Part shown: piece after piece, positions 1 through 64,000 of the stretch
How the letters are laid out: every line of letters starts with the position of its first letter
How positions within the stretch are numbered: the first letter of the stretch is position 1
Origin: a virus
Direction: 5' to 3' (one strand)
Length of the DNA stretch: 64,000 nt
IMG/VR virus record: IMGVR_UViG_3300030060_007423
Coordinates: 106,802-170,801 of that record
The notes under the pieces: model-generated
Seen by the model: the letters and a program-made list of their open reading frames with translations, nothing else
Databases searched by the model: none
What the model was told of the DNA's origin: nothing
Translations under genes and position numbers: made by a program

Positions 1-1
1 C

Positions 2-655
2 CAAAAACAAAAAGTTTTATTGGCTGGATTGATAGAGGCATTAGGAATAGACTCTGGTGAATTGATGATGTTAGTAAACAAAATCAAAAAAGGACTTAAG
101 ACTGAAGATAAAGAAGAACAAGATGAAGTTGGATTGCAAATGCCATTCGTAATGGTTTCTTCTGTAGATGAAGGCAAATTAAATGAAAGTATGATTGGTA
201 TAAAAACTAAAGCAAACTTCAAACCTTTACAACTTAAAGGAGCATTGGAAAGAGCTGGAATTAAAGGTTTTCAGATGAATAGATTATCTGTGACTCTAAC
301 AGCATTAAAATTAGATAAAAAATACTTTAAGAAAGCTAAAGAGATTGTTGATAAGTTAGGACTTTCTGTTATGATGGCAAAAGAATCTGTAAATGAAGCT
401 ACTAATCTTTGGAAACACTTCGATGCAAAGATGAAATTACAAGATACTATTATGGACCTTGAATATGATATGAAAATGATAACTAAAGATATAGCTCAAC
501 TTCATAAAGATATGGAACAAGAGGCAGAACCAGAAGGCGGTCCTAAAGCTACTAGATATGGTAGAGACATCGAAAAGAAAGAAAAAGAATACAAAAAGAA
601 AAAAGCTGAGTTCAAAAAACTTATGGCTAAATTGGATAGAATGGAACAATACTAA
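2..655 (+). CDS. Lys/Glu-rich hypothetical protein, 5'-truncated; probable head/internal protein
   Basis: Frame is open to the window edge; charged coiled-coil character; internal LNE/VNE motifs like neighbouring head-region genes. Confidence 0.6.
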   Translation, partial: QKQKVLLAGLIEALGIDSGELMMLVNKIKKGLKTEDKEEQDEVGLQMPFVMVSSVDEGKLNESMIGIKTKANFKPLQLKGALERAGIKGFQMNRLSVTLTALKLDKKYFKKAKEIVDKLGLSVMMAKESVNEATNLWKHFDAKMKLQDTIMDLEYDMKMITKDIAQLHKDMEQEAEPEGGPKATRYGRDIEKKEKEYKKKKAEFKKLMAKLDRMEQY

Positions 656-1881
656 TGATTAGTTTGGTTGACATAGTAAACCTTAATAAATTGGTGTATT
701 CAGAAGACATCAAAAAGAAACATTTGGATGTAATAAATAATCCATCTCCTCTTTTTGAAAAATTTGATTTAACACAATGGATGGGAACTCCTCCTCCACA
801 AAATGGTAGTAGAACAACATTTAAGGAAATACTTCAGATAGATAGTATTCCAATGGATAGTGAATTTATTCATAGTGGTGATAAAACTATAAAATATTTT
901 GAAAATTGGTTTATTGAAAATACATGTGGATGTAATCATACATTTCCAAAAGCATATATAAATAAAATAAAAGATGCAACAAGACCTTTAATTCTAAAGT
1001 TAAAATATCATTATAATCGTCCAAGACCTATACAGGTTGCAGAAACACATGGATTAAAGTTTCATGAAGAACCATTGGAGAGTGCAAAAACTCCAGCATA
1101 TCCAAGTGGACATGCAACACAAGGAATGTTAATAGCTATGGTTCTATCTGAAATGTACCCAGAACATACTGGTGAATTAATGAATTTAGGTACTGATGTT
1201 GCAAACTCAAGAATGGTTGCAAAGGTACATTATCCATCTGACACAAAATTTGGATGTGATTTAGCAAAAGCATTATTTAATCATATTAAACAAAATTCTA
1301 ATATGAAAGAAAATATTGTAGAAAATAAAATTGTCAAAACCAAAAAACTTACCCTTAAGAATTTATTATCAGAAAATTATGATTTAGACAATCATCCAAA
1401 AAAGAAATGGATAAAGCAACAACTATCTTCAATAGATAAAAAAATAATGGAGTATTTGTTCAAACAGTACAAAGCAGTTTACTCGGCAGAAGGAATGGAC
1501 TTATCAGCGTTTAGTGCAAGTGAATTACAAAGTAGTTACCAAGTAGTAATGTTGATTGATGTTGACAAAGATCCTATGCCAGATGCATTTATATTTACAA
1601 GAGGTAATCGTGTAAAGTTATTAGCAACTGATGGACAAGGACCAAGTAAAAGTGCTGTAGTTAAAAAAGTTGTTAACATGGTAAAATCAGAAGGATACAA
1701 CTTAGAAGCTAGTAAAAAAATGAATGACATTATGATAGGTAAAGGCGCACCTGTTATAACTGATAAAAATAAAATTGAAAAAATGGTAGGACCAAAATTT
1801 ATAAAACACCTTGACAATGGATATTATGAAAGAAAACTTAAAAAAGGTGGTAATGTTGTAAAAAGAATGTATGGGAAATAG
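655..1881 (+). CDS. PAP2/acid phosphatase (vanadium haloperoxidase superfamily) domain fused to an unknown C-terminal domain
   Basis: All three PAP2 motifs present: KYHYNRPRP, PAYPSGHA, SRMVAKVHYPSD. Confidence 0.85.
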   Translation: MISLVDIVNLNKLVYSEDIKKKHLDVINNPSPLFEKFDLTQWMGTPPPQNGSRTTFKEILQIDSIPMDSEFIHSGDKTIKYFENWFIENTCGCNHTFPKAYINKIKDATRPLILKLKYHYNRPRPIQVAETHGLKFHEEPLESAKTPAYPSGHATQGMLIAMVLSEMYPEHTGELMNLGTDVANSRMVAKVHYPSDTKFGCDLAKALFNHIKQNSNMKENIVENKIVKTKKLTLKNLLSENYDLDNHPKKKWIKQQLSSIDKKIMEYLFKQYKAVYSAEGMDLSAFSASELQSSYQVVMLIDVDKDPMPDAFIFTRGNRVKLLATDGQGPSKSAVVKKVVNMVKSEGYNLEASKKMNDIMIGKGAPVITDKNKIEKMVGPKFIKHLDNGYYERKLKKGGNVVKRMYGK

Positions 1882-1883
1882 AT

Positions 1884-3161
1884 ATGGCTAAAATAAAAAA
1901 AGGTAGTATTGTAATACCTAAAATCGGTGTACACAAAGGCGAAAAGCACACTGTAATTCATGACTTTGGAAATGGTACATATAATATACAACCAATGGGA
2001 TTTAGAAACAAATACCACTTAGGAGCAGCTGGTGCAAAGGCAAGTGACTTAAAATTGGTTAAAGAAGACAAAGACATTGGCCATCAAGATGATGAACCAA
2101 ACATGTTAAAATCCACTGCATTGGAAATAATGGAGTATGGTAAAAAACTTATGGATAAGTTAGATAAGTATGATGATATGGAAGAAGAAGTTGATTTTCC
2201 TAATTGGTGGCAATCAAAGCTTATTATATCAAAAGAATATCTACAAAAAGCTTATCACTATCTAGATTCTGAAGAAAAAACTAAAGAAGATAAAGTAGAT
2301 GAATCAACAGAAACTGATGAGCTAAAAGTATTACTACGTGATTTAATACAGAAAGAAATGGAAGAAAGAGCCGTAGTATCTAAAATACCATCAGCTTATG
2401 GATATGACGAAGATGTAGCAGGAATATCTGTTAATGGTTCAGATGTTGAAGAATCAACAAAAGAGTATGGTAAATCTCTCAAAAAAATAGCATTGGATAA
2501 ACAATTAAAAATGTTATCTAAAAAAGATAAAGAAACATTGTTAAAAATTGCAAAACTAATGGGTAAAGAAAAACTCAAAGAAGTTATTGAAAAAGCCAAT
2601 AAATTAAATGAAGCAAACAAGTACCCAACAGTTTCAAACAAGTTTAAGAACGCATTAGACAGATTACCAGAAAAACATTTTCATAGAAAAGGTGTAAAGG
2701 CATTAATCAAAAAACTAAAAGAAAAAGACCCAGAAGCTGCAATGGCATATACAATGGCCGCATTTGGTTGGATGAAGAATATGAAAGAAGGGTTTGCTAG
2801 TTATGCACAGCAAAAAGCAGCATACGCTAGTGGATACAAAGGCAAAGGAAAGAAAAAAAGAAAAAAAGAATCTATGGCTAGTCACCCAGTTGTTAAACAA
2901 GGATTTGCAATAGGTAAAGCTAGTACTGTTGGTGGTGAGGAAATGTCATCTGCATCTGGAATATCTGATAGTGATGAAGACCCAACAGATAATCATTCTA
3001 AAAAAGTTAAAGAAATTGTAAAAGCTGAACTTAAAAAGGCAGGTCTTGAAGATGATTATAATATTTTAGATGTAATCACATCCTTAGGTTTAGAAAATAC
3101 AAATGAGTCAAAATTTATTAAAGTAGTTAGGGAAGAAATAAATAAACAGTTGGAGTTGTAA
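1884..3161 (+). CDS. Hypothetical multi-module charged protein, probable head/internal protein
   Basis: 425-aa ORF; short modules separated by VKE/LKE/LNE/MKE motifs. Confidence 0.6.
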   Translation: MAKIKKGSIVIPKIGVHKGEKHTVIHDFGNGTYNIQPMGFRNKYHLGAAGAKASDLKLVKEDKDIGHQDDEPNMLKSTALEIMEYGKKLMDKLDKYDDMEEEVDFPNWWQSKLIISKEYLQKAYHYLDSEEKTKEDKVDESTETDELKVLLRDLIQKEMEERAVVSKIPSAYGYDEDVAGISVNGSDVEESTKEYGKSLKKIALDKQLKMLSKKDKETLLKIAKLMGKEKLKEVIEKANKLNEANKYPTVSNKFKNALDRLPEKHFHRKGVKALIKKLKEKDPEAAMAYTMAAFGWMKNMKEGFASYAQQKAAYASGYKGKGKKKRKKESMASHPVVKQGFAIGKASTVGGEEMSSASGISDSDEDPTDNHSKKVKEIVKAELKKAGLEDDYNILDVITSLGLENTNESKFIKVVREEINKQLEL

Positions 3162-3883
3162 TGGTTTTAAGAATGACATTTAGTGGTAGCCAGCAAATCA
3201 TTGAAGAAGTCTGTGAACATTGTGGTGAAAAGATTGAAGATGTACAACACAGTGAAATAATAGTACAGAAAGATACTGACAAGCGAAGATTGAGAATGCA
3301 GGATAGGGATGGACAGAGAAGAGAACTATTTAAGAAGGCAGATAAAATTGCAGGTATAAAGGCATCAGCATCTGCACAAGGAATGTATGATAGAGCTATT
3401 GATGGAGATGACTTAAAGTATAGTGTACGTGCAGAAAGAATGTGTAGTTCAAGTGATGGCACAACTACTCAATTTTGTTATAGGGTTACAAATCCAAAAT
3501 TTTTAGCAAAGACTAAGGCAGATGGAACAAGTCTTAGTGCTAGTTTTTTTGATCCAAATGAACCATTAATAAACGAAACCGGTTCAAAGGTTGGATTAGA
3601 TAGGCGAGGAAATGTTGTTAGATTAAAAGAGGAAACTAAAGAAGGTGGTAGTAGAAGACAAAAGGGAGCCTTTGGAGTTACTTGGTTTGCAAATTTAGAT
3701 GCTAGGCGACAAAAAACTGTGTTGGAACAATATCGTGGTTGTAGCTACATGTTAAGATTAGGTGCACAACAAGCAAGTGCTGAAGATGTCCCAGGATTTC
3801 AAAAAGGTGAAATGGGTGAAGGATTGGCAACATTTAGATCTTTAGAAGAATTTAAGTTAGCACACAGTAGATACTGTAGTTAA
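3161..3883 (+). CDS. Hypothetical protein
   Basis: 240-aa ORF translationally coupled (TAATG) to upstream gene; N-terminal CxxC. Confidence 0.65.
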   Translation: MVLRMTFSGSQQIIEEVCEHCGEKIEDVQHSEIIVQKDTDKRRLRMQDRDGQRRELFKKADKIAGIKASASAQGMYDRAIDGDDLKYSVRAERMCSSSDGTTTQFCYRVTNPKFLAKTKADGTSLSASFFDPNEPLINETGSKVGLDRRGNVVRLKEETKEGGSRRQKGAFGVTWFANLDARRQKTVLEQYRGCSYMLRLGAQQASAEDVPGFQKGEMGEGLATFRSLEEFKLAHSRYCS

Positions 3884-3895
3884 GAGGAAATAATT

Positions 3896-4228
3896 ATGGA
3901 AAAAATATTATATAGAAATGAAAATTTAAGACTTGAAATATACGAGACGGCTGAACCTATATTGTTTACTGAGGCTGAATATCAAGGTCGTAAAGTTAAA
4001 CTTAACAAGATAATGCAAGGTGATGCAAAAAAGTTTAAGGTATATGTTAAAAATCCAAAGGGAAATGTTGTTAAAGTAAACTTTGGACAAGGTGGTGATG
4101 CTAAAGGTGGAACTATGCGTATAAGAAAAAATAACCCAAAGGCCCGTAAAAACTTTAGGGCTAGATTTAATTGTGATACACCAGGACCTAAACACAAAGC
4201 AAGGTACTGGGCATGTAGAACTTGGTAG
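3896..4228 (+). CDS. Conserved basic phage protein (DUF6321-like)
   Basis: EAEYQGRKVKLNK...KKFKVYV...VNFG...FRARFNC...YWACRTW pattern typical of large-phage head-region proteins; AGAGG RBS. Confidence 0.65.
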   Translation: MEKILYRNENLRLEIYETAEPILFTEAEYQGRKVKLNKIMQGDAKKFKVYVKNPKGNVVKVNFGQGGDAKGGTMRIRKNNPKARKNFRARFNCDTPGPKHKARYWACRTW

Positions 4229-4237
4229 GAAATTATT

Positions 4238-4933
4238 ATGATAAAACAAACATTAAAAATAATTGAAAGAATTGGTTCAACTACATGGTCTGGGTATACA
4301 GAAAAAGGTCGCTCATTAGACAATACTGTAGGTGGACAGCCAGCTGGCAAATCTCTTAAGAGACGTGTTGCAGATAATACAGTACCTGACCATGATGGAA
4401 AATCTGCACCGTATGGTTCAGCATATAAAAAAGTAAAAGACTTAGATGAGATGAGTGCAACTGCCAAAAAACATGGTAAGTTTGGTCTTACAAATGTACC
4501 ATTTCCAACTGAAGAACCAAATGAGTTTGCATATTTAGATTTTGTAAAGTATGTTAAGAAAAATGAAAAGAAAATCATGAAAGCATTATCAAATGTTAGA
4601 GGTGAAAGAATGTTTAAGGCAATTGAATCTGTATGGTCTAACTGGGATGATAAAGCAAATAAAGGAGCTTTTTCAAATATTCGTGGTAATAAGTTTGGTA
4701 GAGCATTAGTCTTAATGTTAAGAAAAGACGATTTAGTTTTTCAAAATACTGGAAACAAAATAACTAATCTAAAAGAAAAATATAATATTAGAAAGCAATC
4801 TTGTACACAATCTGATGGAGACAAAGGAAATACAGTTTTATATTATACAACTAAAAAGGGTAAAAAACGTAGTAATTGTCATACATCAAAAAAGAATGCA
4901 AAAGACCAGATTGCAGCAATAGAGGGACCATAA
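4238..4933 (+). CDS. Hypothetical basic protein, probable head/internal protein
   Basis: MIKQTLKIIE leader; HDGKSAPYGS module. Confidence 0.6.
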   Translation: MIKQTLKIIERIGSTTWSGYTEKGRSLDNTVGGQPAGKSLKRRVADNTVPDHDGKSAPYGSAYKKVKDLDEMSATAKKHGKFGLTNVPFPTEEPNEFAYLDFVKYVKKNEKKIMKALSNVRGERMFKAIESVWSNWDDKANKGAFSNIRGNKFGRALVLMLRKDDLVFQNTGNKITNLKEKYNIRKQSCTQSDGDKGNTVLYYTTKKGKKRSNCHTSKKNAKDQIAAIEGP

Positions 4934-4935
4934 TC

Positions 4936-5472
4936 ATGATAAAGAAAACATTACAACTTTTTGAAGATAAAAAATCATCCAGTGCAGATCCAAAAAAATC
5001 ACCAGAATATTACAAAGGACTTTCTGCAAAAGAAAAGAAAGAAAGATCAAATGTAATTGCACGTAGAAGTAAAATGGACGATGATGACCCAGAAGCATAT
5101 GCAAAATTTAGAAGTGATGCTGGTGAAAAAACTAAACCATCAAAGCATACTAATAAATTCAAACAAATGTTTGGTGAAGAAAAGTGGAATACTCTTAAAG
5201 AAGTATATGAAATGGCAAAAGGCCTAAATGAAATGAGTGCTGCTGTAAAAAAAGCATTAAAGAAAAAAGCTGATAAATCTGGAATGCCTTTAGGTGTACT
5301 AAAGCAAGTATTTAACAGAGGAATGGCTGCATGGAAAACTGGACATAGACCTGGTGCAAGTCAACAACAGTGGGGATATGCAAGAGTAAATAGTTTTGCA
5401 ACAAAAAGTCCAGGTACTTGGGGTAAAGCAGATAAAGATTTAGCTAAAAAGGTTAGAGGAAAAAAGAAATAG
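4936..5472 (+). CDS. DUF5824-like protein (start reassigned to ATG 4936)
   Basis: KADKSGMPLGVLKQVFNRGMAAWKTGHRPGASQQQWGYARVNSF matches the DUF5824 pattern of large viruses/phages. Confidence 0.7.
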   Translation: MIKKTLQLFEDKKSSSADPKKSPEYYKGLSAKEKKERSNVIARRSKMDDDDPEAYAKFRSDAGEKTKPSKHTNKFKQMFGEEKWNTLKEVYEMAKGLNEMSAAVKKALKKKADKSGMPLGVLKQVFNRGMAAWKTGHRPGASQQQWGYARVNSFATKSPGTWGKADKDLAKKVRGKKK

Positions 5473-6164
5473 TGATTAGCCTTAAACAAATATTAGAAGG
5501 TAGCAGTAATACTTCAACATACACAGCCGATAGTGGTGAACCTGATACAGGATTTTTACCAGGTGGAAAGGCAAGACGTCTTGGTATGAGAAAGGGTAAA
5601 CCTGAACCTTGGTTTGAAAATGGAGGATACACACAGGTTGATTTTCCTAAAGGTGATTACATATATGGAAAAAGAACACGAGCCGAATTTAGTGTAAAGA
5701 AACGAAACGTTAGAATGGTTGTAAAATTAAAAGAATCAAATAAACCATTGAACGAAAGATTTATTGTTGAATCATCAAAATCTGAAATTATGGATGTAGT
5801 CAATACAGTATATCCATATATAGTAAAAGATTTAGGTGGAAGAGCCGTAAAGGTTGAAGTACACAACAATATTTACAAAAGACTTGGTGCTGTTGGTGAA
5901 GAAGATTTAATGGTTGATAACAATCCTTATGGTGAATATGATTGGGATAAAAGAAAGATATATCTATACGCATCAGCAATAAAGAATACTGAACAAATAA
6001 TTAGGTCATTACTACATGAACATACCCATACATTACAGAGTAGAAAAAAGTTCAAAGCTGGATATGATAGTGGAAAATATGATTACAAAACTCATCCATA
6101 TGAAAAAGCTGCAACACAAGCTGAAAGAAATTGGAAAAAATATTTGAAGTACCTAAATGATTAA
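5472..6164 (+). CDS. Zincin-like metallopeptidase (HExxH) protein
   Basis: SLLHEHTHTLQ plus downstream PYEKAA. Confidence 0.7.
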   Translation: MISLKQILEGSSNTSTYTADSGEPDTGFLPGGKARRLGMRKGKPEPWFENGGYTQVDFPKGDYIYGKRTRAEFSVKKRNVRMVVKLKESNKPLNERFIVESSKSEIMDVVNTVYPYIVKDLGGRAVKVEVHNNIYKRLGAVGEEDLMVDNNPYGEYDWDKRKIYLYASAIKNTEQIIRSLLHEHTHTLQSRKKFKAGYDSGKYDYKTHPYEKAATQAERNWKKYLKYLND

Positions 6165-6678
6165 ACTAAAAGACATATTACATGAAGGTATTACTCTCAG
6201 TATATTTGACTTTGATGATACATTGGCAAAAACTGATAGTTGGATATATGTTATTAAAAATGGACGAGAAGTAAAAAGATTAGACCCGGCACAATTTGCA
6301 ACTTATACTCCAAAGGTTGGTGAAACATTTGATTTTAAGGATTTTGATAAAAAACTAAAAAACCCTAAAATCATAAAGAAAAACGTTGATTTATTACGTA
6401 AACAACTAAGTAAAGGTGGCAGGAAAGTGACTATATTAACTGCCAGAAGACTTGGTGCACCCATAAATTCTTTTTTCAAAACTCTAGGTATTCAGCCATA
6501 CATTGTACCATTAGGTGATGCAAATCCACAAAAGAAAGCAGATTATATAGAAAAGCAAATAAGAAAAGGAAAGTATAATCCTATATACTTTATGGATGAT
6601 AGTCCAAAGAATATCAGAGCAGTTGACTCACTAAAAAAGAAATATCCTAGAATCAAACTAATAACCAAGCTTGTATGA
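6157..6678 (+). CDS. HAD-superfamily phosphatase
   Basis: FDFDDTL (motif I), ILTAR (II), K (III), FMDDSPKNI (IV). Confidence 0.8.
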   Translation: MIKLKDILHEGITLSIFDFDDTLAKTDSWIYVIKNGREVKRLDPAQFATYTPKVGETFDFKDFDKKLKNPKIIKKNVDLLRKQLSKGGRKVTILTARRLGAPINSFFKTLGIQPYIVPLGDANPQKKADYIEKQIRKGKYNPIYFMDDSPKNIRAVDSLKKKYPRIKLITKLV

Positions 6679-6681
6679 TAA

Positions 6682-7050
6682 ATGTCAGATATAAAAATCA
6701 TAAAACTAGACACTCATGCTCAAGGCCTTATTGGTTGGATTGCAGTACAGAATGACCACACTTTAGGGCATATATTCATGTCCGTTGAACTCGAAATGAA
6801 AATAAAGTTTTTAGATGCTTGGGTACATGAGGAGCATAGGAGAAAAGGTATATTCAGAAAATTGTGGAATACCAGGTGGTCATTTGTTCAAGAAAATTAT
6901 AATGGCTATAAAGTATACGCATGGGCATTACCAAAAAGTTTGCCACTCCTATTAGAAAAGGGCTTTATAGAGGGTGACACTTGTGTATATGTTGAAAGGC
7001 AAGTTGAAGACTTGAAGCCTCCTGGAGAGCAATGTTTTGTCTCTTGTTAA
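6682..7050 (+). CDS. GNAT acetyltransferase
   Basis: WVHEEHRRKGIFRKL acetyl-CoA motif A; LEKGF motif B. Confidence 0.8.
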   Translation: MSDIKIIKLDTHAQGLIGWIAVQNDHTLGHIFMSVELEMKIKFLDAWVHEEHRRKGIFRKLWNTRWSFVQENYNGYKVYAWALPKSLPLLLEKGFIEGDTCVYVERQVEDLKPPGEQCFVSC

Positions 7051-7157
7051 AGAAAAATTAAGAAATAGCATAATAAAGTGTATAAATGCTATTAGCATAG
7101 CTTAAATAAATCTCCATATTTTACTTTATATTAGTTGAATTTTATATTTATTAGTAT

Positions 7158-7403
7158 ATGAAAGTAATAACTCATAGATTCAAAAGAAGTGTAGCGGATG
7201 ATAGTGATATTGTCTACTTAGTAAATTTAGTAGATTTCACTGGCAGACCGCTTGAAAGTTATATTGCAGAAACAACAGAAGAAAGAAATAATAAGTCAAA
7301 TAGTTTATTAAAAAGACATAATGTCAATGTTGTACAACACAATCAAGGTTTTAGTATTAGGACAGAAAATTCTACAGAGATTGTAGATAATGTTACTATC
7401 TAA
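7158..7403 (+). CDS. Hypothetical protein
   Basis: 81-aa ORF downstream of a TATTTAT motif. Confidence 0.5.
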   Translation: MKVITHRFKRSVADDSDIVYLVNLVDFTGRPLESYIAETTEERNNKSNSLLKRHNVNVVQHNQGFSIRTENSTEIVDNVTI

Positions 7404-7437
7404 ATAATCAATATTTTATGGTATAAAATTTTTTTAA

Positions 7438-7460
7438 TTCAAGATTTTTAGTTATATTTA
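7438..7460 (+). promoter_or_regulatory. Phage promoter, YCAA-N8-GTTATATT class
   Basis: TTCAA-gattttta-GTTATATTTA; same spacing as 11 other intergenic copies. Confidence 0.6.
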
Positions 7461-7501
7461 TAACTTAAAGAAATAACTCCACTATTAGGAGCTATGCATA
7501 C

Positions 7502-7980
7502 AATTTAGAATAGAGGTTAGAAAAAAAGAGGAAAATACATGAGAAATTTAATTTTAACAATTGCTTTAGTATGTGGATTAGTTTTCACATCACAAGCACA
7601 AAACGCTAAAGGCGACTGGTATGTTGGAACTGGTGATATTGCTAATATCGCTTGGACTGACTGGGCAATAAACCCAACAATTGGATATGCAGTACATGAC
7701 AACCTTATGGTTGGCGCATCTGTATCACAAGCAAATGAAGAAGCTGATTTAGATATGGATTTCCACGCTAGATATTTCTGGAACGGATATTTCGGATATG
7801 TAGCGACTGATGGACTTAGCACTGATGGCATGCTATTAGGTGCTGGTAAAATGTTTACACTACGAAAAGGTGTCTATGTAGACCCTAAAGTAGTATATAA
7901 CTCAGGAGATAAGACAACGAACCTACAGTTAGGTTTCGGTCTTACATTTTAATTATTAATTAAACCCTCTAATCTAAATT
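7502..7980. repeat. Inverted repeat enclosing the beta-barrel gene (arms 7502-7518 and 7963-7980)
   Basis: AATTTAGA-A-TAGAGG-TT pairs with AA-C-CCTCTA-A-TCTAAATT (8+6 bp, one mismatch). Confidence 0.6.
7539..7952 (+). CDS. Small outer-membrane beta-barrel protein with Sec signal peptide
   Basis: Signal peptide ending SQA|Q; alternating amphipathic strands; C-terminal BAM-type signal LQLGFGLTF ending in Phe. Confidence 0.8.
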   Translation: MRNLILTIALVCGLVFTSQAQNAKGDWYVGTGDIANIAWTDWAINPTIGYAVHDNLMVGASVSQANEEADLDMDFHARYFWNGYFGYVATDGLSTDGMLLGAGKMFTLRKGVYVDPKVVYNSGDKTTNLQLGFGLTF

Positions 7981-8013
7981 ATTTTATTAACATTAACAAA
8001 GAAGGAGAAAACA

Positions 8014-8238
8014 ATGGATTCAGTAATTAAATACGTAACAGGTTTTTTTGGTGGATTGTTATCAATTATGATGGCAGTTTTACCAGTTACTATCGTTTGG
8101 CAAGTATTGACAGGCGGAAATGTATTTGGAATGGATGTTGTTGCTAATTTATCTGCTCTTGTAGAATCACTAGGTAATGGTGGTTTTGTAGGACTAGTAG
8201 TATTGGTAATAATTGCGTCATTCTTTACTAAGAAATAG
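8014..8238 (+). CDS. Small membrane protein (two TM helices)
   Basis: Two hydrophobic segments; AAGGAG RBS; followed by terminator. Confidence 0.7.
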   Translation: MDSVIKYVTGFFGGLLSIMMAVLPVTIVWQVLTGGNVFGMDVVANLSALVESLGNGGFVGLVVLVIIASFFTKK

Positions 8239-8261
8239 TTTTATTTGATAATAATCTAGTT

Positions 8262-8300
8262 AAACGGCTCTGAAGAAATTTGGAGCCGTTTTATTTTTAT
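8262..8300 (+). terminator. Rho-independent terminator
   Basis: AAACGGCTC (8262-8270)/GAGCCGTTT (8283-8291) stem followed by a T-rich tract. Confidence 0.8.
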
Positions 8301-8302
8301 TT

Positions 8303-8325
8303 GTCAATTATTTTTGTTATATTTA
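8303..8325 (+). promoter_or_regulatory. Phage promoter, YCAA-N8-GTTATATT class
   Basis: GTCAA-ttattttt-GTTATATTTA. Confidence 0.6.
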
Positions 8326-8344
8326 TTAAAAAGAAAATCAAACT

Positions 8345-8509
8345 ATGGAAACAATAGCAATTATTTTATTTGGAGCAGCTTGCTTCGCAATGGGAATGTA
8401 TGTAACTACTCAGATAAGTTCATGGATAGACAGTAGGATACAACATAAAAAGTTTATGAAAAACTTGGAAAACTTTGATAAAGACAAAGATGGAAATAAA
8501 AGCGTTTAA
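8345..8509 (+). CDS. Small membrane protein (54 aa, below ORF-track cutoff)
   Basis: METIAIILFGAACFAMGMYVT... directly after the promoter; one TM segment. Confidence 0.5.
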   Translation: METIAIILFGAACFAMGMYVTTQISSWIDSRIQHKKFMKNLENFDKDKDGNKSV

Positions 8510-8743
8510 TAAAGGATTAAAGGTTATAAGTAGTTGTAAGAATTATTCTCAAATTAGAGGAGCTTATAATTATGTACATAACTATAGAATCTTGTTTGGT
8601 AAAACAAAATTATGGAAAGACCTCTATAATTTTTGTGGTAGAAAACGAGAAATGTTAGGAGACTATGATGGAAGATAAGTATTGGGTAACAACAACTACA
8701 GCTGGTGATTACGAAGTTGTATATCATATAGTGGAGAATTAAT

Positions 8744-8962
8744 ATGGGATTTCATAAAAGATATATTAGTAATGACCAAATAATGAAAATGTATACCAAT
8801 GATGGAATGCAAAAGGTTTATGATTGGTATACAAAAGGTGTTGACGCATTAATTACAGAGACGGGCCTTGCATCAGATGTTGGAGATTTAATAGGAACAA
8901 ATGATGACTGGAATAAAATGTCAATATTAATATCAACAGCTGCAATTAAACAGGCAAAGTAA
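8744..8962 (+). CDS. Hypothetical protein
   Basis: MGFHKRYI start, GGAG RBS, coupled to next gene. Confidence 0.55.
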   Translation: MGFHKRYISNDQIMKMYTNDGMQKVYDWYTKGVDALITETGLASDVGDLIGTNDDWNKMSILISTAAIKQAK

Positions 8963-9477
8963 TGTCAGATATAGTTAGGAAGAGACATAGTAAAAGACCA
9001 CTTCTTCAGGCAGAACTTGAAGTTGCAATGAAAAATAGCAAATCAAATAAAGGTGCAGCTAGATTTTTAGGAGTATCGTATAACACATATAAAAAATATG
9101 CAAAGTTATATACAGATGAAAGTGGTACTACTCTTTTTGACAAACATCGTAACTGGTATGGAAGAGGTATTCCAAAAGTTAGAGACTTAGGAAAGATTCC
9201 ATTGGAAGAAATACTTGAAGGTAAACATCCAACATATCCAAGATGGAAACTTAGAGAGAGATTAGTTAAGGCTGGATATTTGGAAGGTGCATGCCAAAAT
9301 TGTGGATATTGTGAAACACGAATCACTGACGGGAGAAGTCCACTGCTTCTAGAATTTAGTGATGAAAATGTAAATAACTTGAAGGTAGATAATCTATACG
9401 AATTATGTTATAATTGTCACTTTCAATTAATAGGTGGATTAAATCAGAAAAAATCAAATAAATTACATGGAATTTAA
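8962..9477 (+). CDS. HTH + HNH-like zinc-finger protein (HNH site degenerate)
   Basis: AARFLGVSYNTYKKY helix-turn-helix; CQNC...NL..LCYNCH HNH/Zn pattern. Confidence 0.7.
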   Translation: MSDIVRKRHSKRPLLQAELEVAMKNSKSNKGAARFLGVSYNTYKKYAKLYTDESGTTLFDKHRNWYGRGIPKVRDLGKIPLEEILEGKHPTYPRWKLRERLVKAGYLEGACQNCGYCETRITDGRSPLLLEFSDENVNNLKVDNLYELCYNCHFQLIGGLNQKKSNKLHGI

Positions 9478-9488
9478 TAGAATTAGTT

Positions 9489-10094
9489 ATGAATAAAATA
9501 GATAGAAATAAATTAAATCCAAACAAGGTTGTTGGATTTACAGCAGGAAATTTTGACCTACTACATCCAGGTTATATTTATACATTTGAAGACGCAAGAA
9601 AACATTGTGATCACTTCATTGTATTTTTACAGAGAGACCCTTCAGCAACACGGTTTACTAAATATAAACCTGTGATACCATTGTATGAAAGATATAGGGC
9701 ATTGATGTCAATACAATATATTGATGAAGTATACATTTATCAAACTGAGGAGGAACTTTATGAATTAATTAAATTCTTCAAACCAGATGTAAGAATCCTT
9801 GGAGAAGATTATATTGGTAAACCTTGCACAGGAGATGATCTTCCTCCAAAAATTATTTATACAAGTAGAGCTCATGGTTGGTCAACAACTAAGTTAAAGG
9901 ATTTAATTACAAAGCAAACTGTAAAACAAAATCCAGATATACTTAATAATGAAAAAGATGAAGAAGACATGAGTGATGAGGTTGATAGAGAAGCAGAATG
10001 GTTAATTGACCAACATAATAGAAATAGACCAGCTGAAGAACATATTGATAACATTGATGATTTGCCACAGAATAATCAAGCATTTGGAGATTAA
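9489..10094 (+). CDS. Cytidylyltransferase family protein (glycerol-3-phosphate cytidylyltransferase-like)
   Basis: GFTAGNFDLLHPGY, KPVIPLYER, YIDEV, ILGEDY, RAHGWSTT. Confidence 0.85.
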   Translation: MNKIDRNKLNPNKVVGFTAGNFDLLHPGYIYTFEDARKHCDHFIVFLQRDPSATRFTKYKPVIPLYERYRALMSIQYIDEVYIYQTEEELYELIKFFKPDVRILGEDYIGKPCTGDDLPPKIIYTSRAHGWSTTKLKDLITKQTVKQNPDILNNEKDEEDMSDEVDREAEWLIDQHNRNRPAEEHIDNIDDLPQNNQAFGD

Positions 10095-10096
10095 TT

Positions 10097-10420
10097 ATGA
10101 AACATCCGTATTATGACAGTGATAGAAAAAAGAGAACAGAAAGATTTGCAATGGCAGCATGTTCCTTTAGCATAATTGGAATAGTTATCTTAATGATAGT
10201 TGCTTCATTCCTAAATTCTTGTAAAGATGCTCCAGAACCAACATTAGGCGATTTTCTTTCAGGTGATGAAAAAAATTTATTAGATACATTACAATCTATA
10301 ATACCAAATGGTGTTGGAATAATTGAATATGAAGATGGTACATGTGATAGTATAAGATACACTGAATCTGATGAAGATGTAAAGTGGATTGGAAATGATG
10401 GGGTAGAGTTTTATGATTAA
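10097..10420 (+). CDS. Membrane-anchored/lipoprotein-like hypothetical protein
   Basis: Hydrophobic segment ending LNSC (lipobox-like). Confidence 0.5.
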   Translation: MKHPYYDSDRKKRTERFAMAACSFSIIGIVILMIVASFLNSCKDAPEPTLGDFLSGDEKNLLDTLQSIIPNGVGIIEYEDGTCDSIRYTESDEDVKWIGNDGVEFYD

Positions 10421-10570
10421 AAAGACATGGGCAAACATATTATTTGTTTTAGCTTGTATTATAACAATACCAGTAGCAATAGGAATGACAGTATTTTTAT
10501 GGGTACTTGGTTCAGTTGCAATAGTATTGTCATCAATATTAACAACAATAGAAACATTAAGGAATAAGAA

Positions 10571-10789
10571 ATGAAAGTACATATTTACATACATAGAGAT
10601 GATGCAGCCACTGAAACTCTTGACCCTAAAACATATTGCATAAATCAACCTCCACAATACACTGAAGGTAAAAGTGATTATGTAATGGTTTCAATAACAA
10701 CAGACGAGTTTTGTGAGTTGGAAGATATGAGAGGTGATGCGACAGTTCAGGGCGACATATTAGATTCTGAAAAGCTACAGAATATTTAA
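10571..10789 (+). CDS. Hypothetical protein
   Basis: 72-aa ORF in a + strand gene train. Confidence 0.45.
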   Translation: MKVHIYIHRDDAATETLDPKTYCINQPPQYTEGKSDYVMVSITTDEFCELEDMRGDATVQGDILDSEKLQNI

Positions 10790-10923
10790 CAATAGATTAA
10801 CATTAGATTAATATAATTGTAGCATATTTTCTATATTTATTAATATGGAAACCAAAAAACTTGATATAACTCCTGCAATTTATGTAACAATAATGATTGT
10901 TGTATTCCTATTAGCACTCTAAT

Positions 10924-11001
10924 TGTTAATAACTTTTTTAGCTTTTTTTAGAAAAAAGTCTCCCAAAAATTTTTTTTTCCCAATAATTCTAGTTATATTT
11001 A
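10924..11001 (+). promoter_or_regulatory. TGTTAATAAC box + CCCAA-N8-GTTATATTTA promoter
   Basis: TGTTAATAAC 10924-10933; CCCAA 10979-10983; GTTATATTTA 10992-11001. Confidence 0.7.
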
Positions 11002-11029
11002 TATATAAATAATTGATAATACTAAAACT

Positions 11030-11485
11030 ATGATAATATACATTGACTTAGACGGTGTACTTGCTGACTTTCAAAAGGCTGCATCACAACATCCAGATTA
11101 TGGAACAAAAGGTTTCAGACCAGATTTAACATTAGATTTTTCTAAATTTGATATAATTCCTGGAGCAAAAGATGCGGTAAAACAAATACTAGATATGGGA
11201 CATGATGTTTATATTGCAAGCACGGCTCCTTGGGACAATCCAAATGCTTGGACTCAGAAGAGAGAATGGGTAGGAAAAAACTTTCCAGAACTAAAAAGAA
11301 AAGTATTTTTAACTCACCACAAAAACCTGCTTAAAGGTGACATTCTTATTGATGATTCAACATACAGAGGACAAACTGAGTTTGAAGGAGAATTTATGAA
11401 GTTTGACCCTAGCATTGGTTACGATTGGGATTTCATGGTTAAGTCAATTGATAATATGACTAAGTTGTTAAAAATAATTTGTTAA
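11030..11485 (+). CDS. 5'(3')-deoxyribonucleotidase (NT5C, HAD family)
   Basis: IYIDLDGVLADF, IASTAPW, KREWV, LKGDILIDD. Confidence 0.9.
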   Translation: MIIYIDLDGVLADFQKAASQHPDYGTKGFRPDLTLDFSKFDIIPGAKDAVKQILDMGHDVYIASTAPWDNPNAWTQKREWVGKNFPELKRKVFLTHHKNLLKGDILIDDSTYRGQTEFEGEFMKFDPSIGYDWDFMVKSIDNMTKLLKIIC

Positions 11486-11545
11486 TAACTTTTATAAAAA
11501 AGTTGTGAAAATAGTTTTTTTTCCCAATAATTCTAGTTATATTTA
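11480..11545 (+). promoter_or_regulatory. TGTTAATAAC box + CCCAA-N8-GTTATATTTA promoter
   Basis: TGTTAATAAC 11480-11489; CCCAA 11523-11527; GTTATATTTA 11536-11545. Confidence 0.7.
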
Positions 11546-11581
11546 TATATAACAAATTGGTAATAATAATAAATACTAAAT

Positions 11582-11923
11582 ATGAAAATAGATAAATCTA
11601 TCGCTACAAAGTTCAGAGCAGACTTTCAGAAAACTGTTCAAAAGTTAGAAAAAAAATACGGAATGAGAATCTCTTTAGGTAACATTCGCTATGATTCAGA
11701 AGAATTAAAGAGTACTTTGACAGCAATATCTGTTAAAGGTGGTGGTACCAAAAGACTTTCAATGTCTGATATATTTATTGGTGACAAGGTTTTGATTAAC
11801 CACAGAAAAACTAAAGGTCAATCATTTGAAGTTACTAAGAAAGCAATCAAGAATGTACAAGTTCAAAACACAAAAACTGGTGAAAGGTTTACTGTAGCGC
11901 CAAGTTTATTAATTAAAATATAA
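11582..11923 (+). CDS. Hypothetical basic protein (C-terminal SH3/KOW-like barrel possible)
   Basis: 113-aa ORF after promoter; IGDKVLI pattern. Confidence 0.55.
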   Translation: MKIDKSIATKFRADFQKTVQKLEKKYGMRISLGNIRYDSEELKSTLTAISVKGGGTKRLSMSDIFIGDKVLINHRKTKGQSFEVTKKAIKNVQVQNTKTGERFTVAPSLLIKI

Positions 11924-11926
11924 TAT

Positions 11927-13207
11927 ATGAAAGAATTAAAGCAGTTTATAGATGAAATGAAAAATACTTCTTCACTTAATGAAAAGAAGAAGATTATTGA
12001 AAAGTACAAAGACAATAAATTTATTATGAAGGTTATACAATATACTTATGACCCTTATAAGAAATACAATGTCACAAGTAAAAATTGTAAAAAGCTCTCT
12101 CATATTTGTGATGAAGATTGTGGATTTGTAGATTTGTTTGAATTGTTAGATGATTTAGATAATAGAACTTATACAGGACATGATGCAATTGCAATGGTTA
12201 ATGGATATATCTTTCAGAATTCAGATTATGAAGATGTAATTTTTGGTATCATTGACAGAAATATTGAGATTCGTGCAAATGCCAGTGTATTCAATAAAAT
12301 AATTCCAGGACTTGTACCAACATTTGATGTTGCATTAGCAACTAAATATGAATCAAGATTTTGTGATTTTGATAATGAAGAGTGGTATGCAAGTAGAAAA
12401 CTTGACGGTGTAAGATGTATTGTTAGAAAGGATGGAGATACTATTAAAGCTTACTCACGAGCTGGTAATGAATTCACAACTTTACAAAAAGTATTGGATG
12501 ATGTAAAGTTAATGCCTGGTGATTTTGTATTAGATGGTGAGATTTGTATGATGGATGAAAATGGCAATGAAGATTTTCAAGGTATCATGAAACAAATCAA
12601 AAAGAAGAATCATACTATTGAAAATCCAAAATTTGTTATATTTGATTACTTAAGTCTTAGTGAATTTGATAATAAAACTAGCCAAATGATTTTATCAGAA
12701 AGACTTAATGAACTCAAAGGAGAAATTCCACATGATGGGTATTATGATTACTTAACTTTACTTCCTCAGCAACTTGTAAATAGTGAAGAAGAACTTTTAG
12801 AGATGACAGCTGAAGCTGAAACCAATGGTTATGAAGGAGTTATGTTAAGAAAGAATGTTGGTTATGAAGGTAAGAGAAGCAAAAATCTTTTGAAATGTAA
12901 AAAATTCCATGATGCAGAATATAAAGTTATGGGAGCTACCAATGGAGATATTAGAATTATTGAAGATGGAAAAGAAAAGACAATAAATTGTTTGAGTATG
13001 ATTACAATAAATCATAAAGGAACTCAAGTTGGTGTTGGTTCAGGATTTAATTTTGACCAAAGAAAAGAATTTGGAAAGGATCACAGTAAAATTTTAGGTA
13101 AGACAATTACCGTACAATATTTTGAAGAAAGTAAAAATCAATTTGGAGAATACTCATTGAGATTTCCAGTAATTAAACATATATTTGAAAATGGAAGAAA
13201 TGTCTAA
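11927..13207 (+). CDS. lig: ATP-dependent DNA ligase
   Basis: RKLDGVR (motif I), VLDGEI (III), FDYL (IIIa), YEGVMLR (IV), LLKCK (V), SLRFP (VI). Confidence 0.95.
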   Translation: MKELKQFIDEMKNTSSLNEKKKIIEKYKDNKFIMKVIQYTYDPYKKYNVTSKNCKKLSHICDEDCGFVDLFELLDDLDNRTYTGHDAIAMVNGYIFQNSDYEDVIFGIIDRNIEIRANASVFNKIIPGLVPTFDVALATKYESRFCDFDNEEWYASRKLDGVRCIVRKDGDTIKAYSRAGNEFTTLQKVLDDVKLMPGDFVLDGEICMMDENGNEDFQGIMKQIKKKNHTIENPKFVIFDYLSLSEFDNKTSQMILSERLNELKGEIPHDGYYDYLTLLPQQLVNSEEELLEMTAEAETNGYEGVMLRKNVGYEGKRSKNLLKCKKFHDAEYKVMGATNGDIRIIEDGKEKTINCLSMITINHKGTQVGVGSGFNFDQRKEFGKDHSKILGKTITVQYFEESKNQFGEYSLRFPVIKHIFENGRNV

Positions 13208-13208
13208 T

Positions 13209-13727
13209 ATGAAGATAGCATACCTACATGGATTAGAAAGTAAAGTTGGTGGACCAAAAGTAGATTGGTTAATGAGTCTTGGTCATAAAGTTATATTTCC
13301 AAAAATGGACTATAGTGATGTAAATGAGTTTAGAGATACACTCCACCTTTTAGAAATGTATAAGCCAGATTTAATTATTGGTTCAAGTATGGGTGGTTGG
13401 TTTGCATGGAATATTGGAAAGATATTAAAAGTTCCAGTATTATTGTACAATCCTGCAATACTTGCACCTACATTAATTGATGTACCATTATGGGACAGTA
13501 AAGTATTTTTGGCATTAGGTACAAGTGATGAAGTAATAAATCCTAATCAAACAATTAAGTTATTGAACATGATTGATAAACATGATTTCAATATGAACAA
13601 TGTTTGGAAAGGTCCACATGGACATCAAACTCCACTCGATGTATTTCAATCAGCATTTTTATATTTTCAAAACAATATAAAAGCAAATATTAATCTATAT
13701 AAAAGACATAAACATGATAAAATATAA
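13209..13727 (+). CDS. YqiA/UPF0227-like alpha/beta hydrolase
   Basis: YLHGLES, IGSSMGG nucleophile elbow, LYNPA, DEVI, C-terminal His. Confidence 0.85.
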   Translation: MKIAYLHGLESKVGGPKVDWLMSLGHKVIFPKMDYSDVNEFRDTLHLLEMYKPDLIIGSSMGGWFAWNIGKILKVPVLLYNPAILAPTLIDVPLWDSKVFLALGTSDEVINPNQTIKLLNMIDKHDFNMNNVWKGPHGHQTPLDVFQSAFLYFQNNIKANINLYKRHKHDKI

Positions 13728-14019
13728 AGGAATTGCTCCACCAACATTTATGGAATTAAATGGTAAAAATTATTTAATGCCAGGTTTTACAGAAGTACCA
13801 CATTCGTGCGGTGTACACAACTGGAATGATTACATTGTTTGGGAAAGAATTGAAAGTAAAGATTCTCCAAGTGATAAGTGGACAGTTGAAAGTTCATCAA
13901 CAGCTGGAATATTTTACACTGTGAAAAAAGTTGGAGAAAATTATGAATGTGATTGTCCTGGCTATAGGTTTAGAAGAAAAGAATGTAGACACATTAGGGG
14001 AATAAAAGAGTCAGTATAA
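13714..14019 (+). CDS. SWIM zinc-finger protein
   Basis: YECDCPGYRFRRKECRHI. Confidence 0.8.
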   Translation: MIKYKGIAPPTFMELNGKNYLMPGFTEVPHSCGVHNWNDYIVWERIESKDSPSDKWTVESSSTAGIFYTVKKVGENYECDCPGYRFRRKECRHIRGIKESV

Positions 14020-14056
14020 ATCACAAATTGAATGTATAACTTAATATTTATAATAA

Positions 14057-14368
14057 ATGGAGAACTTTAATATGTTTAACTTTAATTCAGATAATGACAA
14101 ATATGACGAAGTTGATTTACAAGATATCTTATATCAACTAAGAGGTGATGCAATGGAAAGAGGATTTGAAATTGTAATGGAAGAAGGAATTTCTGGATTA
14201 AGAGACTTAGGAAGTAATAAACCAAGGTTAATAGTAGAAAAAATGATAAAGTACTATTCACAGCCCGACATTGAGGAATATGAAAAGTGCGCCGAACTCG
14301 TTAAATTGTTACGTAATGACAAAATCAAAGAAGCAACGCTACCACAGAACATATCTAAAACTAGCTAA
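14057..14368 (+). CDS. Hypothetical protein with UvrB/UvrC (UVR)-like motif
   Basis: EEYEKCAELVKL. Confidence 0.55.
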   Translation: MENFNMFNFNSDNDKYDEVDLQDILYQLRGDAMERGFEIVMEEGISGLRDLGSNKPRLIVEKMIKYYSQPDIEEYEKCAELVKLLRNDKIKEATLPQNISKTS

Positions 14369-14738
14369 AGAGTGGTCCAAACTTTCTCATGCAAAGAGAA
14401 TGCAAGTTGGAGCCATTATGGTTAAAGATGGAATGATAATTTCAGACGGGTACAATGGTACTCCATCAGGATTTAATAATTCTTGTGAAGATAGTGAAGG
14501 CAATACAAAACCAGAAGTATTACATGCAGAGGCCAATGCAATACTTAAGTGTGCAAAACATGGTACAAGTTGCGAAGGTGCAACATTATACATCACATTA
14601 AGTCCATGTCAAGATTGTGCAAAATTAATTCATCAAGCAGGTATTAAAGAAGTAATCTATGAAGATGAATATAGATATGGAAATGGCTTAGAATTCCTAA
14701 AAAAATGTGGTGTCAATGTTAAAAAAATAGCAAAATAA
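14316..14738 (+). CDS. dCMP deaminase (start reassigned to ATG 14316)
   Basis: VGAIMV, DGYNGTPSG, HAEANA, SPCQDC. Confidence 0.93.
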   Translation: MTKSKKQRYHRTYLKLAKEWSKLSHAKRMQVGAIMVKDGMIISDGYNGTPSGFNNSCEDSEGNTKPEVLHAEANAILKCAKHGTSCEGATLYITLSPCQDCAKLIHQAGIKEVIYEDEYRYGNGLEFLKKCGVNVKKIAK

Positions 14739-14747
14739 TTTTTTTAT

Positions 14748-14770
14748 ATCAAAAAAAATGGTTATATTAA
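14748..14770 (+). promoter_or_regulatory. Phage promoter, YCAA-N8-GTTATATT class
   Basis: ATCAA-aaaaaatg-GTTATATTAA. Confidence 0.55.
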
Positions 14771-14792
14771 TTAAAAATTTAGAATAAAAGTT

Positions 14793-15167
14793 ATGATAAA
14801 CGAGAGAAGATACGAACAGTTTAAGAAGTACAAAAGAACAGTATTAAGAATGTTTCCACATGCAGAGACAAAGATAAGACCAAATGGCAAATTTACTGTT
14901 GAAGATGGCTTTGGTAGATGTATATTAAGACATTACCCTGATGTTGCAATGTGTGACAATATTTTCAATGCATGGAAAAATATTACAATTGTAAAGCATT
15001 GGGATAGAATTGAACAACGAAACATTAAGAAGTCAAGAATTGATGTTAAAAATGTTGTAGGAAATACATCAAACATGCCAAGAAAAGAAGGCTGGGAGTA
15101 TCAAGATAATAATATATCAAATACTGGAGAAGTATATGATGAAGCAAATCAATATTCAAACGATTAA
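14793..15167 (+). CDS. Hypothetical protein
   Basis: 124-aa ORF after promoter. Confidence 0.55.
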   Translation: MINERRYEQFKKYKRTVLRMFPHAETKIRPNGKFTVEDGFGRCILRHYPDVAMCDNIFNAWKNITIVKHWDRIEQRNIKKSRIDVKNVVGNTSNMPRKEGWEYQDNNISNTGEVYDEANQYSND

Positions 15168-15184
15168 AAATAGGAGAAATAGTT

Positions 15185-15400
15185 ATGAAAATGTATTATG
15201 TAGCAAATGTAAGGTTTACAGACGATAGTCGTAAAGGTGCAAAACAATTTACCAAAGAATTTTTAGTAGAAGCAGTAAGTATCACAGATGCTGAAACAAC
15301 TCTCACAAAAGCATTAAGAGAGGAAGGTACTGTTTTAGACTTTGAGGTCAGAGGTATAAGAGCAAGTAGAGTTGAAGAAGTTTATGCAAAACCTGAATAA
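15185..15400 (+). CDS. DUF4494-like protein
   Basis: YYVANVRF...KEFLVEAVSITDAE resembles the Bacteroidota DUF4494 motif YLVDALSFTEAE. Confidence 0.65.
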   Translation: MKMYYVANVRFTDDSRKGAKQFTKEFLVEAVSITDAETTLTKALREEGTVLDFEVRGIRASRVEEVYAKPE

Positions 15401-15507
15401 TAGAATTGAAATAGAAATGTCAAATGTAACTGTTAAAGATTTTAACAATTGGCATGAAGGACTAAGTCCAATAGAATTATGGATGTATAATAAATTAATA
15501 AATAAAA

Positions 15508-15894
15508 ATGGCAAAGAAAAGTAAATATCAGAGAAGACGAGCTATCGAATGTAAGATAGTCGAAAAGAGTAAAAAGAATCCAGGTTATTGTAAGTATGAT
15601 ATTACAATACAGGAATTGGATGGAAAAGTACATACTCAACCAGCTTATGGTACAGATATGCAAGATGCATTATCCAGATTAATGAATACAGAAAGAACAA
15701 CAAAGATAGAAAAGAAATTAGAGAAAAATCCTTTAATATTCTTTCTTATGTGGTTAGGACTTATGGCATTGCCAGTTATATGGCATGGTGATATAACATA
15801 TACTCCTTGGTTTATATTGTATATGTTTGCTAGTTTTGCTGCAATGTTTTTATTCGCAGGATTGTGGCAAAGTTATTTGGAAAAGGGAAAGTAA
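15508..15894 (+). CDS. Membrane protein (two C-terminal TM helices)
   Basis: PAYGTDMQDALSRL then two hydrophobic segments. Confidence 0.6.
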   Translation: MAKKSKYQRRRAIECKIVEKSKKNPGYCKYDITIQELDGKVHTQPAYGTDMQDALSRLMNTERTTKIEKKLEKNPLIFFLMWLGLMALPVIWHGDITYTPWFILYMFASFAAMFLFAGLWQSYLEKGK

Positions 15895-16208
15895 TGAATT
15901 ATGTTCCAATACCTAAAGGTGCTGAGCCACCAATGTTGAGATTTGAAACGGATATGGAGTTTCATCAAGAATTATCAAAGTATGAACATGAAATTCATAT
16001 TAGAACATTATATGCAATTCAATACGCATATGATACAAATTTTGAAGATGATGTAACAATTGCATTTATGAATGATGAAGAGACTATACTAAGTGTACCA
16101 AAGGATTGTTGGAAAGAAAATCTAGAGAATACACTTAAGTATTTTATTGATATAGAAGATTACAAAAAATGTAAAGAAGTACAACAATTAATGGATAAAG
16201 TAAAATGA
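15894..16208 (+). CDS. Hypothetical protein with C-terminal UVR-like motif
   Basis: YFIDIEDYKKCKEVQQL; start ATG 15894 overlapping upstream stop. Confidence 0.55.
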   Translation: MNYVPIPKGAEPPMLRFETDMEFHQELSKYEHEIHIRTLYAIQYAYDTNFEDDVTIAFMNDEETILSVPKDCWKENLENTLKYFIDIEDYKKCKEVQQLMDKVK

Positions 16209-16510
16209 AATTGGATATTAACAAAATTGATTTAGACCAATTGGCTCATGATTTTAGAATGGAAAGTATAAAGTGGTATGATAAAGAATACTTTATATGG
16301 TTTGTCAAATCAGTGGTATTATGTAGAGATGTAAAGCAAACAGGTGTACCGTTTAGGCGAATGTACAAGAATGCTAATAACTTTATGTTAGTTAAAGATA
16401 AGAATACAGCTCTTCTTGATTATAGAAATAAAGGTCAAGATAACTGGGATTGTATACCTACACATCTTTTACATGGTGAAAAATATTATTTGTGTTGGAC
16501 ATATGAGTAG
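16205..16510 (+). CDS. Hypothetical protein
   Basis: Overlapping-coupled ORF. Confidence 0.5.
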   Translation: MKLDINKIDLDQLAHDFRMESIKWYDKEYFIWFVKSVVLCRDVKQTGVPFRRMYKNANNFMLVKDKNTALLDYRNKGQDNWDCIPTHLLHGEKYYLCWTYE

Positions 16511-16781
16511 ACGGGATAGATTTTATATTGTAATTAAGTGGCATTACAACCCAACAACAAATGAAGTAGGTAAAAGAAAAAAGCTACCAGTGTTGATGAT
16601 GGATTCAGATGGTAACCCGTTAGAGTTTGATACATTAACATCGGCAGAAGAATTTACAGAGATTATGAACTTCAATACTAATCAAGGATTTCATTATGAG
16701 ATACGAGAATTAGGAAAGAAGTACTTAAAGGTCAATAACAATAGTAGTAACAATGATGGATTTGATGACAGGTGCGGCTGA
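16503..16781 (+). CDS. Hypothetical protein (start reassigned to ATG 16503)
   Basis: MSRRDRFY...; overlaps upstream stop. Confidence 0.5.
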   Translation: MSRRDRFYIVIKWHYNPTTNEVGKRKKLPVLMMDSDGNPLEFDTLTSAEEFTEIMNFNTNQGFHYEIRELGKKYLKVNNNSSNNDGFDDRCG

Positions 16782-16823
16782 CCCCCGCCCGGCCCGGCGA
16801 AGTTCGCACATGCGATGTCGCAC
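16782..16823. repeat. GC-rich element, left arm of a long-range inverted repeat (partner 23318-23362)
   Basis: GCGAAGTTCGCACATGCGATGTCGCAC (16797-16823) vs reverse complement of 23318-23343, GCGAAGTCTCACATGCGATGCGGCAC. Confidence 0.7.
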
Positions 16824-16897
16824 ATCAAACCCTAACCAGAAAATTGCCTTTACAAGTTATCAACAACTTTACAAGGCCAGACAAGGAGCAACAAATT

Positions 16898-17119
16898 ATG
16901 GCATGGGAAGATTTTTGGTGGGATATAACAAAAGAAATAGAAGAGTTGGGAATCAAACGAGATTTTGACAAACAACTCAAAAAAATGGATATGCAAGACA
17001 AACACAAGTATCGTGACACACGGGACAGATGGAGTTATGCACTTGACAAAGTAAAGAAGAGATTATATGCAAAGCAAAATGGCAAGAAAACACGTAAAGA
17101 TGGCAACAACAAATCATGA
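16898..17119 (+). CDS. Hypothetical protein (start reassigned to ATG 16898)
   Basis: AAGGAG RBS upstream of MAWEDFWWD. Confidence 0.6.
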   Translation: MAWEDFWWDITKEIEELGIKRDFDKQLKKMDMQDKHKYRDTRDRWSYALDKVKKRLYAKQNGKKTRKDGNNKS

Positions 17120-17250
17120 TATAGAACCTTGGGCGAAAGTCCTGATGTTGGAAATCGACCAGTTATTAAAGCGTGATAATAGAGATGTAACAGCCAGTGT
17201 TAGGAAAGACCTGACACGTTTTATAGATTATATAACAAACGGAGACAAAA

Positions 17251-17493
17251 ATGGAAATGACTAAACAAATTATGGACGCCTTGTTGGCAAAGTATGAAGC
17301 AGACAAAATGAGAGCATTCGCTAATCTTCAAAATTATTTGACAAACCCAGCAGGTATTGGAGAACATCCAGATATAGTTGCGGAATGTGATAAACTAGTT
17401 AGTGATATTGATGATGCGATTGGCAAGATAGATACATTAAGACAATTATTTAGTAGTGGTGACCAGGGTGAGCAAAAAGAAGGCAATGAATAA
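17251..17493 (+). CDS. Conserved small phage protein
   Basis: YLTNPAGIGEHPDIV motif common in T4-like phages. Confidence 0.65.
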   Translation: MEMTKQIMDALLAKYEADKMRAFANLQNYLTNPAGIGEHPDIVAECDKLVSDIDDAIGKIDTLRQLFSSGDQGEQKEGNE

Positions 17494-17506
17494 TAGCGAT
17501 AGATAA

Positions 17507-17911
17507 ATGACAGAGAAACAACCAGACAAATTTGTAATACCAGATTGGTGTGTAGCTACATATGATTGGAATAGACTAGATATACGGATAGAATACGAGG
17601 AAGGTATGGTATATCAGTTTCATGGCGTACATCCAGATAGATGGACACAATGGAAGCAGGCTGATGATCCCCTATTCTATTATTATAGACACATCATGAC
17701 GTGTAGATGGACCTGTGAAAGCCATCCCAACTGGTCTCCTGTGTCATTACCGGTAGAAGTGGCAGGAAATGCCAGTGAATCCTCTAGTCAAAGTGATAGT
17801 GAAGCACAAGAGAATCAAATGGCTGAAAAAACTATGAGTGTGACTAGGAAGGAGCCCATTTCTGGCAGTCTGGATGATACTCATGAGCACGACACAAGTG
17901 TGGCAAAGTAA
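17507..17911 (+). CDS. KTSC-domain-like protein with low-complexity tail
   Basis: YDWNRLDIRIEYEEGMVYQFHGV...WKQAD fits the KTSC pattern Y..L.V.F..G..Y.Y..V. Confidence 0.55.
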   Translation: MTEKQPDKFVIPDWCVATYDWNRLDIRIEYEEGMVYQFHGVHPDRWTQWKQADDPLFYYYRHIMTCRWTCESHPNWSPVSLPVEVAGNASESSSQSDSEAQENQMAEKTMSVTRKEPISGSLDDTHEHDTSVAK

Positions 17912-18030
17912 TCGTTAGATAGACTATCCGGCATGGCTAGACTCACGATAAGAGTGATGGATGGTATGTCAGATTTGCCACTGGTCGTGCCACATTGTCA
18001 TGGAAAAAAGTTGTGAAAATATTTTTTTTT

Positions 18031-18053
18031 CCCAATTATTCTAGTTATATTTA
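18031..18053 (+). promoter_or_regulatory. CCCAA-N8-GTTATATTTA promoter
   Basis: CCCAA-ttattcta-GTTATATTTA. Confidence 0.7.
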
Positions 18054-18084
18054 TAGTATAATAATGGTTAAAAAATATAATACT

Positions 18085-18261
18085 ATGAATGAAAAAAATC
18101 ACTTAGAAAATCTTTATGACGTTTATCTTTACTGTCCATCTATCGACTCTGCAAAGGTCTGTACTGTGGAAGCAACTCACTACACTAATGCTAAGACAAA
18201 AGCTTTGGATATGTATCCTGGTTATGTATTGCTTGAGGATCAACTGTCTACACAATGTTAA
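18085..18261 (+). CDS. Small hypothetical protein
   Basis: ATG downstream of promoter (ATG 18064 also possible). Confidence 0.5.
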   Translation: MNEKNHLENLYDVYLYCPSIDSAKVCTVEATHYTNAKTKALDMYPGYVLLEDQLSTQC

Positions 18262-18333
18262 TAACTTTGACAATATTGTTAATAACTTTACGTAAAAGTA
18301 TAGCATAAAACCCAATAAATCTAGTTATATTTA
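18256..18333 (+). promoter_or_regulatory. Two TGTTAATAAC boxes + CCCAA-N8-GTTATATTTA promoter
   Basis: Boxes 18256-18265 and 18277-18286; CCCAA 18311-18315; GTTATATTTA 18324-18333. Confidence 0.7.
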
Positions 18334-18386
18334 TAATATAATTGGTTCGGATAGAAATTAAAAATTAAAACAAAAAAACGTCGCTT

Positions 18387-19592
18387 ATGAAAAATGTAAT
18401 CTTAAAAGCTGGTCTTAACGAGAGTGGTAAACCAGTATTGACTGACAAGGTTGGCAATCAGTTTGAATGTCCTGTAAAGGATAAAGCCAACAAACAAAAA
18501 TTAACGTGGGCTGTTAAAAAAGAAGCCTATGTAAAAGTAATAATGAAGGAGGGCGGAGCCATGTCCTACTCAGTATCTAATAGTAGTACTGAAAAGGATT
18601 GGACTAAAGATGCCACGTCTATATTGACAGACCAGTGGTTGAATAAACCTGCTGCTAATGTACCTGCTGAACAGGCTGAGGTAATGGCATTCATTCAGAA
18701 ATCTCCTGAGTTAAAACCAGATACTCTTAAGATGCAAGACCTTAAATGGAAATATCTTGTTAGGTCTGCAATGAGAGGTAAAAATATTATGATGACTGGT
18801 CCTGCAGGATGTGGTAAAACTATGGCAGCTAAAACTGTTGTGAACGCATTAGACAGACCAGAATTTTATTTCAACCTTGGGGCAACTCAAGATCCTAGAG
18901 CTACCTTAATTGGTAATGTCCACTTCAATAAAGAGAGTGGTACGTTCTTCTCTGAATCAATGTTTGTGAAAGCAATACAGACTGAGAATGCTGTAATACT
19001 CATGGATGAGCTTTCACGTGCTCACCCCGAGGCTTGGAATATATTAATGACTGTATTAGACGAAGGTCAGAGATACTTAAGGTTAGATGAAGCTGATGGC
19101 TCTCCAACTATTAAAGTAGCTCCAGGTGTAACATTTATCGCTACTGCCAATATAGGTAATGAATATACAGCGACAAGAGTTATGGACCGAGCGTTATTAG
19201 ACAGGTTTATTATTGTAGAGATGGATACTCTAAATGCTTCTGAGGAGTTTGAGTTGTTAACAAAACTATTTCCTAATGTGGATACTAAAACAGTTAACGC
19301 CATATCTGAAATTGCTCATGCTACTAGAGTTGAGGTTAAGAGTGAAGTTGCGAGAATCTCTACTTCTATTTCTACCAGAGCTTGTGTTGAAATGACTAGC
19401 CTTGTTTACGACGGGTTTAGTTTAACAGAAGCTGCTGAGGTTATTATGTATCCACAATACGATGATGCGGGTGGAGCTGATAGCGAAAGAACATTCGTAA
19501 AACAACTTGTACAGAAATTCTGTGACGATGGTACCGATGAAGATTTATTCAACACTGAAGATGTTGACGGTGCTGATGACAACCAGCAATAA
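18387..19592 (+). CDS. MoxR/CbbQ/NirQ-type AAA+ ATPase
   Basis: GPAGCGKT Walker A, ILMDE Walker B, IATAN sensor I, DRALLDRF Arg finger. Confidence 0.9.
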   Translation: MKNVILKAGLNESGKPVLTDKVGNQFECPVKDKANKQKLTWAVKKEAYVKVIMKEGGAMSYSVSNSSTEKDWTKDATSILTDQWLNKPAANVPAEQAEVMAFIQKSPELKPDTLKMQDLKWKYLVRSAMRGKNIMMTGPAGCGKTMAAKTVVNALDRPEFYFNLGATQDPRATLIGNVHFNKESGTFFSESMFVKAIQTENAVILMDELSRAHPEAWNILMTVLDEGQRYLRLDEADGSPTIKVAPGVTFIATANIGNEYTATRVMDRALLDRFIIVEMDTLNASEEFELLTKLFPNVDTKTVNAISEIAHATRVEVKSEVARISTSISTRACVEMTSLVYDGFSLTEAAEVIMYPQYDDAGGADSERTFVKQLVQKFCDDGTDEDLFNTEDVDGADDNQQ

Positions 19593-19610
19593 GCGACGAT
19601 TGCTAAGAAG

Positions 19611-19642
19611 GGGGGTGGACATTTAGAGCCATCCCCTATTCT
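19611..19642 (+). terminator. Probable terminator hairpin
   Basis: GGGGGTGG (19611-19618)/CCATCCCC (19629-19636) then TATTCT. Confidence 0.55.
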
Positions 19643-19644
19643 AT

Positions 19645-19721
19645 TGTTAATAACTTTGTTAATAACTTTAGAAAATAACTATGAAATAATTTTTATTTCC
19701 CAACAATAATAGTTATATTTA
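19645..19721 (+). promoter_or_regulatory. Two tandem TGTTAATAAC boxes + CCCAA-N8-GTTATATTTA promoter
   Basis: Boxes 19645-19654 and 19657-19666; CCCAA 19699-19703; GTTATATTTA 19712-19721. Confidence 0.7.
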
Positions 19722-19756
19722 TATTATAAATAACGGATTAAACTAATAGAGATACT

Positions 19757-21766
19757 ATGACAAATTATTCAAGCTTTTGGTTAGATGACAATTTTGACAA
19801 TGACATTGACATTCTGACAGGTGAATCAATCGTGAAACCTGGTAAGGACCTCATCAAGCTAGCCGGTTATCAAAGAGCAATCGCTAACTTTGTTAACATC
19901 GTAACAGGTAAACACGTTCCTGTTAAATTCAAACAAAATGGTAATAGCTATACTGATGGCAAATCTATCGTGATTAGCTCAAGTCTAAAGGACAAGGATT
20001 TCGACCCTGCTGTTGGACTTGCTCTTCACGAAGGTAGCCACATATTGTTGTCTGACTTTCAATTCCTTAAAGACTTAGAGAGCCACATACCTGCTGACAT
20101 TACAAATACAGTAATGATTAAATATGATTATGATAGATACAACGCTAACTATCATATCTTAAATAATCTAAAAGATTTGTTAAACATTGTTGAGGACAGA
20201 CGTATTGACAACTACGTGTTTAAGTCTGCTCCTGGTTATAAAGGTTACTACCACTCAATGTATGACAAATACTTTAACTCTAAAATTATAGACAAAGGAT
20301 TGGCAAGTTCTGAATTTAGAATCCCAACCTTTGAAGCTTATATGTTCCGTATCTGTAACATTACTAATAACCATAGAGACCTCAACGCATTACCTGGTCT
20401 AAGAAAGATATGGAATCTAATGGACTTAAAGAATATCGGTGATGTAAAGAGTACTGAAGAGGCCTTTCAAATTGCTTGTGAAATATATAAAGTAATTGAA
20501 GAAAACATTGAGGCTCCTAAACCAGAGGATAATGATTGTGATGGCAATTGTGATGGTGATGGTAATGAACAACAAACTGAGAATAGAGATGGCGGTACTC
20601 CTAAAACACCAGAAGGAGAATCTGATGACGATGGTTCTACTACAACAGGTACTGATTGTACTAATGGTAATACCACATCAACTATTGACTTAGAGGATTT
20701 AACTGACAAACAAAAACAACAGTTAAAGAAAGCTATTCAAAAGCAAAAGAGTTTCCAGGATGGAGATATTAAGAAAGGCGGAATGAGTAAGAAAGATGCT
20801 AGTTCATTAAATGCTATTCAGCAAGGAGATGTTGAGGTTACTAATGTTGGTAATGGAGTAGACGGATGGAGAAAGACTAGTGGTGGTACTAACTGTATTG
20901 TTATTAATGGTATTACTAAAACATTGATTGATGAGAATCCATTTGACGTGTTTATCAACAAAGACTGGTATGGTAGTAGAATGGAGCAGTTTCAACACTC
21001 TGTAGACAAAGGACTTGTATTAGGACAAAAACTTGGTAGAAAGTTACAGGTTAGAAACGAGGAGAACAGCCTTAGATACACACGATTGAATACAGGAAAG
21101 ATAGATAAAAGATTGATTGCTAGTTTAGGCTATGGTGCTGAGAGTGTATTTGAACAAGTATTTACTAGCAGCCATAACGATGCCAACGTACATATCTCAG
21201 TAGATGCTAGTGGTAGTATGAGTGGCCGTAGATATAACAAGGCTATGACTACCTGCGTGGCTATAGCTAAAGCAGCCAGCATGGTTGGTAATCTAAACGT
21301 TCAGATAAGCTTCCGTACTACAGTGGAAAGTGGTGGCACTAACACACCATGTATAGTGATAGCGTATGACTCTAGAAAAGACAAGATCGTAACGATTAAA
21401 TCACTATTCAAATACTGTGTAACTCTAGGGACAACACCAGAAGGACTATGTTTCGAGGCCATTCAAAAACACATGGTACAGAGCAATGGTAGTATGGATA
21501 GCTACTTTATAAACCTCTCAGATGGAGAACCTTATTTTGAGAACCGAGATATTCAATATTGGGGCCAGACAGCTGCTAGCCATACCGCAAAACAAGTGAA
21601 AAACATGCGTGGTGGTGGTATAGAGGTACTGAGCTACTATATAGATGGTGGTAGCGACGTTAGTGCCCAATTTAAGACTATGTATGGTGCCTCTAGCGCT
21701 AGTATAGATACAAACAACCTTACCCAACTGGCCACTACTCTAAATAAATTATTCCTTGGCCAGTAG
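19757..21766 (+). CDS. CobT-like protein: HExxH domain + acidic linker + VWA domain (MoxR partner)
   Basis: ALHEGSH, NIVEDRRID; acidic linker; MIDAS DASGSM, GTTPEG, LSDGEP. Confidence 0.85.
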   Translation: MTNYSSFWLDDNFDNDIDILTGESIVKPGKDLIKLAGYQRAIANFVNIVTGKHVPVKFKQNGNSYTDGKSIVISSSLKDKDFDPAVGLALHEGSHILLSDFQFLKDLESHIPADITNTVMIKYDYDRYNANYHILNNLKDLLNIVEDRRIDNYVFKSAPGYKGYYHSMYDKYFNSKIIDKGLASSEFRIPTFEAYMFRICNITNNHRDLNALPGLRKIWNLMDLKNIGDVKSTEEAFQIACEIYKVIEENIEAPKPEDNDCDGNCDGDGNEQQTENRDGGTPKTPEGESDDDGSTTTGTDCTNGNTTSTIDLEDLTDKQKQQLKKAIQKQKSFQDGDIKKGGMSKKDASSLNAIQQGDVEVTNVGNGVDGWRKTSGGTNCIVINGITKTLIDENPFDVFINKDWYGSRMEQFQHSVDKGLVLGQKLGRKLQVRNEENSLRYTRLNTGKIDKRLIASLGYGAESVFEQVFTSSHNDANVHISVDASGSMSGRRYNKAMTTCVAIAKAASMVGNLNVQISFRTTVESGGTNTPCIVIAYDSRKDKIVTIKSLFKYCVTLGTTPEGLCFEAIQKHMVQSNGSMDSYFINLSDGEPYFENRDIQYWGQTAASHTAKQVKNMRGGGIEVLSYYIDGGSDVSAQFKTMYGASSASIDTNNLTQLATTLNKLFLGQ

Positions 21767-21774
21767 AGGGTACA

Positions 21775-21929
21775 GGCGACTCGCCACAGGCTATCTAAGG
21801 CCGTGTAGTGAACTAGCCAAAGAAAAAATCTGCAAGTGAATGCAGTGGGACTATTTCTTGTTAACAGCAAGATATGTGTGTGTAGCATTGTGCATTAGTC
21901 CATCTTTGTACAGGAGACGATTTTTTCTT
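21775..21929 (+). ncRNA. Candidate structured RNA/DNA element (multibranch)
   Basis: 11-bp closing stem 21820-21830/21919-21929 enclosing several nested hairpins; intergenic. Confidence 0.45.
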
Positions 21930-21998
21930 GTATATAAGTGATAGTAGTAGAAGAGTGTTTAACACTATAAAAGTATAAATTAATTAAATATAGATAAT

Positions 21999-22394
21999 AT
22001 GAAAGACAACACAGAGAAATGGAAGTATAGTTATCCATATCAGACAAGGATAGCAACTATTGAACAGGAATATGGTGAACTAGGACAACAGGTACCTGCA
22101 GGATTCTACTTCAGGGATGGCGAGATAATTCGAGCTCTGCTCGATTTTGTGAAACAAAGTGGACCCTGTACATGGACTGAAATGAGCATGGAATACCACT
22201 ACCTGTTCACAAACATGGAATATCATCCAGTCAATCACCGTGGTGGTAGTTTCAGTAGTGGTCACTATCGTAGCCTAATGACACCAAGACGTAGAAGGAT
22301 AGGCAATGGCAATTATGAATATATCCGTAAAGGAGATGATGGTCTATACCGATACCATACACATGCTCTGGGTTATAGTGGTGTTAATTGTTAA
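21999..22394 (+). CDS. Hypothetical protein (possible winged helix)
   Basis: 131-aa ORF with A-rich leader. Confidence 0.5.
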   Translation: MKDNTEKWKYSYPYQTRIATIEQEYGELGQQVPAGFYFRDGEIIRALLDFVKQSGPCTWTEMSMEYHYLFTNMEYHPVNHRGGSFSSGHYRSLMTPRRRRIGNGNYEYIRKGDDGLYRYHTHALGYSGVNC

Positions 22395-22444
22395 TAACTT
22401 TTTCATCAATAATTTTTATTTCCCAACTATTATGGTTATATTTA
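22389..22444 (+). promoter_or_regulatory. TGTTAATAAC box + CCCAA-N8-GTTATATTTA promoter
   Basis: Box 22389-22398; CCCAA 22422-22426; GTTATATTTA 22435-22444. Confidence 0.7.
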
Positions 22445-22470
22445 ATTATCAAATAAAAACAAACTAGATT

Positions 22471-23025
22471 ATGTCAGCTATCTGTAAATCATGTCAGTGC
22501 ACTATTCCTGCTGGTCGGGTTAGTCTTGGCTATAATGTATGTGTTGATTGTAGTACCGAAGAGGCAGTGGCCTGTGTAGATATTACATATCACAAAACTG
22601 GTAATACTATTCAAATAACAGACCAAGACACTGCTAGGCGAATCAATAAGTTGGCCTCACGTAGTGGTTATGGTATCATGCGTGGCCTTCGTGGTGGCAA
22701 GTCATCAACTGACAAGACTACTCTGTCCACTACTCCTCGCAATGCTAAACCATTTCGTGAATACACTCATAGTGACCTAGAGCGTGTCCTTGAGGTTGCT
22801 ATTGATTGGATGGAGATGGATTCCCGTGACCGTGCCATTGCGCATGTCGAGAATGCACTATCTAACAAAATGATTAGTGGTATACAACGCCGACGCATTA
22901 TGGAGATACTTGCAACCATGTTCCCAGAACCTGTAGTTGAGGAGTCAAGTACTGTACAGGAAACAATAGACCCTGAAATCGAATTTACATTTCGTAACTG
23001 GCGTAATAGTAGAATCTATAAATAA
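22471..23025 (+). CDS. Protein with N-terminal DksA/TraR-like C4 zinc finger
   Basis: CKSCQCTIPAGRVSLGYNVCVDCS resembles the TraR/DksA finger C..C...IP..R......C..C. Confidence 0.6.
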   Translation: MSAICKSCQCTIPAGRVSLGYNVCVDCSTEEAVACVDITYHKTGNTIQITDQDTARRINKLASRSGYGIMRGLRGGKSSTDKTTLSTTPRNAKPFREYTHSDLERVLEVAIDWMEMDSRDRAIAHVENALSNKMISGIQRRRIMEILATMFPEPVVEESSTVQETIDPEIEFTFRNWRNSRIYK

Positions 23026-23317
23026 AACTATATGAAAACAATAATTGGCAAAATCAAATCATGGCATGCCTACTGGGTATGGATTGAACAGGAAAAAATA
23101 AAAGCTGCTATACATACGTGTAGTGGTACAGGTTTATATTAAAAACAAGATTATGATTAACTATTTACTTTGTGGATTTATATTCACACTAACTATGGAA
23201 CTTATTAACTCACAACTCAGGTTGAATGTTGACTGGCCAATGCGGACGTTAATGGTCCTTGCATGGCCGTTGTGTCTGGTTGTTTGGTTGTATCACTTCA
23301 TAAAGGAATTGTAATGG

Positions 23318-23362
23318 GTGCCGCATCGCATGTGAGACTTCGCAGGGGTGGTGGCGTGGCGG
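23318..23362. repeat. GC-rich element, right arm of the long-range inverted repeat (partner 16782-16823)
   Basis: GTGCCGCATCGCATGTGAGACTTCGC followed by a G-rich tract. Confidence 0.7.
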
Positions 23363-23371
23363 CCGTGAAAT

Positions 23372-23445
23372 GGACCAGTAGCTCAGCTGGATAGAGCAAC
23401 AGCCTTCTAAGCTGTAGGTCATAGGTTCGAATCCTATCTGGTTCA
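23372..23445 (+). tRNA. tRNA-Arg (TCT)
   Basis: Cloverleaf: GGACCAG/CTGGTTC acceptor, GCTC/GAGC D arm, ACAGC-CTTCTAA-GCTGT anticodon arm, ATAGG-TTCGAAT-CCTAT T arm; CCA not encoded. Confidence 0.95.
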
Positions 23446-23593
23446 CAAAGGATAAATTATATGGTAGAATTTTTGAAACATTTTTTTGGAGTATGTGGAG
23501 AACCACATCCCAGTGTACTAACTATCCTAATGGGTACGCCTGTTGTGGGATACATAATTTACAATATAAGACAATATATAAAAGGAAAGAATA

Positions 23594-23833
23594 ATGACAG
23601 ATAAGCAATGGAGAAAGTTTGGCGAGATACAATATCTTAGAGGACGACTAGATGAAATGTTTAAGATTGATACTTTACTGGATTTTGATATGAGTGGTAT
23701 GAGAAGAATAGATGCAAGGATTGCAAAGTATATGGACAAACTCAAATCAGTAGATGAAATGACTTATGAACTATATTTGATAGAGCGTGATAATATATAC
23801 CATAAGATACGTAAATTAACAAAGGATTGTTAA
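23594..23833 (+). CDS. Hypothetical protein
   Basis: 79-aa ORF, AAGGA RBS. Confidence 0.5.
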   Translation: MTDKQWRKFGEIQYLRGRLDEMFKIDTLLDFDMSGMRRIDARIAKYMDKLKSVDEMTYELYLIERDNIYHKIRKLTKDC

Positions 23834-23905
23834 TAACTTTTTTACATATTATATGAAAATAACTATGAAAATATTTTTATTTCCCAAATATTCTAGTTAT
23901 ATTTA
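23828..23905 (+). promoter_or_regulatory. TGTTAATAAC box + CCCAA-N8-GTTATATTTA promoter
   Basis: Box 23828-23837; CCCAA 23883-23887; GTTATATTTA 23896-23905. Confidence 0.7.
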
Positions 23906-23945
23906 TATATAAATAAATAACTAATACTAATTAAAAAATAACACT

Positions 23946-24473
23946 ATGCCTAGAACTAAAAAGCCTAATGAAGTAATTTACGGAATTGAAATTACTAAAC
24001 CTCATTCATCAGAAATGTATTCTCACAACCACATGGTTGCTGACGAAATGAAAGCCAATATTCTCAACAAATGGAATGCTTTGATATATGGAATTGACCC
24101 TGAAACGGATTGGGAAGATTTTGCAGATAATGAAAGTACTGTTGAGCTTCAAAAATTAGTTTGCTTTTCTGGCTATGGTAGCGGTTATACTTTAGGTGAT
24201 GTAGATAAAGAGTTTAGAAATGAACTGGAGAATATGCAGAACTATGCTATTCACGAAGAATACTCTTACGGTTGTTTTTCAGGACTTCTACCTAGAACTA
24301 GTTTTATGATGGTTGGTCACGGTTGGTCAAAGCATGACTACCACAATAAAGGAGCGGAATCTAATCTTTCTCCTCATGCACCTGTTCCATGTTCAAAAGA
24401 ATTGGATATTGAAATGGCAACTGAATCTGAAAACTTTGAATTTTTAACTGGCGAAGCCTTAATAAACCACTAG
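23946..24473 (+). CDS. Hypothetical protein
   Basis: 175-aa ORF after promoter. Confidence 0.6.
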   Translation: MPRTKKPNEVIYGIEITKPHSSEMYSHNHMVADEMKANILNKWNALIYGIDPETDWEDFADNESTVELQKLVCFSGYGSGYTLGDVDKEFRNELENMQNYAIHEEYSYGCFSGLLPRTSFMMVGHGWSKHDYHNKGAESNLSPHAPVPCSKELDIEMATESENFEFLTGEALINH

Positions 24474-24478
24474 GAGAT

Positions 24479-25141
24479 ATGAATGAAACACCGTTTACAA
24501 AAACACTACAGAGAATAACAGAAGCTGAAGAACATTATGGAGAATGGATTGCTCCAAACTTACAGGCAGATGGTTGGACAGGTACATATAGTCTTGCAGT
24601 TGACCAAATATCAAAAGACATACCTCAAACTAAAAATGGTTGGAATTGGTCAAATATACTTGCAGATAGTAAAGGTCGTGGTGTAGAGTTGGCAATAAAG
24701 GTTAAAGAAGATGGTTGGGGTAAATGGGAATACCATCCACATGTTGAGAGTGTAAAGTATTATATTGCCAAGTTAAAACAAAAAGGTATAAAGGTTTATG
24801 ACTGGCAAATCATTAATGATAGCTGGGCCGTAAATGCATTAGAACGTTTAGGGCTTGAAGAAGTAACAAGGTGGTGTCAAGAAAAGGGTGGTACTCTCAG
24901 GTTCAAAGACCCTCACATGGTAAACTATAAAACCTATTACACATTTCATATAAGAACTGGCTATGTTCGTAGAACACAACATGGACCTAATCCTTGGGGT
25001 AGTGGAAAACGGTGGACATGTTATCAAATTGCTGGTACTAACAGAAAAAAGATATATAATAACTTTCCAAGAATGGTTCACAAAGCTTTAAGGTCTATTG
25101 AAAGATACCAACAAAATAACTGGGATACATTAGATATATAA
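24479..25141 (+). CDS. Hypothetical Trp-rich protein
   Basis: 220-aa ORF, AGGAG RBS. Confidence 0.6.
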   Translation: MNETPFTKTLQRITEAEEHYGEWIAPNLQADGWTGTYSLAVDQISKDIPQTKNGWNWSNILADSKGRGVELAIKVKEDGWGKWEYHPHVESVKYYIAKLKQKGIKVYDWQIINDSWAVNALERLGLEEVTRWCQEKGGTLRFKDPHMVNYKTYYTFHIRTGYVRRTQHGPNPWGSGKRWTCYQIAGTNRKKIYNNFPRMVHKALRSIERYQQNNWDTLDI

Positions 25142-25156
25142 TTAAAAATAATAAAA

Positions 25157-25540
25157 ATGGTAAAAAAGAAAAAGCATAAATTCAAAATAGGCGACAACGT
25201 AACATTCAAGTTCTTTGATGGTGGTACATACACTGGCGTTGTTGACAAGCTTTCATATATGGGAGAGCTTACAGGAAATGTAAACTATCAGTTACCACAA
25301 ATTAGAGTAGCTGTTAAAAATAAAAATGTCAAGTACCCTTACACTTATTATCCCATTAGCGAGCATTATGTACTTAAACGCAATGGAAAGGTTAACCCTA
25401 ATGCAATCAACCTTCCAAGCAAAGATAATAAGCCCAAGAGGAAGGCTAGTAGTAAAATTGCAAAGACTAATAATAAGTCTGAATTGCAACAAGCAATCGA
25501 TAAACAAAAAGAATTCTTAAATCACAATTATGAAAACTAA
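25157..25540 (+). CDS. Hypothetical protein (KOW/SH3-like N-terminus)
   Basis: KFKIGDNVTFKF...YTGVV. Confidence 0.55.
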   Translation: MVKKKKHKFKIGDNVTFKFFDGGTYTGVVDKLSYMGELTGNVNYQLPQIRVAVKNKNVKYPYTYYPISEHYVLKRNGKVNPNAINLPSKDNKPKRKASSKIAKTNNKSELQQAIDKQKEFLNHNYEN

Positions 25541-25910
25541 ATTAGAAATACATAAAGGTGTACACGTCAAAAAAAGTAAAGGTAGAGGTTGGGGTGTATT
25601 CACTAGTGAAAAAATAAATAAAGGAGATATTGTAGAGGAGTGTATTATTCCCTATGATGTTTTACCTATTGGTTCAACTGCATTACCAAACTATAGATAT
25701 GTTTGGCCAAACCGTACAAATTATACTGCATATTGTATAGCGCTAGGCTTTGGTTGTATATACAATCACAATGAAGAAAGTCCAAATATTGATTGGGACC
25801 TTGACCCTGAAGAAAGAATAATGCGGTTTACAGCAATAAAGGATATTGATGCAGGTGACGAACTAATGTTTGACTATCAATCTCCAGTATTAAACTTTGA
25901 AACTAAATAA
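25530..25910 (+). CDS. SET-domain protein (putative lysine methyltransferase)
   Basis: GRGWGVFT..I.KGD, YNHN...PN, AIKDIDAGDELMFDY. Confidence 0.9.
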   Translation: MKTKLEIHKGVHVKKSKGRGWGVFTSEKINKGDIVEECIIPYDVLPIGSTALPNYRYVWPNRTNYTAYCIALGFGCIYNHNEESPNIDWDLDPEERIMRFTAIKDIDAGDELMFDYQSPVLNFETK

Positions 25911-26421
25911 TATGTCAAAGAAACAAAATTTAATTAAATATATTAATAGTACACATGATGTATTTGAGCTGGGTACTATAGTTGAACAAAAGTCAAGTGA
26001 TAACTTAGATGTTGCATTTGAACAGTTAGATGATACGTATAGTAAAAAGGTATTACTGAATTCATATAATCATATGGGCCAACTAAATTTACCTGCAGCT
26101 ACGCCAGGAGTATATCGTTTATCATATTATGGTGTAGTATTCTATATTGGTTCTAGTACTAAGGATATGTCAAATAGAACAAATAGTCATAAACTGGATA
26201 TTGAAAGAAAAGATAAAAAGTTTAAGTTTGTCTGGGATATTGCAAATGACAAATTAGAGCCAGAAGGTCTAATGGTTGAATATAGACCAACGACTAATTT
26301 TATGGCACCAGCATTTGAACTGTGGTCAATTATTAAACATCAGCCTGCATGCAATAGCTCTGGTACATCTAAAACAGCAGCTGATAAAAAAAATGATGAT
26401 GGGAGTGAAAAAAGTTCGTAA
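25897..26421 (+). CDS. GIY-YIG nuclease family protein
   Basis: PGVYRL...FYIGSS...NRTNSH...E...PACN. Confidence 0.75.
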   Translation: MKLNNMSKKQNLIKYINSTHDVFELGTIVEQKSSDNLDVAFEQLDDTYSKKVLLNSYNHMGQLNLPAATPGVYRLSYYGVVFYIGSSTKDMSNRTNSHKLDIERKDKKFKFVWDIANDKLEPEGLMVEYRPTTNFMAPAFELWSIIKHQPACNSSGTSKTAADKKNDDGSEKSS

Positions 26422-26522
26422 ACCTAGCTATAATCCCATGAGAAATGGTTATATTGAATAAATCAATAAACAATTGCATTTATCAAATATATTATTTACC
26501 AAACTTATAAAAATTATAAAGT

Positions 26523-27521
26523 ATGATTAATTATGGATACGCTTGTATTAACCTAGAGTTAAGAAAGCAAAAAATTACAACTAATCGTGGAATGATTAGA
26601 AGAACCTTCGACGCAAAGGGTCTACCCTATGTATCTGAAATAGCTATAAAAAATATTACTGACCAATTAAAGATTGTACAATGGAATATCGAAAATGGTA
26701 TTAGTGTATATCGAATGTCAGGTAGTTTATTTCCGTGGATGAGTGAATATGAATTTTCTGAATTACCCGAGTACGATACTATTAAATCTATACTTGCTGA
26801 AACAGGTAAGTTAGCTATGGATAATGGACAAAGACTATCCTTCCACCCTGGACAATTTTGTGTTCTTTGTTCACCTACACCAAAGACTGTTGACAATGCA
26901 ATTATTGAACTGGATAGACATTCACAAATAATGGATATGATGGGATTACCAATATCACCAGCTGCAAAGATTAACATACATGTTGGTGGTGCCTATGGTG
27001 ATAAAGAATCAGCACTTAAACGTTGGTGTAAAAATTTCAAAAGATTAGAACCAAATACTCAGAAACGTTTAGTTGTTGAAAATGACGACAAAGCAAGTAT
27101 GTATTCAGTACAAGATTTATATGAAGGTGTACATAAGGTTATAGGCATACCAATTACATTTGATTATTATCATCATAAGTTCTGCACAGGTGGATTGACA
27201 GAGGAAGAAGCGCTAAAGCTAGCTGCAAGTACCTGGCCAAAAGATATAAGACCATGTACTCATTATTCAGAATCTAGAAGATATGAGCAGAAACTTATGA
27301 TGGAACAAATATGTGAACGTAATGATATTCCATTTAAGGCATTAGAAGAAACGCCAGACGAATGGCCTACATTATCTAATCACCTTAAGGAATTCAAAAA
27401 AACTAAAGAGCAAGCACATTCAGATTATATATTGGAAAAACCAGATTGCTATGGTTTGGACATTGACTGTGTTGTAGAAGCAAAAGCAAAAGAACAATCA
27501 ATTATTAATTTTATTAACTAA
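26523..27521 (+). CDS. uvsE: UV-damage endonuclease
   Basis: GYACIN, YRMS, RLSFHPGQF, INIHVGG, LVVENDD, FDYYHH, HYSES, AHSDYI, EAKAKE. Confidence 0.95.
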   Translation: MINYGYACINLELRKQKITTNRGMIRRTFDAKGLPYVSEIAIKNITDQLKIVQWNIENGISVYRMSGSLFPWMSEYEFSELPEYDTIKSILAETGKLAMDNGQRLSFHPGQFCVLCSPTPKTVDNAIIELDRHSQIMDMMGLPISPAAKINIHVGGAYGDKESALKRWCKNFKRLEPNTQKRLVVENDDKASMYSVQDLYEGVHKVIGIPITFDYYHHKFCTGGLTEEEALKLAASTWPKDIRPCTHYSESRRYEQKLMMEQICERNDIPFKALEETPDEWPTLSNHLKEFKKTKEQAHSDYILEKPDCYGLDIDCVVEAKAKEQSIINFIN

Positions 27522-27553
27522 GACCGGCTTGCAGCCCAACTGCTAAATTAAAG

Positions 27554-27868
27554 ATGGCAAGAAATAAATATCGTAGACAGCCTTGGAAAAAACAACAGAA
27601 AACAGTTCATAACCAACACAAACCATTTAATCCTGGTAAGTATGGTAAACTATGGGCATCAATGAATTGGGAGTGCGAATGGGGTAGAACACCTCAAGGA
27701 GATGCACAAGGACCAGTTATTGGTAAATTATGTATTGGAGGACAACAGTTTGAATTAACATGGACAGAATGTAACAGATTAATTGAAACTTTAACCGATG
27801 CAAAACACCAACATAAAGTTGGAACATCAATGGGGTTTGAAAGAGGACACGGAACTTATAGAGGCTAA
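27554..27868 (+). CDS. Hypothetical protein
   Basis: 104-aa ORF. Confidence 0.55.
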   Translation: MARNKYRRQPWKKQQKTVHNQHKPFNPGKYGKLWASMNWECEWGRTPQGDAQGPVIGKLCIGGQQFELTWTECNRLIETLTDAKHQHKVGTSMGFERGHGTYRG

Positions 27869-27892
27869 TATTTATATAAAAGGAGAAGCGTT

Positions 27893-28138
27893 ATGGAAAT
27901 TGTATTATCAATATGTTTAGGTTTAACTTTAGGTTTTGTTGGTTCATATTTTTACATGAATAAAAAACTAACAAATATGGAATCTGAATTTGAACAGTTT
28001 AAGTTTGACAAAGCATTTATTGTTAAATGTTTAAGAGATGAATTAAAAAAAGTTCAACCTAAACCAAGAAAGAAGTACTATTCAAAAAATGGCAAAAGCA
28101 AATCAACACGTAAAGAAGGTAACCGAAAGACTGCTTAA
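27893..28138 (+). CDS. Small membrane-anchored protein
   Basis: N-terminal TM helix, basic tail; AAGGAG RBS. Confidence 0.55.
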   Translation: MEIVLSICLGLTLGFVGSYFYMNKKLTNMESEFEQFKFDKAFIVKCLRDELKKVQPKPRKKYYSKNGKSKSTRKEGNRKTA

Positions 28139-28418
28139 TGCGTCTGAACAAATAGACGACTTAAAAAGTGTTGGCGGTAGTGATGGACTATTTAAGGCAA
28201 TTACAAATATGGGTGAAAAGAATCTAGACTATATGGAAAAAATTGAATCAATAGAAAGACTAATGATTACAACAGAAAGTTTAGATTCTGACATTCATAA
28301 AAATGTTATTGTAAGTTCAAAAGAATATTTATTACAGAATGGTACATTAACCAAAAACATGATGTTGAGCTTAAACCAAATATATACATATTATAAAAAC
28401 ATGCGAGGTAATATATGA
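28089..28418 (+). CDS. Hypothetical protein
   Basis: 109-aa ORF. Confidence 0.5.
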   Translation: MAKANQHVKKVTERLLNASEQIDDLKSVGGSDGLFKAITNMGEKNLDYMEKIESIERLMITTESLDSDIHKNVIVSSKEYLLQNGTLTKNMMLSLNQIYTYYKNMRGNI

Positions 28419-28606
28419 TGATAATTCCAGAACAATACAAAAATGATTTGGATAAAATATATGAAAGAACTAAAAACTCTAATGAAAAAATGTTAATGGA
28501 ATTCAAAAAGTATTTTATGAATGTTGAACCAAAGGAGTTAAATTCAGACTGGGCATGGGTAGCAACACAATGTTATCATGTATATAAAAATAAATCTGAC
28601 CGCTAG
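28415..28606 (+). CDS. Hypothetical protein
   Basis: 63-aa coupled ORF ending at the tmRNA 5' boundary. Confidence 0.45.
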   Translation: MMIIPEQYKNDLDKIYERTKNSNEKMLMEFKKYFMNVEPKELNSDWAWVATQCYHVYKNKSDR

Positions 28607-28822
28607 TACTTATGTCAGCTGCATTCTTGGACCCGGGTTCGAATCCCGGCATCTCCACTAAAACCCATTATGATATGGGGATGACACGGATTTGACAGGA
28701 TGATAAGAGCATAAGGAAGGTCACCGCAACAACTGGCGAACAAGTTGAAATGGCGATGGCAGCGTAGTACGCTCCCTGACCCGAACGGTATAAAAGAGGT
28801 CATGTCGTAAAAACCTCGGAGG
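28596..28822 (+). ncRNA. ssrA: Circularly permuted (two-piece) tmRNA; tag (A)GEQVEMAMAA*; outer boundaries approximate
   Basis: T arm CCGGG-TTCGAAT-CCCGG and 3' acceptor strand CATCTCC-A (28633-28657) precede the 5' strand GGGGATG (28677-28683) with G3.U70; D-loop GGATTTGAC; helix 2 pairings; tag ORF 28735-28767. Confidence 0.9.
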
Positions 28823-28842
28823 ATGGTAGGTAAACTATAATT

Positions 28843-29586
28843 ATGAGCATAGAAACAAAATATTTTTCAATTGACGATTTATATAACGTAGATAACAAAT
28901 CTTCGTTTTGGAAATTTATAGAGGGCGAAGTAAAAGTTGCTTTAAGTAAATCTTCAATGTCAAGTTCAAAAAAAGCAGATGCTCTTAATCTATTTAAGAA
29001 ACAATATATTAAAAAGTTTTTTATAAGACATACTAAATCACCAAGTGATTATAATAAACCTTGGGATTTAGATAAATATGACCTAGAGTCAATTAAAAAT
29101 AATACAGATGGTCAATGGGCACCACCACCTAATGCTGATGACTATAGGTTTGATTTAGAAAATGCTCAATATGTAATTGAAAAATTTATATGGATGCAAA
29201 TACACCCAGATGATAGAAGGGATTTATTTGATAATGATATTGATAAATTTGATGACTGGGTTGTAACATTATCTGAATCACAAATAGATGAAGTTGTACA
29301 AAAAATTCAAAATGGTGAAAGACTAGGTGATCTTGATTATGAAAGTATAAAGGATTCACTATATGAACTTGATGATGGTACAATCAGAGTATTTAAGATA
29401 GACGGATTAATGATTATGTCTTCACTAAATAAAGATTCGCTGGAAACAGCATGCGTAAAAATCTTTATGAAGAAAGGTATAACATTTAAGTATAGAACAA
29501 CTGAAAACTATAAAGGAAAAACTGTACACTCCTATATATTTAGGATTGACGGACGTAATGACAATAAAAATGACAATATGTCATAG
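28843..29586 (+). CDS. Hypothetical protein
   Basis: 247-aa ORF. Confidence 0.6.
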   Translation: MSIETKYFSIDDLYNVDNKSSFWKFIEGEVKVALSKSSMSSSKKADALNLFKKQYIKKFFIRHTKSPSDYNKPWDLDKYDLESIKNNTDGQWAPPPNADDYRFDLENAQYVIEKFIWMQIHPDDRRDLFDNDIDKFDDWVVTLSESQIDEVVQKIQNGERLGDLDYESIKDSLYELDDGTIRVFKIDGLMIMSSLNKDSLETACVKIFMKKGITFKYRTTENYKGKTVHSYIFRIDGRNDNKNDNMS

Positions 29587-29612
29587 TTACTATAGTTTGC
29601 ACAGTTTTTTCA
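29559..29612 (+). promoter_or_regulatory. Palindrome TGACA-N3-TGTCA plus sigma54-like element upstream of hsp20
   Basis: TGACA 29559, TGACAATATGTCA 29571-29583; TTGCACAGTTTTTTCA 29597-29612 resembles TGGCAC-N5-TTGCA. Confidence 0.4.
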
Positions 29613-29646
29613 GTATATTAATTAAAGGTTATATAATGGTTATATT

Positions 29647-30152
29647 AAGTGTACTGAGTAGGCACAAAATTAAAATTATCTAAGGAGATTAATTATGGGA
29701 AATTATTTTTTACATGAGCGGTTGTTTCCAACCGACTTATTTTTCAAAAACTTTTTTGATACACAAACTGAGTTTCAATCGTTTGCAGATGTTAAGCCAC
29801 AATATCCAGTTGATATTATGGTAACAGATTATGCACTAACGTTTGATATTGCATGTGTTGGTTTGGACAAAAAAGATATAACATTAGACGTTACTGATAA
29901 TACCTTACGGGTTATCTATGAAAAACCAAACATTGAATCAAATCCATCTGATGAAGATGCAGGTGAATATATCCATAGAGGTATTACTCGGAAGAGTTTT
30001 AATATGGGTTGGAAAATTGCACCACGGTATGATTTGAGTCAAATAGAAGCAGTTATGAAAAACGGATTGTTAAGTATAACAATTCCATTGTTTGAAGAAG
30101 CAAAACCAAAAACAATTAAAATTAAATAAATAGTGTTTTACTCAGTACACTT
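29647..30152. repeat. Inverted repeat enclosing hsp20 (arms 29647-29665 and 30133-30152)
   Basis: AAGTGTACTGAGTA/TACTCAGTACACTT 14 bp perfect, extendable with G.U pairs. Confidence 0.8.
29695..30129 (+). CDS. Small heat-shock protein (Hsp20/alpha-crystallin)
   Basis: YPVDI, IACVGLDKKDI, YIHRGITRKSF, AVMKNGLLSITIP, KPKTIKIK. Confidence 0.93.
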   Translation: MGNYFLHERLFPTDLFFKNFFDTQTEFQSFADVKPQYPVDIMVTDYALTFDIACVGLDKKDITLDVTDNTLRVIYEKPNIESNPSDEDAGEYIHRGITRKSFNMGWKIAPRYDLSQIEAVMKNGLLSITIPLFEEAKPKTIKIK

Positions 30153-30160
30153 TTTTTATT

Positions 30161-30394
30161 ATGAACTATAGAATATTCAAACATAATAACAAGTTATATA
30201 AGGTATTAAGAGAAATACCACAAAGCAATTGTGACCCACGACTATATGGTATCAATTCAAATGATTTTATGAAGGTATTACATGTTTGGAAGGAATGGTG
30301 TTTAGCAGACCATGTATTACGAACTGCTAAAGGGGAAGAAATAGTATTTTTACTATGTGAAACAATACAAGAAGCTGAAATAATATCAGAATAA
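30161..30394 (+). CDS. Hypothetical protein
   Basis: 77-aa ORF. Confidence 0.5.
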   Translation: MNYRIFKHNNKLYKVLREIPQSNCDPRLYGINSNDFMKVLHVWKEWCLADHVLRTAKGEEIVFLLCETIQEAEIISE

Positions 30395-30434
30395 ATTGTA
30401 TTGTTTTTATATTTATTAAATAAAGGAGAAAGTT

Positions 30435-30614
30435 ATGAGATATAAGCAGAAAGTATCTGAAAATCTTGACAAGGCAACGCAAACCATGTCAACAGCAATT
30501 AAGGCATTAAATAATAATAGTGTAACGAGGGAAGAGGCATTGAGAGTATTAAAACAATGTCAACACAATATATTGGAGGCAAGCAAATTTGTATCATTAG
30601 AGAATGAAGGCTAG
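30435..30614 (+). CDS. Small hypothetical protein (59 aa, below ORF-track cutoff)
   Basis: AAGGAG RBS and upstream TATTTAT; MRYKQKVSENLDKA... Confidence 0.5.
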   Translation: MRYKQKVSENLDKATQTMSTAIKALNNNSVTREEALRVLKQCQHNILEASKFVSLENEG

Positions 30615-31782
30615 AATATTTCCATTTATTATTGCATTGGCTGCTTTGGCAGTGTCAGGCTCAGCGGCGTTTTACTCAGTCTTTGGATTGAGTAAATTGT
30701 TTGCAGGTGCTAGTACACAAGTTATAATAATGGCTGGTAGTCTTGAATTTGCCAAACTAGTTTGTGCTTCACTATTATATCAATATTGGGGTATTATAAA
30801 TAAGTGGTTACGATTTTACTTATCTGTAGCAGTATTTGTTTTAATGGTTATAACTAGTGGTGGTATTTACGGATTCTTATCAGGAGCATACCAAGAAACG
30901 GCAACCAAGTCAGAATTCCTAGATAAGTCATTAGCTGTATTGCAAACTAAACAGGAAAGGTTTGAAGAACAAAAGACAGACCTTACTCTAGAAAAGACAC
31001 AACTAAATACAACCATTTCTGATTTAAGAACATCATTATCAAATCCAACATCAGTATCATATTGGGATGAAAATTCTCAATCAGTAATTACAACAACATC
31101 TAGTTCTACTAGGAGAGCATTACAATCAGAATTAAAAACCACAATTGAAGATAGAGATAATATAAATCTAAAATTGGAAGCTGTAATGGATTCAGTAATG
31201 AGAATTGATACAGAACTATTAGATTTAGAAATTGGTAATGAAGAACAAAGAGAACTAGGACCACTTAAATACCTATCAGAAACTACAGGGAAAGAAATGG
31301 GACAAGTTGTTAATTGGTTTCTACTTTTAATAATATTTGTATTTGACCCATTAGCAATTGCAATGGTTGTTGCAGCTAACTTTGCATTTGCACAAGTAAA
31401 AAAACCTAAACTAGTAGAAGATGACGGTGATGAGGTTGTTGAGGTTGAACCAACACTATTCAAAGATGAAGTTGTATGTGATAAACCACCAGGGTTAGAA
31501 TATGATACACCATATACGTTAGATGAAATAAAAGAAAAGTGGGAAGCAGCAGAAAAGGAAGAAGTTCAGAAAGAAGAAACTGTTGAAATACCTGTTAGTG
31601 AAATAAAGAGATGGCGTGAAGATGGTACTGATAACCTTTATGGTGAAGACACAATATCAGACAAGAGACTAATAGAACTATCTCATGCAAACGATATAGA
31701 CACTGATGAAATTATCAGATTATTAAATGAAGGCGAAAGAGCCACAGTTATAAATTTATTAAAACAAAAAGGACGGTTATGA
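30604..31782 (+). CDS. Multi-TM membrane protein with coiled coil (conserved in large myoviruses)
   Basis: AAFYSVFGLSKLFAG, LEFAKLV, TSGGIYGFLS, ELGPLKY, IFVFDPLAI. Confidence 0.7.
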   Translation: MKARIFPFIIALAALAVSGSAAFYSVFGLSKLFAGASTQVIIMAGSLEFAKLVCASLLYQYWGIINKWLRFYLSVAVFVLMVITSGGIYGFLSGAYQETATKSEFLDKSLAVLQTKQERFEEQKTDLTLEKTQLNTTISDLRTSLSNPTSVSYWDENSQSVITTTSSSTRRALQSELKTTIEDRDNINLKLEAVMDSVMRIDTELLDLEIGNEEQRELGPLKYLSETTGKEMGQVVNWFLLLIIFVFDPLAIAMVVAANFAFAQVKKPKLVEDDGDEVVEVEPTLFKDEVVCDKPPGLEYDTPYTLDEIKEKWEAAEKEEVQKEETVEIPVSEIKRWREDGTDNLYGEDTISDKRLIELSHANDIDTDEIIRLLNEGERATVINLLKQKGRL

Positions 31783-32375
31783 AAAACAATAGAACACCAA
31801 AAATACGAGGCGCAAAAAAATCTACATATCATAGAATAACTAAAGAACAACAAAAAAAGTTTGATAGTGAATGTGAACATACTATTGAATATAGAAAGGG
31901 TTATAAGTGGAACCAAAGACCTGATGCAATATACAGATATATGACGTGTAAAACTTGTGGTCAATTTGAACTAGTTGGTGAAACCGCAACAGCAGTGACA
32001 TGTCATGAATGTGTTAATGAACTAGTTGAACCGCCACAATATAAATCAGTTAAAAAATCTGATAGACCAGCTGGGTGGCATTTTATGAAAGAATTTGTAG
32101 ATAAGGATGGTACTGTTTATCATAGAGGAAAAGAACAACCAAAACTTAAAGGAACTCTTGAACCAACAACCATTGAGCCTAAGAAAAGGTTGACAAAGAA
32201 GGAGAAAGATAAACTTAAGCAGCATGCATCTTCACAAATCTTTGACCTTAAAAAACAATTGAAAAAAGCAAGGTGGAAAAAAGATAAGCGTAAGCTTATG
32301 AGCGAAATAAAGTACCACACAAGAGTACTTAACAATAGAATCCCTAAAGATTATCAAGAAAAAATCTCTAAATAA
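31779..32375 (+). CDS. Zinc-ribbon basic protein
   Basis: CKTC...CHEC; GWHFMKEFVDKDGTVYHRG. Confidence 0.6.
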   Translation: MKNNRTPKIRGAKKSTYHRITKEQQKKFDSECEHTIEYRKGYKWNQRPDAIYRYMTCKTCGQFELVGETATAVTCHECVNELVEPPQYKSVKKSDRPAGWHFMKEFVDKDGTVYHRGKEQPKLKGTLEPTTIEPKKRLTKKEKDKLKQHASSQIFDLKKQLKKARWKKDKRKLMSEIKYHTRVLNNRIPKDYQEKISK

Positions 32376-32384
32376 TTTTTTATT

Positions 32385-32407
32385 GTCAATTATTTTGGTT
32401 ATATTAA
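32385..32407 (+). promoter_or_regulatory. Phage promoter, YCAA-N8-GTTATATT class
   Basis: GTCAA-ttattttg-GTTATATTAA. Confidence 0.55.
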
Positions 32408-32440
32408 AGTATAATAACTAAAAAGCAATAGACAAGAATT

Positions 32441-32701
32441 ATGAAAAAAAGATTAATACACTTCTTTGGACTAATAGGAATAATATCGGCATTGTTCGTA
32501 TTAGGTTCAATTGTAATAATTATTCCATCAATTCCAATAAAAATATTTTGGAATCAAGTAATATGTAGTTTAACAGATGCTAGTGAAATGAGTTGGACAA
32601 TAGCCATTATTTCATCTGCATGTTTATGGTGGTTGTGGTTAATCTATGAAGCGGCTACAACAAAAGTTTGGAGTGAAGAAAAGAAACGATGGACAAAATA
32701 A
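32441..32701 (+). CDS. Small membrane protein
   Basis: Two TM segments. Confidence 0.55.
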   Translation: MKKRLIHFFGLIGIISALFVLGSIVIIIPSIPIKIFWNQVICSLTDASEMSWTIAIISSACLWWLWLIYEAATTKVWSEEKKRWTK

Positions 32702-32919
32702 TTTACATTAGAGGTACGTATTCCAAAGAAGTCCAAAAAATTGAATTAGATGTTACTGAAAATCTAGATGTTGATGACTTTAAGAGAGTATGTAAAAGGT
32801 TAGCAAGTGTTTTAGGATATAGTCCAGAAAGTATTAGTGAAGCATTTGATAATGAGCCAAGAGAATCTAAAACACCAATAAAGAAAATATTAAAAGATGA
32901 CTATAAGCGACAAAAATAA
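32689..32919 (+). CDS. Hypothetical protein
   Basis: CKRLASVLGYS motif; coupled ORF. Confidence 0.55.
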   Translation: MDKIIYIRGTYSKEVQKIELDVTENLDVDDFKRVCKRLASVLGYSPESISEAFDNEPRESKTPIKKILKDDYKRQK

Positions 32920-33544
32920 TTTATACGACGAGCCTGTAACAAAGGAGACTCCGAAAAAAGAAAAGGAATCTGAACCAAAGGTTGTATCAATAGATAACGA
33001 CCAAATTTTATATCGTGAAATAGATTATGCTATGGACATTGGTGATAGTGTAATTTATCTTTGTGGTGAAATAGGTGACTTTGCTTCTTTTGATTTTATG
33101 ACACGGTGTAGAACAATTCTTAAGACCCGTGAAGAGAATGATAACAATCCAATTAATGTAATATTGAATTCACCAGGTGGTGACCTATATGAAATGTTTG
33201 CAATCATAGATTATATGTCAACATTAAATGTGGATGTAAATATAATTTGTAGAGGCCAAGCAATGAGTGCAGCAGCAATGATACTCGCATGTGCAACAGG
33301 CCAAAGAATAGCAAGTAAACATTCAACAATAATGTTTCATGAAGCGTCCGCATTTCAAGTTGGTAAACATTCAGACATACAGGCAGCGGCAAAGTATCAA
33401 GATATTCTAGAGAACAATTGTAATATCTTACTAGGTGAAAAAACAAAAAAAGATTCTAAGTGGTGGTCTGAAAAAACAAAAACAGATATGTTCTTAACAC
33501 CAAACGACGCATTAGAATTAGGTATAATCGATAAAATAATATAA
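32897..33544 (+). CDS. clpP: ClpP-family serine protease subunit
   Basis: IYLCGEI, INVILNSPGG, GQAMSAAAMIL (catalytic Ser), IMFHE (His), DMFLTPNDALELGIIDKI (Asp). Confidence 0.9.
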   Translation: MTISDKNNLYDEPVTKETPKKEKESEPKVVSIDNDQILYREIDYAMDIGDSVIYLCGEIGDFASFDFMTRCRTILKTREENDNNPINVILNSPGGDLYEMFAIIDYMSTLNVDVNIICRGQAMSAAAMILACATGQRIASKHSTIMFHEASAFQVGKHSDIQAAAKYQDILENNCNILLGEKTKKDSKWWSEKTKTDMFLTPNDALELGIIDKII

Positions 33545-33545
33545 T

Positions 33546-34142
33546 ATGAAAAAATCAACACAAGTATTTTTAGCAATAGCTTTAGCAATGTTAACATCAG
33601 TATATATAATAATAACTACTGTGTCATATGAAAAAGATATTGAAAAATTAAATGAAGAAATCTTTCACTTAAAAGATGAGGTACAAACTCTTTACGTAGA
33701 CTTAGAATTTGACCATTCATATATAACCGAATTGGAATCACAATTAGATTCAATACATGCAAGGTTTATGATATTTGATTCACCACCAGGTCGTGACGTT
33801 ATAGATATATTAAATGCAATTGTACAAGTAGAAAGTGGAGGTGATCCATCTGCCCATGCTAAAGGTGAAGATGCTGTTGGAATTTTACAAATAAGAAAGT
33901 GTATGGTTGATGATGTAAACAGGATATTAGAAAGGCAAGGTATTTCCAAAAGATTTACATATATAGATAGATGGGATATTATAAAGTCATATGAAATGTT
34001 TAATATCTTTTGTGATTATTATGGACTAACAACAGCTGAAGAAATGGCTAGGTGTTGGAATGGTGGTCCAAGAGGAATAAACAACCCTGCAACATTAGGG
34101 TATTGGGATAAAGTAGAAAATATATTAGATATTAACTCATAG
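33546..34142 (+). CDS. Membrane-anchored lysozyme-like protein (transglycosylase / i-type-like)
   Basis: N-terminal TM + coiled coil; AIVQVESGG, AVGILQI, MARCWNGGPRG. Confidence 0.8.
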   Translation: MKKSTQVFLAIALAMLTSVYIIITTVSYEKDIEKLNEEIFHLKDEVQTLYVDLEFDHSYITELESQLDSIHARFMIFDSPPGRDVIDILNAIVQVESGGDPSAHAKGEDAVGILQIRKCMVDDVNRILERQGISKRFTYIDRWDIIKSYEMFNIFCDYYGLTTAEEMARCWNGGPRGINNPATLGYWDKVENILDINS

Positions 34143-34152
34143 GGAAAAGATT

Positions 34153-34929
34153 ATGAAATTAACAGAAGAACAATTATTACAGAATTGGAATGACTTAATG
34201 TCAGTCATAGACAAAACATTTGAAGGTGAAAGAAAAGACAAGCTTACAGAAATGTATAACTATTTTAGAGACAGAATGATGTTTGCACCAGCTTCAGGAT
34301 TCGAACACTTACACAATTGTTTTATTGGTGGATATGTAGACCACGTATTAAGGGTTATGAAATGTGCTGAACAAAATTATATGTTATGGAAAGAAATGGG
34401 TTCAGATTGTTCAGGATATACAATGGAAGAATTAATGTTTGTTGCTCTTAATCATGACTTAGGTAAAGTTGGTGATTTAGAAAATAATTATTATGAACCA
34501 TGTACTAGTGAATGGCACAGGAAAAATCAAGGAAGACTTTATGATTCAAACAAATCTATAGGTCATCACATGCCTGTACCACATCGGTCAATATTTTTAT
34601 TAAATCATTTTGGCATAACAATGAGCCAAGTTGAAATGATTGGTATATTAACACATGATGGTTTATATGATGATGGTAACAAACCGTACTTTATGAACTG
34701 GGCAGATGAAAAAAGTCTTAAGACAAACCTACCACTTATAATGCACCATGCAGACCACATGGCATCTAGGATTGAATATGAAAGATGGAAATCACATAAG
34801 CCTGTTGTAAATGTACAACCTAAACCAAAAAAGAAATCATGGTCAAACCCATCAACTGCACCAAAAGTTTCAACATCAAATCAATCAGCACAAGATATGT
34901 TTAAGAATTTATTTGGAGACGATAAATGA
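34153..34929 (+). CDS. HD-domain phosphohydrolase (YhaM-like)
   Basis: APAS...HN...GGYVDH, LNHDLGKVG, HDGLY, HHADHMAS. Confidence 0.85.
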   Translation: MKLTEEQLLQNWNDLMSVIDKTFEGERKDKLTEMYNYFRDRMMFAPASGFEHLHNCFIGGYVDHVLRVMKCAEQNYMLWKEMGSDCSGYTMEELMFVALNHDLGKVGDLENNYYEPCTSEWHRKNQGRLYDSNKSIGHHMPVPHRSIFLLNHFGITMSQVEMIGILTHDGLYDDGNKPYFMNWADEKSLKTNLPLIMHHADHMASRIEYERWKSHKPVVNVQPKPKKKSWSNPSTAPKVSTSNQSAQDMFKNLFGDDK

Positions 34930-35198
34930 TAACAACAATAGTAATACTTTCAATTATAGTTTGTGCACTCATATATTCAAATATTAATATGTTGAAAAAA
35001 TATGAAAGGTTAGAGGATTATGTAGATGATGCTGATGCATGGATTGATGGTTTACAAAAAACATTAACTGATTTAATTAAGGACTGGGACAAGGTTGATA
35101 GTAAAGGTGCATTTAAGTCAGACGATGAAGTTGGTACTACATATGAACAAATAAACAATCTTGTTAAAAAATTAAAAGATGGATTCGGAGATAAATAA
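34926..35198 (+). CDS. Membrane-anchored coiled-coil protein
   Basis: N-terminal TM helix; GAFKSDDEVG. Confidence 0.6.
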   Translation: MITTIVILSIIVCALIYSNINMLKKYERLEDYVDDADAWIDGLQKTLTDLIKDWDKVDSKGAFKSDDEVGTTYEQINNLVKKLKDGFGDK

Positions 35199-35881
35199 TG
35201 GGAAGAAAGCGAAAAAGAAAATTGTATTTTACAGAAGATACTGAACGTGCAATAATTGAATACAATAAATCAGATAGTTATGCTTATAGGAACAAAATTT
35301 ATAATAAAGAAATCCATCCTGCATTTGAAAAGTTAGCAGAAAATATGATTCATACATTTAAGTTTTATTATTTTGATGTACCATATAGAGATGTTAAGCA
35401 CAATGTAGTAACATTTCTAATTGAAAAAATGCCTAAGTATACTGAAGGAAAGGGCAAGGCATTTTCATATTTTAGTATTGTTGCAAAAAACTGGTTAATT
35501 CTAAATAACAACAATAACTATAAAAAGATTAAAGCAAAGGCACCAGTCACAACTATAGATACTAGGCGTAATGTTACAAATGAAATTATACGTCAAGAGG
35601 AAATGGAAGCAAAGCATGACTTTATGGAATACTTTATAAGTTACTGTACAAGAAATGCAAACAACTTAGTATCAAAAGAAAGAGACTTAAAGGTACTTTA
35701 TGCATTACTTGAAATATTTAGAAAACGTGATAACATAGAGAACTTTAATAAAAAAGCACTATACATAATGGTTCGAGAAATGACAAATGTTAAGACAGGT
35801 TATATTACTCGAGTTGTAAATGTTCTAAAAGCAAAGTACATTGAATTGCACAATACCTACAGAACTGGGACAAGATTCTAG
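35198..35881 (+). CDS. Phage sigma-like transcription factor (T4 gp55-like, late)
   Basis: YFTEDTERAIIEYN...FEKLAENMI...GKGKAFSYFSIVAKN region-2-like pattern; precedes structural module. Confidence 0.65.
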   Translation: MGRKRKRKLYFTEDTERAIIEYNKSDSYAYRNKIYNKEIHPAFEKLAENMIHTFKFYYFDVPYRDVKHNVVTFLIEKMPKYTEGKGKAFSYFSIVAKNWLILNNNNNYKKIKAKAPVTTIDTRRNVTNEIIRQEEMEAKHDFMEYFISYCTRNANNLVSKERDLKVLYALLEIFRKRDNIENFNKKALYIMVREMTNVKTGYITRVVNVLKAKYIELHNTYRTGTRF

Positions 35882-35903
35882 TTGTATTTGATATTTATAT
35901 TAG

Positions 35904-36275
35904 ATGGAAAAGGATTTAGAAATATTTAGTGGAAAAACATTCTCTGGTTTACTCAAAGACATTTATACAAATGCAAAAGCCAAAGAACGACAAATTGACA
36001 TTTTAATTAAAGAATTAAAACCGTTGATAAAAAATATTGGCGATGCAACAGTTATCGTTCCACTTATAAAAGACTACTTAGATATTGCAGTAAAAAATGA
36101 TGATCACTTAATTAAGATGGCTGCAATTGTTCAACGTGCTACACAGCGAACAGAAGCTGGTGAATCCTTAATTTTAACTGATGAGGAAAAGAAACAACTC
36201 CTCGAAGAAGTTGAAAAAATTGAAGAAAATATAGAGGATAAATCAAGTGGCAAAGATACTAAGACACGGGTATAG
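35904..36275 (+). CDS. Conserved hypothetical helical protein
   Basis: VPLIKDYLDIAVKNDDHLIKMAAIVQR. Confidence 0.6.
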   Translation: MEKDLEIFSGKTFSGLLKDIYTNAKAKERQIDILIKELKPLIKNIGDATVIVPLIKDYLDIAVKNDDHLIKMAAIVQRATQRTEAGESLILTDEEKKQLLEEVEKIEENIEDKSSGKDTKTRV

Positions 36276-37308
36276 AGGAGCAGCTTCCGAAGGTAACCAA
36301 ATAAAAACAGGAGCCTCCGGAAAACTTATTGAACATACAGGTGAAATTATTTTTGCATATGTACAAGACACTATTCTTGACCCATCAAATCCAAAGTTTC
36401 ATTTAGAAGATAAGACCACATCAGTTGGTACAATACAATGTATACCTCTTAACCAAGCAACAACAACTCAGACACAGCGTTCTATTGAAGCAAGACCTCT
36501 CAATGCAAACATAAATAGATACCCAGTTAAACATGAAATAGTTTTAATTATTAAATGTATTGAAGGAGGTACAGTTGGTAACACTCGTGAAGACTATTTT
36601 TATATAGGTACAGTCAATGCATTAAACAGTCCAAACTATAACGGAGGTAATTCATATTTACCAGAACAAGACTTTAAGTGGAAAGGTGAAGACGGTGAAA
36701 CATTTGAACCTGTTGATGCAATAGTTAAATTATTACATAACGATGGTGATGTTGTATTTGAGGGAGGTTTTGGAAATGCAATAAGATTAGGTAGTACAGC
36801 ACAAGAACCATCATCAGCAAACCAATGGTCTTTGGATGGTGCAGATGGTGATCCAATAATTATAATAACAAACGGATTTAATGGTACACCTATTGAAGGT
36901 ACTGATGGAAAAGTAATTATAGAAAGTGTTGATGACGACTCTTCATCTATGTATTTTACAGGAGGCCAGTCAATACCATTGTCATTAAGTAATAATTTAC
37001 CAACAGGCATTGACCCAACAAATTCCTTTGTTGGAAATCAAGTTGTAATTAATAGTGATAGACTTGTATTTAATGCAAGAGGTGATAGTGTTATATTGTC
37101 AGGTGCTGCACAAATTGCACTATGTACCCCTGAATGGAAAGTTGATGTTACATTAATGATGGACGCAATAAAAGCAATTGCAACTGAACTTGATGCACTG
37201 TGTACAGGTAAAGCAACTCTTACAACGGGTGTTGGACCAACAGGACCTGGAACAAATGCAGGAAATACAACTAAGATTTTATCAGACTTAGGAATGTTGG
37301 AACAGTAG
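36247..37308 (+). CDS. Baseplate hub/spike protein (gp5/gpV-like)
   Basis: OB-fold-like N-terminus (YPVKHEIV), GDVVFEGGFGNAIRLGS, QVVINSDRLVFNA; upstream of gp25. Confidence 0.6.
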   Translation: MAKILRHGYRGAASEGNQIKTGASGKLIEHTGEIIFAYVQDTILDPSNPKFHLEDKTTSVGTIQCIPLNQATTTQTQRSIEARPLNANINRYPVKHEIVLIIKCIEGGTVGNTREDYFYIGTVNALNSPNYNGGNSYLPEQDFKWKGEDGETFEPVDAIVKLLHNDGDVVFEGGFGNAIRLGSTAQEPSSANQWSLDGADGDPIIIITNGFNGTPIEGTDGKVIIESVDDDSSSMYFTGGQSIPLSLSNNLPTGIDPTNSFVGNQVVINSDRLVFNARGDSVILSGAAQIALCTPEWKVDVTLMMDAIKAIATELDALCTGKATLTTGVGPTGPGTNAGNTTKILSDLGMLEQ

Positions 37309-37317
37309 GAGAATAGT

Positions 37318-37863
37318 ATGCCAGTTATTTGGCCAGGATTACAATCAGGTTTTACAAGTTTTTTACAAGGGCAAAGTGCAGCTGGCTTAGAGGATACTGC
37401 AAAAGAAATTGCAAAATTATATCATGATGCTGTTCAACAAGCAATGCCAGCAGTGGCACCAGGTGCAACAGTTTTAGGTCTAGACCCAAAGCCAATAGAG
37501 GATGGATTTTTAGATTCATTTCAACAAATTTTTGATGCAGAAAAAGATCTAGGTCCTGCAGGTTATTCTCTTGCTGCACTGGGTGTTGTAAATTACTGGA
37601 CAGGTAAAAGTCTAAAACCAACCCCACCACCTGGAATGACTGCAACAATATCACACACAATAACAATGGGAGGAGCTCCCTCTCCATTAGACGTACAAAT
37701 ATATTCGGCATTTAAGGCAATGAGTGAACCTGCTGTTGCATCAGCATTAGTAGGAGCTTTCACTGCACATATAGCAACAGTAATGGGACTATGGACAGGA
37801 ACAATGCCAGGACCTTCAGGAGTTATGCCGGCTCCACCCATTCCTTGGGTTGGATTAATGTAA
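37318..37863 (+). CDS. Structural protein (baseplate region)
   Basis: Pro/Gly/Ala-rich; AGGAG RBS; synteny. Confidence 0.55.
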   Translation: MPVIWPGLQSGFTSFLQGQSAAGLEDTAKEIAKLYHDAVQQAMPAVAPGATVLGLDPKPIEDGFLDSFQQIFDAEKDLGPAGYSLAALGVVNYWTGKSLKPTPPPGMTATISHTITMGGAPSPLDVQIYSAFKAMSEPAVASALVGAFTAHIATVMGLWTGTMPGPSGVMPAPPIPWVGLM

Positions 37864-37919
37864 TTTCTATTGTAGATAGATATTTATAATAGAAGTAAAT
37901 AAAGTTTAGGAGTTATCAT

Positions 37920-38381
37920 ATGAAAGCAAGTGATTTAGTTAAAATCATACGAAAAGTTGTAAAGGAAGAAATTTCTTTAGCAATACGAAAAGAGTTAAGA
38001 CCAATAATTAAAGAGGTCAAAACAAAAGCCGTTAAAAGAGTAGCTAAAAAGCCAGTAAGTAAAGTTCAATCTAAAAGTTTTACTTCTGATAATACATTAA
38101 ATAGTATACTAAACGAAACGGCTCAACAAATAGCAAGTGAAAATGGTTCAGACTGGCCAACAATGGGTAATGGTCAAATGACTTCTCAAGATGCAAGAAA
38201 TGGATTAGCATCACTAATGGGAATGAATGATCCAAACCAAATGTTTGGTGGTCAACCATCAGCACAACAAATGATACCTGATGATAGGAAAGGTGCACCT
38301 GTACCTGAAGCATTAGAAAAAGCATTAACTAGAGATTATTCAGAATTAGTTAAAGCAATGGATATTAAAAAGGGAAAATAA
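37920..38381 (+). CDS. Conserved virion/head-associated protein
   Basis: MKASDLVKIIRKVVKEEI, LNSILNETA, LTRDYSELVKAM. Confidence 0.6.
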   Translation: MKASDLVKIIRKVVKEEISLAIRKELRPIIKEVKTKAVKRVAKKPVSKVQSKSFTSDNTLNSILNETAQQIASENGSDWPTMGNGQMTSQDARNGLASLMGMNDPNQMFGGQPSAQQMIPDDRKGAPVPEALEKALTRDYSELVKAMDIKKGK

Positions 38382-38384
38382 TAA

Positions 38385-38822
38385 ATGCCATACGAAGTAC
38401 CAGGAGAAAATTTATTAGACCAACAACCTGACGTTGCTGTTGGAATATCTTTGCCATTAAATACAGATGGTGATTTTGGTGCTACGTATACAACAGTACA
38501 ACAAGCTCATAGTAATTTAATAAATCTACTAATGACAATAAAGGGTGAAAGACCCATGCAGCCTGAGTTTGGAACAGATTTACACAAGTTGTTATTTGAA
38601 CCTAACACTCAAGAATTAAGACCAAGAATAGAACATACTATAAAGGATGCTGTTAAAACATGGCTACCATATATTAATATAGTAATGATTGAAATAACAA
38701 CAAAGATAGATTTGTACCAGGTGTTTATTAAAATAACATATCAAGTTAATCCTAGTCAACAACAAGACATAGTTGAGATTGGAGCTAACTTGGCAACTGG
38801 TGGATTGGCACCAGCGTACTAA
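38385..38822 (+). CDS. Baseplate wedge protein (gp25/GPW family)
   Basis: NLINLLMTIKGERPMQPEFGTDLHKLLFEP, WLPYI. Confidence 0.9.
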   Translation: MPYEVPGENLLDQQPDVAVGISLPLNTDGDFGATYTTVQQAHSNLINLLMTIKGERPMQPEFGTDLHKLLFEPNTQELRPRIEHTIKDAVKTWLPYINIVMIEITTKIDLYQVFIKITYQVNPSQQQDIVEIGANLATGGLAPAY

Positions 38823-38834
38823 TAGGAATTAAAT

Positions 38835-40718
38835 ATGTCGTATACTAATAACACACCAACAGGAACAAAAAATATAAAGTATTTGAACAAGTCATTCAGT
38901 GACTTCAAAAATAATCTTATACAGTTTGCGCAAACATATTATCCTGAAACATACAATGACTTTAATGAGTCTTCACCAGGAATGATGTTTTTAGAAATGT
39001 CAGCATATGTTGGTGATGTGCTATCTTATTATTTAGATTATCAGTTTAAGGAAAGTTTAATTCAACATGCCGAAGACGCTGGAAATGTATATAGGGCAGC
39101 GGAAGCATTAGGCTATACACCAACAGTAGCAGCCGCATCTACAGTTAACTTAGATGTTTTTCAATTATTACCTGCAACAGGTAGTGGTGATACTGTTGGA
39201 CCGGACTGGAGATATAGTTTAATTGTTGAAGATGGAATGAGAGCAGTTTCAACAGAAAATGGAACACCTTTTACACTTAATACACCAATAGATTTTAGGT
39301 CGTCAGGTTCAAGTCAAACTGAGGTTAGTGTATATAGTGTTGATGCAAACGGTGCACCTGATTATTATATACTTAGAAAACAAGCAAAGGCAACATCAGG
39401 TGAAATTAAAACATTTGATTTTCCAGTTGGTGCAGCTCAAAGAAGTCTTAGAATTTTAATGCCATCTGAACCAATAATTGAAATAACAAAATGTACAGAT
39501 AGCGACGGTAATGTTTGGACGTATGTACCTTACCTTGCACAAGATTTAACATTTGAAGAAGTACGTGTAACAAATGCTGTTGACCCAGGGTTAGCTGACC
39601 AGTCAACAAATACACCATACCTATTAAAATTAAATAAAACAACAAAAAGATTTACATATAGAATAACAAGAACAGGAAGATTGGAATTACAATTTGGTTC
39701 AGGAACTGGCGAGCCTGATGAAACATTAGTACCTAACCCTGAAAATGTTGGTTCAGGTGTACCTGGTTCAGTTACACAATTGGATAAATCATTTGACCCT
39801 TCAAATTTTATATATACTAGAACATACGGTGAATCACCTGTAGAAACTACATTGACGGTTGAATATATTGTTGGTAATGGAATAGCCTCAAATGTAGCAG
39901 CAAATACAATCACTGGTGTTGAAAATGCAATATTAACAAATAATGAAGAAGGAATCAATACGGCATTATTAGATACTGTTAAAGGTTCAGTTGCATGTAC
40001 AAATCCAGAACCAGCGGCAGGTGGTAAATCAGCAGAGACTCTTGATGAAGTAAGAAACGCTGCACTTGCAAATTATGCTGCACAAAATAGGGCTGTTACT
40101 AGGGAAGACTATATTACTAGAGTTTACTCTATGCCTAATAGATTTGGTAGTATTGCAAAAGCATATATAACACAAGACACACAAATAACACCACAAGGTG
40201 GAACACAGCCAAACCCTCTTGCACTAAACCTGTATGTATTAGGATATGATAAAGATTTTAAGTTAACAACATGTAATTCTTCAACAAAGGAAAATCTTAG
40301 AAATTATCTATCACAATATAGAATGTTGACAGATGCTGTAAATATTAAGGATGGGTACATTGTAAATATTGGTATTGATTTTCAAGTAATTGCATTACCA
40401 ACATATAATGGAAGGCAAGTTGTTTTACAATGTATTGACAGATTAAAAACATATTTTGAAATTCAAAAAATGCAATTTAATTCTCCAATAATTATTAAAG
40501 ATATAATAACAACTCTAGCACAGACTGAAGGTGTACAATCAGTATTAGGCGAACCAGTAGTAACAAACAAATATAGTGTAAGTGATGGTTACTCTGGAAA
40601 TAGATATGTTATAGAAAGTGCAACAAGAAACGGAATTATTTACCCATCACAAGACCCATGTGTATTTGAAATTAAATACCCAGATATAGATATTCGTGGT
40701 CAAGCATCATCATATTAG
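38835..40718 (+). CDS. Baseplate wedge protein (T4 gp6 / baseplate J-like)
   Basis: YLNKSFSDFK, DFNESSPGMMFLEMSAYVGDVLSYY, LQFGSG, QNRAVTREDY. Confidence 0.9.
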   Translation: MSYTNNTPTGTKNIKYLNKSFSDFKNNLIQFAQTYYPETYNDFNESSPGMMFLEMSAYVGDVLSYYLDYQFKESLIQHAEDAGNVYRAAEALGYTPTVAAASTVNLDVFQLLPATGSGDTVGPDWRYSLIVEDGMRAVSTENGTPFTLNTPIDFRSSGSSQTEVSVYSVDANGAPDYYILRKQAKATSGEIKTFDFPVGAAQRSLRILMPSEPIIEITKCTDSDGNVWTYVPYLAQDLTFEEVRVTNAVDPGLADQSTNTPYLLKLNKTTKRFTYRITRTGRLELQFGSGTGEPDETLVPNPENVGSGVPGSVTQLDKSFDPSNFIYTRTYGESPVETTLTVEYIVGNGIASNVAANTITGVENAILTNNEEGINTALLDTVKGSVACTNPEPAAGGKSAETLDEVRNAALANYAAQNRAVTREDYITRVYSMPNRFGSIAKAYITQDTQITPQGGTQPNPLALNLYVLGYDKDFKLTTCNSSTKENLRNYLSQYRMLTDAVNIKDGYIVNIGIDFQVIALPTYNGRQVVLQCIDRLKTYFEIQKMQFNSPIIIKDIITTLAQTEGVQSVLGEPVVTNKYSVSDGYSGNRYVIESATRNGIIYPSQDPCVFEIKYPDIDIRGQASSY

Positions 40719-40730
40719 GAGTATTAGAAA

Positions 40731-41858
40731 ATGATATTTAGTACATTTCCACAAAAAGATGCAACGCTTTACGAAGCGACAAGAAGTATGAATACAGGCC
40801 TAGACGCAATTCTTGAATTGACTAAGCATGGCCAAACTTCATCATCTTTACTTGCAAGCGGTTCCGTATTTAACACACGTATTCTTTTACAATTTGATTT
40901 ATCAGAAATATCAAGTTCAATAACTGCAGGCACAATAGGTGCTGATGCAAAATATTATCTAAACTTGTACACATGTGAAGCAAATGATATAGCATCAGAG
41001 TATGCAATAACTGCTCACCCAGTTTCAGAATCTTGGACTATGGGTACAGGCAAATATTTTAACGACCCGGCAACAACAGATGGATGTAGTTGGAAGTATA
41101 GAATAAGTGAGGATGACGGTACAGAATGGAGACAAACTGGATTTACTGTAGGAACAACAGGTTCTGATAATGCGTTTCAATCTGAGCCAGGTGGTGGTAC
41201 ATTTTATACAAGTTCAATATGTAGTCAATCATTTAGTAATGAAACATCAGATGTTCGAATGGATGTGACTGATATTGTTAAGCAATGGATAAGCGGCTCA
41301 ATAGAAAATAATGGATTCTTAATTAAGAGAAGTGGTACAGGTGCAACTTCACAAGAATTTGACACAACGCCATACGGTAGTCTAAAGTTTTTCTCAAGTG
41401 ATACAAATACAGTATACCCACCAAGATTAGAAGCTGCTTGGGATGATAGCTCTCAAGTAACATCAAGCTTAAGTGAATTAACTGAGGATGATATATTGTT
41501 ATATATGAAAAACAACAGAGGAACATATAAGCAAGAAGCAAAGGCAAAATTTAGAGTTACTGGAAGAGAAAGATTTCCTGTTGCAACATATGCAACGTCA
41601 TCCGAAGCATTAACTGTTAAACATTTACCAACCAGTTCTTACTATTCTGTAAAGGATGCTCATAGTGAAGAAACTGTTATTCCTTTTGATACTGGAAGTA
41701 CAAAAATAAGCTGTGATAGTTCAGGAAACTATTTTAAGCTTTGGATGTCAGGATTACAACCAGAAAGATATTATCGATTTGTGTTTAGAGTTGACCGTGA
41801 TGGTGGAAATAGAATAGAATATTTTGATGACAATTATATATTTAAGGTAGTGAGATAG
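40731..41858 (+). CDS. Structural protein with DNRLRE/CBM-like domain
   Basis: KDATLYE, RILLQFDLS, DVTDIVKQWISG..NNGFLIK, FFSSDT..YPPRLE. Confidence 0.65.
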   Translation: MIFSTFPQKDATLYEATRSMNTGLDAILELTKHGQTSSSLLASGSVFNTRILLQFDLSEISSSITAGTIGADAKYYLNLYTCEANDIASEYAITAHPVSESWTMGTGKYFNDPATTDGCSWKYRISEDDGTEWRQTGFTVGTTGSDNAFQSEPGGGTFYTSSICSQSFSNETSDVRMDVTDIVKQWISGSIENNGFLIKRSGTGATSQEFDTTPYGSLKFFSSDTNTVYPPRLEAAWDDSSQVTSSLSELTEDDILLYMKNNRGTYKQEAKAKFRVTGRERFPVATYATSSEALTVKHLPTSSYYSVKDAHSEETVIPFDTGSTKISCDSSGNYFKLWMSGLQPERYYRFVFRVDRDGGNRIEYFDDNYIFKVVR

Positions 41859-41870
41859 GAGTAAATAGTT

Positions 41871-43217
41871 ATGCCAAGTTTAACTCAACTTTTAGGAGCC
41901 TCCCCAACAATAACAACCAATATGTTTGGGTTTCCACAGTGGCTAGGTGGAAAAGGATCATCCAATGCTTGGTATGGTACACCTCCTACACCTCCAATAC
42001 CGGAATCAATTGTTAGAGCATACAATGTAACAACGACCTTTGCAACGGAAAGTTATACTGCTCGTGAAACGGCTGAGCTCGTTAATACAATGGGAGTAGC
42101 AAGAACAGATGGAGTAGGTTCAAATTCAAATGGTGAACCAAACCCAGGACATGGTGTAACGGCACAAGGTGTTGTAATTTCACGTGAAAATGATGGCGGT
42201 GTTTTCAAAATACCAAATGAAAAAGTTTTCTTTGAAAGAACATCATATGCAAATGTATTGGATACTTCTTTCAAAGAATTAAAGCCAGATATTCCAGCTA
42301 TTGAGGCACCTGATGAACCTCCATTTTTACCACCGGTTATGAGATTACGAACCGACGTTGGTGGTGACCCAAAGCCAAGTGGTATTATTGTATATAATGG
42401 AAGATTTTGGGTATTAGGTGAAGACAAGGGTTATTGGGAAAGTACAATTCCAACGTCAACAGGAAAAATGATTGTTGAAGCTGGAGCGTTTGTTGTATTA
42501 TCAGCAGATGCTTGGAGTTATAAAACTGAAGCAGGCCAGGAAATTCGAGATGACTTAACATATGAATGGGTAATTGACGGAACAGTTGTATCAACTGAAC
42601 GTGGTTTAAGAATGTTTGATATTTGGTCTCAAGGTCATGCAAAACCAGGTACTGGTATATTTAGACTTAGTAATGATCCATTTTCACCAAAGTCATATGA
42701 CATAACATTAAAGGTAACAAATAAAGTTGGTACGTCAGTATCACAAATAGGAATAATTGTTTTAGGTGGGGAAGATTCTAGTGGAAATTATATTGACACA
42801 GAAGACTTTATACCATACCAGGATAGAACCGGATTCTATATGAATTTCTATGATAGTACAAGAATCTCAGCACCATACACTGGTACACCTGTTGGTGATG
42901 AAGGATTATTTGAAGTTGTTGTAACTGATGAGCTTTTATATTATCCTAATCAAACAGCAAATCTTTTACCATACACTGGTCCACCGCAATTTAATTTATC
43001 AACAAATGGAACAACTGACTTAGGATCATTTGTTCGTGACCAAGATGGTGTATATTGGTATTGGTCTGGTATCCCAGCAATACAAACAACATATTCAACA
43101 GGTGGAGGTAATTATGCAATTGCAACAAAGGGTGCAGGTAAAGGTACAGGTGTAGGCGGCGGTGATTCATTCTGGTGGAATGAAGGTAGTGACGCAACTA
43201 ATTATAATTTATGGTAA
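41871..43217 (+). CDS. Structural protein with Ig/PKD-like domain
   Basis: LTYEWVIDG...YDITLKVTNKVG. Confidence 0.55.
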   Translation: MPSLTQLLGASPTITTNMFGFPQWLGGKGSSNAWYGTPPTPPIPESIVRAYNVTTTFATESYTARETAELVNTMGVARTDGVGSNSNGEPNPGHGVTAQGVVISRENDGGVFKIPNEKVFFERTSYANVLDTSFKELKPDIPAIEAPDEPPFLPPVMRLRTDVGGDPKPSGIIVYNGRFWVLGEDKGYWESTIPTSTGKMIVEAGAFVVLSADAWSYKTEAGQEIRDDLTYEWVIDGTVVSTERGLRMFDIWSQGHAKPGTGIFRLSNDPFSPKSYDITLKVTNKVGTSVSQIGIIVLGGEDSSGNYIDTEDFIPYQDRTGFYMNFYDSTRISAPYTGTPVGDEGLFEVVVTDELLYYPNQTANLLPYTGPPQFNLSTNGTTDLGSFVRDQDGVYWYWSGIPAIQTTYSTGGGNYAIATKGAGKGTGVGGGDSFWWNEGSDATNYNLW

Positions 43218-43228
43218 TGTATTAAAAC

Positions 43229-46200
43229 ATGCAAGATATATTTGGAAATAGAATACTAAAGTATACAGACGATAACATTAAAGTTATTCGTTCACTTGTC
43301 TCTACATCTCAGTTTGGTGAATATGCAAACACTGAAACATCTGGGTCATTAACAGACACAACACCTGACTATATCTTAACAAAAGTTATTAGTGAAGGTG
43401 AAGTATTAGAATCATTTACTGATTTACCATACCAAGTTGTTGAAGGTGAAATACAAGTTGACTTAGCTACCCACTTAAGAAATAAAGGCTATTCAACTGG
43501 AATGTTTGATATTGAAATGTCATTTCATAGAAACGTTGTTGGTTCAAATCTTGATGAAACTGAAGTGGGTACAAATGATAATAAATTATTTGTAAAGGAA
43601 ATATCTCAAAAGAGATTGGAATTAAGACTAAATCCAGTTGCATATTCAGAATTAATATTTGATGAACAGATTGCATTTGGAGATTATGATCCAGTTACAT
43701 CTACAGCAAACACAGTATCAAATCCAGCCCAACCAGAGGAAGGTGCTGGACAAGAAAGTGTTGAAGGAACACCACTAACACAAACTATTGACTTTGAATT
43801 AAACATTGGCGGATATGTTTTACCAATAATAAATAAAGTATTGGACTATATAGCAAATCCAATATCACCATATGATTTATTAATAAAACTTGAAGACAAA
43901 TTACCAGCCGAAATAAAAAAGAATGAAGTTTGTTGGGTATCACGAACACTTGCTGAAAAATTTACAACAAGTATAATTTTAGAATCAACAGCAGAATCAT
44001 CTGAACCATATAATCAACTAGGTCCTGCAAACTTTACGGTGCGAACAGGAACTGTTAGAGGTTCATCAACTGGGTTTGAATCATTTGATGATTTACTTGG
44101 TGCAGAAGATGAACAAAAAACAAGAATAATAAACGAATACTTAAGTGGAAGTTTACAAGGCATAGACCTTGCAATTGACCACAGGAAATATGAAAACTTT
44201 ATACAATTTAGTTCAGCCGAAGAAAGACTTAGAAGTTTTGTACATAAGCTACAACAAATTGAATACTATGATACAAAAATTGCAGCAGTTTCAACAGACT
44301 ACCAAACAATAACTGCATTCACAGCATCAACTGATGTAACAGGTTCTGATTTCTTTTTATCCAATAAGGCAAAGTGGACAAACAAACGAAATGAAATTTT
44401 AGGTACATTTGACCATTATGATAGATACCTATATTACGAATCATCTTCATATGAATCATCTTCATTTGGAGAGTTTACACCAGCAACCTGGCCAAAGGAT
44501 AATTCAACAAAACCATATACCCTTGCACCATCTACTTCTTCAGCTGCACTAGAGTGGTTAGGAAATATACACAGTTCAGATGGTGAAGGAAAGGGACAAC
44601 TACATTCAGCATCATTATTTGATAATGAAAATCCAGCTGCACTTAGAAGTACAATTCCGCAATACCTAATAAATGATCCAGCAAATGATTCATATAAATT
44701 ATTTGTAGACATGGCAGGTCAACATTATGATATATTATTAAATTACATTAAAGGTTTAGGTAAGCTACATGATAGGGATGAAGGTTTAACAACTGGATTG
44801 TCAAAAGATACAATAAGTGAATTACTATCATCATATGGGTGGAATCCACAATTAGGATTTAATGTTGATGCACTTTGGAAATATGTTCTAGGTACAGATA
44901 ATAGTGGTAGTTATCAGGCAACAGAACCTGATGGAACATCTGTTATATTCAATCAAAGTGAGTCATTACCTAGAGACGAAATAAGTAAAGAAATCTTAAA
45001 CAGACTTCTGAACAATTTACCATACATTTATAAAACAAAGGGAACAGAGAGAAGTATAAGGGCTCTAACAAACTGTTATGGTATCCCAGATACTATTTTG
45101 GATATAAATGAATATGGAGGTCCTAGCCGTGATAAAACTGTAAATGTAAAACATAAACGTAAAAAGTTTTCATATGCACTACAGTTTGATGGTGATGATT
45201 CTCAAATTAGTGTTCCTTGGCACCCAGTGACAGGTAGTGATGGATTTTCCGGATGGCCAGTACATCAAGAAATTAGAATCAATTGTTCAGGCTCTAGTGT
45301 AAAAAGAAATCAATCAATTCTTGCAACATCCATGAGTTCAGATACTGGATTTAGAACATTAGATACATTTTCAACTTCAAGTGCAGGTTGGAATCTTTGG
45401 ATGGAACATACAGGTTCATATAGTGCAAGTAGTGACTATGGCCGATTACATTTTTATATTACAGGTAGTAATGAAACAGGCGATTCAGCAGCAACTGCAT
45501 CTTTTACATTTGATACAGCTGCACAAGGTGGTAAGATTACATTCACTTCACTTAAAGCTGATGCAGCAACATCAAGAACAAAAACATATATTGCAATGAC
45601 ATCTTCAGTTGTGAATGGTTCAGTTGCAAGTGGAAAGGTACAGTTTTCAGCATCTGCAACATTAGGTGAAATGGCAAATAACTTTGCAGCTGCCGTGACA
45701 CATAGTAATGGTCATGGTAATAGAATCTCAACAACCGTTGCTGGTGCAAAGGTAACATTGACCCAAGCCTTTTCAGGTTCAGCTGGGAATTTTCCAATAT
45801 CACAATCAGATAATTTTAATGGTATCGTTGCTGGAAATGTACCTGCAGCATTTGTTGCTGGAAAAGATTTACCTGGTAGAATGTTAAGTGCATCAACTGA
45901 TTGGATACCTTTATATAATGGTGATTGGTGGAACATTGGACTAAATACTACAACTGGAATTGAAACACATACAACACGTTCAGGTGCACCAAACGTTTCA
46001 TTCCAAATAACTGCAAAGCTGGCAGCCGACCATGCAGATGGTAAAGTTACGCATAGTGGAAGTGCTGAAATAAGTTTAACCCACATAACATCTCAAAGTT
46101 ATCTTAGAGCTTGGACATACAATAAGAGCATAGCAACAAATAATGAAAGTGCAGTTTTTATTGGTGGTGTAAATGATAGTGAATGGGTATCACATGGAAT

Positions 46201-47983
46201 TCTAAATAAATTTTCAGGTTCTATGCAAGAGTATAGTCAATACACGGAAAGACTAGAAGATGATATATTAGACATTCATACATTGGCACCATCTGCAATT
46301 GTTGGAAATCATTATACATCTTCATATGATACATTGATTAGAAGATTTCCAATGGGAACCGACTTAAATAATTTGAATCATAATACATTTACAATTATAT
46401 CATCAAGTCATCCACAACAATCAAATACAACATATGTAGGATTAGGGTCATCTGTATTTACATCACACGGTTCAGCATCAGGATTTACAGACACTGATAA
46501 TTATGAAACTGTTGATGAATACTATTTTACAACAATGCCAGATATTATTGGTGAAAGACCAATATCTCATAAAATAAGAATTGAGGATAATACATTAACT
46601 TCACAATCACTTCAACCAATATTCACTGGAATAAGTGTTGAAACTAGTTCTTTTGATACTCACCCGGTTGATTCAAATAGGTTAAGCATTGGACTTAGCC
46701 CTTCACAAAACATAAATCTTGATATTGCATATCAGTTTGGTAATCTTTCATTTGATGATTTTGTTGGTGACCCACGTGACGAATGGAAATCTGAATATAC
46801 CACATTATCAACCGTTCAAGATGCATACTTCAAAAAGTTTAGTGGTGCATACAATGTAGGTGCATTTAGTAGATTATTAAAATTCTTTGATAAATCTTTA
46901 TGGCAACAAATTGAAAACTTAGTACCTGCAAGAGCAAATACATTTGTAGGTTTAATTATTGAACCAACAATATTGGAAAGGTCAAAGGTTAAAAGAACTA
47001 AACCTTCATTTGAACACTTATATTATACAGCATCAGTTTCTGTAAGTTGTATTCATACAGCAACTGTACCATCAACAACTACAGTGACAAATAGTGGAAG
47101 TTTATCAACGGCTGCATTTAGTTCACTTGATGACAACATAGATATGTTTGTAAATGATAGTGGTCATAGTTATAAAACACAAGGTTCAATATATAAGTAT
47201 GGTGTTAACACAGGTAGTGGAGCATATGAAACGACACAATCTGTTGAAATGTATGGAGTATTAACATCCGTTACAAGTTCAAGAGTTTCTGAAACATGGC
47301 AAGATTTAGACAAGTTTTTCTATCACCCGTCAAGTTCAGGACAAGATAGACATATAGAAGCAGCATATAGTGCAGCTGCTGATAATTTCTATTCATCATC
47401 TAGAAAATTTGCAGAAGTTCAAGATTATAGACCAAGACAAATTAAAAATTTATATTATGAAGGTGTTAAAATTTTTAGTGAACTTGTAGGACATGCAACA
47501 TCATCAGGTACAGGTTCAGTATATCTTACGTTCCCTTCACACGTTGCGTCAGGTTCAAGATATGCCGAATCAACACAAGTACCAGATGGTCAACCAGTTA
47601 TTGAAATATTTACTGTAAATCCAAACACGGTTGTTGTAGGTGGAACACCAGGACAAGTATCACAGGTACCATCGGCAGTTAACAATCTTAACCTTGCAAA
47701 TCTTACAATGGCACCTCCGTCAATAACTTTGGCAACAGGTAAAGGTGGTATTGCAGGTGTAACTGCTGCCGTGAAAGGTGCAACAAGTGCTGTAGCAAAT
47801 ACGGTTTCAGTTGTTAGTGTTGCACCGGCTCCACCAAGTCCGTATGTTCCTATTGCAACACCGGTTAAAACAGCAGGTTCATCTACATCAACATCTGCTA
47901 AGTCGTCAACGTCAACAGTATCAACAGCTGCTAAGTCGTCAACACCTTCAGCACCAGTTTCATACGCTAAAGGAAAGAGTTAG
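43229..47983 (+). CDS. Large baseplate/tail protein (gp7-like) with LamG-like insert and Ser/Thr/Ala-rich tail
   Basis: NLPYIYKTKGTERSIRALTNCYG motif; LVPARAN...IIEPTILER; YALQFDG...WWNIG...FSGSMQE. Confidence 0.7.
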   Translation: MQDIFGNRILKYTDDNIKVIRSLVSTSQFGEYANTETSGSLTDTTPDYILTKVISEGEVLESFTDLPYQVVEGEIQVDLATHLRNKGYSTGMFDIEMSFHRNVVGSNLDETEVGTNDNKLFVKEISQKRLELRLNPVAYSELIFDEQIAFGDYDPVTSTANTVSNPAQPEEGAGQESVEGTPLTQTIDFELNIGGYVLPIINKVLDYIANPISPYDLLIKLEDKLPAEIKKNEVCWVSRTLAEKFTTSIILESTAESSEPYNQLGPANFTVRTGTVRGSSTGFESFDDLLGAEDEQKTRIINEYLSGSLQGIDLAIDHRKYENFIQFSSAEERLRSFVHKLQQIEYYDTKIAAVSTDYQTITAFTASTDVTGSDFFLSNKAKWTNKRNEILGTFDHYDRYLYYESSSYESSSFGEFTPATWPKDNSTKPYTLAPSTSSAALEWLGNIHSSDGEGKGQLHSASLFDNENPAALRSTIPQYLINDPANDSYKLFVDMAGQHYDILLNYIKGLGKLHDRDEGLTTGLSKDTISELLSSYGWNPQLGFNVDALWKYVLGTDNSGSYQATEPDGTSVIFNQSESLPRDEISKEILNRLLNNLPYIYKTKGTERSIRALTNCYGIPDTILDINEYGGPSRDKTVNVKHKRKKFSYALQFDGDDSQISVPWHPVTGSDGFSGWPVHQEIRINCSGSSVKRNQSILATSMSSDTGFRTLDTFSTSSAGWNLWMEHTGSYSASSDYGRLHFYITGSNETGDSAATASFTFDTAAQGGKITFTSLKADAATSRTKTYIAMTSSVVNGSVASGKVQFSASATLGEMANNFAAAVTHSNGHGNRISTTVAGAKVTLTQAFSGSAGNFPISQSDNFNGIVAGNVPAAFVAGKDLPGRMLSASTDWIPLYNGDWWNIGLNTTTGIETHTTRSGAPNVSFQITAKLAADHADGKVTHSGSAEISLTHITSQSYLRAWTYNKSIATNNESAVFIGGVNDSEWVSHGILNKFSGSMQEYSQYTERLEDDILDIHTLAPSAIVGNHYTSSYDTLIRRFPMGTDLNNLNHNTFTIISSSHPQQSNTTYVGLGSSVFTSHGSASGFTDTDNYETVDEYYFTTMPDIIGERPISHKIRIEDNTLTSQSLQPIFTGISVETSSFDTHPVDSNRLSIGLSPSQNINLDIAYQFGNLSFDDFVGDPRDEWKSEYTTLSTVQDAYFKKFSGAYNVGAFSRLLKFFDKSLWQQIENLVPARANTFVGLIIEPTILERSKVKRTKPSFEHLYYTASVSVSCIHTATVPSTTTVTNSGSLSTAAFSSLDDNIDMFVNDSGHSYKTQGSIYKYGVNTGSGAYETTQSVEMYGVLTSVTSSRVSETWQDLDKFFYHPSSSGQDRHIEAAYSAAADNFYSSSRKFAEVQDYRPRQIKNLYYEGVKIFSELVGHATSSGTGSVYLTFPSHVASGSRYAESTQVPDGQPVIEIFTVNPNTVVVGGTPGQVSQVPSAVNNLNLANLTMAPPSITLATGKGGIAGVTAAVKGATSAVANTVSVVSVAPAPPSPYVPIATPVKTAGSSTSTSAKSSTSTVSTAAKSSTPSAPVSYAKGKS

Positions 47984-48070
47984 TGGTGAATGAATATATA
48001 TACAATAAAAAGAGATAAATTTAGTTGACAATTATATTTATACTATATAGAAATACATTAGGGGATACAA

Positions 48071-48787
48071 ATGGGATATTTAGATAATACATCAGTAACA
48101 GTAGACGCCATCCTTACAAAGAGAGGACGAGAACTTTTAGCTCAAGGCGATGGTAGTTTTAACATAACAAAGTTTGCATTGGCAGATGACGAAATAGATT
48201 ATAGGCTTTATGATTTTTCTCATACAAATGGGTCAAATTATTATGGTGAAGCAATTGAAAGATTGCCATTATTAGAAGCATTTCCAGACGATGATGCTGC
48301 AATGAGGTATAGACTTGTTACCCTAACAAAAAATACAACACAAATTCCAATTGTTGGTGCAGGTGGTGCAACAGCATATACTGTAAATTCTGGACAAGGT
48401 ACATTAACAATATTAAATCCAACAACTACAAATGGAGTTGACCCTACATATACTGCAACAGTAAGTGATACAAATGTATTAACAATTGAAGCATTAGGAA
48501 CTGTAGTTTCTCAACCTGCAAATATGGGAACAGATACAATGGGTAATCCTGTTTCATATGCAAAAGGATCATCAAAGGGTGCTGCCACAATTACAGGTAC
48601 AACAAACGCTGTGCCAGTAACAAATACAGTTGTAACAGGTACAGGTGTAAGTGTACAAGGTACACAGTTTAGATTAACACCAGTTTATAATGCAGTTGAG
48701 GATAAAGTTGCTTCTGTAACAATAACTGGAAATGCAACAGGCGGACAAGTAGTTGTTACATTTACAGTGCTTAAGGCAACAATATAA
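48071..48787 (+). CDS. Structural protein (baseplate/tail)
   Basis: MGYLDNTSVTVDAILTKRGRELLA..ITKFALADDEIDY, conserved in large myoviruses. Confidence 0.7.
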   Translation: MGYLDNTSVTVDAILTKRGRELLAQGDGSFNITKFALADDEIDYRLYDFSHTNGSNYYGEAIERLPLLEAFPDDDAAMRYRLVTLTKNTTQIPIVGAGGATAYTVNSGQGTLTILNPTTTNGVDPTYTATVSDTNVLTIEALGTVVSQPANMGTDTMGNPVSYAKGSSKGAATITGTTNAVPVTNTVVTGTGVSVQGTQFRLTPVYNAVEDKVASVTITGNATGGQVVVTFTVLKATI

Positions 48788-48802
48788 TAAGGAGAGAACA
48801 GA

Positions 48803-49867
48803 ATGTCATTTAAGTTTTTTGACCCAGTAAGTGATATAGTAACAGACATAGCATCTGCAACAGTAACAACAGGACTATTTGGTCCAGGTGATAGTGCAAG
48901 TCTTGGCTTTATGACTCAAAGTTTAACACAAGGTGATGCATCTGCATCGTACTTGGCAGTTTATCAAAAAAATCCATCTTTGGATGATTCAGCTGTACAA
49001 TTTTCAATTGCATTTGGTCATAGAGCTGGAAGTGGTTCTGTAAGACAATCTGGTGCAACTAAAGGCTTTTCACCAACAAGAGCAATATTTCAACAGTATG
49101 CTAGTTTATTAGAAGATGCTCCATCATCAACAGCTGATACTGATATATATGGTGGCTCATTTACATGGGGTACCTCAAATGCTGGTGGTAATGGTGATAC
49201 TGAATTTACATCTTCGTTTTTCATAGCATATAATCGTGCAAGATATAAACAAAATCTTGAAGCAAAAAGTTTTCAACTTTGTTTAAGTGGTTCAGCATAT
49301 AATGTTGGAGGTTTAAGATTAATGGCTGATACATCTACAAAGTATACAGCAAATGGATTAATAAGATTTCCAATTAGGAGTGGTTCAGAAGATAGCCCAG
49401 TTGGAACAACACGAGCTTACGGTTGGATATATCCAGAAGTTGGTGTAGTTGTTTTAGACCCAGGTTCAATTAATGCATCATGTTCAATTGCAACTCCACA
49501 CACAGACAATACAGATGATGGTGTACCATTAAAGGTATTAAAGGCAATACAATCAGGTTCAGGACAAATGACAAATGCACCTCACACGATGCAACAAAGA
49601 GCTGAGGAATCTGTAAAGAGTACATTCTATTTTGTTCGTGCAAACAACGGTGAATTTAATTATAGTCAAAACCCGTCGTTTTCAACAGGGTCAACTGGTG
49701 GAGGTTCATTAAGATATCCTGAATTTATATCAAACCCGTCTACTTACATTACGACAATTGGAATGTATAATGATAATAATGAACTTATTGCAATTGCGAA
49801 ATTAAGTAAGCCACTTGAGAAAAGTTTTAACAGAGAAGCTCTTATTCGTGTAAAACTAGATTATTAA
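48803..49867 (+). CDS. Structural protein (baseplate/tail)
   Basis: C-terminal YITTIGMYNDNNELIAIAKLSKP...VKLDY. Confidence 0.7.
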   Translation: MSFKFFDPVSDIVTDIASATVTTGLFGPGDSASLGFMTQSLTQGDASASYLAVYQKNPSLDDSAVQFSIAFGHRAGSGSVRQSGATKGFSPTRAIFQQYASLLEDAPSSTADTDIYGGSFTWGTSNAGGNGDTEFTSSFFIAYNRARYKQNLEAKSFQLCLSGSAYNVGGLRLMADTSTKYTANGLIRFPIRSGSEDSPVGTTRAYGWIYPEVGVVVLDPGSINASCSIATPHTDNTDDGVPLKVLKAIQSGSGQMTNAPHTMQQRAEESVKSTFYFVRANNGEFNYSQNPSFSTGSTGGGSLRYPEFISNPSTYITTIGMYNDNNELIAIAKLSKPLEKSFNREALIRVKLDY

Positions 49868-49888
49868 TACACTAAAGGAGGAAATTGA

Positions 49889-51244
49889 ATGTCAGTATTT
49901 AAGGACATACCCTCCGAAGATGTAAGTATAACAACTTATCTCTCTCATAAAAATTGGGAAATAAGTAGTTCAGTAGCAAGTTCATCTTATGGAGTCTTAA
50001 CGTTTTTAGCAAGAAGTGGTTCATTTGGAAAGGCTGAAAATTATACAGCACAAGGTACCACTAATACATACTATAATAAATTAGTTTGGGACTCTATCAA
50101 TCATCAATTCTATAACCCTCACAGAATAACACCAGAGTTTTTAGGTGTTGGTCAAGCATCGGCAAGTGGACAAGGTGACTTAGAATATTTAGATGGCTTT
50201 TTACCAAACACTGTAACCTTTTTGCAGGAATCTGCATCTGTCCTATCTATACCTCAACAATTATATGGTGATGAAATTAAAAAAGGAAGTTTATCTTTAG
50301 AGTCAGGTTCAGTAACACTTAGTGATGTTGACGGTAAAATCATGAGTGCATCTATTGAAGTTGGGGATATATTCTATAAACGAGGAATGGTTGTTATCAC
50401 ACACCCATCAGCATCTGTACAAGATACACTTAATACTTACAATTTAAGATTTAAGGCTAGTCATCCAATTACACAACGTGAATATACTTGCAGAATTATG
50501 GACAATGAATATAACCATACATTCAATCCAACTGCTAGAAATATTGATAATTTTGTTAGAACACGAGATGATTCTCACGTAACTGCTGGTACTAAAATAG
50601 ATTTAGATTTGGCAACACCAATATTTGGAACAACTATTTTTGGAGATAGTGGGTCAATAAATAATATTGGAGAAAGAACAGCTATTGGTGATCTTTCATT
50701 ACAAACTTCATCAGGAAGTACTTCATTAAAAATTGCTACGACTGGAAATTCAACCGCATTCTTTATACCATTTAATACAACATATAATGATGCAGCAGCA
50801 TTTCCAAACACAAAAGAAACGCACTACGCATTAAGATTTAATTATGCTTATGGTAGTGGTAGTTTTAAGGTTAGATTAATTTCAAAATCAGGTGGACCAG
50901 TTGATACACTATTAACATTAACAGGTAGTAATAATGGAAATGAAATTACAACAACATTTACATCATCTGAAAATCACCTTTCATCAATAAGATTTGTACC
51001 ACAACAAAGTGGGTCATATGGTTTAATAGACAATGTTAAACTTGAAGAGATAACTCCAAACTCAACACAAGAGCGTTCAGAAAAATTAAAAGGGTTTACA
51101 TCAAGTTCAACATGGACCCCATACATAACTTCTGTTGGTTTATATAATCCTTCAAATGAATTATTGGCTGTAGGTAAACTTGCAATACCTACAAAAAAAT
51201 CTATGGATTATGACATATCAATTGTTGTTAGGTTTGATTTATAA
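49889..51244 (+). CDS. Structural protein, paralogue of upstream gene
   Basis: C-terminal YITSVGLYNPSNELLAVGKL...VRFDL. Confidence 0.7.
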   Translation: MSVFKDIPSEDVSITTYLSHKNWEISSSVASSSYGVLTFLARSGSFGKAENYTAQGTTNTYYNKLVWDSINHQFYNPHRITPEFLGVGQASASGQGDLEYLDGFLPNTVTFLQESASVLSIPQQLYGDEIKKGSLSLESGSVTLSDVDGKIMSASIEVGDIFYKRGMVVITHPSASVQDTLNTYNLRFKASHPITQREYTCRIMDNEYNHTFNPTARNIDNFVRTRDDSHVTAGTKIDLDLATPIFGTTIFGDSGSINNIGERTAIGDLSLQTSSGSTSLKIATTGNSTAFFIPFNTTYNDAAAFPNTKETHYALRFNYAYGSGSFKVRLISKSGGPVDTLLTLTGSNNGNEITTTFTSSENHLSSIRFVPQQSGSYGLIDNVKLEEITPNSTQERSEKLKGFTSSSTWTPYITSVGLYNPSNELLAVGKLAIPTKKSMDYDISIVVRFDL

Positions 51245-51261
51245 ATAATAGGAAATAAGTT

Positions 51262-51666
51262 ATGGCTTGGAGAAGCAAATCAAAAGTTCGTCAGAACGCA
51301 ATAAAGCATGGTTATAGAAGTGGGTTTGAACATAAAGTTGCAGACCAACTAACTGAATCCAAAACAAAATTTGAATATGAAACTACAGTTATTGGTTATA
51401 TTAAACCACAAACAAATCATACATATACAATAGACTTTACATTGCCAAATGGTATACTTGTTGAAACAAAGGGAAGGTGGGTATTGGAGGACCGTAAAAA
51501 ACATTTACTAATAAAGGAACAACATCCAGAATTAGATATACGAATTGTATTTCAAAGTGCAAAAGGTAAAATTAGAAAAGGTAGTAAAACAACATATGCT
51601 GATTTTTGCGACAAGCATGGTATAATTTGGGCAGAAAAAGAAATTCCAAAATCTTGGCTCAAATAA
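51262..51666 (+). CDS. T7 endonuclease I-like Holliday junction resolvase
   Basis: GYRSGFE, YTIDFTLPNGILVETKGRW, KHLLIKEQHPELDIRIVF. Confidence 0.92.
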   Translation: MAWRSKSKVRQNAIKHGYRSGFEHKVADQLTESKTKFEYETTVIGYIKPQTNHTYTIDFTLPNGILVETKGRWVLEDRKKHLLIKEQHPELDIRIVFQSAKGKIRKGSKTTYADFCDKHGIIWAEKEIPKSWLK

Positions 51667-51674
51667 TTTTATTT

Positions 51675-51697
51675 GTCAATAATTTTAGTTATATTAC
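51675..51697 (+). promoter_or_regulatory. Phage promoter, YCAA-N8-GTTATATT class
   Basis: GTCAA-taatttta-GTTATATTAC upstream of primase. Confidence 0.55.
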
Positions 51698-51700
51698 TAT

Positions 51701-52627
51701 ATGTCAAATTCAGAACTCAAAAGCTTATTAAATTCAGTATTGGGATATGGGCGGAATCTTAAAAACAATGAAGTTTCCCACCAATGCCCATTTTGTAATC
51801 ATCGTAAAAAGAAATTACAAATTAACCTAATGTCTCAACTTTGGCAATGTTGGGTATGTGGTGAAAAGGGACGAAAACTTGTTTCACTATTTCGAAAACT
51901 AAAATTATCTTCTTCATATTTTGATAAACTTTCAGGTATACTTGGAGAAAGATTTGAGGGTACTAATAACATAGCTGAAAAATCAACTGATGTAAAACTT
52001 CCTATAGAATTTACAACATTTTTGGAAGGAAACAAACGAGACCCAGAATTTCGACATGCATTAAAATATTTAACAAAAACTAGGGGGTTAACATTAAACG
52101 ATATTGTAAAGTATAATATTGGTTATTGTGAAAAAGGTCCATATCGTGGAATGGTTATTATACCAAGTTATGATAAAGATGGAAATCTAAACTTTTTTAC
52201 AGGCAGAGCATACTATCCTAGTGCAACATTCAAACATAAAAATCCATCTGTGTCAAAAGACATAATTGGTTTTGAATTGTATATAAATTGGGATTTACCA
52301 ATAACTATTGTTGAAGGAGCATTTGATGCTATAGCAATAAAGAGAAATGCAGTTCCACTATTTGGAAAAATAATATCAGAAAAACTAAAGCTAAGAATAT
52401 TTAGTGAAGGTGTTAAGGAAATAAATATTGCATTAGACAATGATGCAAAAAAAGATGCAATTAGAATTTCTGAATATTTTATCAACAATGGAATTACTGT
52501 AAACTTTATTGAAATGAATAATAGTGATCCTAGTGAAATAGGTTTTTCAAAAATGATGGATATAATAGACAAATCAGAACCCTTAGATTTTAGAAAAATT
52601 ATGGAGTATAAACTATATGACCGTTAA
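51701..52627 (+). CDS. DNA primase (Zn finger + TOPRIM)
   Basis: CPFC..CWVC, FTGR, IVEGAFDAI, IALDND, DPSE. Confidence 0.9.
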   Translation: MSNSELKSLLNSVLGYGRNLKNNEVSHQCPFCNHRKKKLQINLMSQLWQCWVCGEKGRKLVSLFRKLKLSSSYFDKLSGILGERFEGTNNIAEKSTDVKLPIEFTTFLEGNKRDPEFRHALKYLTKTRGLTLNDIVKYNIGYCEKGPYRGMVIIPSYDKDGNLNFFTGRAYYPSATFKHKNPSVSKDIIGFELYINWDLPITIVEGAFDAIAIKRNAVPLFGKIISEKLKLRIFSEGVKEINIALDNDAKKDAIRISEYFINNGITVNFIEMNNSDPSEIGFSKMMDIIDKSEPLDFRKIMEYKLYDR

Positions 52628-55600
52628 AGAAATTGAACTTCCATTTGAAAAAATAAATAATATTGTACACATAGCAGACGTACATATTAGAAATTATAAA
52701 AGACACCGTGAATACAGGCAAGTATTTAGAAAACTATATAAAAAATTAAGGTCTACTCCAAAGGATACTTTAATCTATGTTGGTGGAGATATTGTTCACA
52801 CTAAAACTGATATAAGTCCAGAACTTGTACAGATGGTTAGTGATTTTTTCAATACACTTGCAAACATACGACCAACAATTGTTATAACTGGAAATCATGA
52901 TGCAAATCTAAATAACAAGTCAAGAATGGATTCTCTTACACCAATTGTTAAAAATTTAGATAATCCAAATTTACATTACTTAAAAGATTCAGGTGTTTAT
53001 GTTTTAGGTGATTGTGCGTTTACAGTTATGTCCGTATTTGATGACCCATCTGATTATCTTAAATCATCTGCAAGTCCAAAGGGTAAAACAAAAATTGCAC
53101 TATATCATGGAACGGTTCACAATTCAGAAACTGATATTGGATATGTTGTTGACAATTTAGATGTTGAATTAAAAAAATTTACTGGATATGATTATGTAAT
53201 GTTAGGTGATATACATAAACAACAATACTTAAATAAATCAAAAACAGTTGCATACTCAGGTTCACTAATTCAACAAAACTTTGGTGAAACATTTAAGAGA
53301 CATGGTATAATAATATGGAATCTTCTAGAAAAAACATCGGAGTTTATTGAAATAGAAAATGACTATGGGTATTATACAGTAGAGGTAAAAGATGGAAAAC
53401 CACTTAACCTATCAGACATTCCACCTAAACCTAGATTAAGGGTAAGAACTGAAAACACAACAGCTGCTGACGTTAAAAAAATAGTTATAGACTTAAAGAA
53501 AAAATATAAAGTACAAGATGTAATTGTATTAAGGTCAGATAAACTATCAGATAAAAAGAATCCATATTCTAACGGTTTGGAATTAACAAAAAATGTTAGA
53601 AGCCCAGAATGTCAAAATGATTTACTTAAGGAATACTTAGACAAACGATTTGATATTGATGATGAAATGCTTAAGAGAATACAGACAATAAATCGTGAAT
53701 TGAATAAGTATCTTCAGGAAATAGACATTAGTAGAAATATTAGTTGGAAACCAAAAATGTTTGAGTTTTCAAATATGTTTAGCTATGGTGATGGTAATAT
53801 TGTTAACTTTGAAAATATGAAAGGTTCTATTGGTGCATTTGCTGCAAATCATTCTGGAAAATCTGCATTACTTGATGCTGTTTCTTTTTGTATTTTTGAT
53901 AGGTGTAGTCGTTCACGTCATGGAATGGATGTTATGAACAATAAAAAGAAAACATTTTATTGTAAATTAAATTTTGAAATTGAAGGAATAGATTATTTTA
54001 TTGAAAGAAGAGGTAAAAGATTTAAGAATGGTGGTGTAAGGGTTGATACTGACTTTTGGATGATTGACGAAGCAAATGAAAAGATAAGTCTTAATGGTGA
54101 ACAACGACGAGATACAAATAAAAATATTCAAGGTTATCTTGGTACATATGAAGATTTTACTCTAACTGCTCTTTCTGTACAAAACAATAATACTGGATTT
54201 ATTGAAAAAACCCAAACGGAAAAGAAAGACCTACTTGCACAGTTTTTGGATATTACAGTATTTGAGGAATTATATCAATTAGCAAATGAAGAAATACGTG
54301 ATGTACATGTACTACTTAAAGATTTCAAAAATACTGATTTTGAAACTGAGCTTGTTGAATGTGAAAGTGAGCATGAAAAAATTGACTTACTATATAATGA
54401 AAAGACAAATCAACTTGACACATTAAAAAAACAACTTAAAAAATTAAACGACAAAGTTGCACAAAAAAATAAAAAACTAATCACAATATCTACACCGGAG
54501 CTTTCTCTTGATAGTTTGAATCAAAAACGTATATCACTAACAACTGAAATATCAGAAAACGAAAATAAGTTAGAAAAGTACAATAAATATACAGATGAAA
54601 ATAAAACAGATTTTGTAAATATAACAAATAAACTAAAAAATATATCAGAACATGATATTTTAGAAAACAAAAATAAGTATGATTTAGATGTTCAGAAAAA
54701 TAGTAAGCTAAATGTTGACTTGGATAAGTTAAAAATCATTATAACAAATAAATTAGAAAAACTTAAAGCAATTGGACAGTTTGACCCCAACTGTGATTTT
54801 TGCAAAAGTACACCATTTGTTAAAAGTGCATTTGAAATTGAAAAGACTTTACTATTAGATAAACAAAATGCCGTGCACATTAAGAATCAGTTATCAACAC
54901 TTGAAAATTTATTGCAAAATTCAAATGCAACTGATGAATACAATAACATGATAAACTTAAAGGACCGCATAAATATAATTAAGCAATATCAAAATGAGAT
55001 AAAACTTAAACGTGCACAACGTGAAATAAAAATATCAAATATAAAAAATAGTATAAACGATTGTGAGTCACAGATAAAGATTTATCATGACAATAAAAAA
55101 TCAATAAAATATAATGATAAACTTCAATCTGAAATAAATGTGATTGAGCATGAAATAACAAGTAAAGAACTAGAAATATCTGCTCACAACACAAACTTAA
55201 GAACAACATATAGTGAATTGATGGTTTTACAAAATAGAATTCAATCTATAAAAAATTCAATAGCAAAGGCTGATGAATTAGAGAAGAGGTCTAATGCGTA
55301 TGAATACTATCTAAATGCAATAAGCAGGGATGGTATACCTTATGAATTAATTTCAAATATAATTCCACATATTGAAGATGAGGTTAATCTTATTCTTTCA
55401 CAAATAGTAGATTTTAGAATTGTGTTTCATATTGACGGTAAAAATATAAATACACACATTGCATATGATAATGAAAACACTTGGCCACTAGAATTAACAA
55501 GTGGTATGGAAAAGTTTATTTCTTCATTGGCAATACGTGTTGCACTAATAAATATTTCAAATTTACCAAGACCAAACTTTTTAGCAATAGACGAAGGTTT

Positions 55601-55769
55601 TGGAAATCTTGATACAACAAGCTTAAATTCAATATTTATGTTGTTTGGATATCTTAAAACAGAGTTTGACTTTCTATTTATTATTAGTCATATTGATGTT
55701 ATGAAAGATATTATGGATGATTTGGTTGAAATTAGTGTAGAAAGAGGTTATAGTAAGGTTAATTACTAG
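52617..55769 (+). CDS. Fused Mre11/SbcD nuclease-Rad50/SbcC ATPase (gp47-gp46-like)
   Basis: DVH, GGDIVH, GNHD, LGDIH phosphoesterase motifs; NHSGKS Walker A, CDFC zinc hook, TSGME signature, AIDEGFG Walker B, ISH. Confidence 0.92.
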   Translation: MTVKEIELPFEKINNIVHIADVHIRNYKRHREYRQVFRKLYKKLRSTPKDTLIYVGGDIVHTKTDISPELVQMVSDFFNTLANIRPTIVITGNHDANLNNKSRMDSLTPIVKNLDNPNLHYLKDSGVYVLGDCAFTVMSVFDDPSDYLKSSASPKGKTKIALYHGTVHNSETDIGYVVDNLDVELKKFTGYDYVMLGDIHKQQYLNKSKTVAYSGSLIQQNFGETFKRHGIIIWNLLEKTSEFIEIENDYGYYTVEVKDGKPLNLSDIPPKPRLRVRTENTTAADVKKIVIDLKKKYKVQDVIVLRSDKLSDKKNPYSNGLELTKNVRSPECQNDLLKEYLDKRFDIDDEMLKRIQTINRELNKYLQEIDISRNISWKPKMFEFSNMFSYGDGNIVNFENMKGSIGAFAANHSGKSALLDAVSFCIFDRCSRSRHGMDVMNNKKKTFYCKLNFEIEGIDYFIERRGKRFKNGGVRVDTDFWMIDEANEKISLNGEQRRDTNKNIQGYLGTYEDFTLTALSVQNNNTGFIEKTQTEKKDLLAQFLDITVFEELYQLANEEIRDVHVLLKDFKNTDFETELVECESEHEKIDLLYNEKTNQLDTLKKQLKKLNDKVAQKNKKLITISTPELSLDSLNQKRISLTTEISENENKLEKYNKYTDENKTDFVNITNKLKNISEHDILENKNKYDLDVQKNSKLNVDLDKLKIIITNKLEKLKAIGQFDPNCDFCKSTPFVKSAFEIEKTLLLDKQNAVHIKNQLSTLENLLQNSNATDEYNNMINLKDRINIIKQYQNEIKLKRAQREIKISNIKNSINDCESQIKIYHDNKKSIKYNDKLQSEINVIEHEITSKELEISAHNTNLRTTYSELMVLQNRIQSIKNSIAKADELEKRSNAYEYYLNAISRDGIPYELISNIIPHIEDEVNLILSQIVDFRIVFHIDGKNINTHIAYDNENTWPLELTSGMEKFISSLAIRVALINISNLPRPNFLAIDEGFGNLDTTSLNSIFMLFGYLKTEFDFLFIISHIDVMKDIMDDLVEISVERGYSKVNY

Positions 55770-55822
55770 ATTACTTTATATTTATAATAGAGTAAATAAA
55801 GTAAAGATAGGAGTTATTCACT

Positions 55823-58800
55823 ATGGCAAACTCTGCTGTTGTACGGAGGCTAGACCTCAAACCCACATACATAACAGATACATCTGACAATTCAGCGGAT
55901 TTCTTTAGGGTTACGGAAATACCTAGTGTGTTTAAGTTAGGTACAAACACCATAAAGATTAATCCAAACCCTGAACAATTGATTGCAGGTTCTACTGTTG
56001 AATTTGAAGTATTAGATTCTAGACTTTTAGCTCTTCCAGTTAAATTACTACCAGGTGTTGACGGTTCAGGAAGACGAACTGTTGAAATAGAAGTTGTAGA
56101 TGATACACCACCTGAAGAAGTAACAATTACAATCGTTGGTGATTTAAGACCAGAATTTTTACCTCGTGGATTTGATCCAGTTAGAAGTATAAAGTGGTCA
56201 AGACGAATAATAGCTGACCCACTTGAGGTAACAATTGAAGGTAGTACTTCAGGTTCATTATTGTCAGGGTCTATGTTTATTGGAAATGGATTTGATTCTG
56301 GACTTCAAATAAAGGGCGACAATGCTGGTGCATTTATAAGATCACAAGGATATTTTGGATTTGATAATGCAACAACTGGAACAGGCACAGGCTTTTTAAT
56401 TTATAGTGGTTCAGTCTTACCTAACAGTGGTGACAATTATGGTGGTGTAGGTTTAGAAATGGTTATTGACCAAAATAGCTTTTTCAAATATAGGTCATCA
56501 GATAGCTCAATAGATATACGAACTGAAAAATTCTTTTTTGGTAGCTCTTCACAATTTATATCAGGTTCAGATGGACAAATAGAAATATCATCTTCAAACT
56601 TTCACCTAAATAAAGATGGTGAAGTTATTATGCAAGGAACAATAACTGCACAAGCTGGTGGTGACATTGGTGGGTGGCATGTTGGCACAAGCATACTGTC
56701 ATCTAGTAACAATACAGTTAGGTTAGACCCAGATGGTCCATACTATATATCATCATCAGGATTTCAAGTTGATGGTGCAGGTGGTATAACTGCAAGTGCA
56801 GGCTTAATTGGTGGTTGGGAATTACCAACAGATTCTGATGGGTTATTTGCAACAGATGCAAATGGTGGAGTCGTAATGGATTCCAGTGCAAAGATTCTTA
56901 GAATATTAACTGGTAGTGCAACTACTGATGTTATTATAGGAATAGGTCAAATTGCGTCAAATAAGTATGGAATCATTGGTAAAAAGTTTGGAACAAACAA
57001 TACTACATTCAAACTAGGTGAAGACGGAAATGAAATAGCAGGTATAACGTTTGATGACGGAAAATTACACGTAGGAACAACATATCATATATCAGCATCC
57101 ACAAATGCAGAAGATGCAACTGGGTTTATAAGTTCATCACAATTCAAAGTTTCACCTAGTGGCCGAATGACAGGTTCTGAAGTTCTTCTTGGTAATAAAG
57201 CAGGTGGAAACTTTTTACAATTTGCTGGCAGTACATTAACGGTACAAGGAACTATTACAGCTGATAACATTCGTACACCAGCACAAATAGGCGGTTCACC
57301 ATCAACTGAAGCAAATGCTTCTGCATCCATAAAGTCAGATGGTTTTGCAAGATTTGTTTCAGCAAGTATTGGTGGTTGGAGTGTAAATGAAGGTACACTA
57401 ACAGATATTAGTGGAGCTGTTAAACTTGATTCACAAGGACCATATTTTATATCGTCATCAGGATTTCAAATAGATGAAACAGGTGCTATGACTGCAAGTG
57501 CAGGTAACATTGGTGGATTTGTAATAGATAGTAATTCTATAACATCAACTGGAATTGCAATTAGGTCAGGAGATGCAATAGAACTTGGAAGTGCAACGGC
57601 AATTGATTCAGGCCAAGGAATATGGTTAGGAAACAGTGGATACTTCAGAGCAGGAAATCCTGCAGGACAACAGGTAAAATTTGATGGTACAAACTTAACT
57701 CTTAGTTCATCTGCATTTTATCTTGGAGGTGGTGGCCAATTTGTATCAGGTTCATCTGGAAATATTGAAATAAGTTCATCAGGATTTCACTTAAAACCTG
57801 CAGGTGATGTTGTAATAAGTGGGTCAATAACTGCTAATCAAGGTTCAATTGCAAATTGGACTATTGCTCAAGGTTTCTTATATTCACTATCACAATCTTT
57901 AATAACGATAGGTCTTGACAGTAGTACTAATGGTGGTAGAATATTTGTGAAGGGTGGTACTTTTGGAATGACAGGTATTCAATTGGATTACAATAATGGA
58001 ACACCAAGATTCCATGTTGGTCAAGCAAATGGTCCATTTATGAAATTTGATGGTGCTGAAGTTGATATAAGTTCATCAGGATTTTATCTTGGAGGTGGAG
58101 GACAGTTTATATCAGGCTCATCTGGAAATATTGAAATAAGTTCATCTGGTTTTCATCTTAATAATGAAGGTAATATATCCGCAAGTGGTGTACACCTATC
58201 AGGTAACATTACAGCAGATGCAGGTAATATTGGTGGATTGTCAATTGGGAACTCTTCATTATCAGTTGGTACAACATTTCAAATTTCATCTTCAGCAAAT
58301 GCAGAAGATCCAGTTGGATTTATAAGTTCAAGTAAGTTTAAGGTAAGTCCTGACGGTGACATAACTGGTAGTTCAGTGTTATTAGGTGACAAGGCTGGTG
58401 GAAACTTTTTAGAATTTGCTGGTAGTACAATGACTGTGCAAGGAACTATCACGGCTGATAATATACGAACACCGGCGCTAATAGGTGGTTCAACATCAAC
58501 AGAGGCTAATGCATCATCTTCTATAAAGGCAGATGGTTTTGCAAGATTTGTTTCAGGTTCAGTTGGTGGAATAAAATTTGATACAGGAAAACTTTTTGTA
58601 CCAGGCGGTGCAGGATTTAATATATTCCACATATCAGCATCTACAAATGCAGAAGATCCAGTTGGATTTATAAGTTCAAGTAATTTTTCAATTAGTCCAA
58701 GTGGAAGGTTAACAGGTAGTAATGTATTATTTGATGGTGGTACTATTGGAGGATTTACTTTAGGAACCGAAAAGATTTCAAGTACAGGTGTACATATAAG

Positions 58801-61800
58801 TTCAAGCTACGGTGTCAAAGTATTTACACCATCCACTCCAAATACAAACTTTGTTGAAATGAAATACCTAAATGATAATGCGTATGGTATTAGGGCAGTA
58901 AGTGCAAGTAATACTGTATTTCAGTTAGGAAAGGATAACCAAATAGCTGGTTGGGAATTTGATAACGAAAAAATTCAAGGTGGTGATTTAATATTAAGAA
59001 AGGAAGGAACAATTGAGAGTGATGGGTTTGTTTCCAACTTGGCTGGTTCAGGATTTAGATTAACAGCTGTTAGTGGTGGATTTTTGGAAGTTGAAAATGC
59101 AAGAATCCGTGGTACATTATCAACGGCTGTATTTGAGAAAGAAACTGTTAATGCAGTTGGTGGACAATTATATGTTGCAAATTCAACAACATTAACATCG
59201 TCAGCAAACCATCCTGGTGCATTTCATAGTTCAACAGATACAACAATGTCAGTTGCAAATGTTTCAGGATTTGCTATAGGTGAAATCCTAAGTCTTAAAA
59301 AGGTATCACCAACTGGATTTTCAACTGAATATGTTAAAATATTATCTGCTTCACGTGATGATGCTGGAAGTGCAACAAACTTTGGTGGACTAATAACAGT
59401 TACTAGAGGATATAGTGGTTCAGCTCCACAAGGAACAGGCTCTCTAGGTGAAGCGGCTGGACCAGCACAATCATATACAGGTTCACAGGTTGTTGTATCA
59501 ACAGGAAAGGTTGGAACTGGGTACATTAGATTAAATGCTAATCCAAACGACCCAGCCACACCATATATGCAAATTGTTGAAAGAACTGGAAGTGGTATTT
59601 ATGATGTACAACTCCGTGCACAAGTAGGTGACTTATCAGGTATCACGGATAGTAGATTTAGTGATGATGTAACTGGTCATGGTATATATACTGAAAATGG
59701 TTATTTTGCAGGTAAAATTGAAATAGGTTCACAACCATCTCAACCCCCACAAGATAGATTATTACTTCACTACAATTTTGGTCAAAATACTGGAAGTAAA
59801 ATATTAAGTCAAACTCCAAATGGAATAACTGCTTCGTTTAGTACACTTACTAAAGCAGACCTTAAAAAATTAGGTGCTGTTGAAATCACAGCATCAGGTA
59901 CAGAGCTTCAAGGTCCAAAAAGTTTCTTTGCAAATGAATTTACATCATCAGCAGCGGCAGGTTCAAATGCCTTTTCTGCAGGTTATCGTTTTCAATTAAA
60001 ATCTGCAAACATTGATAAAAATGTTTTTCTTACACGTAACTATCCACGATTTGTTGTTTACAAACAATCAAATGATAGAATAAACGTTAGAATATATAGT
60101 AGTTCAATTGACCAAACATTTGGAAATATGTCAGGAAGTACACCTGCACAAACCATTAGTTTTAGTACAAGTGTAAACGACCAAATAGAGGCAGATACTT
60201 TGTACCATGTATTTGTAACAGCAAAAGAAAATGATAAAGCAGAGATTTATTTATATAATGTTGATTCAGGTTCTTTAATTGAACATGTAACAGAATCACT
60301 TTCTGGATTTAAGTTTGGTTGGCCATATCACTCAGCATCTATTACTGGTTCTATAGCATATGAAGAATGGGAACACGGTGCTCCAGGTTGGGCAGGTTCA
60401 AACAATGAAAGCCTTCAAGGATCTTTTCATGATATACGATACTATAGAAATCATGTATTAACGGCTAGGGAAACTGAAGCAATCATGATGAACCAGGATT
60501 CTACAACTGGTGGTACAATTATTGAAGGTGACCAAATAACAACAGGTAAAATAAAATCAAATAATTATGGTGGCGGTGAAGGTTCAAAATTTGACCTTGA
60601 TGATGGTACATTCAAAATGGGCGGCCGGGACAATCCTAAATTAGAATTTGATGGAAGTACACTTACCGTAGATGGAACAATATCAGCAAGTGCAGGTAAC
60701 ATTGGTGGATTTAATATTGATGCTCATAGTATATCCCACCCAACTGTTATGGAAATAAATGACTTATCACAAACACTATTTATTAGTTCAAGTAATTTTA
60801 AGGTTAGTCACTTTGGTAATGTAACTGCAAGTAATGTTGATTTATCTGGTAAAATAACAGCAGATGAAGGTGAAATTGGTGGATTTACAATTGATGCTCA
60901 TAGTATTAGGTCTGAACACGCAAGTGGTAATGTTGAAATAAATGATACTACCCAGGCACTATTTCTTAGCTCAAGTAATTTCCAAGTAAGTCATGCTGGA
61001 AATATAACTGCAAGTAATATTGATTTATCTGGAAAGATAAGTTCATCAGTTGGTTCAATTGGTGGATTTAATATTGCAGCTGGTGAATTTAATGGTGGTG
61101 CTGGAACAATAAAAATGTCGGCAGCTGATAAAGCAATCACTCTTGGTTCAAGTGATGACATTATGGTTTTAGATGCAGATGTTGGTATTCATTTAGGTAG
61201 TTCATCATTTAATGAAGCACCTTTCCATGTAAATATGGATGGAGAAATACAAGCAAGGACAGGTAACATTGGTGGATTTACACTTGGCTCAACATCATTA
61301 AATTCTGGTACTAGTGTAAAAATAGCAAATGCAAGTGATGCATCAAATTTATTTTTAAGTTCAAGTAATTTCAAAGTAAGCCATGCTGGTAATATAACTG
61401 CAAGTAATGTCGCAATGTCAGGTAATGTCACTGCAACCGCAGGTACTATAGGTGGATGGACAGTTGGCTCAACACTATCAGCTGGTTCAGGACTAACTTC
61501 AATTTTATTAGACCCGTCAACCCCAAGAATAACGCTAGGACCAAAAGGATCACTATCAGATGGTAATCACGGTGTATACATTGGAACTGATGGAATTTCT
61601 ATTGGTGCAAATGTTTCTGAAAAGGCCGTGTTTAGTATTGACGCATCAGGCTCAATGACTTCAAAAACTGGAACAGTTGGTGGATGGACACTATCAGATA
61701 CTACACTTACTGGTGGTACAATAACATTGGATTCTGCAACACCACAAATTAATGTTGCACTTGACGGAACAGAAGGTGGTGCTGGATTAGTTGGTTCAAT

Positions 61801-62803
61801 TAGAATGAAAACAGGTGTAGGTTCTACATCAAGTGGTGGACTAAAATCTCCACTATTACAATTAATAAGTGGTTCTAGTAATATTATTTGGGAAATGACA
61901 AATGAAATCCACTTTACTCCAGGTGCAGCAGCGACTGGTGATTGTGGTATTATAACAGGTGGAAATAGTAATTCAGATTTTAGACCTGCAATGATTTTCC
62001 TAAATAGTAATGTTGGTACAACAGGTGCACAACACGTTAGAGGAGCTATTTCTGCAAGAAGGTATCCTGGTGATAACCTACACTCAAATTATACAGGTTC
62101 AGTTAATGGTGTCAATGGTATATCTGCAATATTTGGTGAATACAGGCATGACCAAGGAAAGGTTGATTTACCAACAAATACTTCTCACTTTGGAACGGCA
62201 CCTGCAGCTATTTGGGGCCACCAAGAATCTATTGGTAATGATGCTCAAGGATTTAAGCATGGTGTAAGGGCAACTATTGACCAATTAGCATCTGGTGAAA
62301 ATGATTCATCTACTGCATGTTTCTATGCATACAATAATCAAATAAGTAATGATGGAGGTGAAGGAACAGGAACATATCACTTTACGTTCTATGGTGAAGG
62401 TGCATCATCAGGTGGAAGAGGTTCTGTAATGTTTAATGAGGGTACTATATTTAGTGCAGCCGATGTCGTTGCATATAGTGGAGTGTCTGCTGCATCTGAT
62501 ATAAGATTAAAGAAAAACAGAAGAAAACTTATTGACCCACTTGCAACTGTATTAAAATTAAAAGGTGCAAAGTTTGAATGGAAAAAAGATGACAAAACAG
62601 ATATAGGATTCATTGCACAAGAAGTTGAAACAATAATTCCAGAAATTGTAAAAACAAATGACTTTGATATGAACACAGGCGTCAAGGACATGAAGACAGT
62701 TGAGTATGGAAAGTTGGCACCATATTTGGTTGAGGCAATAAAGGAACAACAAAAACAAATTGATGAACTAAAACAACAAATAAAAAAATTGGAGAATAAA
62801 TAA
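55823..62803 (+). CDS. Giant tail fibre with internal repeats, LamG-like domain and C-terminal peptidase S74 chaperone
   Basis: Repeated (A/G)xIGG(W/F) and ISSSxF units; LLHYNF...GSFHDIRYY; SDIRLKKN...IGFIAQEVE...YLVEAIKEQQKQI. Confidence 0.85.
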   Translation: MANSAVVRRLDLKPTYITDTSDNSADFFRVTEIPSVFKLGTNTIKINPNPEQLIAGSTVEFEVLDSRLLALPVKLLPGVDGSGRRTVEIEVVDDTPPEEVTITIVGDLRPEFLPRGFDPVRSIKWSRRIIADPLEVTIEGSTSGSLLSGSMFIGNGFDSGLQIKGDNAGAFIRSQGYFGFDNATTGTGTGFLIYSGSVLPNSGDNYGGVGLEMVIDQNSFFKYRSSDSSIDIRTEKFFFGSSSQFISGSDGQIEISSSNFHLNKDGEVIMQGTITAQAGGDIGGWHVGTSILSSSNNTVRLDPDGPYYISSSGFQVDGAGGITASAGLIGGWELPTDSDGLFATDANGGVVMDSSAKILRILTGSATTDVIIGIGQIASNKYGIIGKKFGTNNTTFKLGEDGNEIAGITFDDGKLHVGTTYHISASTNAEDATGFISSSQFKVSPSGRMTGSEVLLGNKAGGNFLQFAGSTLTVQGTITADNIRTPAQIGGSPSTEANASASIKSDGFARFVSASIGGWSVNEGTLTDISGAVKLDSQGPYFISSSGFQIDETGAMTASAGNIGGFVIDSNSITSTGIAIRSGDAIELGSATAIDSGQGIWLGNSGYFRAGNPAGQQVKFDGTNLTLSSSAFYLGGGGQFVSGSSGNIEISSSGFHLKPAGDVVISGSITANQGSIANWTIAQGFLYSLSQSLITIGLDSSTNGGRIFVKGGTFGMTGIQLDYNNGTPRFHVGQANGPFMKFDGAEVDISSSGFYLGGGGQFISGSSGNIEISSSGFHLNNEGNISASGVHLSGNITADAGNIGGLSIGNSSLSVGTTFQISSSANAEDPVGFISSSKFKVSPDGDITGSSVLLGDKAGGNFLEFAGSTMTVQGTITADNIRTPALIGGSTSTEANASSSIKADGFARFVSGSVGGIKFDTGKLFVPGGAGFNIFHISASTNAEDPVGFISSSNFSISPSGRLTGSNVLFDGGTIGGFTLGTEKISSTGVHISSSYGVKVFTPSTPNTNFVEMKYLNDNAYGIRAVSASNTVFQLGKDNQIAGWEFDNEKIQGGDLILRKEGTIESDGFVSNLAGSGFRLTAVSGGFLEVENARIRGTLSTAVFEKETVNAVGGQLYVANSTTLTSSANHPGAFHSSTDTTMSVANVSGFAIGEILSLKKVSPTGFSTEYVKILSASRDDAGSATNFGGLITVTRGYSGSAPQGTGSLGEAAGPAQSYTGSQVVVSTGKVGTGYIRLNANPNDPATPYMQIVERTGSGIYDVQLRAQVGDLSGITDSRFSDDVTGHGIYTENGYFAGKIEIGSQPSQPPQDRLLLHYNFGQNTGSKILSQTPNGITASFSTLTKADLKKLGAVEITASGTELQGPKSFFANEFTSSAAAGSNAFSAGYRFQLKSANIDKNVFLTRNYPRFVVYKQSNDRINVRIYSSSIDQTFGNMSGSTPAQTISFSTSVNDQIEADTLYHVFVTAKENDKAEIYLYNVDSGSLIEHVTESLSGFKFGWPYHSASITGSIAYEEWEHGAPGWAGSNNESLQGSFHDIRYYRNHVLTARETEAIMMNQDSTTGGTIIEGDQITTGKIKSNNYGGGEGSKFDLDDGTFKMGGRDNPKLEFDGSTLTVDGTISASAGNIGGFNIDAHSISHPTVMEINDLSQTLFISSSNFKVSHFGNVTASNVDLSGKITADEGEIGGFTIDAHSIRSEHASGNVEINDTTQALFLSSSNFQVSHAGNITASNIDLSGKISSSVGSIGGFNIAAGEFNGGAGTIKMSAADKAITLGSSDDIMVLDADVGIHLGSSSFNEAPFHVNMDGEIQARTGNIGGFTLGSTSLNSGTSVKIANASDASNLFLSSSNFKVSHAGNITASNVAMSGNVTATAGTIGGWTVGSTLSAGSGLTSILLDPSTPRITLGPKGSLSDGNHGVYIGTDGISIGANVSEKAVFSIDASGSMTSKTGTVGGWTLSDTTLTGGTITLDSATPQINVALDGTEGGAGLVGSIRMKTGVGSTSSGGLKSPLLQLISGSSNIIWEMTNEIHFTPGAAATGDCGIITGGNSNSDFRPAMIFLNSNVGTTGAQHVRGAISARRYPGDNLHSNYTGSVNGVNGISAIFGEYRHDQGKVDLPTNTSHFGTAPAAIWGHQESIGNDAQGFKHGVRATIDQLASGENDSSTACFYAYNNQISNDGGEGTGTYHFTFYGEGASSGGRGSVMFNEGTIFSAADVVAYSGVSAASDIRLKKNRRKLIDPLATVLKLKGAKFEWKKDDKTDIGFIAQEVETIIPEIVKTNDFDMNTGVKDMKTVEYGKLAPYLVEAIKEQQKQIDELKQQIKKLENK
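57070..58690 (+). repeat. Intragenic duplications in the tail fibre
   Basis: ISAS(T/A)NAED..GFISSS near 57085, 58280 and 58630; GxKAGGNFLxFAGS...ADNIRTPA block twice; FYLGGGGQFxSGSSGNIEISSSGFHL twice. Confidence 0.75.
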
Positions 62804-63519
62804 TGCCATCAACTGGGGATACATTATCTTTAGGAGCTTTAGGAAATGCTGTTGATGCAAATGCAAACAGTACTACACAAACTGCATTGGCAAAAGATGG
62901 TGCAGGAAGTCCAGGTACTTTAACAAAACTTAGTGACTTTGCTGTTTCAAGTATTACTGGACCAATAATAAGTGATACAACTCCAAATGAAGGACAATCA
63001 TATATAATAACTGTTCAATTTGGAACAGTTGGTTCAAAGTTTCTTTCAAGAATTGCTAGTCTTACTAGTAATTTTGTTTGGCAAGAGGTAAGTAATACAA
63101 GTAAATATACACTTACAATATCATCAGATTATACCGCAGGTTGTACTATGAGCAGTGTATCATCCAACCAGAGTTGTACAATTAAATGTAAATTCAATGA
63201 TGGGTTTAACCACCATGCAACAAATTGGGGTACATTTATAAATGAATCTTTTACAATTCAAAATCTAGGCGGCGGGGCCGGCGGTGGAAAGTCAGACATC
63301 AGATTAAAAGAAAATATAGATTTCATTGGTTATTCTAAATCAAATATTCCAATATATGAATTTAACTATATTGGAAAACCTGAAAGATATCAGGGTACAA
63401 TGGCTCAGGATTTATTAAATATGAATCTAGGTGATGCGGTTGTATTAGACAATGATGGTTACTTTAATGTATTGTATAATAAAATTGATGTTGAATTCAA
63501 ACAATTAGAAATAGCATAA
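62803..63519 (+). CDS. Tail-associated protein with C-terminal S74-type chaperone domain
   Basis: GGGAGGGK-SDIRLKENI...IYEFNY...GTMAQDL...VLYNKIDV. Confidence 0.8.
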   Translation: MPSTGDTLSLGALGNAVDANANSTTQTALAKDGAGSPGTLTKLSDFAVSSITGPIISDTTPNEGQSYIITVQFGTVGSKFLSRIASLTSNFVWQEVSNTSKYTLTISSDYTAGCTMSSVSSNQSCTIKCKFNDGFNHHATNWGTFINESFTIQNLGGGAGGGKSDIRLKENIDFIGYSKSNIPIYEFNYIGKPERYQGTMAQDLLNMNLGDAVVLDNDGYFNVLYNKIDVEFKQLEIA

Positions 63520-64000
63520 TGTCGTCATATACCAAAATAGATAATTATTATATTATAGAAAATGTAATAACAGATGTTCAGATAAATCAACTACTTGAGT
63601 GGTTTGAATCCATAGAATCCACAACAACAGTTACTCATGGTGGTGATTGGGATACGTCATCTACATCCATAGTTCGACTAGAATGTCCTTATAGAACTAA
63701 ATCTGTAATTGGTGTACCGTATGATACATTTCCATTTATGAAAGAAATATTTACCAATATGTTTGCTGCTGTCATTGATTCAGACTTTTCACTGGAAGGT
63801 CCACCGTACCTTGCTAGGTATGATGTAGGTGACAGGCATAGTACTCATGTAGATAAAAATGACACCTGGCCAAACAGACATTGGCTAGCAAGTATTCAAT
63901 TATCAGACCCTAATTTATATCAAGGAGGTGATCTTTATGTAGATAGGAGCTATGGTGACTTTACAGTTTACGGGCCACGAGATAAGGGCTGTGGTATAAT
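63519..64000 (+). CDS. 2OG-Fe(II) oxygenase (3'-truncated)
   Basis: Read manually from ATG 63519: YIIENVIT...LARYDVGDRHSTHVD...SIQLSDPNLYQGGDL. Confidence 0.8.
   Translation, partial: MSSYTKIDNYYIIENVITDVQINQLLEWFESIESTTTVTHGGDWDTSSTSIVRLECPYRTKSVIGVPYDTFPFMKEIFTNMFAAVIDSDFSLEGPPYLARYDVGDRHSTHVDKNDTWPNRHWLASIQLSDPNLYQGGDLYVDRSYGDFTVYGPRDKGCGI

Follow-up and report, generated by a model that had tools for sequence, protein, structure and literature searches.

The window analysed here is a stretch of 64,000 nucleotides from the 171-kb genome of an uncultured marine phage, whose lineage likely infects Bacteroidota. The genes all share a single strand, and few local terminators are present. Three accessory genes – encoding a small heat-shock protein (hsp20), a CobS/MoxR-type ATPase and a putative outer-membrane barrel – are each bracketed by a pair of complementary arms: in every case one segment lies upstream of or at the start codon and its complement downstream of the stop codon of the same gene. 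All three pairs claimed in the initial annotation are present in the sequence (Table 1). For the product of the barrel gene neither Pfam nor PHROG gave a match; its description as a small beta-barrel is putative and draws on a signal-peptide-like N-terminus plus a C-terminal Phe. Promoter-like boxes precede both the barrel and the ATPase gene. Genome-wide, copies of the box number 27–31 on the + strand vs. 4–7 on the - strand, nearly all of them no more than 120 nt upstream of a start codon, a strand bias and position that suggest a promoter.

Table 1. Positions of the three genes, their complementary arms and neighboring features in the window.
Feature	Position	Strand	Comment
Promoter-like box TATATTTAT	7453..7461	+	upstream of barrel gene
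Barrel-gene 5' arm	7502..7518	+	in leader, ~20 nt before ATG
Barrel gene, 137-aa exported protein	7539..7952	+	putative small beta-barrel
Barrel-gene 3' arm	7963..7980	+	begins 11 nt past stop
Promoter-like box, long repeated class	18326..18334	+	upstream of ATPase gene
ATPase 5' arm	18379..18388	+	spans -8 to +2 of start codon
AAA+ ATPase gene	18387..19592	+	Pfam AAA_5 and bpMoxR; phrog_249, CobS-like
ATPase 3' arm	19589..19598	+	overlaps TAA stop
Local G-rich hairpin	19610..19638	+	beyond ATPase 3' arm; paired in predicted fold; possibly a conventional terminator
CobT-like VWA gene	19757-21766		downstream of ATPase gene
hsp20 5' arm	29647..29665	+	upstream of Shine-Dalgarno; 14 perfect bp plus extension with G.U pairs
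hsp20 Shine-Dalgarno AAGGAG	29682..29687	+	outside helix
hsp20 gene, 144 aa	29695..30129	+	Pfam HSP20, 3e-12
hsp20 3' arm	30133..30152	+	begins 3 nt past stop
Seven-T run	30151..30157	+	at/after end of hsp20 3' arm; terminator-like in appearance

The hsp20 pair is a perfect 14-mer (29647-29660 with 30139-30152) whose extension to 29665/30133 takes in two G.U pairs and a bulge. The ATPase pair is a perfect 10-mer whose arms take in the AT of the ATG and the TAA stop, respectively, whereas in the imperfect barrel pair a one-base irregularity separates 8 bp from a further 6 bp (RNAduplex -16.1 kcal/mol). As the initial annotation held, this is not a dispersed repeat: the 171 kb contain just two copies of the hsp20 arm sequence, one per orientation.

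Comparison of flanks within this genome showed that duplexes between the 5' and 3' flanks of the same gene are no better than those of mismatched pairs, both for 217 ORFs (P = 0.85) and for 65 spacer-bounded units (P = 0.48). When the two flanks of each gene were matched with one another, the longest perfect complement measured 8 nt or more in 26 genes (29 expected), 10 nt or more in three (2.9 expected) and 14 nt or more in one (~0 expected); within the single genome the hsp20 pair is thus the only outlier above chance. Long-range inverted 14-mers showed no clear excess over Markov shuffles (5 vs. 3.8). If the three pairs were chance matches in AT-rich flanks, then it is here that the case would be made: judged by this genome only, neither the 10-mer nor the imperfect barrel pair rises above background frequency.

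However, comparison of orthologous loci – 88 non-redundant loci for hsp20, 62 for the ATPase and 36 for the barrel gene – shows helices that recur at the same positions with changed sequences. The hsp20 arms fall into at least eight unrelated sequence families at identical positions, and the same-locus duplex has a mean of -36.1 kcal/mol vs. -22.9 for cross-locus combinations (P = 1.6e-35). For two sister families the paired fraction of cells is 94.1% and six of 17 pairs are altered on both sides, with a covariation score of 0.298 against 0.170 in shuffles (none of 500 reached the observed value); slid controls for hsp20 were only 25–41% paired. The hsp20 helix has a median length of 16 ungapped bp (range 10–23, longer if bulged extensions are counted) and ends a median of 43 nt before the ATG; in alignments A2 and A3 the leader is near-invariant in nucleotides. 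A promoter-like box ends a median of 11 nt before the 5' arm, a hint that both arms may be carried by one transcript. Where the unit contains an added DUF2061 gene (eight loci, with four different arm families among them), the 3' arm moves to a position 2–4 nt after the DUF2061 stop.

Using a helix score of at least 10 as the threshold, helices were counted in 30 of the 62 ATPase loci (2.4 expected) and 12 of the 36 barrel loci (2.7 expected); about half of the former and two thirds of the latter are without one at this threshold. The ATPase arms comprise 21 distinct cores and the helix has a median length of 11 bp. Its 5' arm lies at about -7 to +3 of the ATG, overlapping the ATG in 22 of the 30 scoring loci and lying within 3 nt of it in 27, and its 3' arm starts a median of 2 nt past the stop. 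Barrel orthologues carry different arm sequences at an unchanged position (median helix length 12 bp). Since each pair reappears in place with altered arms, at rates well beyond those of the cross-locus controls, all three are non-random. When 88 orthologue groups from six related phage genomes were surveyed without bias, these same three genes ranked first to third (z = 9.4, 8.5 and 4.3), with nothing standing out beyond them. Chance was rejected on these comparative tests, and its probability is close to nil.

The initial annotation is upheld in part by these data. The covariation in related phages by which the pairs were to be judged is there: pairing is kept by compensatory change in hsp20, ATPase and barrel orthologues. 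The supposed phage-wide reach of the device did not hold, given the null result of the genome-wide same-gene vs. mismatched test that the annotation itself had set: helices at fixed positions are specific to three of the 88 testable genes, exactly those originally named. Retention of pairing in dozens of related phages while sequences change points to a real, gene-specific RNA device. In AT-rich DNA, real long-range helices can thus escape statistics drawn from a single genome and yet be detected by orthologue-wise same-vs.-cross tests.

A further question is whether pairing occurs in RNA or DNA. Across orthologues G.U appositions outnumber A.C appositions by 49:9 in the hsp20 set and by 6:0 in that of the ATPase. 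This excess indicates pairing in the sense RNA and upholds the earlier argument that the G.U pairs favor RNA; the barrel set shows no such bias (5:8). The arms might instead act as DNA, as terminal inverted repeats of a mobile cassette, as invertase sites, or as a split hairpin with a gene inserted in its loop. This would agree with the barrel counts, and with the finding of the hsp20 cassette plus its arms in non-syntenic contexts where homology stops at the 3' arm. Yet the arm families are unrelated while remaining complementary, which is not how a recombinase binding site would behave, the ATPase arm takes in the ATG and first codons, and the genes flanking hsp20 are co-oriented with it in 79 of 79 scorable loci, giving no sign of inversion. 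In addition, segments of 10–14 bp are too short for homogenisation of repeats by homologous recombination. Together with the G.U excess in two of the sets, these observations make a DNA-level role very improbable. Transposon or MITE terminal inverted repeats and an invertible segment were rejected together, for want of a conserved terminal sequence (at least eight hsp20 arm families, 21 ATPase cores) and because the scorable hsp20 loci show a single orientation. From covariation and the G.U counts the three pairs are very probably selected sense-strand RNA helices, and the data fit a pairing that closes a one-gene, sometimes two-gene, sense-strand mRNA.

Secondary structure predictions agree: both the MFE and centroid folds of each whole unit include the closing helix, and the arms are locally unstructured. 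The alternative local hairpins attributed to the 3' arms in the initial annotation do exist, but they are weak and no better than in shuffles (-3.3 and -3.7 kcal/mol, with 0 for the third gene). For hsp20, the closing helix could be an intrinsic terminator split in two by the gene that forms its loop, the leader arm and nascent 3' arm pairing ahead of a U-run to release polymerase. A run of at least four T directly past the 3' arm is found in the window, in its closest relative and in 29 of 69 loci overall; 67 of the 69 loci have no other terminator after the unit (a local one is present in only two), and the next ORF begins just 20–40 nt on. However, the T-run is missing from the other 40 loci, including close relatives with identical arms, pairing kinetics may be too slow, and the ATPase gene has a local hairpin of its own past the 3' arm. 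We know of no terminator with a 0.5-kb loop. A split terminator is thus improbable, and the three pairs were not classed as intrinsic terminators, which are compact G+C-rich hairpins with a short loop and a U-tract directly behind, given loops of 0.5–1.2 kb, the incomplete occurrence of the T-run at hsp20 loci and the energies of the local hairpins.

Processing is a somewhat better prospect, although still an unlikely one: the helices would be stalks at which host RNase III excises monocistronic mRNAs from long same-strand read-through transcripts. In its favor are the single coding strand, the scarcity of local terminators and the hsp20 helices, which extend up to 23 bp and more with extensions. 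Canonical RNase III substrates span about two helical turns (roughly 20 bp), and the ATPase and barrel helices, at just 10–13 bp, are shorter. The enzyme is present in a Bacteroidota control genome; the phage contig yielded no gene for it, which counts against this reading, while the 5'/3' duplex of icaR, an RNase III substrate (PMC3868564), counts in its favor. Lower still in probability is a set of long-range thermosensors that melt on warming and so switch on stress-related genes. Two of the three genes are of chaperone type (a small heat-shock protein and a chaperone-like ATPase), and the ATPase helix, short and with a large loop penalty, hides the AUG, much as known heat-shock thermometers occlude the start region. 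Against this, the hsp20 helix covers neither Shine-Dalgarno nor AUG and, with its 16 bp or more, is too stable for a mild temperature shift to open it; nothing connects the barrel gene with heat. A search of Rfam returned no thermometer family and no match at E up to 10 except one chance hit. The pairs also differ from RNA thermometers of the ROSE, fourU and hsp17 types in that no weak local hairpin in the leader holds the Shine-Dalgarno or AUG, the occlusion of the ATPase AUG being due to a long-range helix.

The best reading is that the three genes are self-contained expression cassettes, each with a sense transcript that would be closed by a long-range helix; these conserved helices are probably a phage variant of the 5'/3'-UTR interactions known from icaR and hbs. 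For hsp20 and the barrel gene one arm lies in the leader, for the ATPase on the start codon; its partner is found immediately past the last stop codon of the unit. The occurrence of the hsp20 cassette with its arms in non-syntenic contexts also speaks for this reading. On pairing, the helix would clamp both mRNA ends into a nuclease-resistant structure, replace the missing local terminator hairpin, and isolate folding of the cassette RNA from that of its neighbors. For the ATPase the same helix would hide the AUG, limiting translation to the period before the 3' arm is transcribed, or to times when a ribosome at the stop codon keeps the helix open. Function may thus involve stability, translation gating or processing; we tentatively put forward end-clamping plus translational gating as the main one. 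The geometries differ (hsp20 near the 5' end, barrel mid-leader, ATPase on the AUG), so the three helices may not share one function: the hsp20 helix, very stable and away from the Shine-Dalgarno, is no candidate for translational gating. A composite role – portable RNA insulators, with a gene-in-loop terminator at hsp20 and a translation-gated switch at the ATPase, all jointly – is rather doubtful. The helices would then free accessory cassettes from context and travel with the gene between phage genomes; at hsp20 the leader arm would pair with the nascent 3' arm and release polymerase; and at the ATPase a ribosome at the stop codon would unzip the helix and free its own start codon, so that only mRNAs already under translation remain open.

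The initial annotation considered the arrangement to be like no described system. This was too strong: 5'/3'-UTR interactions are described in bacteria, although no phage example was found in the literature searched. In Staphylococcus aureus the 3'-UTR of icaR pairs with the Shine-Dalgarno region through a short UCCCC motif in a long 3'-UTR (PMC3868564), and in Bacillus subtilis a 14-bp 5'/3'-UTR interaction of hbs modulates RNase Y cleavage (PMC5737220). The ATPase is nearest to icaR, a segment after the stop pairing with the initiation region of its own mRNA; it differs in that the 3' arm abuts the stop codon rather than lying in a long 3'-UTR, the helix covers the start codon and not the SD, and the case rests on covariation over 21 arm cores rather than experiment. 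The hsp20 and barrel genes are nearest to hbs, with its leader/3'-UTR helix of ~14 bp on a short, highly expressed monocistronic mRNA and its link to stability. The hbs case belongs to another phylum with another set of nucleases, and the hsp20 helices are often longer and followed by a U-run in 42% of loci.

Intramolecular 5'/3'-UTR pairing in bacterial-type mRNAs has so far been recognized in just a handful of experimentally studied genes, to which three unrelated phage gene families now add heavy covariation across marine metagenomes; their orthologue arm sets constitute a ready-made natural series of compensatory mutants. The ATPase offers a clear natural example of a start codon predicted to be masked from 1.2 kb away, in a phage lineage whose likely hosts are Bacteroidota, a phylum where initiation is thought to rely mainly on an unstructured start region and not on SD pairing. 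Occlusion of a ribosome binding site by long-range pairing has precedent (PMC12697547). The hsp20 gene raises a testable question: is a terminator-like helix functional with an entire gene as its loop?

More distant parallels exist. Type I toxin mRNAs of the hok type are inhibited by folding back through pairing of their 5' and 3' ends: like the structures proposed here, the full-length transcript is closed end to end, and is stable and translationally inert until opened. The phage genes are not toxins, and neither the 3' trimming that activates hok (an mRNA mentioned in PMC3868564) nor its antisense partner was seen for them. Helices that bracket a functional RNA inside a longer transcript are also a point of likeness to rRNA leader-trailer stems and to the RNase III sites of phage T7, the latter being local intergenic hairpins while the pairs described here span a gene. 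Both are proven RNase III substrates of at least 20 bp. The rRNA leader-trailer helix is described in PMC10250234. As autonomous accessory-gene units that move between phage genomes and have a promoter (putative here) to themselves, the cassettes resemble morons and T4-type promoter-plus-stem-loop cassettes. The latter units close with an ordinary local terminator hairpin, whereas here what follows the gene is half of a helix, with the other half ahead of the gene.

The three arm pairs described in the initial annotation are all present in the window (bases 106802-170801 of an IMG/VR phage contig of 170,801 bp), which is approximately 32% G+C, carries essentially all genes on the + strand (ORFs were called with our own simple heuristic) and at DNA level is no more than a distant relative of Flavobacterium phage vB_FspM_immuto. 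The barrel pair forms an imperfect helix of 8 + 6 bp, the ATPase pair matches perfectly over 10 nt and overlaps both start and stop codon, and the hsp20 pair matches perfectly over 14 nt, is extended by a stretch with G.U pairs and is followed by seven T. The hsp20 arm occurs twice genome-wide, once in each orientation: this uniqueness rules out a dispersed repeat, in agreement with the initial annotation. In the CobS/CobT-like pair the bracket is confined to the ATPase gene.

Features of the window, with positions in the window unless marked otherwise
Feature	Position	Basis or remark
Barrel gene	7539-7952	137-aa product; no family match
Barrel arms	7502-7518/7963-7980	
AAA_5/MoxR-type ATPase gene	18387-19592	Pfam; PHROGs phrog_249 (CobS-like)
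ATPase arms	18379-18388/19589-19598	
CobT-like VWA gene	19757-21766, after ATPase gene	669 aa; CobT_C and VWA matches
'MoxR' ATPase and VWA protein	18387-21766	resemble phage CobS/CobT pair
HSP20 gene	29695-30129	Pfam
hsp20 arms	29647-29665/30133-30152	
DUF2061 membrane-protein gene	L124:1041-1256, L039:2937-3143, L101:1193-1399 (relatives) and five more hsp20 loci	68-79 aa; between hsp20 and 3' arm
Intergenic element, ~45 nt	10994, 11538, 18046, 18326, 19714, 23898; genome position 64266	repeated
Accessory genes	27893-28138; 7158-7403	one near-identical relative each
Phage circularly permuted (two-piece) tmRNA gene	28608-28767	Rfam RF04321, 65.6 bits (gathering score 47)
tmRNA by ARAGORN	28566-28858	tag peptide GEQVEMAMAA
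tRNA-Arg (anticodon TCT)	23372-23445	ARAGORN and Rfam agree; ORF-poor region ~21.9-23.9 kb

The initial annotation had envisaged a phage-wide device, and its own duplex test gave no support. Over 217 ORFs, RNAduplex energies between a gene's own flanks (-60..+5 against -5..+60) averaged -12.73 kcal/mol compared to -12.83 for mismatched flanks (Mann-Whitney p 0.85), a comparison that speaks against a phage-wide device and is powerless for helices of 10 bp. Among 65 units with spacers of at least 30 nt at both ends the same-gene excess was likewise absent (p 0.48 and 0.73), and long-range inverted repeats sought irrespective of annotation occurred at roughly the rate seen in Markov shuffles. By length of the longest perfect complement, genes match the background as far as 10 nt (3 observed against 2.9 expected), and the hsp20 14-mer is the single outlier. 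Judged on a single genome, then, the phage-wide idea does not hold, and two of the pairs resemble noise.

Relatives of the hsp20 unit were collected by pattern scans of IMG/VR and marine metagenomes, which gave 145 loci (38-95% protein identity), 88 of them non-redundant and with usable flanks. Nearly all of these 88 have a strong helix between leader and post-stop region: duplexes within a locus average -36.1 kcal/mol, those across loci -22.9 kcal/mol (p 1.6e-35). The arms themselves belong to eight or more sequence families whose sole common trait is complementarity, and double substitutions of the classic type occur inside families. Because an alignment of all arm families (A2, MAFFT) loses the register of the arms, the formal pair count is limited to an alignment of two sister families (A3, 18 sequences): here the 17-pair helix is 94.1% paired and six pairs are altered on both sides, although, since arm families hold many related sequences, cell counts overstate independent events. 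The covariation score for this alignment is 0.298 compared to 0.170 for shuffles (none of 500 shuffles was as high), and sliding the partners by 1-3 columns reduces pairing to merely 25-41%. The covariation check suggested at the outset thus found arms that changed by compensation while pairing was kept.

Eight hsp20 loci, from four different arm families, lack a partner after the hsp20 stop. In each, the 3' arm lies 220-250 nt farther on, past an inserted DUF2061 gene and 2-4 nt after its stop codon. Gene content within the bracket therefore varies while the bracket itself is kept, and the helix brackets the unit rather than the gene. The cassette, arms included, is found beside unrelated neighbors in several contigs. 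The hsp20 flanks match no Rfam family, and a scan of 185,579 genomes for cellular hsp20 relatives with the pattern returned zero.

The ATPase and barrel units were examined in the same comparative manner. For the ATPase, helices were sought between -25..+6 about the ATG and -6..+30 about the stop, with all cross-locus pairs providing the expectation: among 62 non-redundant loci, 30 score at least 10 (2.4 expected) and 11 score at least 11 (0.6 expected). Among the 30 helices, 21 arm cores are distinct. Their 5' arm runs from approximately -7 to +3, with overlap of the ATG at 22 loci and a distance from it of at most 3 nt at 27, and the 3' arm starts a median of 2 nt past the stop. In a 97%-identical relative the outermost pair is changed with compensation. 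Barrel helices scoring at least 10 were found at 12 of 36 loci (2.7 expected); among them are several mutually unrelated arm families that contain G+C, set ~33-44 nt upstream of the ATG and ~17 nt downstream of the stop. Between stop and 3' arm, 0-15 nt after the stop, many barrel relatives (for example loci L234, L236 and L246) also have a local hairpin of small size, with arms of 5 bp and a loop of 3-4 nt; it is missing in the window.

An unbiased survey covered the window's genome and five related phage contigs (130-145 kb), with ORFs grouped by reciprocal best hits; it scored every group that reached four members, 88 in all, which leaves 129 ORFs, each having fewer than four orthologues, outside its scope. 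The three highest differences between same-genome and cross-genome helix score belong to hsp20 (+6.0), barrel (+5.4) and ATPase (+2.7), and the fourth (+1.9) is made of AT-only promoter palindromes. Cross-locus controls preserve composition, not phylogeny, and the 85 other gene groups are the empirical null: against these the z values are 9.4 for hsp20, 8.5 for barrel and 4.3 for ATPase. Brackets around several genes were sought over 151 syntenic spans, each 2-6 genes long, in the six genomes, and none stood out. From the survey ranking and the null result for multi-gene spans it follows that the bracket device is gene-specific: the three genes originally named are exactly those that have it among the 88 groups, while the phage-wide extent claimed for it is lost (mean difference 0.07, Wilcoxon p 0.78).

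If the arms pair as RNA, G:T and A:C appositions, scored symmetrically, should differ. Unique hsp20 stems hold 49 G.U and 9 A.C, and ATPase stems 6 G.U and 0 A.C; barrel stems lack the bias and are uninformative (5 G.U, 8 A.C), so the RNA signal first suggested from the hsp20 extension is present in two of the three units. Coding bases form part of the ATPase arm; arm sequences, unlike a recombinase site, are not conserved; hsp20 and its flanking genes are co-oriented in all 79 scorable loci; and for each of the three complete units both the MFE and the centroid fold contain the closing helix, each arm alone being essentially unstructured. Together these data favor pairing in the sense transcript, and we regard a feature acting at the DNA level as very improbable.

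We infer the promoter, the transcript ends and the function of the units. The box TATATTTAT(A) is strongly skewed by strand, with 27-31 copies on + against 4-7 on -, and nearly every copy lies no more than 120 nt upstream of a start codon. All three window genes are preceded by it (the hsp20 copy is degenerate). The ~45-nt intergenic element (a T-rich stretch, TTTCCCAA, ~8 nt, TAGTTATATTTATA) is one class of this promoter-like box; TTGATATTTATA is a second. In hsp20 relatives the gap from box end to 5' arm has a median of 11 nt, and the arm therefore probably sits right at the transcript's 5' terminus, judging from this putative promoter. The 3' arm always adjoins the last stop codon of the unit. 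After it, a local terminator is absent in 67 of 69 hsp20 loci, a T-run follows directly in 29 of 69, and the next ORF starts within 20-40 nt.

With one arm putatively near the transcript start, the other at the stop and, for hsp20, no local terminator, the hsp20 and barrel helices may be read as end-to-end clamps that would give an mRNA with paired 5' and 3' termini and would replace a terminator hairpin. The ATPase helix would instead be a 3'-UTR mask over the start codon; speculatively, translation itself could hold it open, since the 3' arm is within reach of a ribosome on the stop codon. Rival explanations are termination with the gene in the loop, processing of the helices by RNase III, for which, however, no gene was found in the phage contig, and thermosensing. 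Around the hsp20 Shine-Dalgarno (SD) sequence (29666-29697; A2, A3) the leader is almost invariant in nucleotides at 40-95% protein identity and could fold into a small hairpin, rich in AU, whose loop and stem include the SD, possibly a separate thermometer-like element.

Fold-back inhibition is known from hok-type mRNAs, which are of the same kind as these phage brackets. The same applies to icaR, whose 3'-UTR pairs with the SD region in a duplex that is an RNase III substrate (PMC3868564), to hbs, where a 14-bp 5'/3'-UTR helix modulates RNase Y (PMC5737220), and to engineered long-range occlusion of a ribosome binding site (PMC12697547). The belief that no described system is alike must thus be given up, icaR and hbs being known examples of the kind; a phage example of such 5'/3' pairing was not found in the literature searched. 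The nearest cultured hsp20 genes, both distant (Synechococcus phage S-8S53 and Pelagibacter phage HTVC115P), end in ordinary local terminators and lack a bracket, and the feature is therefore a property of this marine clade, itself uncultured. For the ATPase, the closest cultured relative is a fused gene of greater length in Microcystis phage Mel-JY01.

The cassettes move within this phage group. Barrel and hsp20 cassettes, separated by 22 kb in the window, are close neighbors in IMG/VR 3300030419_005427 (loci L006/L268) and 3300017757_000088 (L038/L233); hsp20, which in the window lies 10 kb downstream of the ATPase gene, is ~3 kb upstream of it in the related phage genome G005.

Follow-up and report, generated by a model that had tools for sequence, protein, structure and literature searches.

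Two GC-rich arms and the interval between them

The window, the whole 64,000-nucleotide stretch of viral DNA analysed here, belongs to a 170,801-bp contig in which all genes lie on the + strand. The phage that carries this DNA is AT-rich and marine. Two GC-rich segments in opposite orientation (the arms) enclose an interval of about 6.5 kb, and the features at the locus are listed below.

16503..16781, + strand: small gene of 92 aa, function unassigned; its 3' end runs into the left arm
16774..16823, + strand: left GC-rich arm; C-rich outer flank, then GCGAAGT / CACATGCGATG / GCAC
16824..16897, + strand: AT-rich remainder of the left spacer, conserved; ends with the ribosome-binding site of the next gene
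16898..17119, + strand: first gene inside the interval, 73 aa, function unassigned
18010-18050, 18311-18342, 19678-19718 and 22401-22441, + strand: CCCAA promoter cassettes
18387..19592, + strand: CobS/MoxR-like AAA+ ATPase (cobS)
19757..21766, + strand: CobT-like VWA-domain protein (Pfam CobT_C, PHROG cobT-type)
23153..23314, + strand: small hydrophobic ORF of 53 aa, the last gene inside the interval
23318..23366, - strand: right GC-rich arm, counterpart of the left arm in inverted orientation
23372..23446, + strand: tRNA-Arg, anticodon TCT (Rfam RF00005, 73 bits), with the right arm as its 5' leader

Both arms are intergenic and each begins at a stop codon, as the preliminary description of this DNA had stated. 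The 5' end of the left arm overlaps the final codons and the TGA stop (16779-81) of the upstream gene, and the right arm fills the 57-nt spacer between a TAA stop (23312-14) and tRNA-Arg(TCT), which it adjoins, ending 5 nt upstream of position 23372. The motifs read exactly as first quoted: GCGAAGT-TCG-CACATGCGATG-TC-GCAC on the left (16797-16823) and, as the reverse complement, GCGAAGT-CT-CACATGCGATG-CG-GCAC on the right (23318-23343). Blocks of 7, 11 and 4 nt are identical in the two arms and are separated by diverged spacers of 2-3 nt, such that the spacing of block 1 to block 2 differs by 1 nt. The arms have a fixed polarity: on the strand that reads inward, each has its C-rich flank on the outer side. 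In the right flank, a Chi-like reading of GGTGGTGG was rejected because it has no counterpart in the left arm.

The similarity reaches outward from these blocks over 49 aligned columns (16774-16823 against 23318-23366), being highest in the inner core and lowest at the outer ends. The inverted local alignment scored 35, against 13.6±2.4 (maximum 26) for 5000 composition-preserving shuffles, none of which reached 35; aligned in direct orientation, the arms scored 13. The arm pair is real, and its inverted similarity is far beyond chance. The arms had been described as the most GC-rich patches noticed, and they are indeed the top two 30-mers (0.87 and 0.77) of the whole contig; the third-ranked patch is coding. 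The preliminary description had also considered that more, randomly oriented copies might exist. We found two copies in total in the 170.8-kb contig, inverted relative to each other.

The AAA-VWA pair reported inside the interval consists of an AAA+ MoxR/CobS-like protein and a CobT-like VWA protein; the latter matches Pfam CobT_C at 20.7 bits, just below the 21-bit cut-off, and PHROG cobT-type families at 1e-7 to 2e-8. All four CCCAA promoter cassettes reported there were found as well (families D1, D4, D6 and D9), and copies outside the interval lie at ~7425, 10958, 11502, 14727, 23862, 32364 and 51654. For the proteins beside the arms, ESM-Atlas yielded viral hypothetical clusters only, plus one weak lead, zf-dskA_traR for a 184-aa protein.

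The interval was said to be compositionally distinct, and this holds for GC content (37.9% vs 32.8% in the genome), for CpG (observed/expected 0.61 vs 0.39) and for codon choice (GC3 0.32 vs about 0.18-0.19). The interval is the maximum among all 6.58-kb windows of the contig, with the GC peak at 16799. The arms did not prove to be the borders of this domain, however. Its edges are fuzzy: the GC3 rise starts ~0.3-1.2 kb before the left arm (~1.1 kb before it in the relative L002) and decays slowly past the right arm, and a milder rise over the syntenic region, spanning the tRNA, is present in the arm-less relatives L011 and L024. The suggestion of a replication origin or a Ter-like fork trap was likewise not supported, given the uniform gene orientation and a cumulative GC skew that rises monotonically over all 170.8 kb, with no switch and no change at either arm.

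Conservation and clade-specific insertion of the arms

The paired motif was to be sought in related phages, and every close relative that we found carries both arms at the same positions. Positions 16756-16842, which include the left arm, are invariant in seven sequences, and the left spacer as far as 16878 has only three variable columns among these seven. The right-arm core (23318-23343) is invariant in four sequences; the G/T-rich outer flank that follows it (23344-23371) has 5-6 substitutions and a 3-nt indel among four sequences. Region-wide, the window diverges from L002 by ~13% on average. Judged from these alignments, the arms are under purifying selection in all close relatives. Three contigs or assemblies crossing both sites (window/X1, L002 and Ga0209232) carry both arms together, and pieces from run X2 reach both. 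A metagenome scan for the arms returned 7 true hits, every one of them at one of these two sites, and 5 further chance hits from an unrelated 53%-GC organism, and an exact-pattern scan of IMG/VR matched only the contig of a close relative. Because they are non-random, unique in the genome, fixed in polarity and under purifying selection in close relatives, the arms are probably a functional paired element and not a product of chance.

Distant relatives keep the gene order and lack the arms. Their flanking genes lie ~3 nt apart, and each arm is therefore a clade-specific spacer insertion. On the left side, the homologue of the 73-aa gene abuts the preceding gene in other phages, with no spacer, and the final ~10 codons of the 92-aa gene are specific to the arm-carrying clade. 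On the right side, arm-less relatives likewise have the small hydrophobic ORF directly before tRNA-Arg, which begins 3 nt past the upstream stop codon (stop-TCT-tRNA), and they keep the interior order of cobS, a g22471-like gene, the small hydrophobic ORF and tRNA-Arg. None of the relatives examined outside the arm-carrying clade has a GC-rich leader before tRNA-Arg, and arm-like GC patches in 80 cobS-bearing loci did not rise above the null. Coding readings of the left arm (stop readthrough, or an N-terminal extension of g16898) were rejected because relatives carry frame-breaking indels before the ATG. Borders of a recombination module at the arms were rejected, too: identity profiles against relatives show no break there. 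A loose contig end at 16674 hints at an arm-less variant junction, which was not retrieved from IMG/VR.

Imperfect inverted repeats of ~50 nt edge a compositionally distinct block, and both are insertions when compared with phages that pack the same genes tightly. A transposable element might have left them, as its terminal inverted repeats or as footprints: a 6.5-kb non-autonomous element with cargo, or a small GC-rich MITE-like element in two copies. We consider this origin largely refuted and highly improbable. No transposase or recombinase was found in the contig (rve gave no match), no target-site duplication is visible at the borders, and the similarity is weakest at the outer tips and strongest at the inner core. 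The two copies occupy the same two sites throughout, with none elsewhere in the contig or at other loci in the records of four relatives (80-232 kb), and a scan of bacterial and archaeal genomes gave 3 chance-level hits and no bacterial source. Furthermore, arm-less relatives keep the interior genes in order beside tRNA-Arg, with no empty site joining the outer flanks, so the interior was not delivered as a unit.

Inversion sites had also been offered in the preliminary description, and inverted repeats flanking a multi-kb segment could be the crossover sites of a site-specific DNA inversion of the Mu G-segment or P1 C-segment type. This is the least probable of the explanations, and we give it almost no weight. 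The remark that no recombinase is visible was borne out, in that Resolvase, Phage_integrase and rve (PF00239 and PF00589 included) had no match in the 170.8-kb contig, itself ~80% complete. All 11 junctions observed in seven relatives (7 left, 4 right) have one configuration, and X1 contigs cross both arms colinearly. No inverted, strand-changing joint occurs in the Logan contigs of four runs, although such contigs can hide rare variants. Finally, the arms are intergenic and no reading frame would be switched; inversion would also move ten genes onto an otherwise empty - strand.

Predicted RNA pairing and a DNA-site alternative

A long-range RNA helix is predicted to bracket cobS within the interval. 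The segment CGTCGCTTAT (18379-18388), which takes in the AT of the cobS ATG, pairs with ATAAGCGACG (19589-19598), which takes in the TAA stop. The start and ribosome-binding region of cobS pairs in this manner with sequence just past the stop, both in the window and in sequence-divergent relatives. Over 60 distinct loci, matched cobS flanks gave -12.3 kcal/mol and mismatched flanks -7.7 kcal/mol (Mann-Whitney p = 1e-13), and the true partner flank ranked first in 18 of the 60. The helix covaries across these 60 distinct relatives, which shows that long-range RNA pairing does occur in this phage family. Gene-bracketing helices are not general in the genome; bracketing as a genome-wide habit was rejected, as only 3 of 84 genes stood above the 1% control level.

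Since every gene of the contig is transcribed from the + strand, the two arms would be reverse complementary in transcripts. Their predicted + strand duplex has 47 pairs and -73.9 kcal/mol, compared with -41.6±5.0 kcal/mol for shuffles (about 6 sd; 0 of 500 as good), and relative to the local folds it gains a net -23 to -29 kcal/mol. Each of the four natural variants of the right arm retains a predicted -70.6 to -77.1 kcal/mol. In each of them the + strand duplex is stronger than its - strand equivalent by 7-12 kcal/mol, an asymmetry that is weak because the numbers of wobble pairs are similar (4 on + vs 3 on -). The variable right flank remains G/T-rich, as expected for the partner of a C/G-rich strand that allows G-U pairs. 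Natural right-flank variants preserve the duplex energy no better than random mutants (p = 0.45 and 0.23), and the left arm never varies, so that the pair yields no covariation among the sequences found. Other non-coding GC-rich patches of this genome are RNA, and two of those in the top-ranked list lie within the tmRNA. Given the stop-TCT-tRNA arrangement of relatives, the right arm was inserted exactly at a point of RNA processing. Both observations count for an RNA role, as does the purifying selection on the arms.

We reasoned that the arms most plausibly function by long-range RNA-RNA pairing, and we put the probability that they act as an RNA duplex linking an operon spacer to the tRNA-Arg leader at a little over one in three (about 0.37). 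In this model, an operon-internal spacer (the left arm) would pair with the 57-nt 5' leader of tRNA-Arg (the right arm), within a single read-through transcript in cis or between separate transcripts in trans; no terminators were predicted near the arms. The resulting duplex would be GC-rich, imperfect and about 50-60 bp long, and no other in this AT-rich transcriptome would match its strength. Double-strand-specific processing or protection would be its likeliest consequence: at the g16473/g16898 junction, and again immediately before the tRNA, the mRNA would be marked or cut by the duplex, and the maturation of tRNA-Arg would thereby be coupled to what becomes of the 10-gene message that the arms enclose. 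We infer that the arms pair in vivo with consequences of this kind; the direct support is that they are complementary, unique in the genome, non-coding, under purifying selection and clade-specific insertions, and that a covarying long-range helix exists in the same family.

Several observations speak against RNA pairing of the arms. They are separated by 6.5 kb and four promoter cassettes, the shared 7+11+4-nt blocks with diverged spacers resemble protein recognition, and the left spacer is invariant well past the paired part and contains a unique pair of direct repeats. The missing covariation, the right-flank variants that do no better than random mutants, and the rarity of gene-bracketing helices in the genome count against it as well. 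No RNase III gene was found in the contig, so the RNA model needs a host enzyme. The public runs that contain the stretch come from 13 studies and include no RNA run. A more specific form of the RNA model can be put forward only tentatively: the 57-nt GC-rich leader of tRNA-Arg may be a dedicated pairing partner of the intergenic site 6.5 kb upstream, and the duplex, a panhandle in cis or one formed in trans after RNase P releases the leader, would fix the termini of a 10-gene early message, or its stability.

It is improbable, in our view, that the two arms work independently, as local RNA structures or regulatory sites whose similarity records nothing but their descent from an inverted duplication. 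Invariance of the left arm extends past the shared part, and the surroundings differ, with direct repeats and a DnaA-like box on the left and the tRNA on the right, as would suit separate roles. However, neither arm alone folds locally better than shuffles on either strand (z = -0.19 and -1.43), and a search of 16600-23600 with Rfam 15 (E<=5) matched the tRNA only; at gathering thresholds, only tRNA and tmRNA matched. The inverted orientation precludes the same RNA element on one transcribed strand, and the joint occurrence of the arms described above also argues against independence.

A close rival to the RNA duplex is that the arms are a pair of polar DNA sites in opposite orientation, bound by one sequence-specific protein of the phage or the host. 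Possible roles include nick or cut sites at the two boundaries of a long terminal repeat or first-injected segment, looping or insulator sites, and fork barriers. We regard such sites as a serious possibility, yet a doubtful one. The three exact blocks with diverged spacers between them, the strict invariance of the arms in relatives, their fixed polarity and the promoter-dense interval, the GC-richest stretch of the contig, all fit protein-bound DNA. The left spacer in addition contains two CTTTACAAG direct repeats (16848-16856 and 16867-16875) around a DnaA-box-like TTATCAACA, a repeat pair that is unique in the genome. On the other hand, the 1-nt difference in block spacing and the freely variable outer flank of the right arm count against this reading, and none of the proteins inside or beside the interval matches a DNA-binding, nuclease or recombinase family that would supply a candidate binding protein. 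The constant skew across both arms, the compositional island that is not exactly arm-bounded and recurs in arm-less relatives, and the unbroken identity profiles weigh in the same direction. Contig-level depth inside relative to outside the arms, a coarse ratio taken from the contigs of Logan assemblies for four runs (X1-X4), was ~1.4-1.9 for X1 and X2 but did not exceed 1 for X3 or X4, and mixtures of strains confound it.

Implications and comparison with known systems

If the arms pair as RNA, tRNA processing and operon expression would be linked through a long-range mRNA architecture in a large dsDNA phage. With the family-wide covarying cobS helix added, kilobase-range RNA helices would become a recurrent regulatory device of one abundant group of uncultured marine phages. 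Should the leader be a dedicated partner, the maturation of a phage tRNA would directly control an operon, and the arms would form a kilobase-scale mRNA bracket in a dsDNA phage, built on the same logic as the single-gene bracket around cobS. As DNA sites bordering a terminal repeat or first-injected segment, the arms would provide a sequence signature by which physical genome ends could be located in metagenomic phage assemblies. Under either reading, the pair is a sharply defined, selectable, 50-nt experimental target.

Phages Mu and P1 contain invertible segments (G and C, respectively) with the serine invertases Gin and Cin. The arms resemble their borders as inverted repeats of tens of bases that flank a few-kb segment of a phage genome, but they come without an invertase, a second orientation has not been seen, the genes lie on a single strand, and the borders contain neither tail-fibre nor split genes. 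Yeast mitochondrial GC clusters and MITE-type elements are multi-copy and variable in position. Like them, the arms are short intergenic inserts of very high GC content in an AT-rich genome; unlike those elements, they occur in exactly two copies, fixed in position and invariant. In phages lambda (nutL/nutR) and HK022 (putL/putR), similar cis elements lie inverted a few kb apart around a control region. They are inverted because they sit in divergent operons, and both are read in the same RNA sense; here, transcription is unidirectional and the arms are read in opposite senses.

In bacterial rRNA operons, long-range processing stems flank the 16S and 23S rRNA and are substrates of RNase III. 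Like the arms, these stems consist of two complementary stretches of non-coding sequence on one transcript strand, with a functional unit of kilobases between them; they are far more GC-rich and stable than their surroundings and adjoin tRNA genes that need end-processing. The difference is that the arms bracket 6.5 kb of translated mRNA with internal promoters and not a structural RNA, and that their pairing is a prediction from sequence.

A further parallel is the icaR mRNA of Staphylococcus aureus, in which the 5'UTR is reported to base pair with the 3'UTR (PMC3868564). The GC-rich arms differ in that they overlap no ribosome-binding site or start codon, bracket ten genes and not one, and are five times longer. 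The cobS helix comes closer to icaR: a start and ribosome-binding region is predicted to pair with sequence beyond the stop codon of the same gene, and the pairing covaries across relatives.

The arm pair in its genomic setting

The window covers 106,802-170,801 of a linear-class virus contig of 170,801 bp (~80% complete, 32.8% GC; IMG/VR). The preliminary description had placed two GC-rich inverted sequences, the arms, around a compositionally distinct interval of ~6.5 kb, and both sequences that it quoted were found where it had put them.

16774-16823, left arm, non-coding, operon spacer
18379-18388 and 19589-19598, cobS start region and bases directly past its stop codon
23318-23366, right arm, inverted, non-coding, tRNA-Arg leader
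23372-23446, tRNA-Arg(TCT)
28566-28858, permuted, two-piece tmRNA

The inverted similarity covers 49 aligned columns. Three of its blocks are exact (7, 11 and 4 nt); the outer part of each arm, rich in C at the left and in G at the right, matches less well, and the similarity is absent from the outer and inner flanks beyond these columns. The local alignment score was 35, compared with 13.6±2.4 (maximum 26) for 5000 shuffles keeping each patch's composition, and the direct orientation scored 13. The arms are indeed GC-rich extremes, holding the top two 30-mers of the entire contig; the third patch codes for a Gly-rich peptide. Both begin at a stop codon, and the left spacer carries frame-breaking indels in relatives. 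We found no further copies in the contig.

Both arms recur in L002, an IMG/VR contig with a 97% identical CobS, at a spacing of 6,693 nt (6,521 nt in the window). A metagenome scan added seven copies, spread over five contigs and never away from these two sites; on one of the contigs both arms are present, 6,531 nt apart. The window and L002 differ by ~13% on average over 16-23.5 kb; however, 16756-16842 (left arm and surroundings) was invariant in 7/7 sequences and the right-arm core in 4/4. Variation was confined to the right outer flank (5-6 substitutions and a 3-nt indel), which stayed G/T-rich throughout. The synonymous sites of this genome are 81% A+T, so a patch of 87% GC that remains unchanged is under selection.

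The armless relatives L011, L024 and L007 (CobS 61-66% identical) retain the order cobS, g22471-like gene, small hydrophobic ORF, tRNA-Arg and tmRNA. Their tRNA-Arg starts 3 nt past a stop codon, where the window has a 57-nt GC-rich spacer. Homologues of the genes just inside (L097-L100) and just outside (L102-L104) the left arm likewise adjoin their neighbours directly, with no spacer. Nothing arm-like was present in four armless records of 80-232 kb or among the GC-rich patches of 80 loci, and bacterial genomes gave nothing beyond chance. Since armless relatives keep the gene order without spacers, each arm is a clade-specific insertion into an older, tightly packed arrangement. That the two are independent elements of common origin was ranked third and seems improbable. 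Overall, the arms form a genuine and unique pair that is functional and specific to its clade.

Several strain-level junctions cluster in the ~100 nt that precede the left arm (16670-16745): a Logan contig of public run X1 diverges at 16674, contigs of run X2 break at 16670-16694, and the upstream gene loses its homology to the L102 copy near 16745. Compared with the window, L002 and L088 have a ~170-nt insertion separating the 184-aa gene from the small hydrophobic ORF (23026-23152), which lengthens a short ORF.

Composition and DNA-level readings

The interval is as distinct as had been claimed. Its GC content (37.9%) is the maximum among all 6.58-kb windows of the contig (peak at 16,799), CpG observed/expected is 0.61 versus 0.39, and GC3 is 0.32 versus 0.18-0.19 elsewhere. 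Eight of the 14 genes with GC3 >= 0.30 (203 genes in all) fall within 16,473-23,314, exactly the best ten-gene GC3 run. The arms are not the cause, because the rise takes in a gene outside the left arm and occurs in armless relatives: in L011 and L024 the syntenic 9 kb, tRNA included, has a milder rise. The rise decays slowly past the tRNA, and in L002 it begins ~1.1 kb earlier. The GC3-rich island (15500-25500) takes in the stretch from cobS to tRNA-Arg, with the milder counterpart at 7400-16300 in L011. The island is a regional trait of this genome part in the wider family; its source may be an exchange of genes with phages richer in GC, or else the expression class to which these genes belong.

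None of the specific functions first proposed for the pair was demonstrated. An origin or terminus is disfavoured: cumulative GC skew rises monotonically from one contig end to the other, with no skew or strand switch. Inversion sites, ranked last, are highly improbable, as the contig has no Resolvase or Phage_integrase match and 11/11 arm junctions in relatives share one configuration; a 7.8-kb contig of X1 is colinear across both arms, and four runs contained no strand-change joint. Transposon footprints, ranked fourth, are very unlikely, given that no transposase, rve included, was matched, that neither a target duplication nor another copy is present, and that armless relatives keep the interior order; from that synteny, the 6.5 kb was not delivered as a unit. 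Identity profiles without discontinuity at the arms led us to reject a module boundary. Contig-level read depths, which bear on a terminal repeat or physical genome ends, disagreed between runs.

The arms could instead be paired DNA sites for a putative protein, terminal-repeat borders included. Their block-wise identity fits protein recognition well, and so do extra invariant motifs of the left spacer, where TTATCAACA is flanked by two copies of CTTTACAAG, an arrangement with no other instance in the genome. We ranked this reading a close second, at a little under one chance in three.

Predicted pairing at the RNA level

The contig's ORF mass is essentially all on the + strand; with transcription unidirectional, the arms are complementary in RNA. 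Their predicted duplex has 47 pairs and -73.9 kcal/mol (-41.6±5 for shuffles), a gain of 23-29 kcal/mol over local folds. All four right-arm variants preserve it in prediction (-70.6 to -77.1 kcal/mol), with the duplex 7-12 kcal/mol better on the + than on the - strand, but their energies were not significantly better than those of random mutants, and the left arm never varies. A duplex joining the operon spacer to the tRNA-Arg leader is our first-ranked, tentative reading, at a little over one chance in three.

We also observed pairing around cobS, a MoxR-type AAA+ gene, whose start region (CGTCGCTTAT) matches the bases directly past its stop codon (ATAAGCGACG). The change in L002 is compensatory (AGTCGCTTAT pairing with ATAAGCGACT), and more distant relatives keep the pairing with quite different sequences (among them CACTACATGA with TCATGTAGTG, AATCACCAAAT with ATTTGGTGATT, GAGGTTACCA with TGGTAACCTC). 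Over 60 distinct loci, matched flanks averaged -12.3 kcal/mol versus -7.7 for mismatched ones (p = 1e-13), and the true partner ranked top in 18. The helix covaries family-wide, in dozens of relatives (L002-L081). Selected long-range mRNA helices therefore exist in this phage family, and this one supports the RNA-level reading of the arms independently, from inside the interval.

Gene-bracketing helices are not a general trait; among 84 genes, just cobS, a 247-aa ORF (28843-29586) and hsp20 (29695-30129) stood out; for the latter two the predicted flank pairing, at -20.2 and -21.5 kcal/mol, exceeds the 1% level of the controls. Many relatives carry GC-rich hairpin-forming sequences just after cobS (19593-19756 in the window; L012, L014-L019, L029), for example GGTCTCCCCCGGGAGGGGGG in L015 and L017-L019, unrelated in sequence to the arms.

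The region's RNA genes are the tRNA-Arg and the tmRNA. Compensatory T-stem changes between close relatives (CATAGG...CCTATC versus CGAAGG...CCTTCC in L002, 15201-15275) place the tRNA under structural selection. The tmRNA (Rfam RF04321, 65.6 bits), 4-5 kb downstream, is kept in L011, L024, L007, L029, L030 and L103, its tag varying slightly (GEQVEMAMAA, GTQVEMAMAA, GKQVEYAMAA, GEHVNMAMAA). Every public run containing the stretch is a marine or viral metagenome (13 studies), and the nearest cultured phage has a CobS-like protein just 53% identical.

Follow-up and report, generated by a model that had tools for sequence, protein, structure and literature searches.

Does an uncultured marine phage encode a two-piece tmRNA of its own and, if so, from which tmRNA lineage would such a gene come? 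The question is raised by a short stretch between two genes in the DNA analyzed here (64,000 nucleotides, hereafter the window), which is the final 64 kb of a 170,801-base IMG/VR virus record with a CheckV completeness of 80%. The record carries T4-like baseplate, terminase, portal, and capsid genes and represents an uncultured marine myophage. An earlier note on this DNA had read positions 28596–28822 as a phage-encoded circularly permuted tmRNA and had proposed ARAGORN and a permuted-tmRNA covariance model as checks.

ARAGORN made one call, a permuted tmRNA ("tmRNA*") at 28566–28858 with the tag GEQVEMAMAA followed by a stop, and no tRNA gene overlapped this call. In Rfam 15, the window matched RF04321 (tmRNA_permuted) with 65.6 bits (E 2e-10; gathering score 47), and a local search of the window copy gave 66.7 bits. 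The gene fills the sole ORF-free gap at this locus, between the + strand ORFs 28415–28606 and 28843–29586, and its G+C content is 0.49 versus about 0.31 in the surrounding stretch. The 3′ tRNA-like half (28633–28657) is encoded upstream of the 5′ half (28677–28696), which is the permuted order. A scan of the + strand for sigma-70 promoters and terminators gave nothing exceeding the shuffled expectation. Both proposed checks thus agree with the earlier reading, as do the covariation and the tag-frame conservation described below, and the positions it gave for the T arm, acceptor strand, spacer, 5′ half, helix 2, and frame all match the sequence. Its expectation that standard annotation would miss the gene did not hold, since ARAGORN and Rfam 15 both detect it at default thresholds. 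Judged from its sequence and that of its relatives, the region from 28598 to about 28822 (+ strand) very probably constitutes a functional circularly permuted ssrA gene of this phage, belonging to a phage-only family that lacks pseudoknot 1 (PK1). The features of the gene are listed in Table 1.

Table 1. Features of the permuted tmRNA gene in the window (positions counted from the first nucleotide of the window).
Feature	Position	Strand	Location or basis
Acceptor piece	28598–28657	+	RF04321 alignment; covariation in P2a–c and T arm
Helix 2, 3′ strands	P2c GACC 28598–28601; P2b CTTATGT 28609–28615; P2a CATTCT 28622–28627	+	Acceptor piece
Near-invariant unpaired stretch between P2c and P2b (CGCTAGTAC and flanking bases)	28602–28608	+	Alignments A2 and A3
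T arm, CCGGG-TTCGAAT-CCCGG	28633–28649	+	Acceptor piece
Acceptor 3′ strand CATCTCC; discriminator A	28650–28656; 28657	+	Acceptor piece
Intervening spacer, 19 nt, presumed excised	28658–28676	+	Most variable part of the gene
Coding piece, 5′ part	28677–28722	+	RF04321 alignment, covariation
Acceptor 5′ strand GGGGATG, then D-loop analogue GACACGGATTTGAC	28677–28683 (acceptor strand)	+	Coding piece
Helix 2, 5′ strands	P2a AGGATG 28697–28702; P2b GCATAAG 28709–28715; P2c GGTC 28719–28722	+	Coding piece
Resume-codon hairpin, CAACT-GGCGAACA-AGTTG	28730–28747 (GGC 28735–28737 in loop)	+	Covariation, RNAalifold
Tag frame, GGC GAA CAA GTT GAA ATG GCG ATG GCA GCG TAG, predicted (A)GEQVEMAMAA then stop	28735–28767	+	ARAGORN, family conservation
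Helix 5-like hairpin	28761–28773 (stop TAG 28765–28767 in loop)	+	Compensatory changes
Downstream H-type pseudoknot	28785–28817	+	Stem X and stem Y pairing
Stem X	ACGGT 28785–28789 / GTCGT 28804–28808	+	96.5% paired
Stem Y	GAGGT 28796–28800 / ACCTC 28813–28817	+	Double changes at 5/5 pairs
Purine-rich 3′ tail: conserved CGGNGG, then AGGT-like box	28818–28842	+	Alignments; 3′ end of coding piece approximate

The secondary structure was evaluated on alignment A3, which holds 17 non-identical family members, using a ten-helix model composed of P2c, P2b, P2a, the T arm, the acceptor stem, the resume-codon hairpin, the stop hairpin with its outer pair, and the two stems of the pseudoknot. In this alignment 95.6% of the cells paired, against 37–45% when the partners were slid by 1–3 columns, and compensatory double-sided changes were found at 19 pairs. 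None of 500 shuffles matched the observed pairing and covariation values, and RNAalifold run blind on 12 short-tag members returned the same nested helices.

The acceptor stem, as the earlier note had proposed, has 7 bp and carries the G3·U70 alanine determinant (G28679·U28654), and the discriminator A73 corresponds to A28657. The G3·U70 pair was unchanged in all 17 aligned members. U70 and A73 (xxxCTCCA) were kept in 109 of 109 metagenome copies collected without a constraint on that end, and position 5–68 covaried among these copies (GGGGATG/CATCTCC or GGGGGTG/CACCTCC). Helix 2, which had also been placed between the two pieces, was 96–98% paired in P2a, P2b, and P2c, with double-sided changes at 8 pairs in the 17 members. 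The proposed position of the stop codon within a hairpin was likewise borne out: changes from GCG..CGC to GCC..GGC and from A-U to U-A in the stop hairpin are both compensatory and synonymous in the tag. Stem Y occurs as GAGGT/ACCTC, GGGAT/ATCCC, GAAGC/GCTTC, and GGGAC/GTCCC, and it is well supported that a single pseudoknot, located after the tag, remains in the family. These results confirm that the phage tmRNA is a genuine two-piece gene, far above chance.

The gene adjoins its neighbors closely at both ends. The stop codon of the upstream ORF (28415–28606) falls within the near-invariant stretch 28602–28608, and the AGGT-like box of the 3′ tail lies about 13 nt upstream of the ATG of the next gene at 28843. 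In four relatives with long tags (L140, L141, L145, and L176), an intrinsic terminator occupies the place of the 3′ tail.

The tag frame was examined in 83 distinct family sequences, and in all 83 it was open from the same GGC to the stop codon. The tag ended in AMAA or LMAA in 81 of the 83, and the short tags follow the 10-residue pattern G[EATD][QST]V[EYSH][MLY]AMAA. Among single-base codon differences, 354 were synonymous and 78 non-synonymous (pairwise counts, in which the events are not independent), and the third position varied at 8 of the 10 tag codons. A sister group carries tags of 35–37 codons (for example, GKQVNTTIASIFASLSAIRSLSQETVVAKEQVFAMAA), which are open from the same GGC in every variant and show synonymous AGA/CGA changes. 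This pattern is a clear sign that the tag frame has been under purifying selection. Since the long-tag variants stay open from the same GGC, the resume codon is fixed at GGC 28735. Two other resume codons were considered and rejected. GCA 28726 is in frame in the window copy and out of frame in five relatives (L138, L155, L161, L163, and L182), and a very short tag, (A)AMAA from GCG 28753, does not agree with the long-tag relatives, which are open from the upstream GGC. The frame originally read at 28735–28767, giving GEQVEMAMAA, is thus upheld by the ARAGORN call, the open frames, and the synonymous bias.

The description of this tag as non-canonical, with a rewritten degron, has to be withdrawn, because a G-E start together with an AMAA end is the normal pattern of Bacteroidota/FCB tags (GESNYAMAA, GEYNYAMAA). 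We searched bacterial genomes for GGCGAA followed by 6–9 nt, codons for YAMAA, and a stop, and obtained at least 120 bacterial loci. About 69 of the 80 listed titles were Bacteroidota, and the remaining listed titles were unnamed bacteria, FCB relatives (Zixibacteria and Ignavibacteriales), and four MAGs with names from other phyla. The sequence before the resume codon is also shared: CAACAACT immediately before GGCGAA in the bacterial locus L190 matches AACU before GGCGAA in the phage, and in the window ACU stands directly before GGCGAA; relatives of the window gene carry the tag GEQVEYAMAA. A tag-region profile built from the bacterial loci gave 3–22 bits for the family and ≤5 bits for nearly all other phage families. 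The premise that Bacteroidota tmRNAs are essentially one-piece was sound: the 91 usable ARAGORN calls at the YAMAA-pattern loci, whose tags include GESNYAMAA and GEYNYAMAA, were one-piece without exception, and for Bacteroidota the tmRNA database lists 24,380 standard versus 48 permuted calls (PMC11915505, Table S2).

The region between helix 2 and the tag differs from the usual arrangement. The resume codon lies 54–60 nt from the 5′ end (G1) in 83 of 83 distinct copies, and a classical PK1 cannot fit because P2c and the resume codon are only 12 nt apart. In the window copy the place of PK1 is occupied by a 5-bp hairpin (28730–28734 / 28743–28747), the loop and 3′ strand of which are tag codons 1–4. 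This hairpin was paired in 97.6% of the alignment cells and was predicted independently by RNAalifold. In L140, L141, L145, and L176, a U-A pair of the hairpin is replaced by C-G through a double change, which on the coding side is the synonymous change CAA to CAG. PK1 is typical of tmRNAs rather than strictly defining, and plastid and mitochondrial forms also lack it. Two-piece tmRNAs typically retain PK1 and PK2 (PMC3985003), and tagging by Escherichia coli tmRNA requires PK1 unless a stable hairpin is substituted for it (PMC3968760). In the E. coli tmRNA engineered to carry a stable hairpin in place of PK1 (Tanner 2006, as cited in PMC3968760), this small hairpin stands between helix 2 and the tag frame, as it does here. 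That construct is artificial, whereas the phage arrangement is natural and its hairpin loop and 3′ strand are themselves tag codons 1–4. By this analogy, the PK1-less family looks like a natural version of the replacement experiment.

To describe the distribution of the gene, two degenerate patterns (T arm, CTCCA, short spacer, GGGG..GAC) were searched in IMG/VR, which gave 91 contigs. ARAGORN made permuted calls at 43 of the first 45 pattern loci. In most of the loci, a segment of about 90 nt that includes PK1 precedes a GCA resume codon, and the tags are exemplified by ANDELFALAA. From viral and marine metagenome contigs, 83 distinct members of the window gene's family were collected. In IMG/VR, about two dozen relatives occur besides the near-identical contig described below, and more than 119 marine metagenome contigs, including those of Tara Oceans, carry family copies. 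The spacer varies from 11 to 27 nt across the family. A near-identical contig (L056/L181; 95% identity) differs mainly in the spacer, and its other changes are compensatory or synonymous.

A family-specific 41-nt pattern of the acceptor piece had no match in 185,579 prokaryote species genomes (one genome each). When the 3.5-kb neighborhood and the tmRNA by itself were compared with 50,697 phage records by blastn, all matches were T-arm-sized and no relative was found, and RF04321 gave no match above its cut-off in the nearest isolates (Mel-JY01 and immuto) or in the nearest uncultured phage record, LR756508. The family is phage-only and common in ocean metagenomes. Among sequencing runs, the stretch was found in marine DNA metagenomes and in no RNA run. 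Two other routes to relatives were abandoned. An exact 29-mer spanning the T arm and acceptor strand matched two unrelated high-GC one-piece phage tmRNAs in IMG/VR and is therefore a generic segment. Using the upstream endonuclease as a synteny marker led to 80 related loci, among which the tmRNA was present only in the near-identical contig, so the gene is not tied to this neighbor.

In regards to the origin of the permuted order, the window matched only RF04321 at the gathering threshold, and the alpha, beta, and cyano models all failed, so an independent origin is plausible. RF00023 was not reported for the window, where the gene order is permuted and one pseudoknot is supported. Four further family members (L138, L152, L140, and L142) passed only RF04321, like the window. 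Among 18 loci put through Rfam, 10 passed the full-length beta_tmRNA model and 1 passed alpha_tmRNA. The tag and the pre-resume sequence belong to the type seen in one-piece Bacteroidota/FCB genes, which makes a separate permutation within that type, rather than descent from the alpha, beta, or cyano lineages, the likeliest origin; this origin is plausible but unproven, and the case for it is built on the tag region and the model failures. A tag can converge on the protease preferences of a host. Profiles of the 5′ and 3′ Bacteroidota tRNA-like segments were also tried as evidence of origin and were set aside, as they did not separate the family from other phage families. Our tentative reading, to which we assign somewhat less than an even chance, is that a fourth two-piece origin took place in phages from a one-piece Bacteroidota/FCB gene, that trans-translation proceeds without PK1 by means of the resume-codon hairpin, and that the family has since split into short-tag and long-tag groups.

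The same molecule might have another history, namely that of a reduced offshoot of the beta-like (or alpha-like) aquatic-phage tmRNAs, which lost PK1 and whose tag was later adapted to a Bacteroidota/FCB host, with no independent permutation. Beta-type two-piece tmRNAs occur on many aquatic phage contigs, and the stop hairpin GCTGCCTAATTAGGTA is common to the window family and a GTYNAPLALAA phage family that passes the beta model. Profiles of the tRNA-like domain and helix 2 (segments S1 and S3) did not separate Bacteroidota from other lineages, so that no Bacteroidota-specific signal is found in these parts. The best lineage-specific match of the window in a permissive search was also beta_tmRNA; however, it scored 48.1 bits (cut-off 84) and covered model positions 76–168 of 331, which is the tRNA-like part only. 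Furthermore, both ends of the tag and the 4–7 nt immediately preceding the resume codon agree with one-piece Bacteroidota genes and not with the beta-type phage genes (AND...ALAA, GCA resume codon), and no PK1-bearing intermediate was found among about 90 viral loci. We therefore consider descent from beta-like genes rather unlikely and retain a separate permutation of a Bacteroidota/FCB-type gene as the preferred origin.

A scheme for the function of the gene can be drawn by homology with the Caulobacter two-piece tmRNA. A single precursor RNA would be transcribed and cleaved by RNase P 5′ of G28677, the 3′ end would be trimmed after A28657, and the 19-nt spacer would be lost. CCA is not encoded after A28657 in the window copy, which reads CTA; in the family this triplet is CTA in 61 and CCA in 8 of 83 distinct copies. 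Because the gene reads CTA, CCA would be added by the host enzyme. The two products, an acceptor piece of 60 nt and a coding piece of about 145 nt, would remain associated through base pairing in the acceptor stem (7 bp) and helix 2 (17 bp). Host AlaRS would charge the RNA through G3·U70 and A73, and host SmpB and EF-Tu would bring it to stalled ribosomes, on which translation would resume at GGC 28735, append (A)GEQVEMAMAA, and end at the hairpin-borne UAG. Neither an SmpB gene nor a CCA-adding enzyme gene was found in the 170.8-kb phage record, and the RNA must consequently rely on host factors. The benefit to the phage is likely that ribosomes are kept free during infection and that truncated proteins are marked with a degron recognized by the host.

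It is improbable that the RNA instead serves as a decoy, blocking trans-translation in the host by binding its SmpB, EF-Tu, or AlaRS, as has been proposed for the tRNA-like-domain-only RNA of mycobacteriophage DS6A. Phage relatives consisting of this domain only do exist, inhibition of E. coli tmRNA by a similar molecule has been described (PMC4131195, PMC11915505), and the absence of PK1 might impair tagging. However, a pure decoy needs neither a tag frame under purifying selection nor a covarying stop hairpin, and conservation extends to the pseudoknot that follows the tag. A chance match or a decaying relic can be dismissed as most improbable: ARAGORN does produce false permuted calls within phage tRNA clusters, as in phage phi4:1, where the call overlaps tRNA genes and reaches 15.6 bits with RF04321, but the window gene overlaps no tRNA, scores above the Rfam cut-off, and is conserved in 83 distinct copies, with compensatory changes and a synonymous bias in the tag differences.

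Three observations count for a Bacteroidota host, with uncertainty: the type of the tag, the relatedness to Flavobacterium phage immuto, a close isolate (TerL, 55%; baseplate wedge, 42%), and the nearest bacterial hsp20 cluster, most of which is from Bacteroidota. The closest isolate is Microcystis phage Mel-JY01 (TerL, 59%). AGGA, GGAG, or GAGG was present 5–20 nt upstream of 36–40% of the ORFs of the window genome versus 10% of random positions, and a G peak was observed at −11 to −8 upstream of the ORFs. The share of ORFs with a Shine-Dalgarno-like motif was 5% in immuto (below its own control) and 25% in Mel-JY01. Because the window phage uses Shine-Dalgarno sites, unlike immuto, a Bacteroidota host is uncertain, with the chances roughly balanced. 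Across the family, the motif was found in 22% of 302 ORFs at short-tag loci and 4.8% of 168 ORFs at long-tag loci, with controls at about 7%. By this measure the long-tag phages look like Bacteroidota phages, and the short-tag clade of the window has either a host that uses Shine-Dalgarno sites or a ribosome changed by the phage. The split between short and long tags suggests adaptation to two host translation regimes; alternatively, the bS21 protein of the phage may re-program Bacteroidota ribosomes.

A bS21 gene (PF01165, 37.9 bits) is located between the portal and capsid genes of the phage genome, outside the window. According to Jha 2021 (as cited in PMC9723584), Tyr54 of bS21 stacks on the anti-Shine-Dalgarno sequence. 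This Tyr is present in the bS21 proteins of four Bacteroidota and is replaced by Arg in the phage protein, which is a lead drawn from four genomes only. Mel-JY01 and LR756508 also encode bS21, without an aromatic residue at the Tyr54 position, and the gene is absent from immuto. The phage bS21 was 35–40% similar to the proteins of four Bacteroidota genomes and 27% similar to that of a Zixibacteria genome. This similarity was tried as evidence for the host and was not used, because E-values to other bacteria in PDB were similar and the host was not settled by it.

The two-piece tmRNA is a textbook example of a permuted RNA gene, and its origin is generally placed in only three bacterial lineages and in mitochondria. 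If the preferred origin is true, a fourth lineage, phage-borne and abundant in the ocean, would be an independent replicate of the permutation event, and the family would be a natural test of a minimal tmRNA that works without PK1, with one pseudoknot and a mature RNA of about 205 nt. The gene also offers a concrete way into the question of why translation-rescue genes occur in large marine phages; this genome combines a tmRNA with bS21. Current tools detect the gene but would lump it with the known lineages unless lineage-specific models are consulted.

Comparison with the known systems defines what is new. The earlier note had allowed that a phage-borne permuted class might already be catalogued, and novelty in that general sense is gone: 53 of 133 unique phage tmRNAs are two-piece, including those of Melnitz, pelagimyophages, and cyanophages (PMC9004378), and about 90 were found here in IMG/VR. 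The 2025 tmRNA database of 97,179 sequences includes 79 RefSeq phage sequences and classes permuted genes as alpha, beta, or cyano only (PMC11915505). In the literature, we found no paper on a PK1-less two-piece tmRNA family with a G-E...AMAA tag. The reported permuted tmRNA of Cellulophaga phage phi4:1 (PMC9004378, Table S1) is an ARAGORN artifact in a tRNA cluster and provides no precedent. Phage two-piece tmRNAs themselves were thus already known, and the new element is a widespread ocean-phage lineage without PK1 and with a Bacteroidota-style tag.

The two-piece tmRNAs of aquatic myophages (PMC9004378) share with the window gene the permuted order, a large marine phage as carrier, a short excised spacer, a tag end made of a hydrophobic residue and two alanines, and a phage genome in which SmpB was not found. 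The aquatic phage genes and the tested IMG/VR relatives pass the full beta or alpha models, keep PK1, and have about 90 nt before the resume codon, whereas the window family passes only RF04321, has its resume codon at +54–60 in a hairpin loop, and carries a G-E...AMAA tag. A further difference from the aquatic myophage genes is that no glutamine riboswitch match was found in the window at the Rfam gathering threshold.

The bacterial two-piece lineages are those of Alphaproteobacteria, one betaproteobacterial lineage, and Cyanobacteria (RF01849, RF01850, RF01851; Keiler 2000, Sharkady and Williams 2004, as cited in PMC3985003). In these genes, as in the phage gene, the acceptor piece is encoded first, the two pieces are joined by the acceptor stem and helix 2, and there are fewer pseudoknots. 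Their coding piece typically contains PK1 and PK2 (PMC3985003), whereas the phage family lacks PK1 and, unlike them, was found in none of the bacterial genomes searched.

With the one-piece tmRNAs of Bacteroidota/FCB bacteria (RF00023; GESNYAMAA, GEYNYAMAA, GENNYAMAA), the family has in common GGC followed by GAA, the AACU context, the [Y/M]AMAA end and, in many members, the D-loop analogue form GGNUUUGACAG. One-piece tmRNAs of the Bacteroidota type are expected to carry PK1–PK4. They have the standard order and a length of 355–407 nt versus about 225 nt for the phage copy, and the middle of their tag reads SNY or YNY where that of the phage reads QVE.

A GATATTTATA box was conserved upstream of the acceptor piece in most members of the tmRNA family (e.g., the loci L143, L155, L161, and L182), and in the relatives 3–4 nt separated this box from the base at which pairing of that piece begins. 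The box suggests that the 5' end of the family's tmRNA may be set by transcription initiation. In the window (28575–28597) and in L181, a contig near-identical to it, the GATATTTATA box was replaced by TATATAAAAA(T/C)AA, and the end of the upstream ORF overlapped this segment in both. The stop codon of this putative ORF in the window falls within CGCTAGTAC, a stretch of the acceptor piece that is left unpaired and hardly varies.

The sister clade with long tags comprised L140, L141, L145, L176, L142, and approximately 40 metagenome loci among the matches listed. Its tags were 35–37 residues in length with the pattern GKQV...AIRSL...VFAMAA, and the frame was open in every variant, starting at the resume codon common to the short-tag copies. 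A clean intrinsic terminator was present at the 3' end of the tmRNA in four long-tag copies (L140, L141, L145, and L176). Shine-Dalgarno motifs were scarce in the contigs carrying long-tag copies, at 4.8% against 22% at the short-tag loci.

Three further groups of viral permuted tmRNAs matched only RF04321, the generic Rfam model, and the alpha, beta, and cyano models all failed on them. Additional unclassified two-piece tmRNA lineages probably exist in phages. The "permuted tmRNA" recorded for Cellulophaga phage phi4:1 (KC821632.1) in a published supplementary table (PMC9004378, Table S1) was rejected, since the ARAGORN call (L186:2428–3089) covers three tRNA genes; Rfam support for this interval was absent.

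Features of the phage genome and of the RF04321-only groups
Feature	Location	Strand	Description
tRNA-Arg(TCT) gene	window 23372-23446		
Putative 63-codon ORF	window 28415-28606		stop TAG
bS21 homologue, 112 aa	G000:C1:20677-21012 (L325:1381-1716)	+	PF01165, 37.9 bits
RF04321-only group 1	L165		tag ANNQEMLMAA
RF04321-only group 2	L137/L170		tag uncalled
RF04321-only group 3	L157/L179/L014		tag VEENFALAA

The tRNA-Arg(TCT) gene and a tRNA-His(GTG) gene elsewhere in the same genome were the sole tRNA genes across 170.8 kb. The genome also encodes a bS21 homologue outside the window, flanked by the portal and major capsid genes. The relatives Mel-JY01 (a Microcystis phage) and LR756508 (an uncultured phage record) encode bS21 as well, and Shine-Dalgarno-like gene starts were numerous in Mel-JY01 and in the window's phage. 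Flavobacterium phage immuto had neither bS21 nor an abundance of such starts. In a comparison with four Bacteroidota bS21 proteins, the phage bS21 carried Arg at the position occupied by Tyr in all four, and this Tyr is said (Jha 2021, as cited in PMC9723584) to lock away the anti-Shine-Dalgarno sequence.

Follow-up and report, generated by a model that had tools for sequence, protein, structure and literature searches.

Predicted long-range pairing between the 5' and 3' flanks of an hsp20 gene in large marine phages

Known RNA thermometers of small heat-shock genes, such as ROSE, fourU and the Synechocystis hsp17 leader, are short local hairpins of marginal stability in which the Shine-Dalgarno sequence or the AUG is occluded. 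Phages use the RNase III of their host to cut polycistronic messages. Pairing between the two untranslated ends of one message is, to our knowledge, described for few bacterial transcripts (RNAIII, icaR and hbs) and for none from a phage. In the hbs mRNA of Bacillus subtilis, a 14-bp pairing of the 5'-UTR with the 3'-UTR modulates leader cleavage by RNase Y (Braun, Durand and Condon 2017, PMC5737220). In the icaR mRNA of Staphylococcus aureus, pairing of the 5'-UTR with the 3'-UTR gives rise to an RNase III site (Ruiz de los Mozos 2013, PMC3868564; review PMC7821165).

We analysed a 64,000-nt stretch of viral DNA (hereafter the window), in which the flanks of an hsp20 gene display, at the level of sequence, 5'UTR-3'UTR complementarity of the hbs and icaR type. 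As in hbs, the predicted long-range pairing joins the leader of a short and strongly translated monocistronic message to its trailer and leaves a strong Shine-Dalgarno sequence free; in hbs, the effect of the pairing is on RNase access and stability and not on ribosome binding. The two differ in that hbs belongs to the host and its pairing overlaps an RNase Y site inside a structured leader, whereas the hsp20 unit belongs to a phage and its 5' arm lies almost at the predicted transcript start. They also differ in length (14 bp in hbs against 19 pairs in the window and up to 45 in its relatives) and in the kind of support, which is experimental for hbs and comparative for hsp20, with covariation across more than 100 loci. 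The likeness to icaR consists in a 3' UTR that pairs with the 5' UTR of its own mRNA, the icaR duplex being a substrate of RNase III. In icaR, however, translation is repressed and the ribosome-binding site masked by the 3' UTR, whereas the Shine-Dalgarno sequence and AUG of hsp20 both lie outside the helix. Our literature search found no paper describing the paired hsp20 arms, which we call the clamp, and no UTR-UTR pairing with broad comparative support. As judged from the comparisons given below, the clamp is a phage-borne and unusually well-supported case of the rare intramolecular 5'/3'-UTR pairing.

The window belongs to the record of a linear virus, 170.8 kb long and ~80% complete. Its large genes all lie on the + strand and code, among other things, for a baseplate wedge protein, a DNA ligase and a MoxR/CobS-like ATPase, which makes this a large marine myovirus. 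The hsp20 gene has a strong Shine-Dalgarno sequence, and a contig look-up found exact matches to its protein only in DNA assemblies from marine metagenomes. It is followed by a 77-aa ORF that is probably expressed by read-through from hsp20, and a promoter box stands after this ORF at positions 30409-30416. Directly 5' of that box, at 30360-30406, a local hairpin with an 11-bp perfect stem (AAACAATACAA/TTGTATTGTTT) and a T-run is probably the real terminator of the transcript carrying hsp20 and the 77-aa ORF. About 0.9 kb 5' of hsp20, the window also contains a phage-borne, circularly permuted (two-piece) tmRNA at 28608-28767 (28566-28858 according to ARAGORN), which scores 65.6 bits with the Rfam model tmRNA_permuted (gathering score 47) and has the predicted tag peptide GEQVEMAMAA.

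An earlier note on this DNA had pointed out that 14-nt arms on the two sides of hsp20 are perfectly complementary and can be extended by a GGCAC block. A repeat finder reproduced the first part in full: AAGTGTACTGAGTA at 29647-29660 is the reverse complement (100%) of positions 30139-30152, the two arms are separated by 478 nt, and no other site in the window matches the 14-mer with two or fewer mismatches. The extension pairs as well, GGCAC (29661-29665) facing positions 30133-30138, provided that one T of the TTT at 30136-30138 is bulged, a small correction to the note; the order is G.U, G.U, bulge, C-G, A-U, C-G. The extended helix comprises 19 pairs with this single bulged T, and its duplex energy is -24.7 to -26.7 kcal/mol. 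When positions 29628-30160 were folded as a whole, the long-range helix was present in the minimum-energy structure. No Rfam family matched at the hsp20 arms.

Table 1. Features of the hsp20 locus, in window coordinates.
Feature	Positions	Strand	Basis
Degenerate promoter box ATATTAAT (cf. ATATTTAT)	29613-29620	+	Comparison with the exact box of relatives
11-nt duplication GGTTATATAAT / GGTTATATTAA	~29628-29649	+	Creates TATAAT at 29632-29637
5' arm AAGTGTACTGAGTAGGCAC	29647-29665	+	30-48 nt 5' of the hsp20 AUG; covarying arm at the matching place in related loci
Shine-Dalgarno sequence TAAGGAG, outside the helix	29681-29687	+	Sequence; nearly invariant in the 77-locus alignment
hsp20 ORF, 144 aa, small heat-shock protein of the alpha-crystallin family	29695-30129	+	PF00011, E = 3.1e-12 (Pfam)
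Weak local hairpin, 5 pairs, 10-nt loop	30132-30151	+	-3.0 kcal/mol
3' arm GTGTTTTACTCAGTACACTT, one T bulged	30133-30152	+	Begins 4 nt past the hsp20 stop codon
Unpaired part of the T run 30151-30157, after the 3' arm	30153-30157	+	Sequence
77-aa ORF 3' of hsp20, without a promoter box of its own	30161-30394	+	ORF list

Perfect 14-mer inverted repeats within 3 kb of each other occur as three pairs in the window and are not rare by themselves; the case therefore rests on the position of the arms, on their conservation and on their covariation. Position was assessed with a bracket score, defined as the best helix between the 80 nt upstream and the 45 nt downstream of an ORF, which we computed for 81 ORFs on the + strand. 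The hsp20 gene obtained a score of 35, the highest of all 81, against a maximum of 26 in a null set of 600 mismatched ORF pairs.

For conservation, related hsp20 loci were collected from viral and marine metagenome contigs, 115 of them with a complete ORF and both flanks, and the 150 nt upstream were searched for helices with the 70-80 nt downstream. All 115 carry a helix in the matching place. Its versions number 63 and fall into about ten unrelated arm sequence types, with a median ungapped score of 32, where shuffled or mismatched flanks give 18 and the shuffled ones reach 27 at most. Thirteen loci are exceptions in appearance only: in ten, the 3' arm comes after an inserted DUF2061 gene, and three have a helix with one mismatch. 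The arm types include AATACAGGCAGGTT, GATACAGACAGGTT, CTGCGGGTCAGT, CACTGCGGGTTGGA and AACGTACTAAGTGGGCG, each with a matching partner past the stop codon, as well as CAGTAGGTTGGGTGTC, GGTGGACTGGA, GACCTTAGGGCGC, CTTTAGGGCAC and others, again each with its matching 3' partner. With extensions, the helices of the relatives have a median of 23 pairs (range 10-45, 10th-90th percentiles 17-36), interrupted by small bulges, and a median duplex energy of -29 kcal/mol.

Covariation was counted on the window-type and AACGTACTAAGT-type loci with both arms aligned independently; a single MAFFT alignment of 77 whole units places the arms of the different lineages in different columns and was not used for pair counts. 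Within the 14-bp core, four pairs are altered on both sides (G-C to A-U, U-A to C-G, etc.) and non-pairs make up 1 in ~290 cells, the related loci being phylogenetically non-independent, so that event counts are overstated and p-values optimistic. The earlier note had suggested looking for compensatory changes in related phages, and it had considered that homologues might lack the repeat. The outcome was strongly positive, with pairing kept through complete turnover of the arm sequences, and every one of the 115 loci retains the helix. A clamp that persists in more than 100 environmental relatives despite such turnover is about the strongest evidence for a functional RNA helix that sequence can offer.

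The mismatches within the helices carry information on the pairing molecule. In a symmetric comparison, internal oppositions were G:T in 37 cases and A:C in 9, for an expected ratio of 1.25 from composition (binomial p = 4e-4), and a stricter rule that demands three Watson-Crick pairs after the mismatch gave 4 vs 1. Helices became longer in 23 cases when G.U was allowed, as in + strand RNA, and in 2 when A.C was allowed. The excess of G:T over A:C therefore indicates that the pairing takes place in sense-strand RNA. From these comparisons, we consider it highly probable that the arms are the two halves of a selected long-range helix in the sense-strand RNA.

The arms keep their place with respect to the whole unit. 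Across the relatives, the 3' arm starts between -2 and +21 nt from the last stop codon of the unit, and the 5' arm ends roughly 20-60 nt 5' of the AUG, which leaves the Shine-Dalgarno sequence free. In the ten loci with a gene for a DUF2061 membrane protein of 68-79 aa (PF09834, E = 9e-22) 3' of hsp20, the 3' arm is found 221-251 nt downstream, a few nucleotides past the DUF2061 stop codon (gene coordinates 876-1082 in L010, 3410-3619 in L089, 1041-1259 in L044 and 2988-3197 in L132). In no fewer than five arm lineages, the gene has been inserted after hsp20 and before the 3' arm, and one arm type occurs both with it (L089) and without it (L032). Gain or loss of the gene has therefore taken place within the helix, with the clamp staying where the unit ends. 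As located by these comparisons, the predicted helix brackets the transcription unit rather than the hsp20 ORF alone.

This arrangement is specific to hsp20 among the genes around it. The bracket scores of 25 neighbouring gene families are at background (medians 14-18), with at most 11% of the members of a family above the 95th percentile of the null. A nucleotide search of a phage collection with the locus gave no match, and a protein search of the same collection returned distant hsp20 genes only, from cyanophage S-8S53 and pelagiphage HTVC115P, whose flanks contain no comparable helix (scores 23 and 17). The clamp therefore belongs to the hsp20 clade of the window and not to phage hsp20 genes generally.

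Other origins of the helix were considered and rejected. Chance, a general habit of the genome and a relic of insertion into the loop of a terminator were all ruled out by the controls (shuffled and mismatched flanks, the 81 ORFs and the neighbouring families) together with the compensatory changes.

A separate observation concerns the leader of some relatives. In L035, L107, L126 and their relatives, a second small local hairpin lies between the 5' arm and the Shine-Dalgarno sequence, with a compensatory change (GTTAAA..TTTAAC vs ATTAAA..TTTAAT); it is absent in the window's own lineage.

We then located the probable start of the message. Of 84 distinct loci, 55 have an exact ATATTTAT box 5' of the 5' arm and 1 has it at the mirrored site; with one mismatch allowed, the former count rises to 73 of 84. 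From the end of the box to the core arm there are 4-25 nt (median 16) in the relatives, and in several lineages the extended helix starts 2-8 nt past the box. A decayed box and the 11-nt duplication are shared by the window and L002, its closest relative. Both promoter candidates of the window, the degenerate box and the TATAAT, lie 5' of the arm, and we infer from the comparison with the relatives that the ATATTAAT copy acts as a promoter.

Within the window, the sequence ATATTTATA is present in 14 copies, all on the + strand and just 5' of ORFs (for example at 10995, 11539, 18047, 18327, 19715 and 23899), where ~4 would be expected over both strands; none of 100 shuffles reached 14. Several copies are embedded in a longer repeated cassette composed of a T-run and CCCAAT(A/T)ATTCTAGTTATATTTATA, which is similar to the terminator/promoter cassettes (PeSLs) known from T4-type phages. 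Some boxes are followed by a ribosome-binding site only 6-9 nt later, and the ORFs 10845-10922 (a 25-aa hydrophobic peptide) and 35904-36275 (123 aa) start 4-5 nt past the promoter box, a spacing which suggests that their messages are leaderless. Since ribosome-binding sites and start codons come so soon after the boxes, transcription probably starts within ~6 nt of the box. With the box 4-25 nt before the arm, the 5' arm would therefore lie at or near the 5' end of the message. The earlier note had named a transcript start downstream of 29665 as an outcome that would speak against it, and the box 5' of the arm in 73 of the 84 loci argues against such a start. Both arms would then be carried on one transcript, as we infer from the placement of the boxes.

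The earlier note had read the pairing as a thermoswitch. The gene invites this reading, as it encodes a small heat-shock protein and this class is often under the control of RNA thermometers, and it is tempting to assume that a structure beside a heat-shock gene must be a thermometer; here, the assumption is wrong. The predicted mean pairing probability stays at 0.95-0.96 over the whole range from 10 to 65 °C, the energy is -25 to -27 kcal/mol (-29 kcal/mol for the median relative), and neither the Shine-Dalgarno sequence nor the AUG is in the helix. The former starts 16 nt past the end of the 5' arm (29665) and is largely unpaired in the predicted ensemble (four of its eight bases with an unpaired probability of 0.77-0.96), a layout that holds in all lineages. 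What the clamp has in common with ROSE, fourU and hsp17 is a cis-acting RNA structure on a small heat-shock gene; whereas those elements are local and only marginally stable, it is long-range, very stable and leaves the Shine-Dalgarno sequence free. A long-range thermometer that melts when hot and thereby changes hsp20 expression thus appears extremely improbable. The same note had proposed that the helix competes with a hairpin formed by AGTGT (30132-30136) and ACACT (30147-30151) followed by a run of seven T (30151-30157), and that end-to-end pairing controls termination, read-through or stability. The hairpin can indeed form, but at -3.0 against about -25 kcal/mol it does not qualify as a switch partner of the helix. 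It is limited to loci of the window arm type (L002, L003, L008, L009, L011 and L013), no counterpart was found in the other arm types (median z -0.84 over 77 distinct loci), and a terminator scan did not detect it; it does not answer to an intrinsic terminator, a GC-rich and compact hairpin with a U tract straight after it. Termination could also involve the helix itself, either as a split intrinsic terminator, in which the 3' arm, the distant 5' arm and the U run would enclose a very large loop, or as an anti-terminator that sets read-through. Seven T follow the 3' arm in the window and L002, 20 of 60 distinct helices have a T-run after the arm, and the local hairpin and the long-range helix have nucleotides in common. 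However, 35 of the 60 possess neither a T-run nor a terminator, the AUG of the next gene coming directly after the 3' arm, and another 5 have a separate canonical terminator just 3' of the arm. The 77-aa ORF, having no promoter box of its own, needs read-through anyway, and the hairpin that an anti-terminator would oppose is both weak and not conserved. We therefore regard a terminator or anti-terminator role as unlikely. Across these loci, neither melting nor switching between terminator and anti-terminator is conserved. From the earlier proposal, the toggle is lost with its -3 kcal/mol hairpin, while an effect within the general class of termination, read-through or stability survives as the best class of explanation.

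Two further readings concern the arms as DNA and as an aid to translation. Inverted repeats could be the ends of a mobile or invertible cassette, or the product of template-switch ('quasipalindrome') repair, with no role in RNA. The neighbouring genes of the hsp20 region do vary between lineages, and T4-type phages shuffle genes by means of repeated regulatory cassettes, the PeSLs, which are likewise short regulatory sequences framing accessory genes in variable regions of large myoviruses (PMC2839356, PMC4122927). PeSLs, however, are direct repeats of a promoter and a local stem-loop that are common to many genes and act by DNA recombination, whereas the hsp20 arms are inverted, unique to their unit and to one place in the window, and covary as an RNA helix. 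The asymmetry between G:T and A:C (37 vs 9) is unexpected for pairing in DNA, the promoter stands outside the repeats, and no recombinase or transposase was found among the neighbour families. No inversion with respect to the promoter box and the neighbours occurs in the 115 assembled loci, the recognisable neighbours are all co-directional, and the exact box keeps to the 5' side (55/84 vs 1/84 mirrored). A purely DNA-level feature is accordingly quite improbable. In a closed-loop model of translation, the helix would bring the stop codon within ~20-50 nt of the ribosome-binding site, and terminating ribosomes would re-initiate on their own message. This would give the high output needed by a stoichiometric holdase, and it fits the conserved geometry (3' arm -2 to +21 nt from the stop codon, 5' arm 20-60 nt before the AUG, free Shine-Dalgarno sequence), including the shift of the arm to the end of the last gene when DUF2061 is added. 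Yet phage genes are tightly packed, which would put the arms close to ORF ends in any case, and the only precedents found in the literature are engineered circular mRNAs, with none from bacteria; we hold this model to be unlikely too.

The reading that we favour, with a probability of about 0.5 in our estimate, is that the clamp sets the processing or stability of the hsp20 mRNA. A stable duplex with its 5' arm near the transcript start, its 3' arm past the last stop codon and a free ribosome-binding site suggests an action on RNases and not on ribosome binding. The helix would close the whole coding unit (hsp20, or hsp20 and DUF2061) into a loop of ~480-700 nt in which the ribosome-binding site stays free. 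As a near-perfect duplex of about two turns, it would be a natural substrate for the double-strand-specific RNase III of the host, whose cutting would free the hsp20 message from read-through transcripts, and the two ends of the message could remain paired after the cut. In addition or instead, the duplex may hide the 5' end, and the 3' end where a terminator follows, from end-dependent nucleases. The lifetime and level of the hsp20 mRNA would thereby become independent of its neighbours. Because many lineages must transcribe on into the next gene, cutting by RNase III is favoured over simple shielding, and with 35 of 60 arms directly before the next AUG, protection of the ends alone cannot be the general role.

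Known stems of this kind provide partial parallels for a processing clamp. Like the stems of rRNA operons, the hsp20 arms form from the flanks a helix of about two turns that could release an RNA from a longer precursor; the rRNA stems enclose non-coding RNA, whereas the hsp20 arms flank an ORF. The RNase III sites of phage T7 are local hairpins between genes and not arms on either side of an ORF. Compared with both, the clamp is a candidate RNase III stem, recognised here from its sequence. Stems cut by RNase III usually have roughly 20 pairs or more, compared with 19 and one bulge in the window and a median of 23 among the relatives. Some observations weigh against this role. Some helices are short, and the contiguous pairing of 10-11 pairs in L006 and L067 is below the usual length of an RNase III substrate unless the interrupted extensions count, and the promoter box of the window itself is degenerate. 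A family search found no RNase III gene in the phage record, so that cutting would depend on the host, and the sole match to RNA ligase in the record was the DNA ligase, below the family cut-off.

A bolder and more tentative proposal, to which we give limited credence, is that of 'panhandle messages', in which a gene-specific clamp would excise and lock chosen messages (hsp20 and apparently the MoxR/CobS-like ATPase) out of pervasive read-through. If true, the looped mRNA would be unusually long-lived and efficiently re-translated, a natural counterpart of engineered circular mRNAs, and the clamps would amount to a general layer of gene control in phages, so far unrecognised and open to detection by sequence alone. 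For hsp20 itself, the conserved clamp suggests that marine phages may tune their chaperone supply post-transcriptionally. The unit of ~520 nt with its two short arms also offers a clean and portable test system, for which compensatory mutants are easily designed, to ask how end-to-end pairing affects the processing, lifetime and translation of a bacterial mRNA.

The MoxR/CobS-like ATPase gene of the window (18387-19592) is also bracketed, over positions 18379-19598. Its 5' arm, CGTCGCTTAT, extends over the start codon (it contains the AT of the ATG), and the pairing partner ATAAGCGACG lies at the stop codon. The best bracket helix of 56 related viral loci scores 24 in the median, compared to a background of ~16-18, and its arms covary, as in the combinations GAGTTATGAAAAA/TTTTTCATAGCTC, ACCCCTATGAAAA/TTTTCGTAGGGGT and CGGTTATGAAAA/TTTTCATAACCG.
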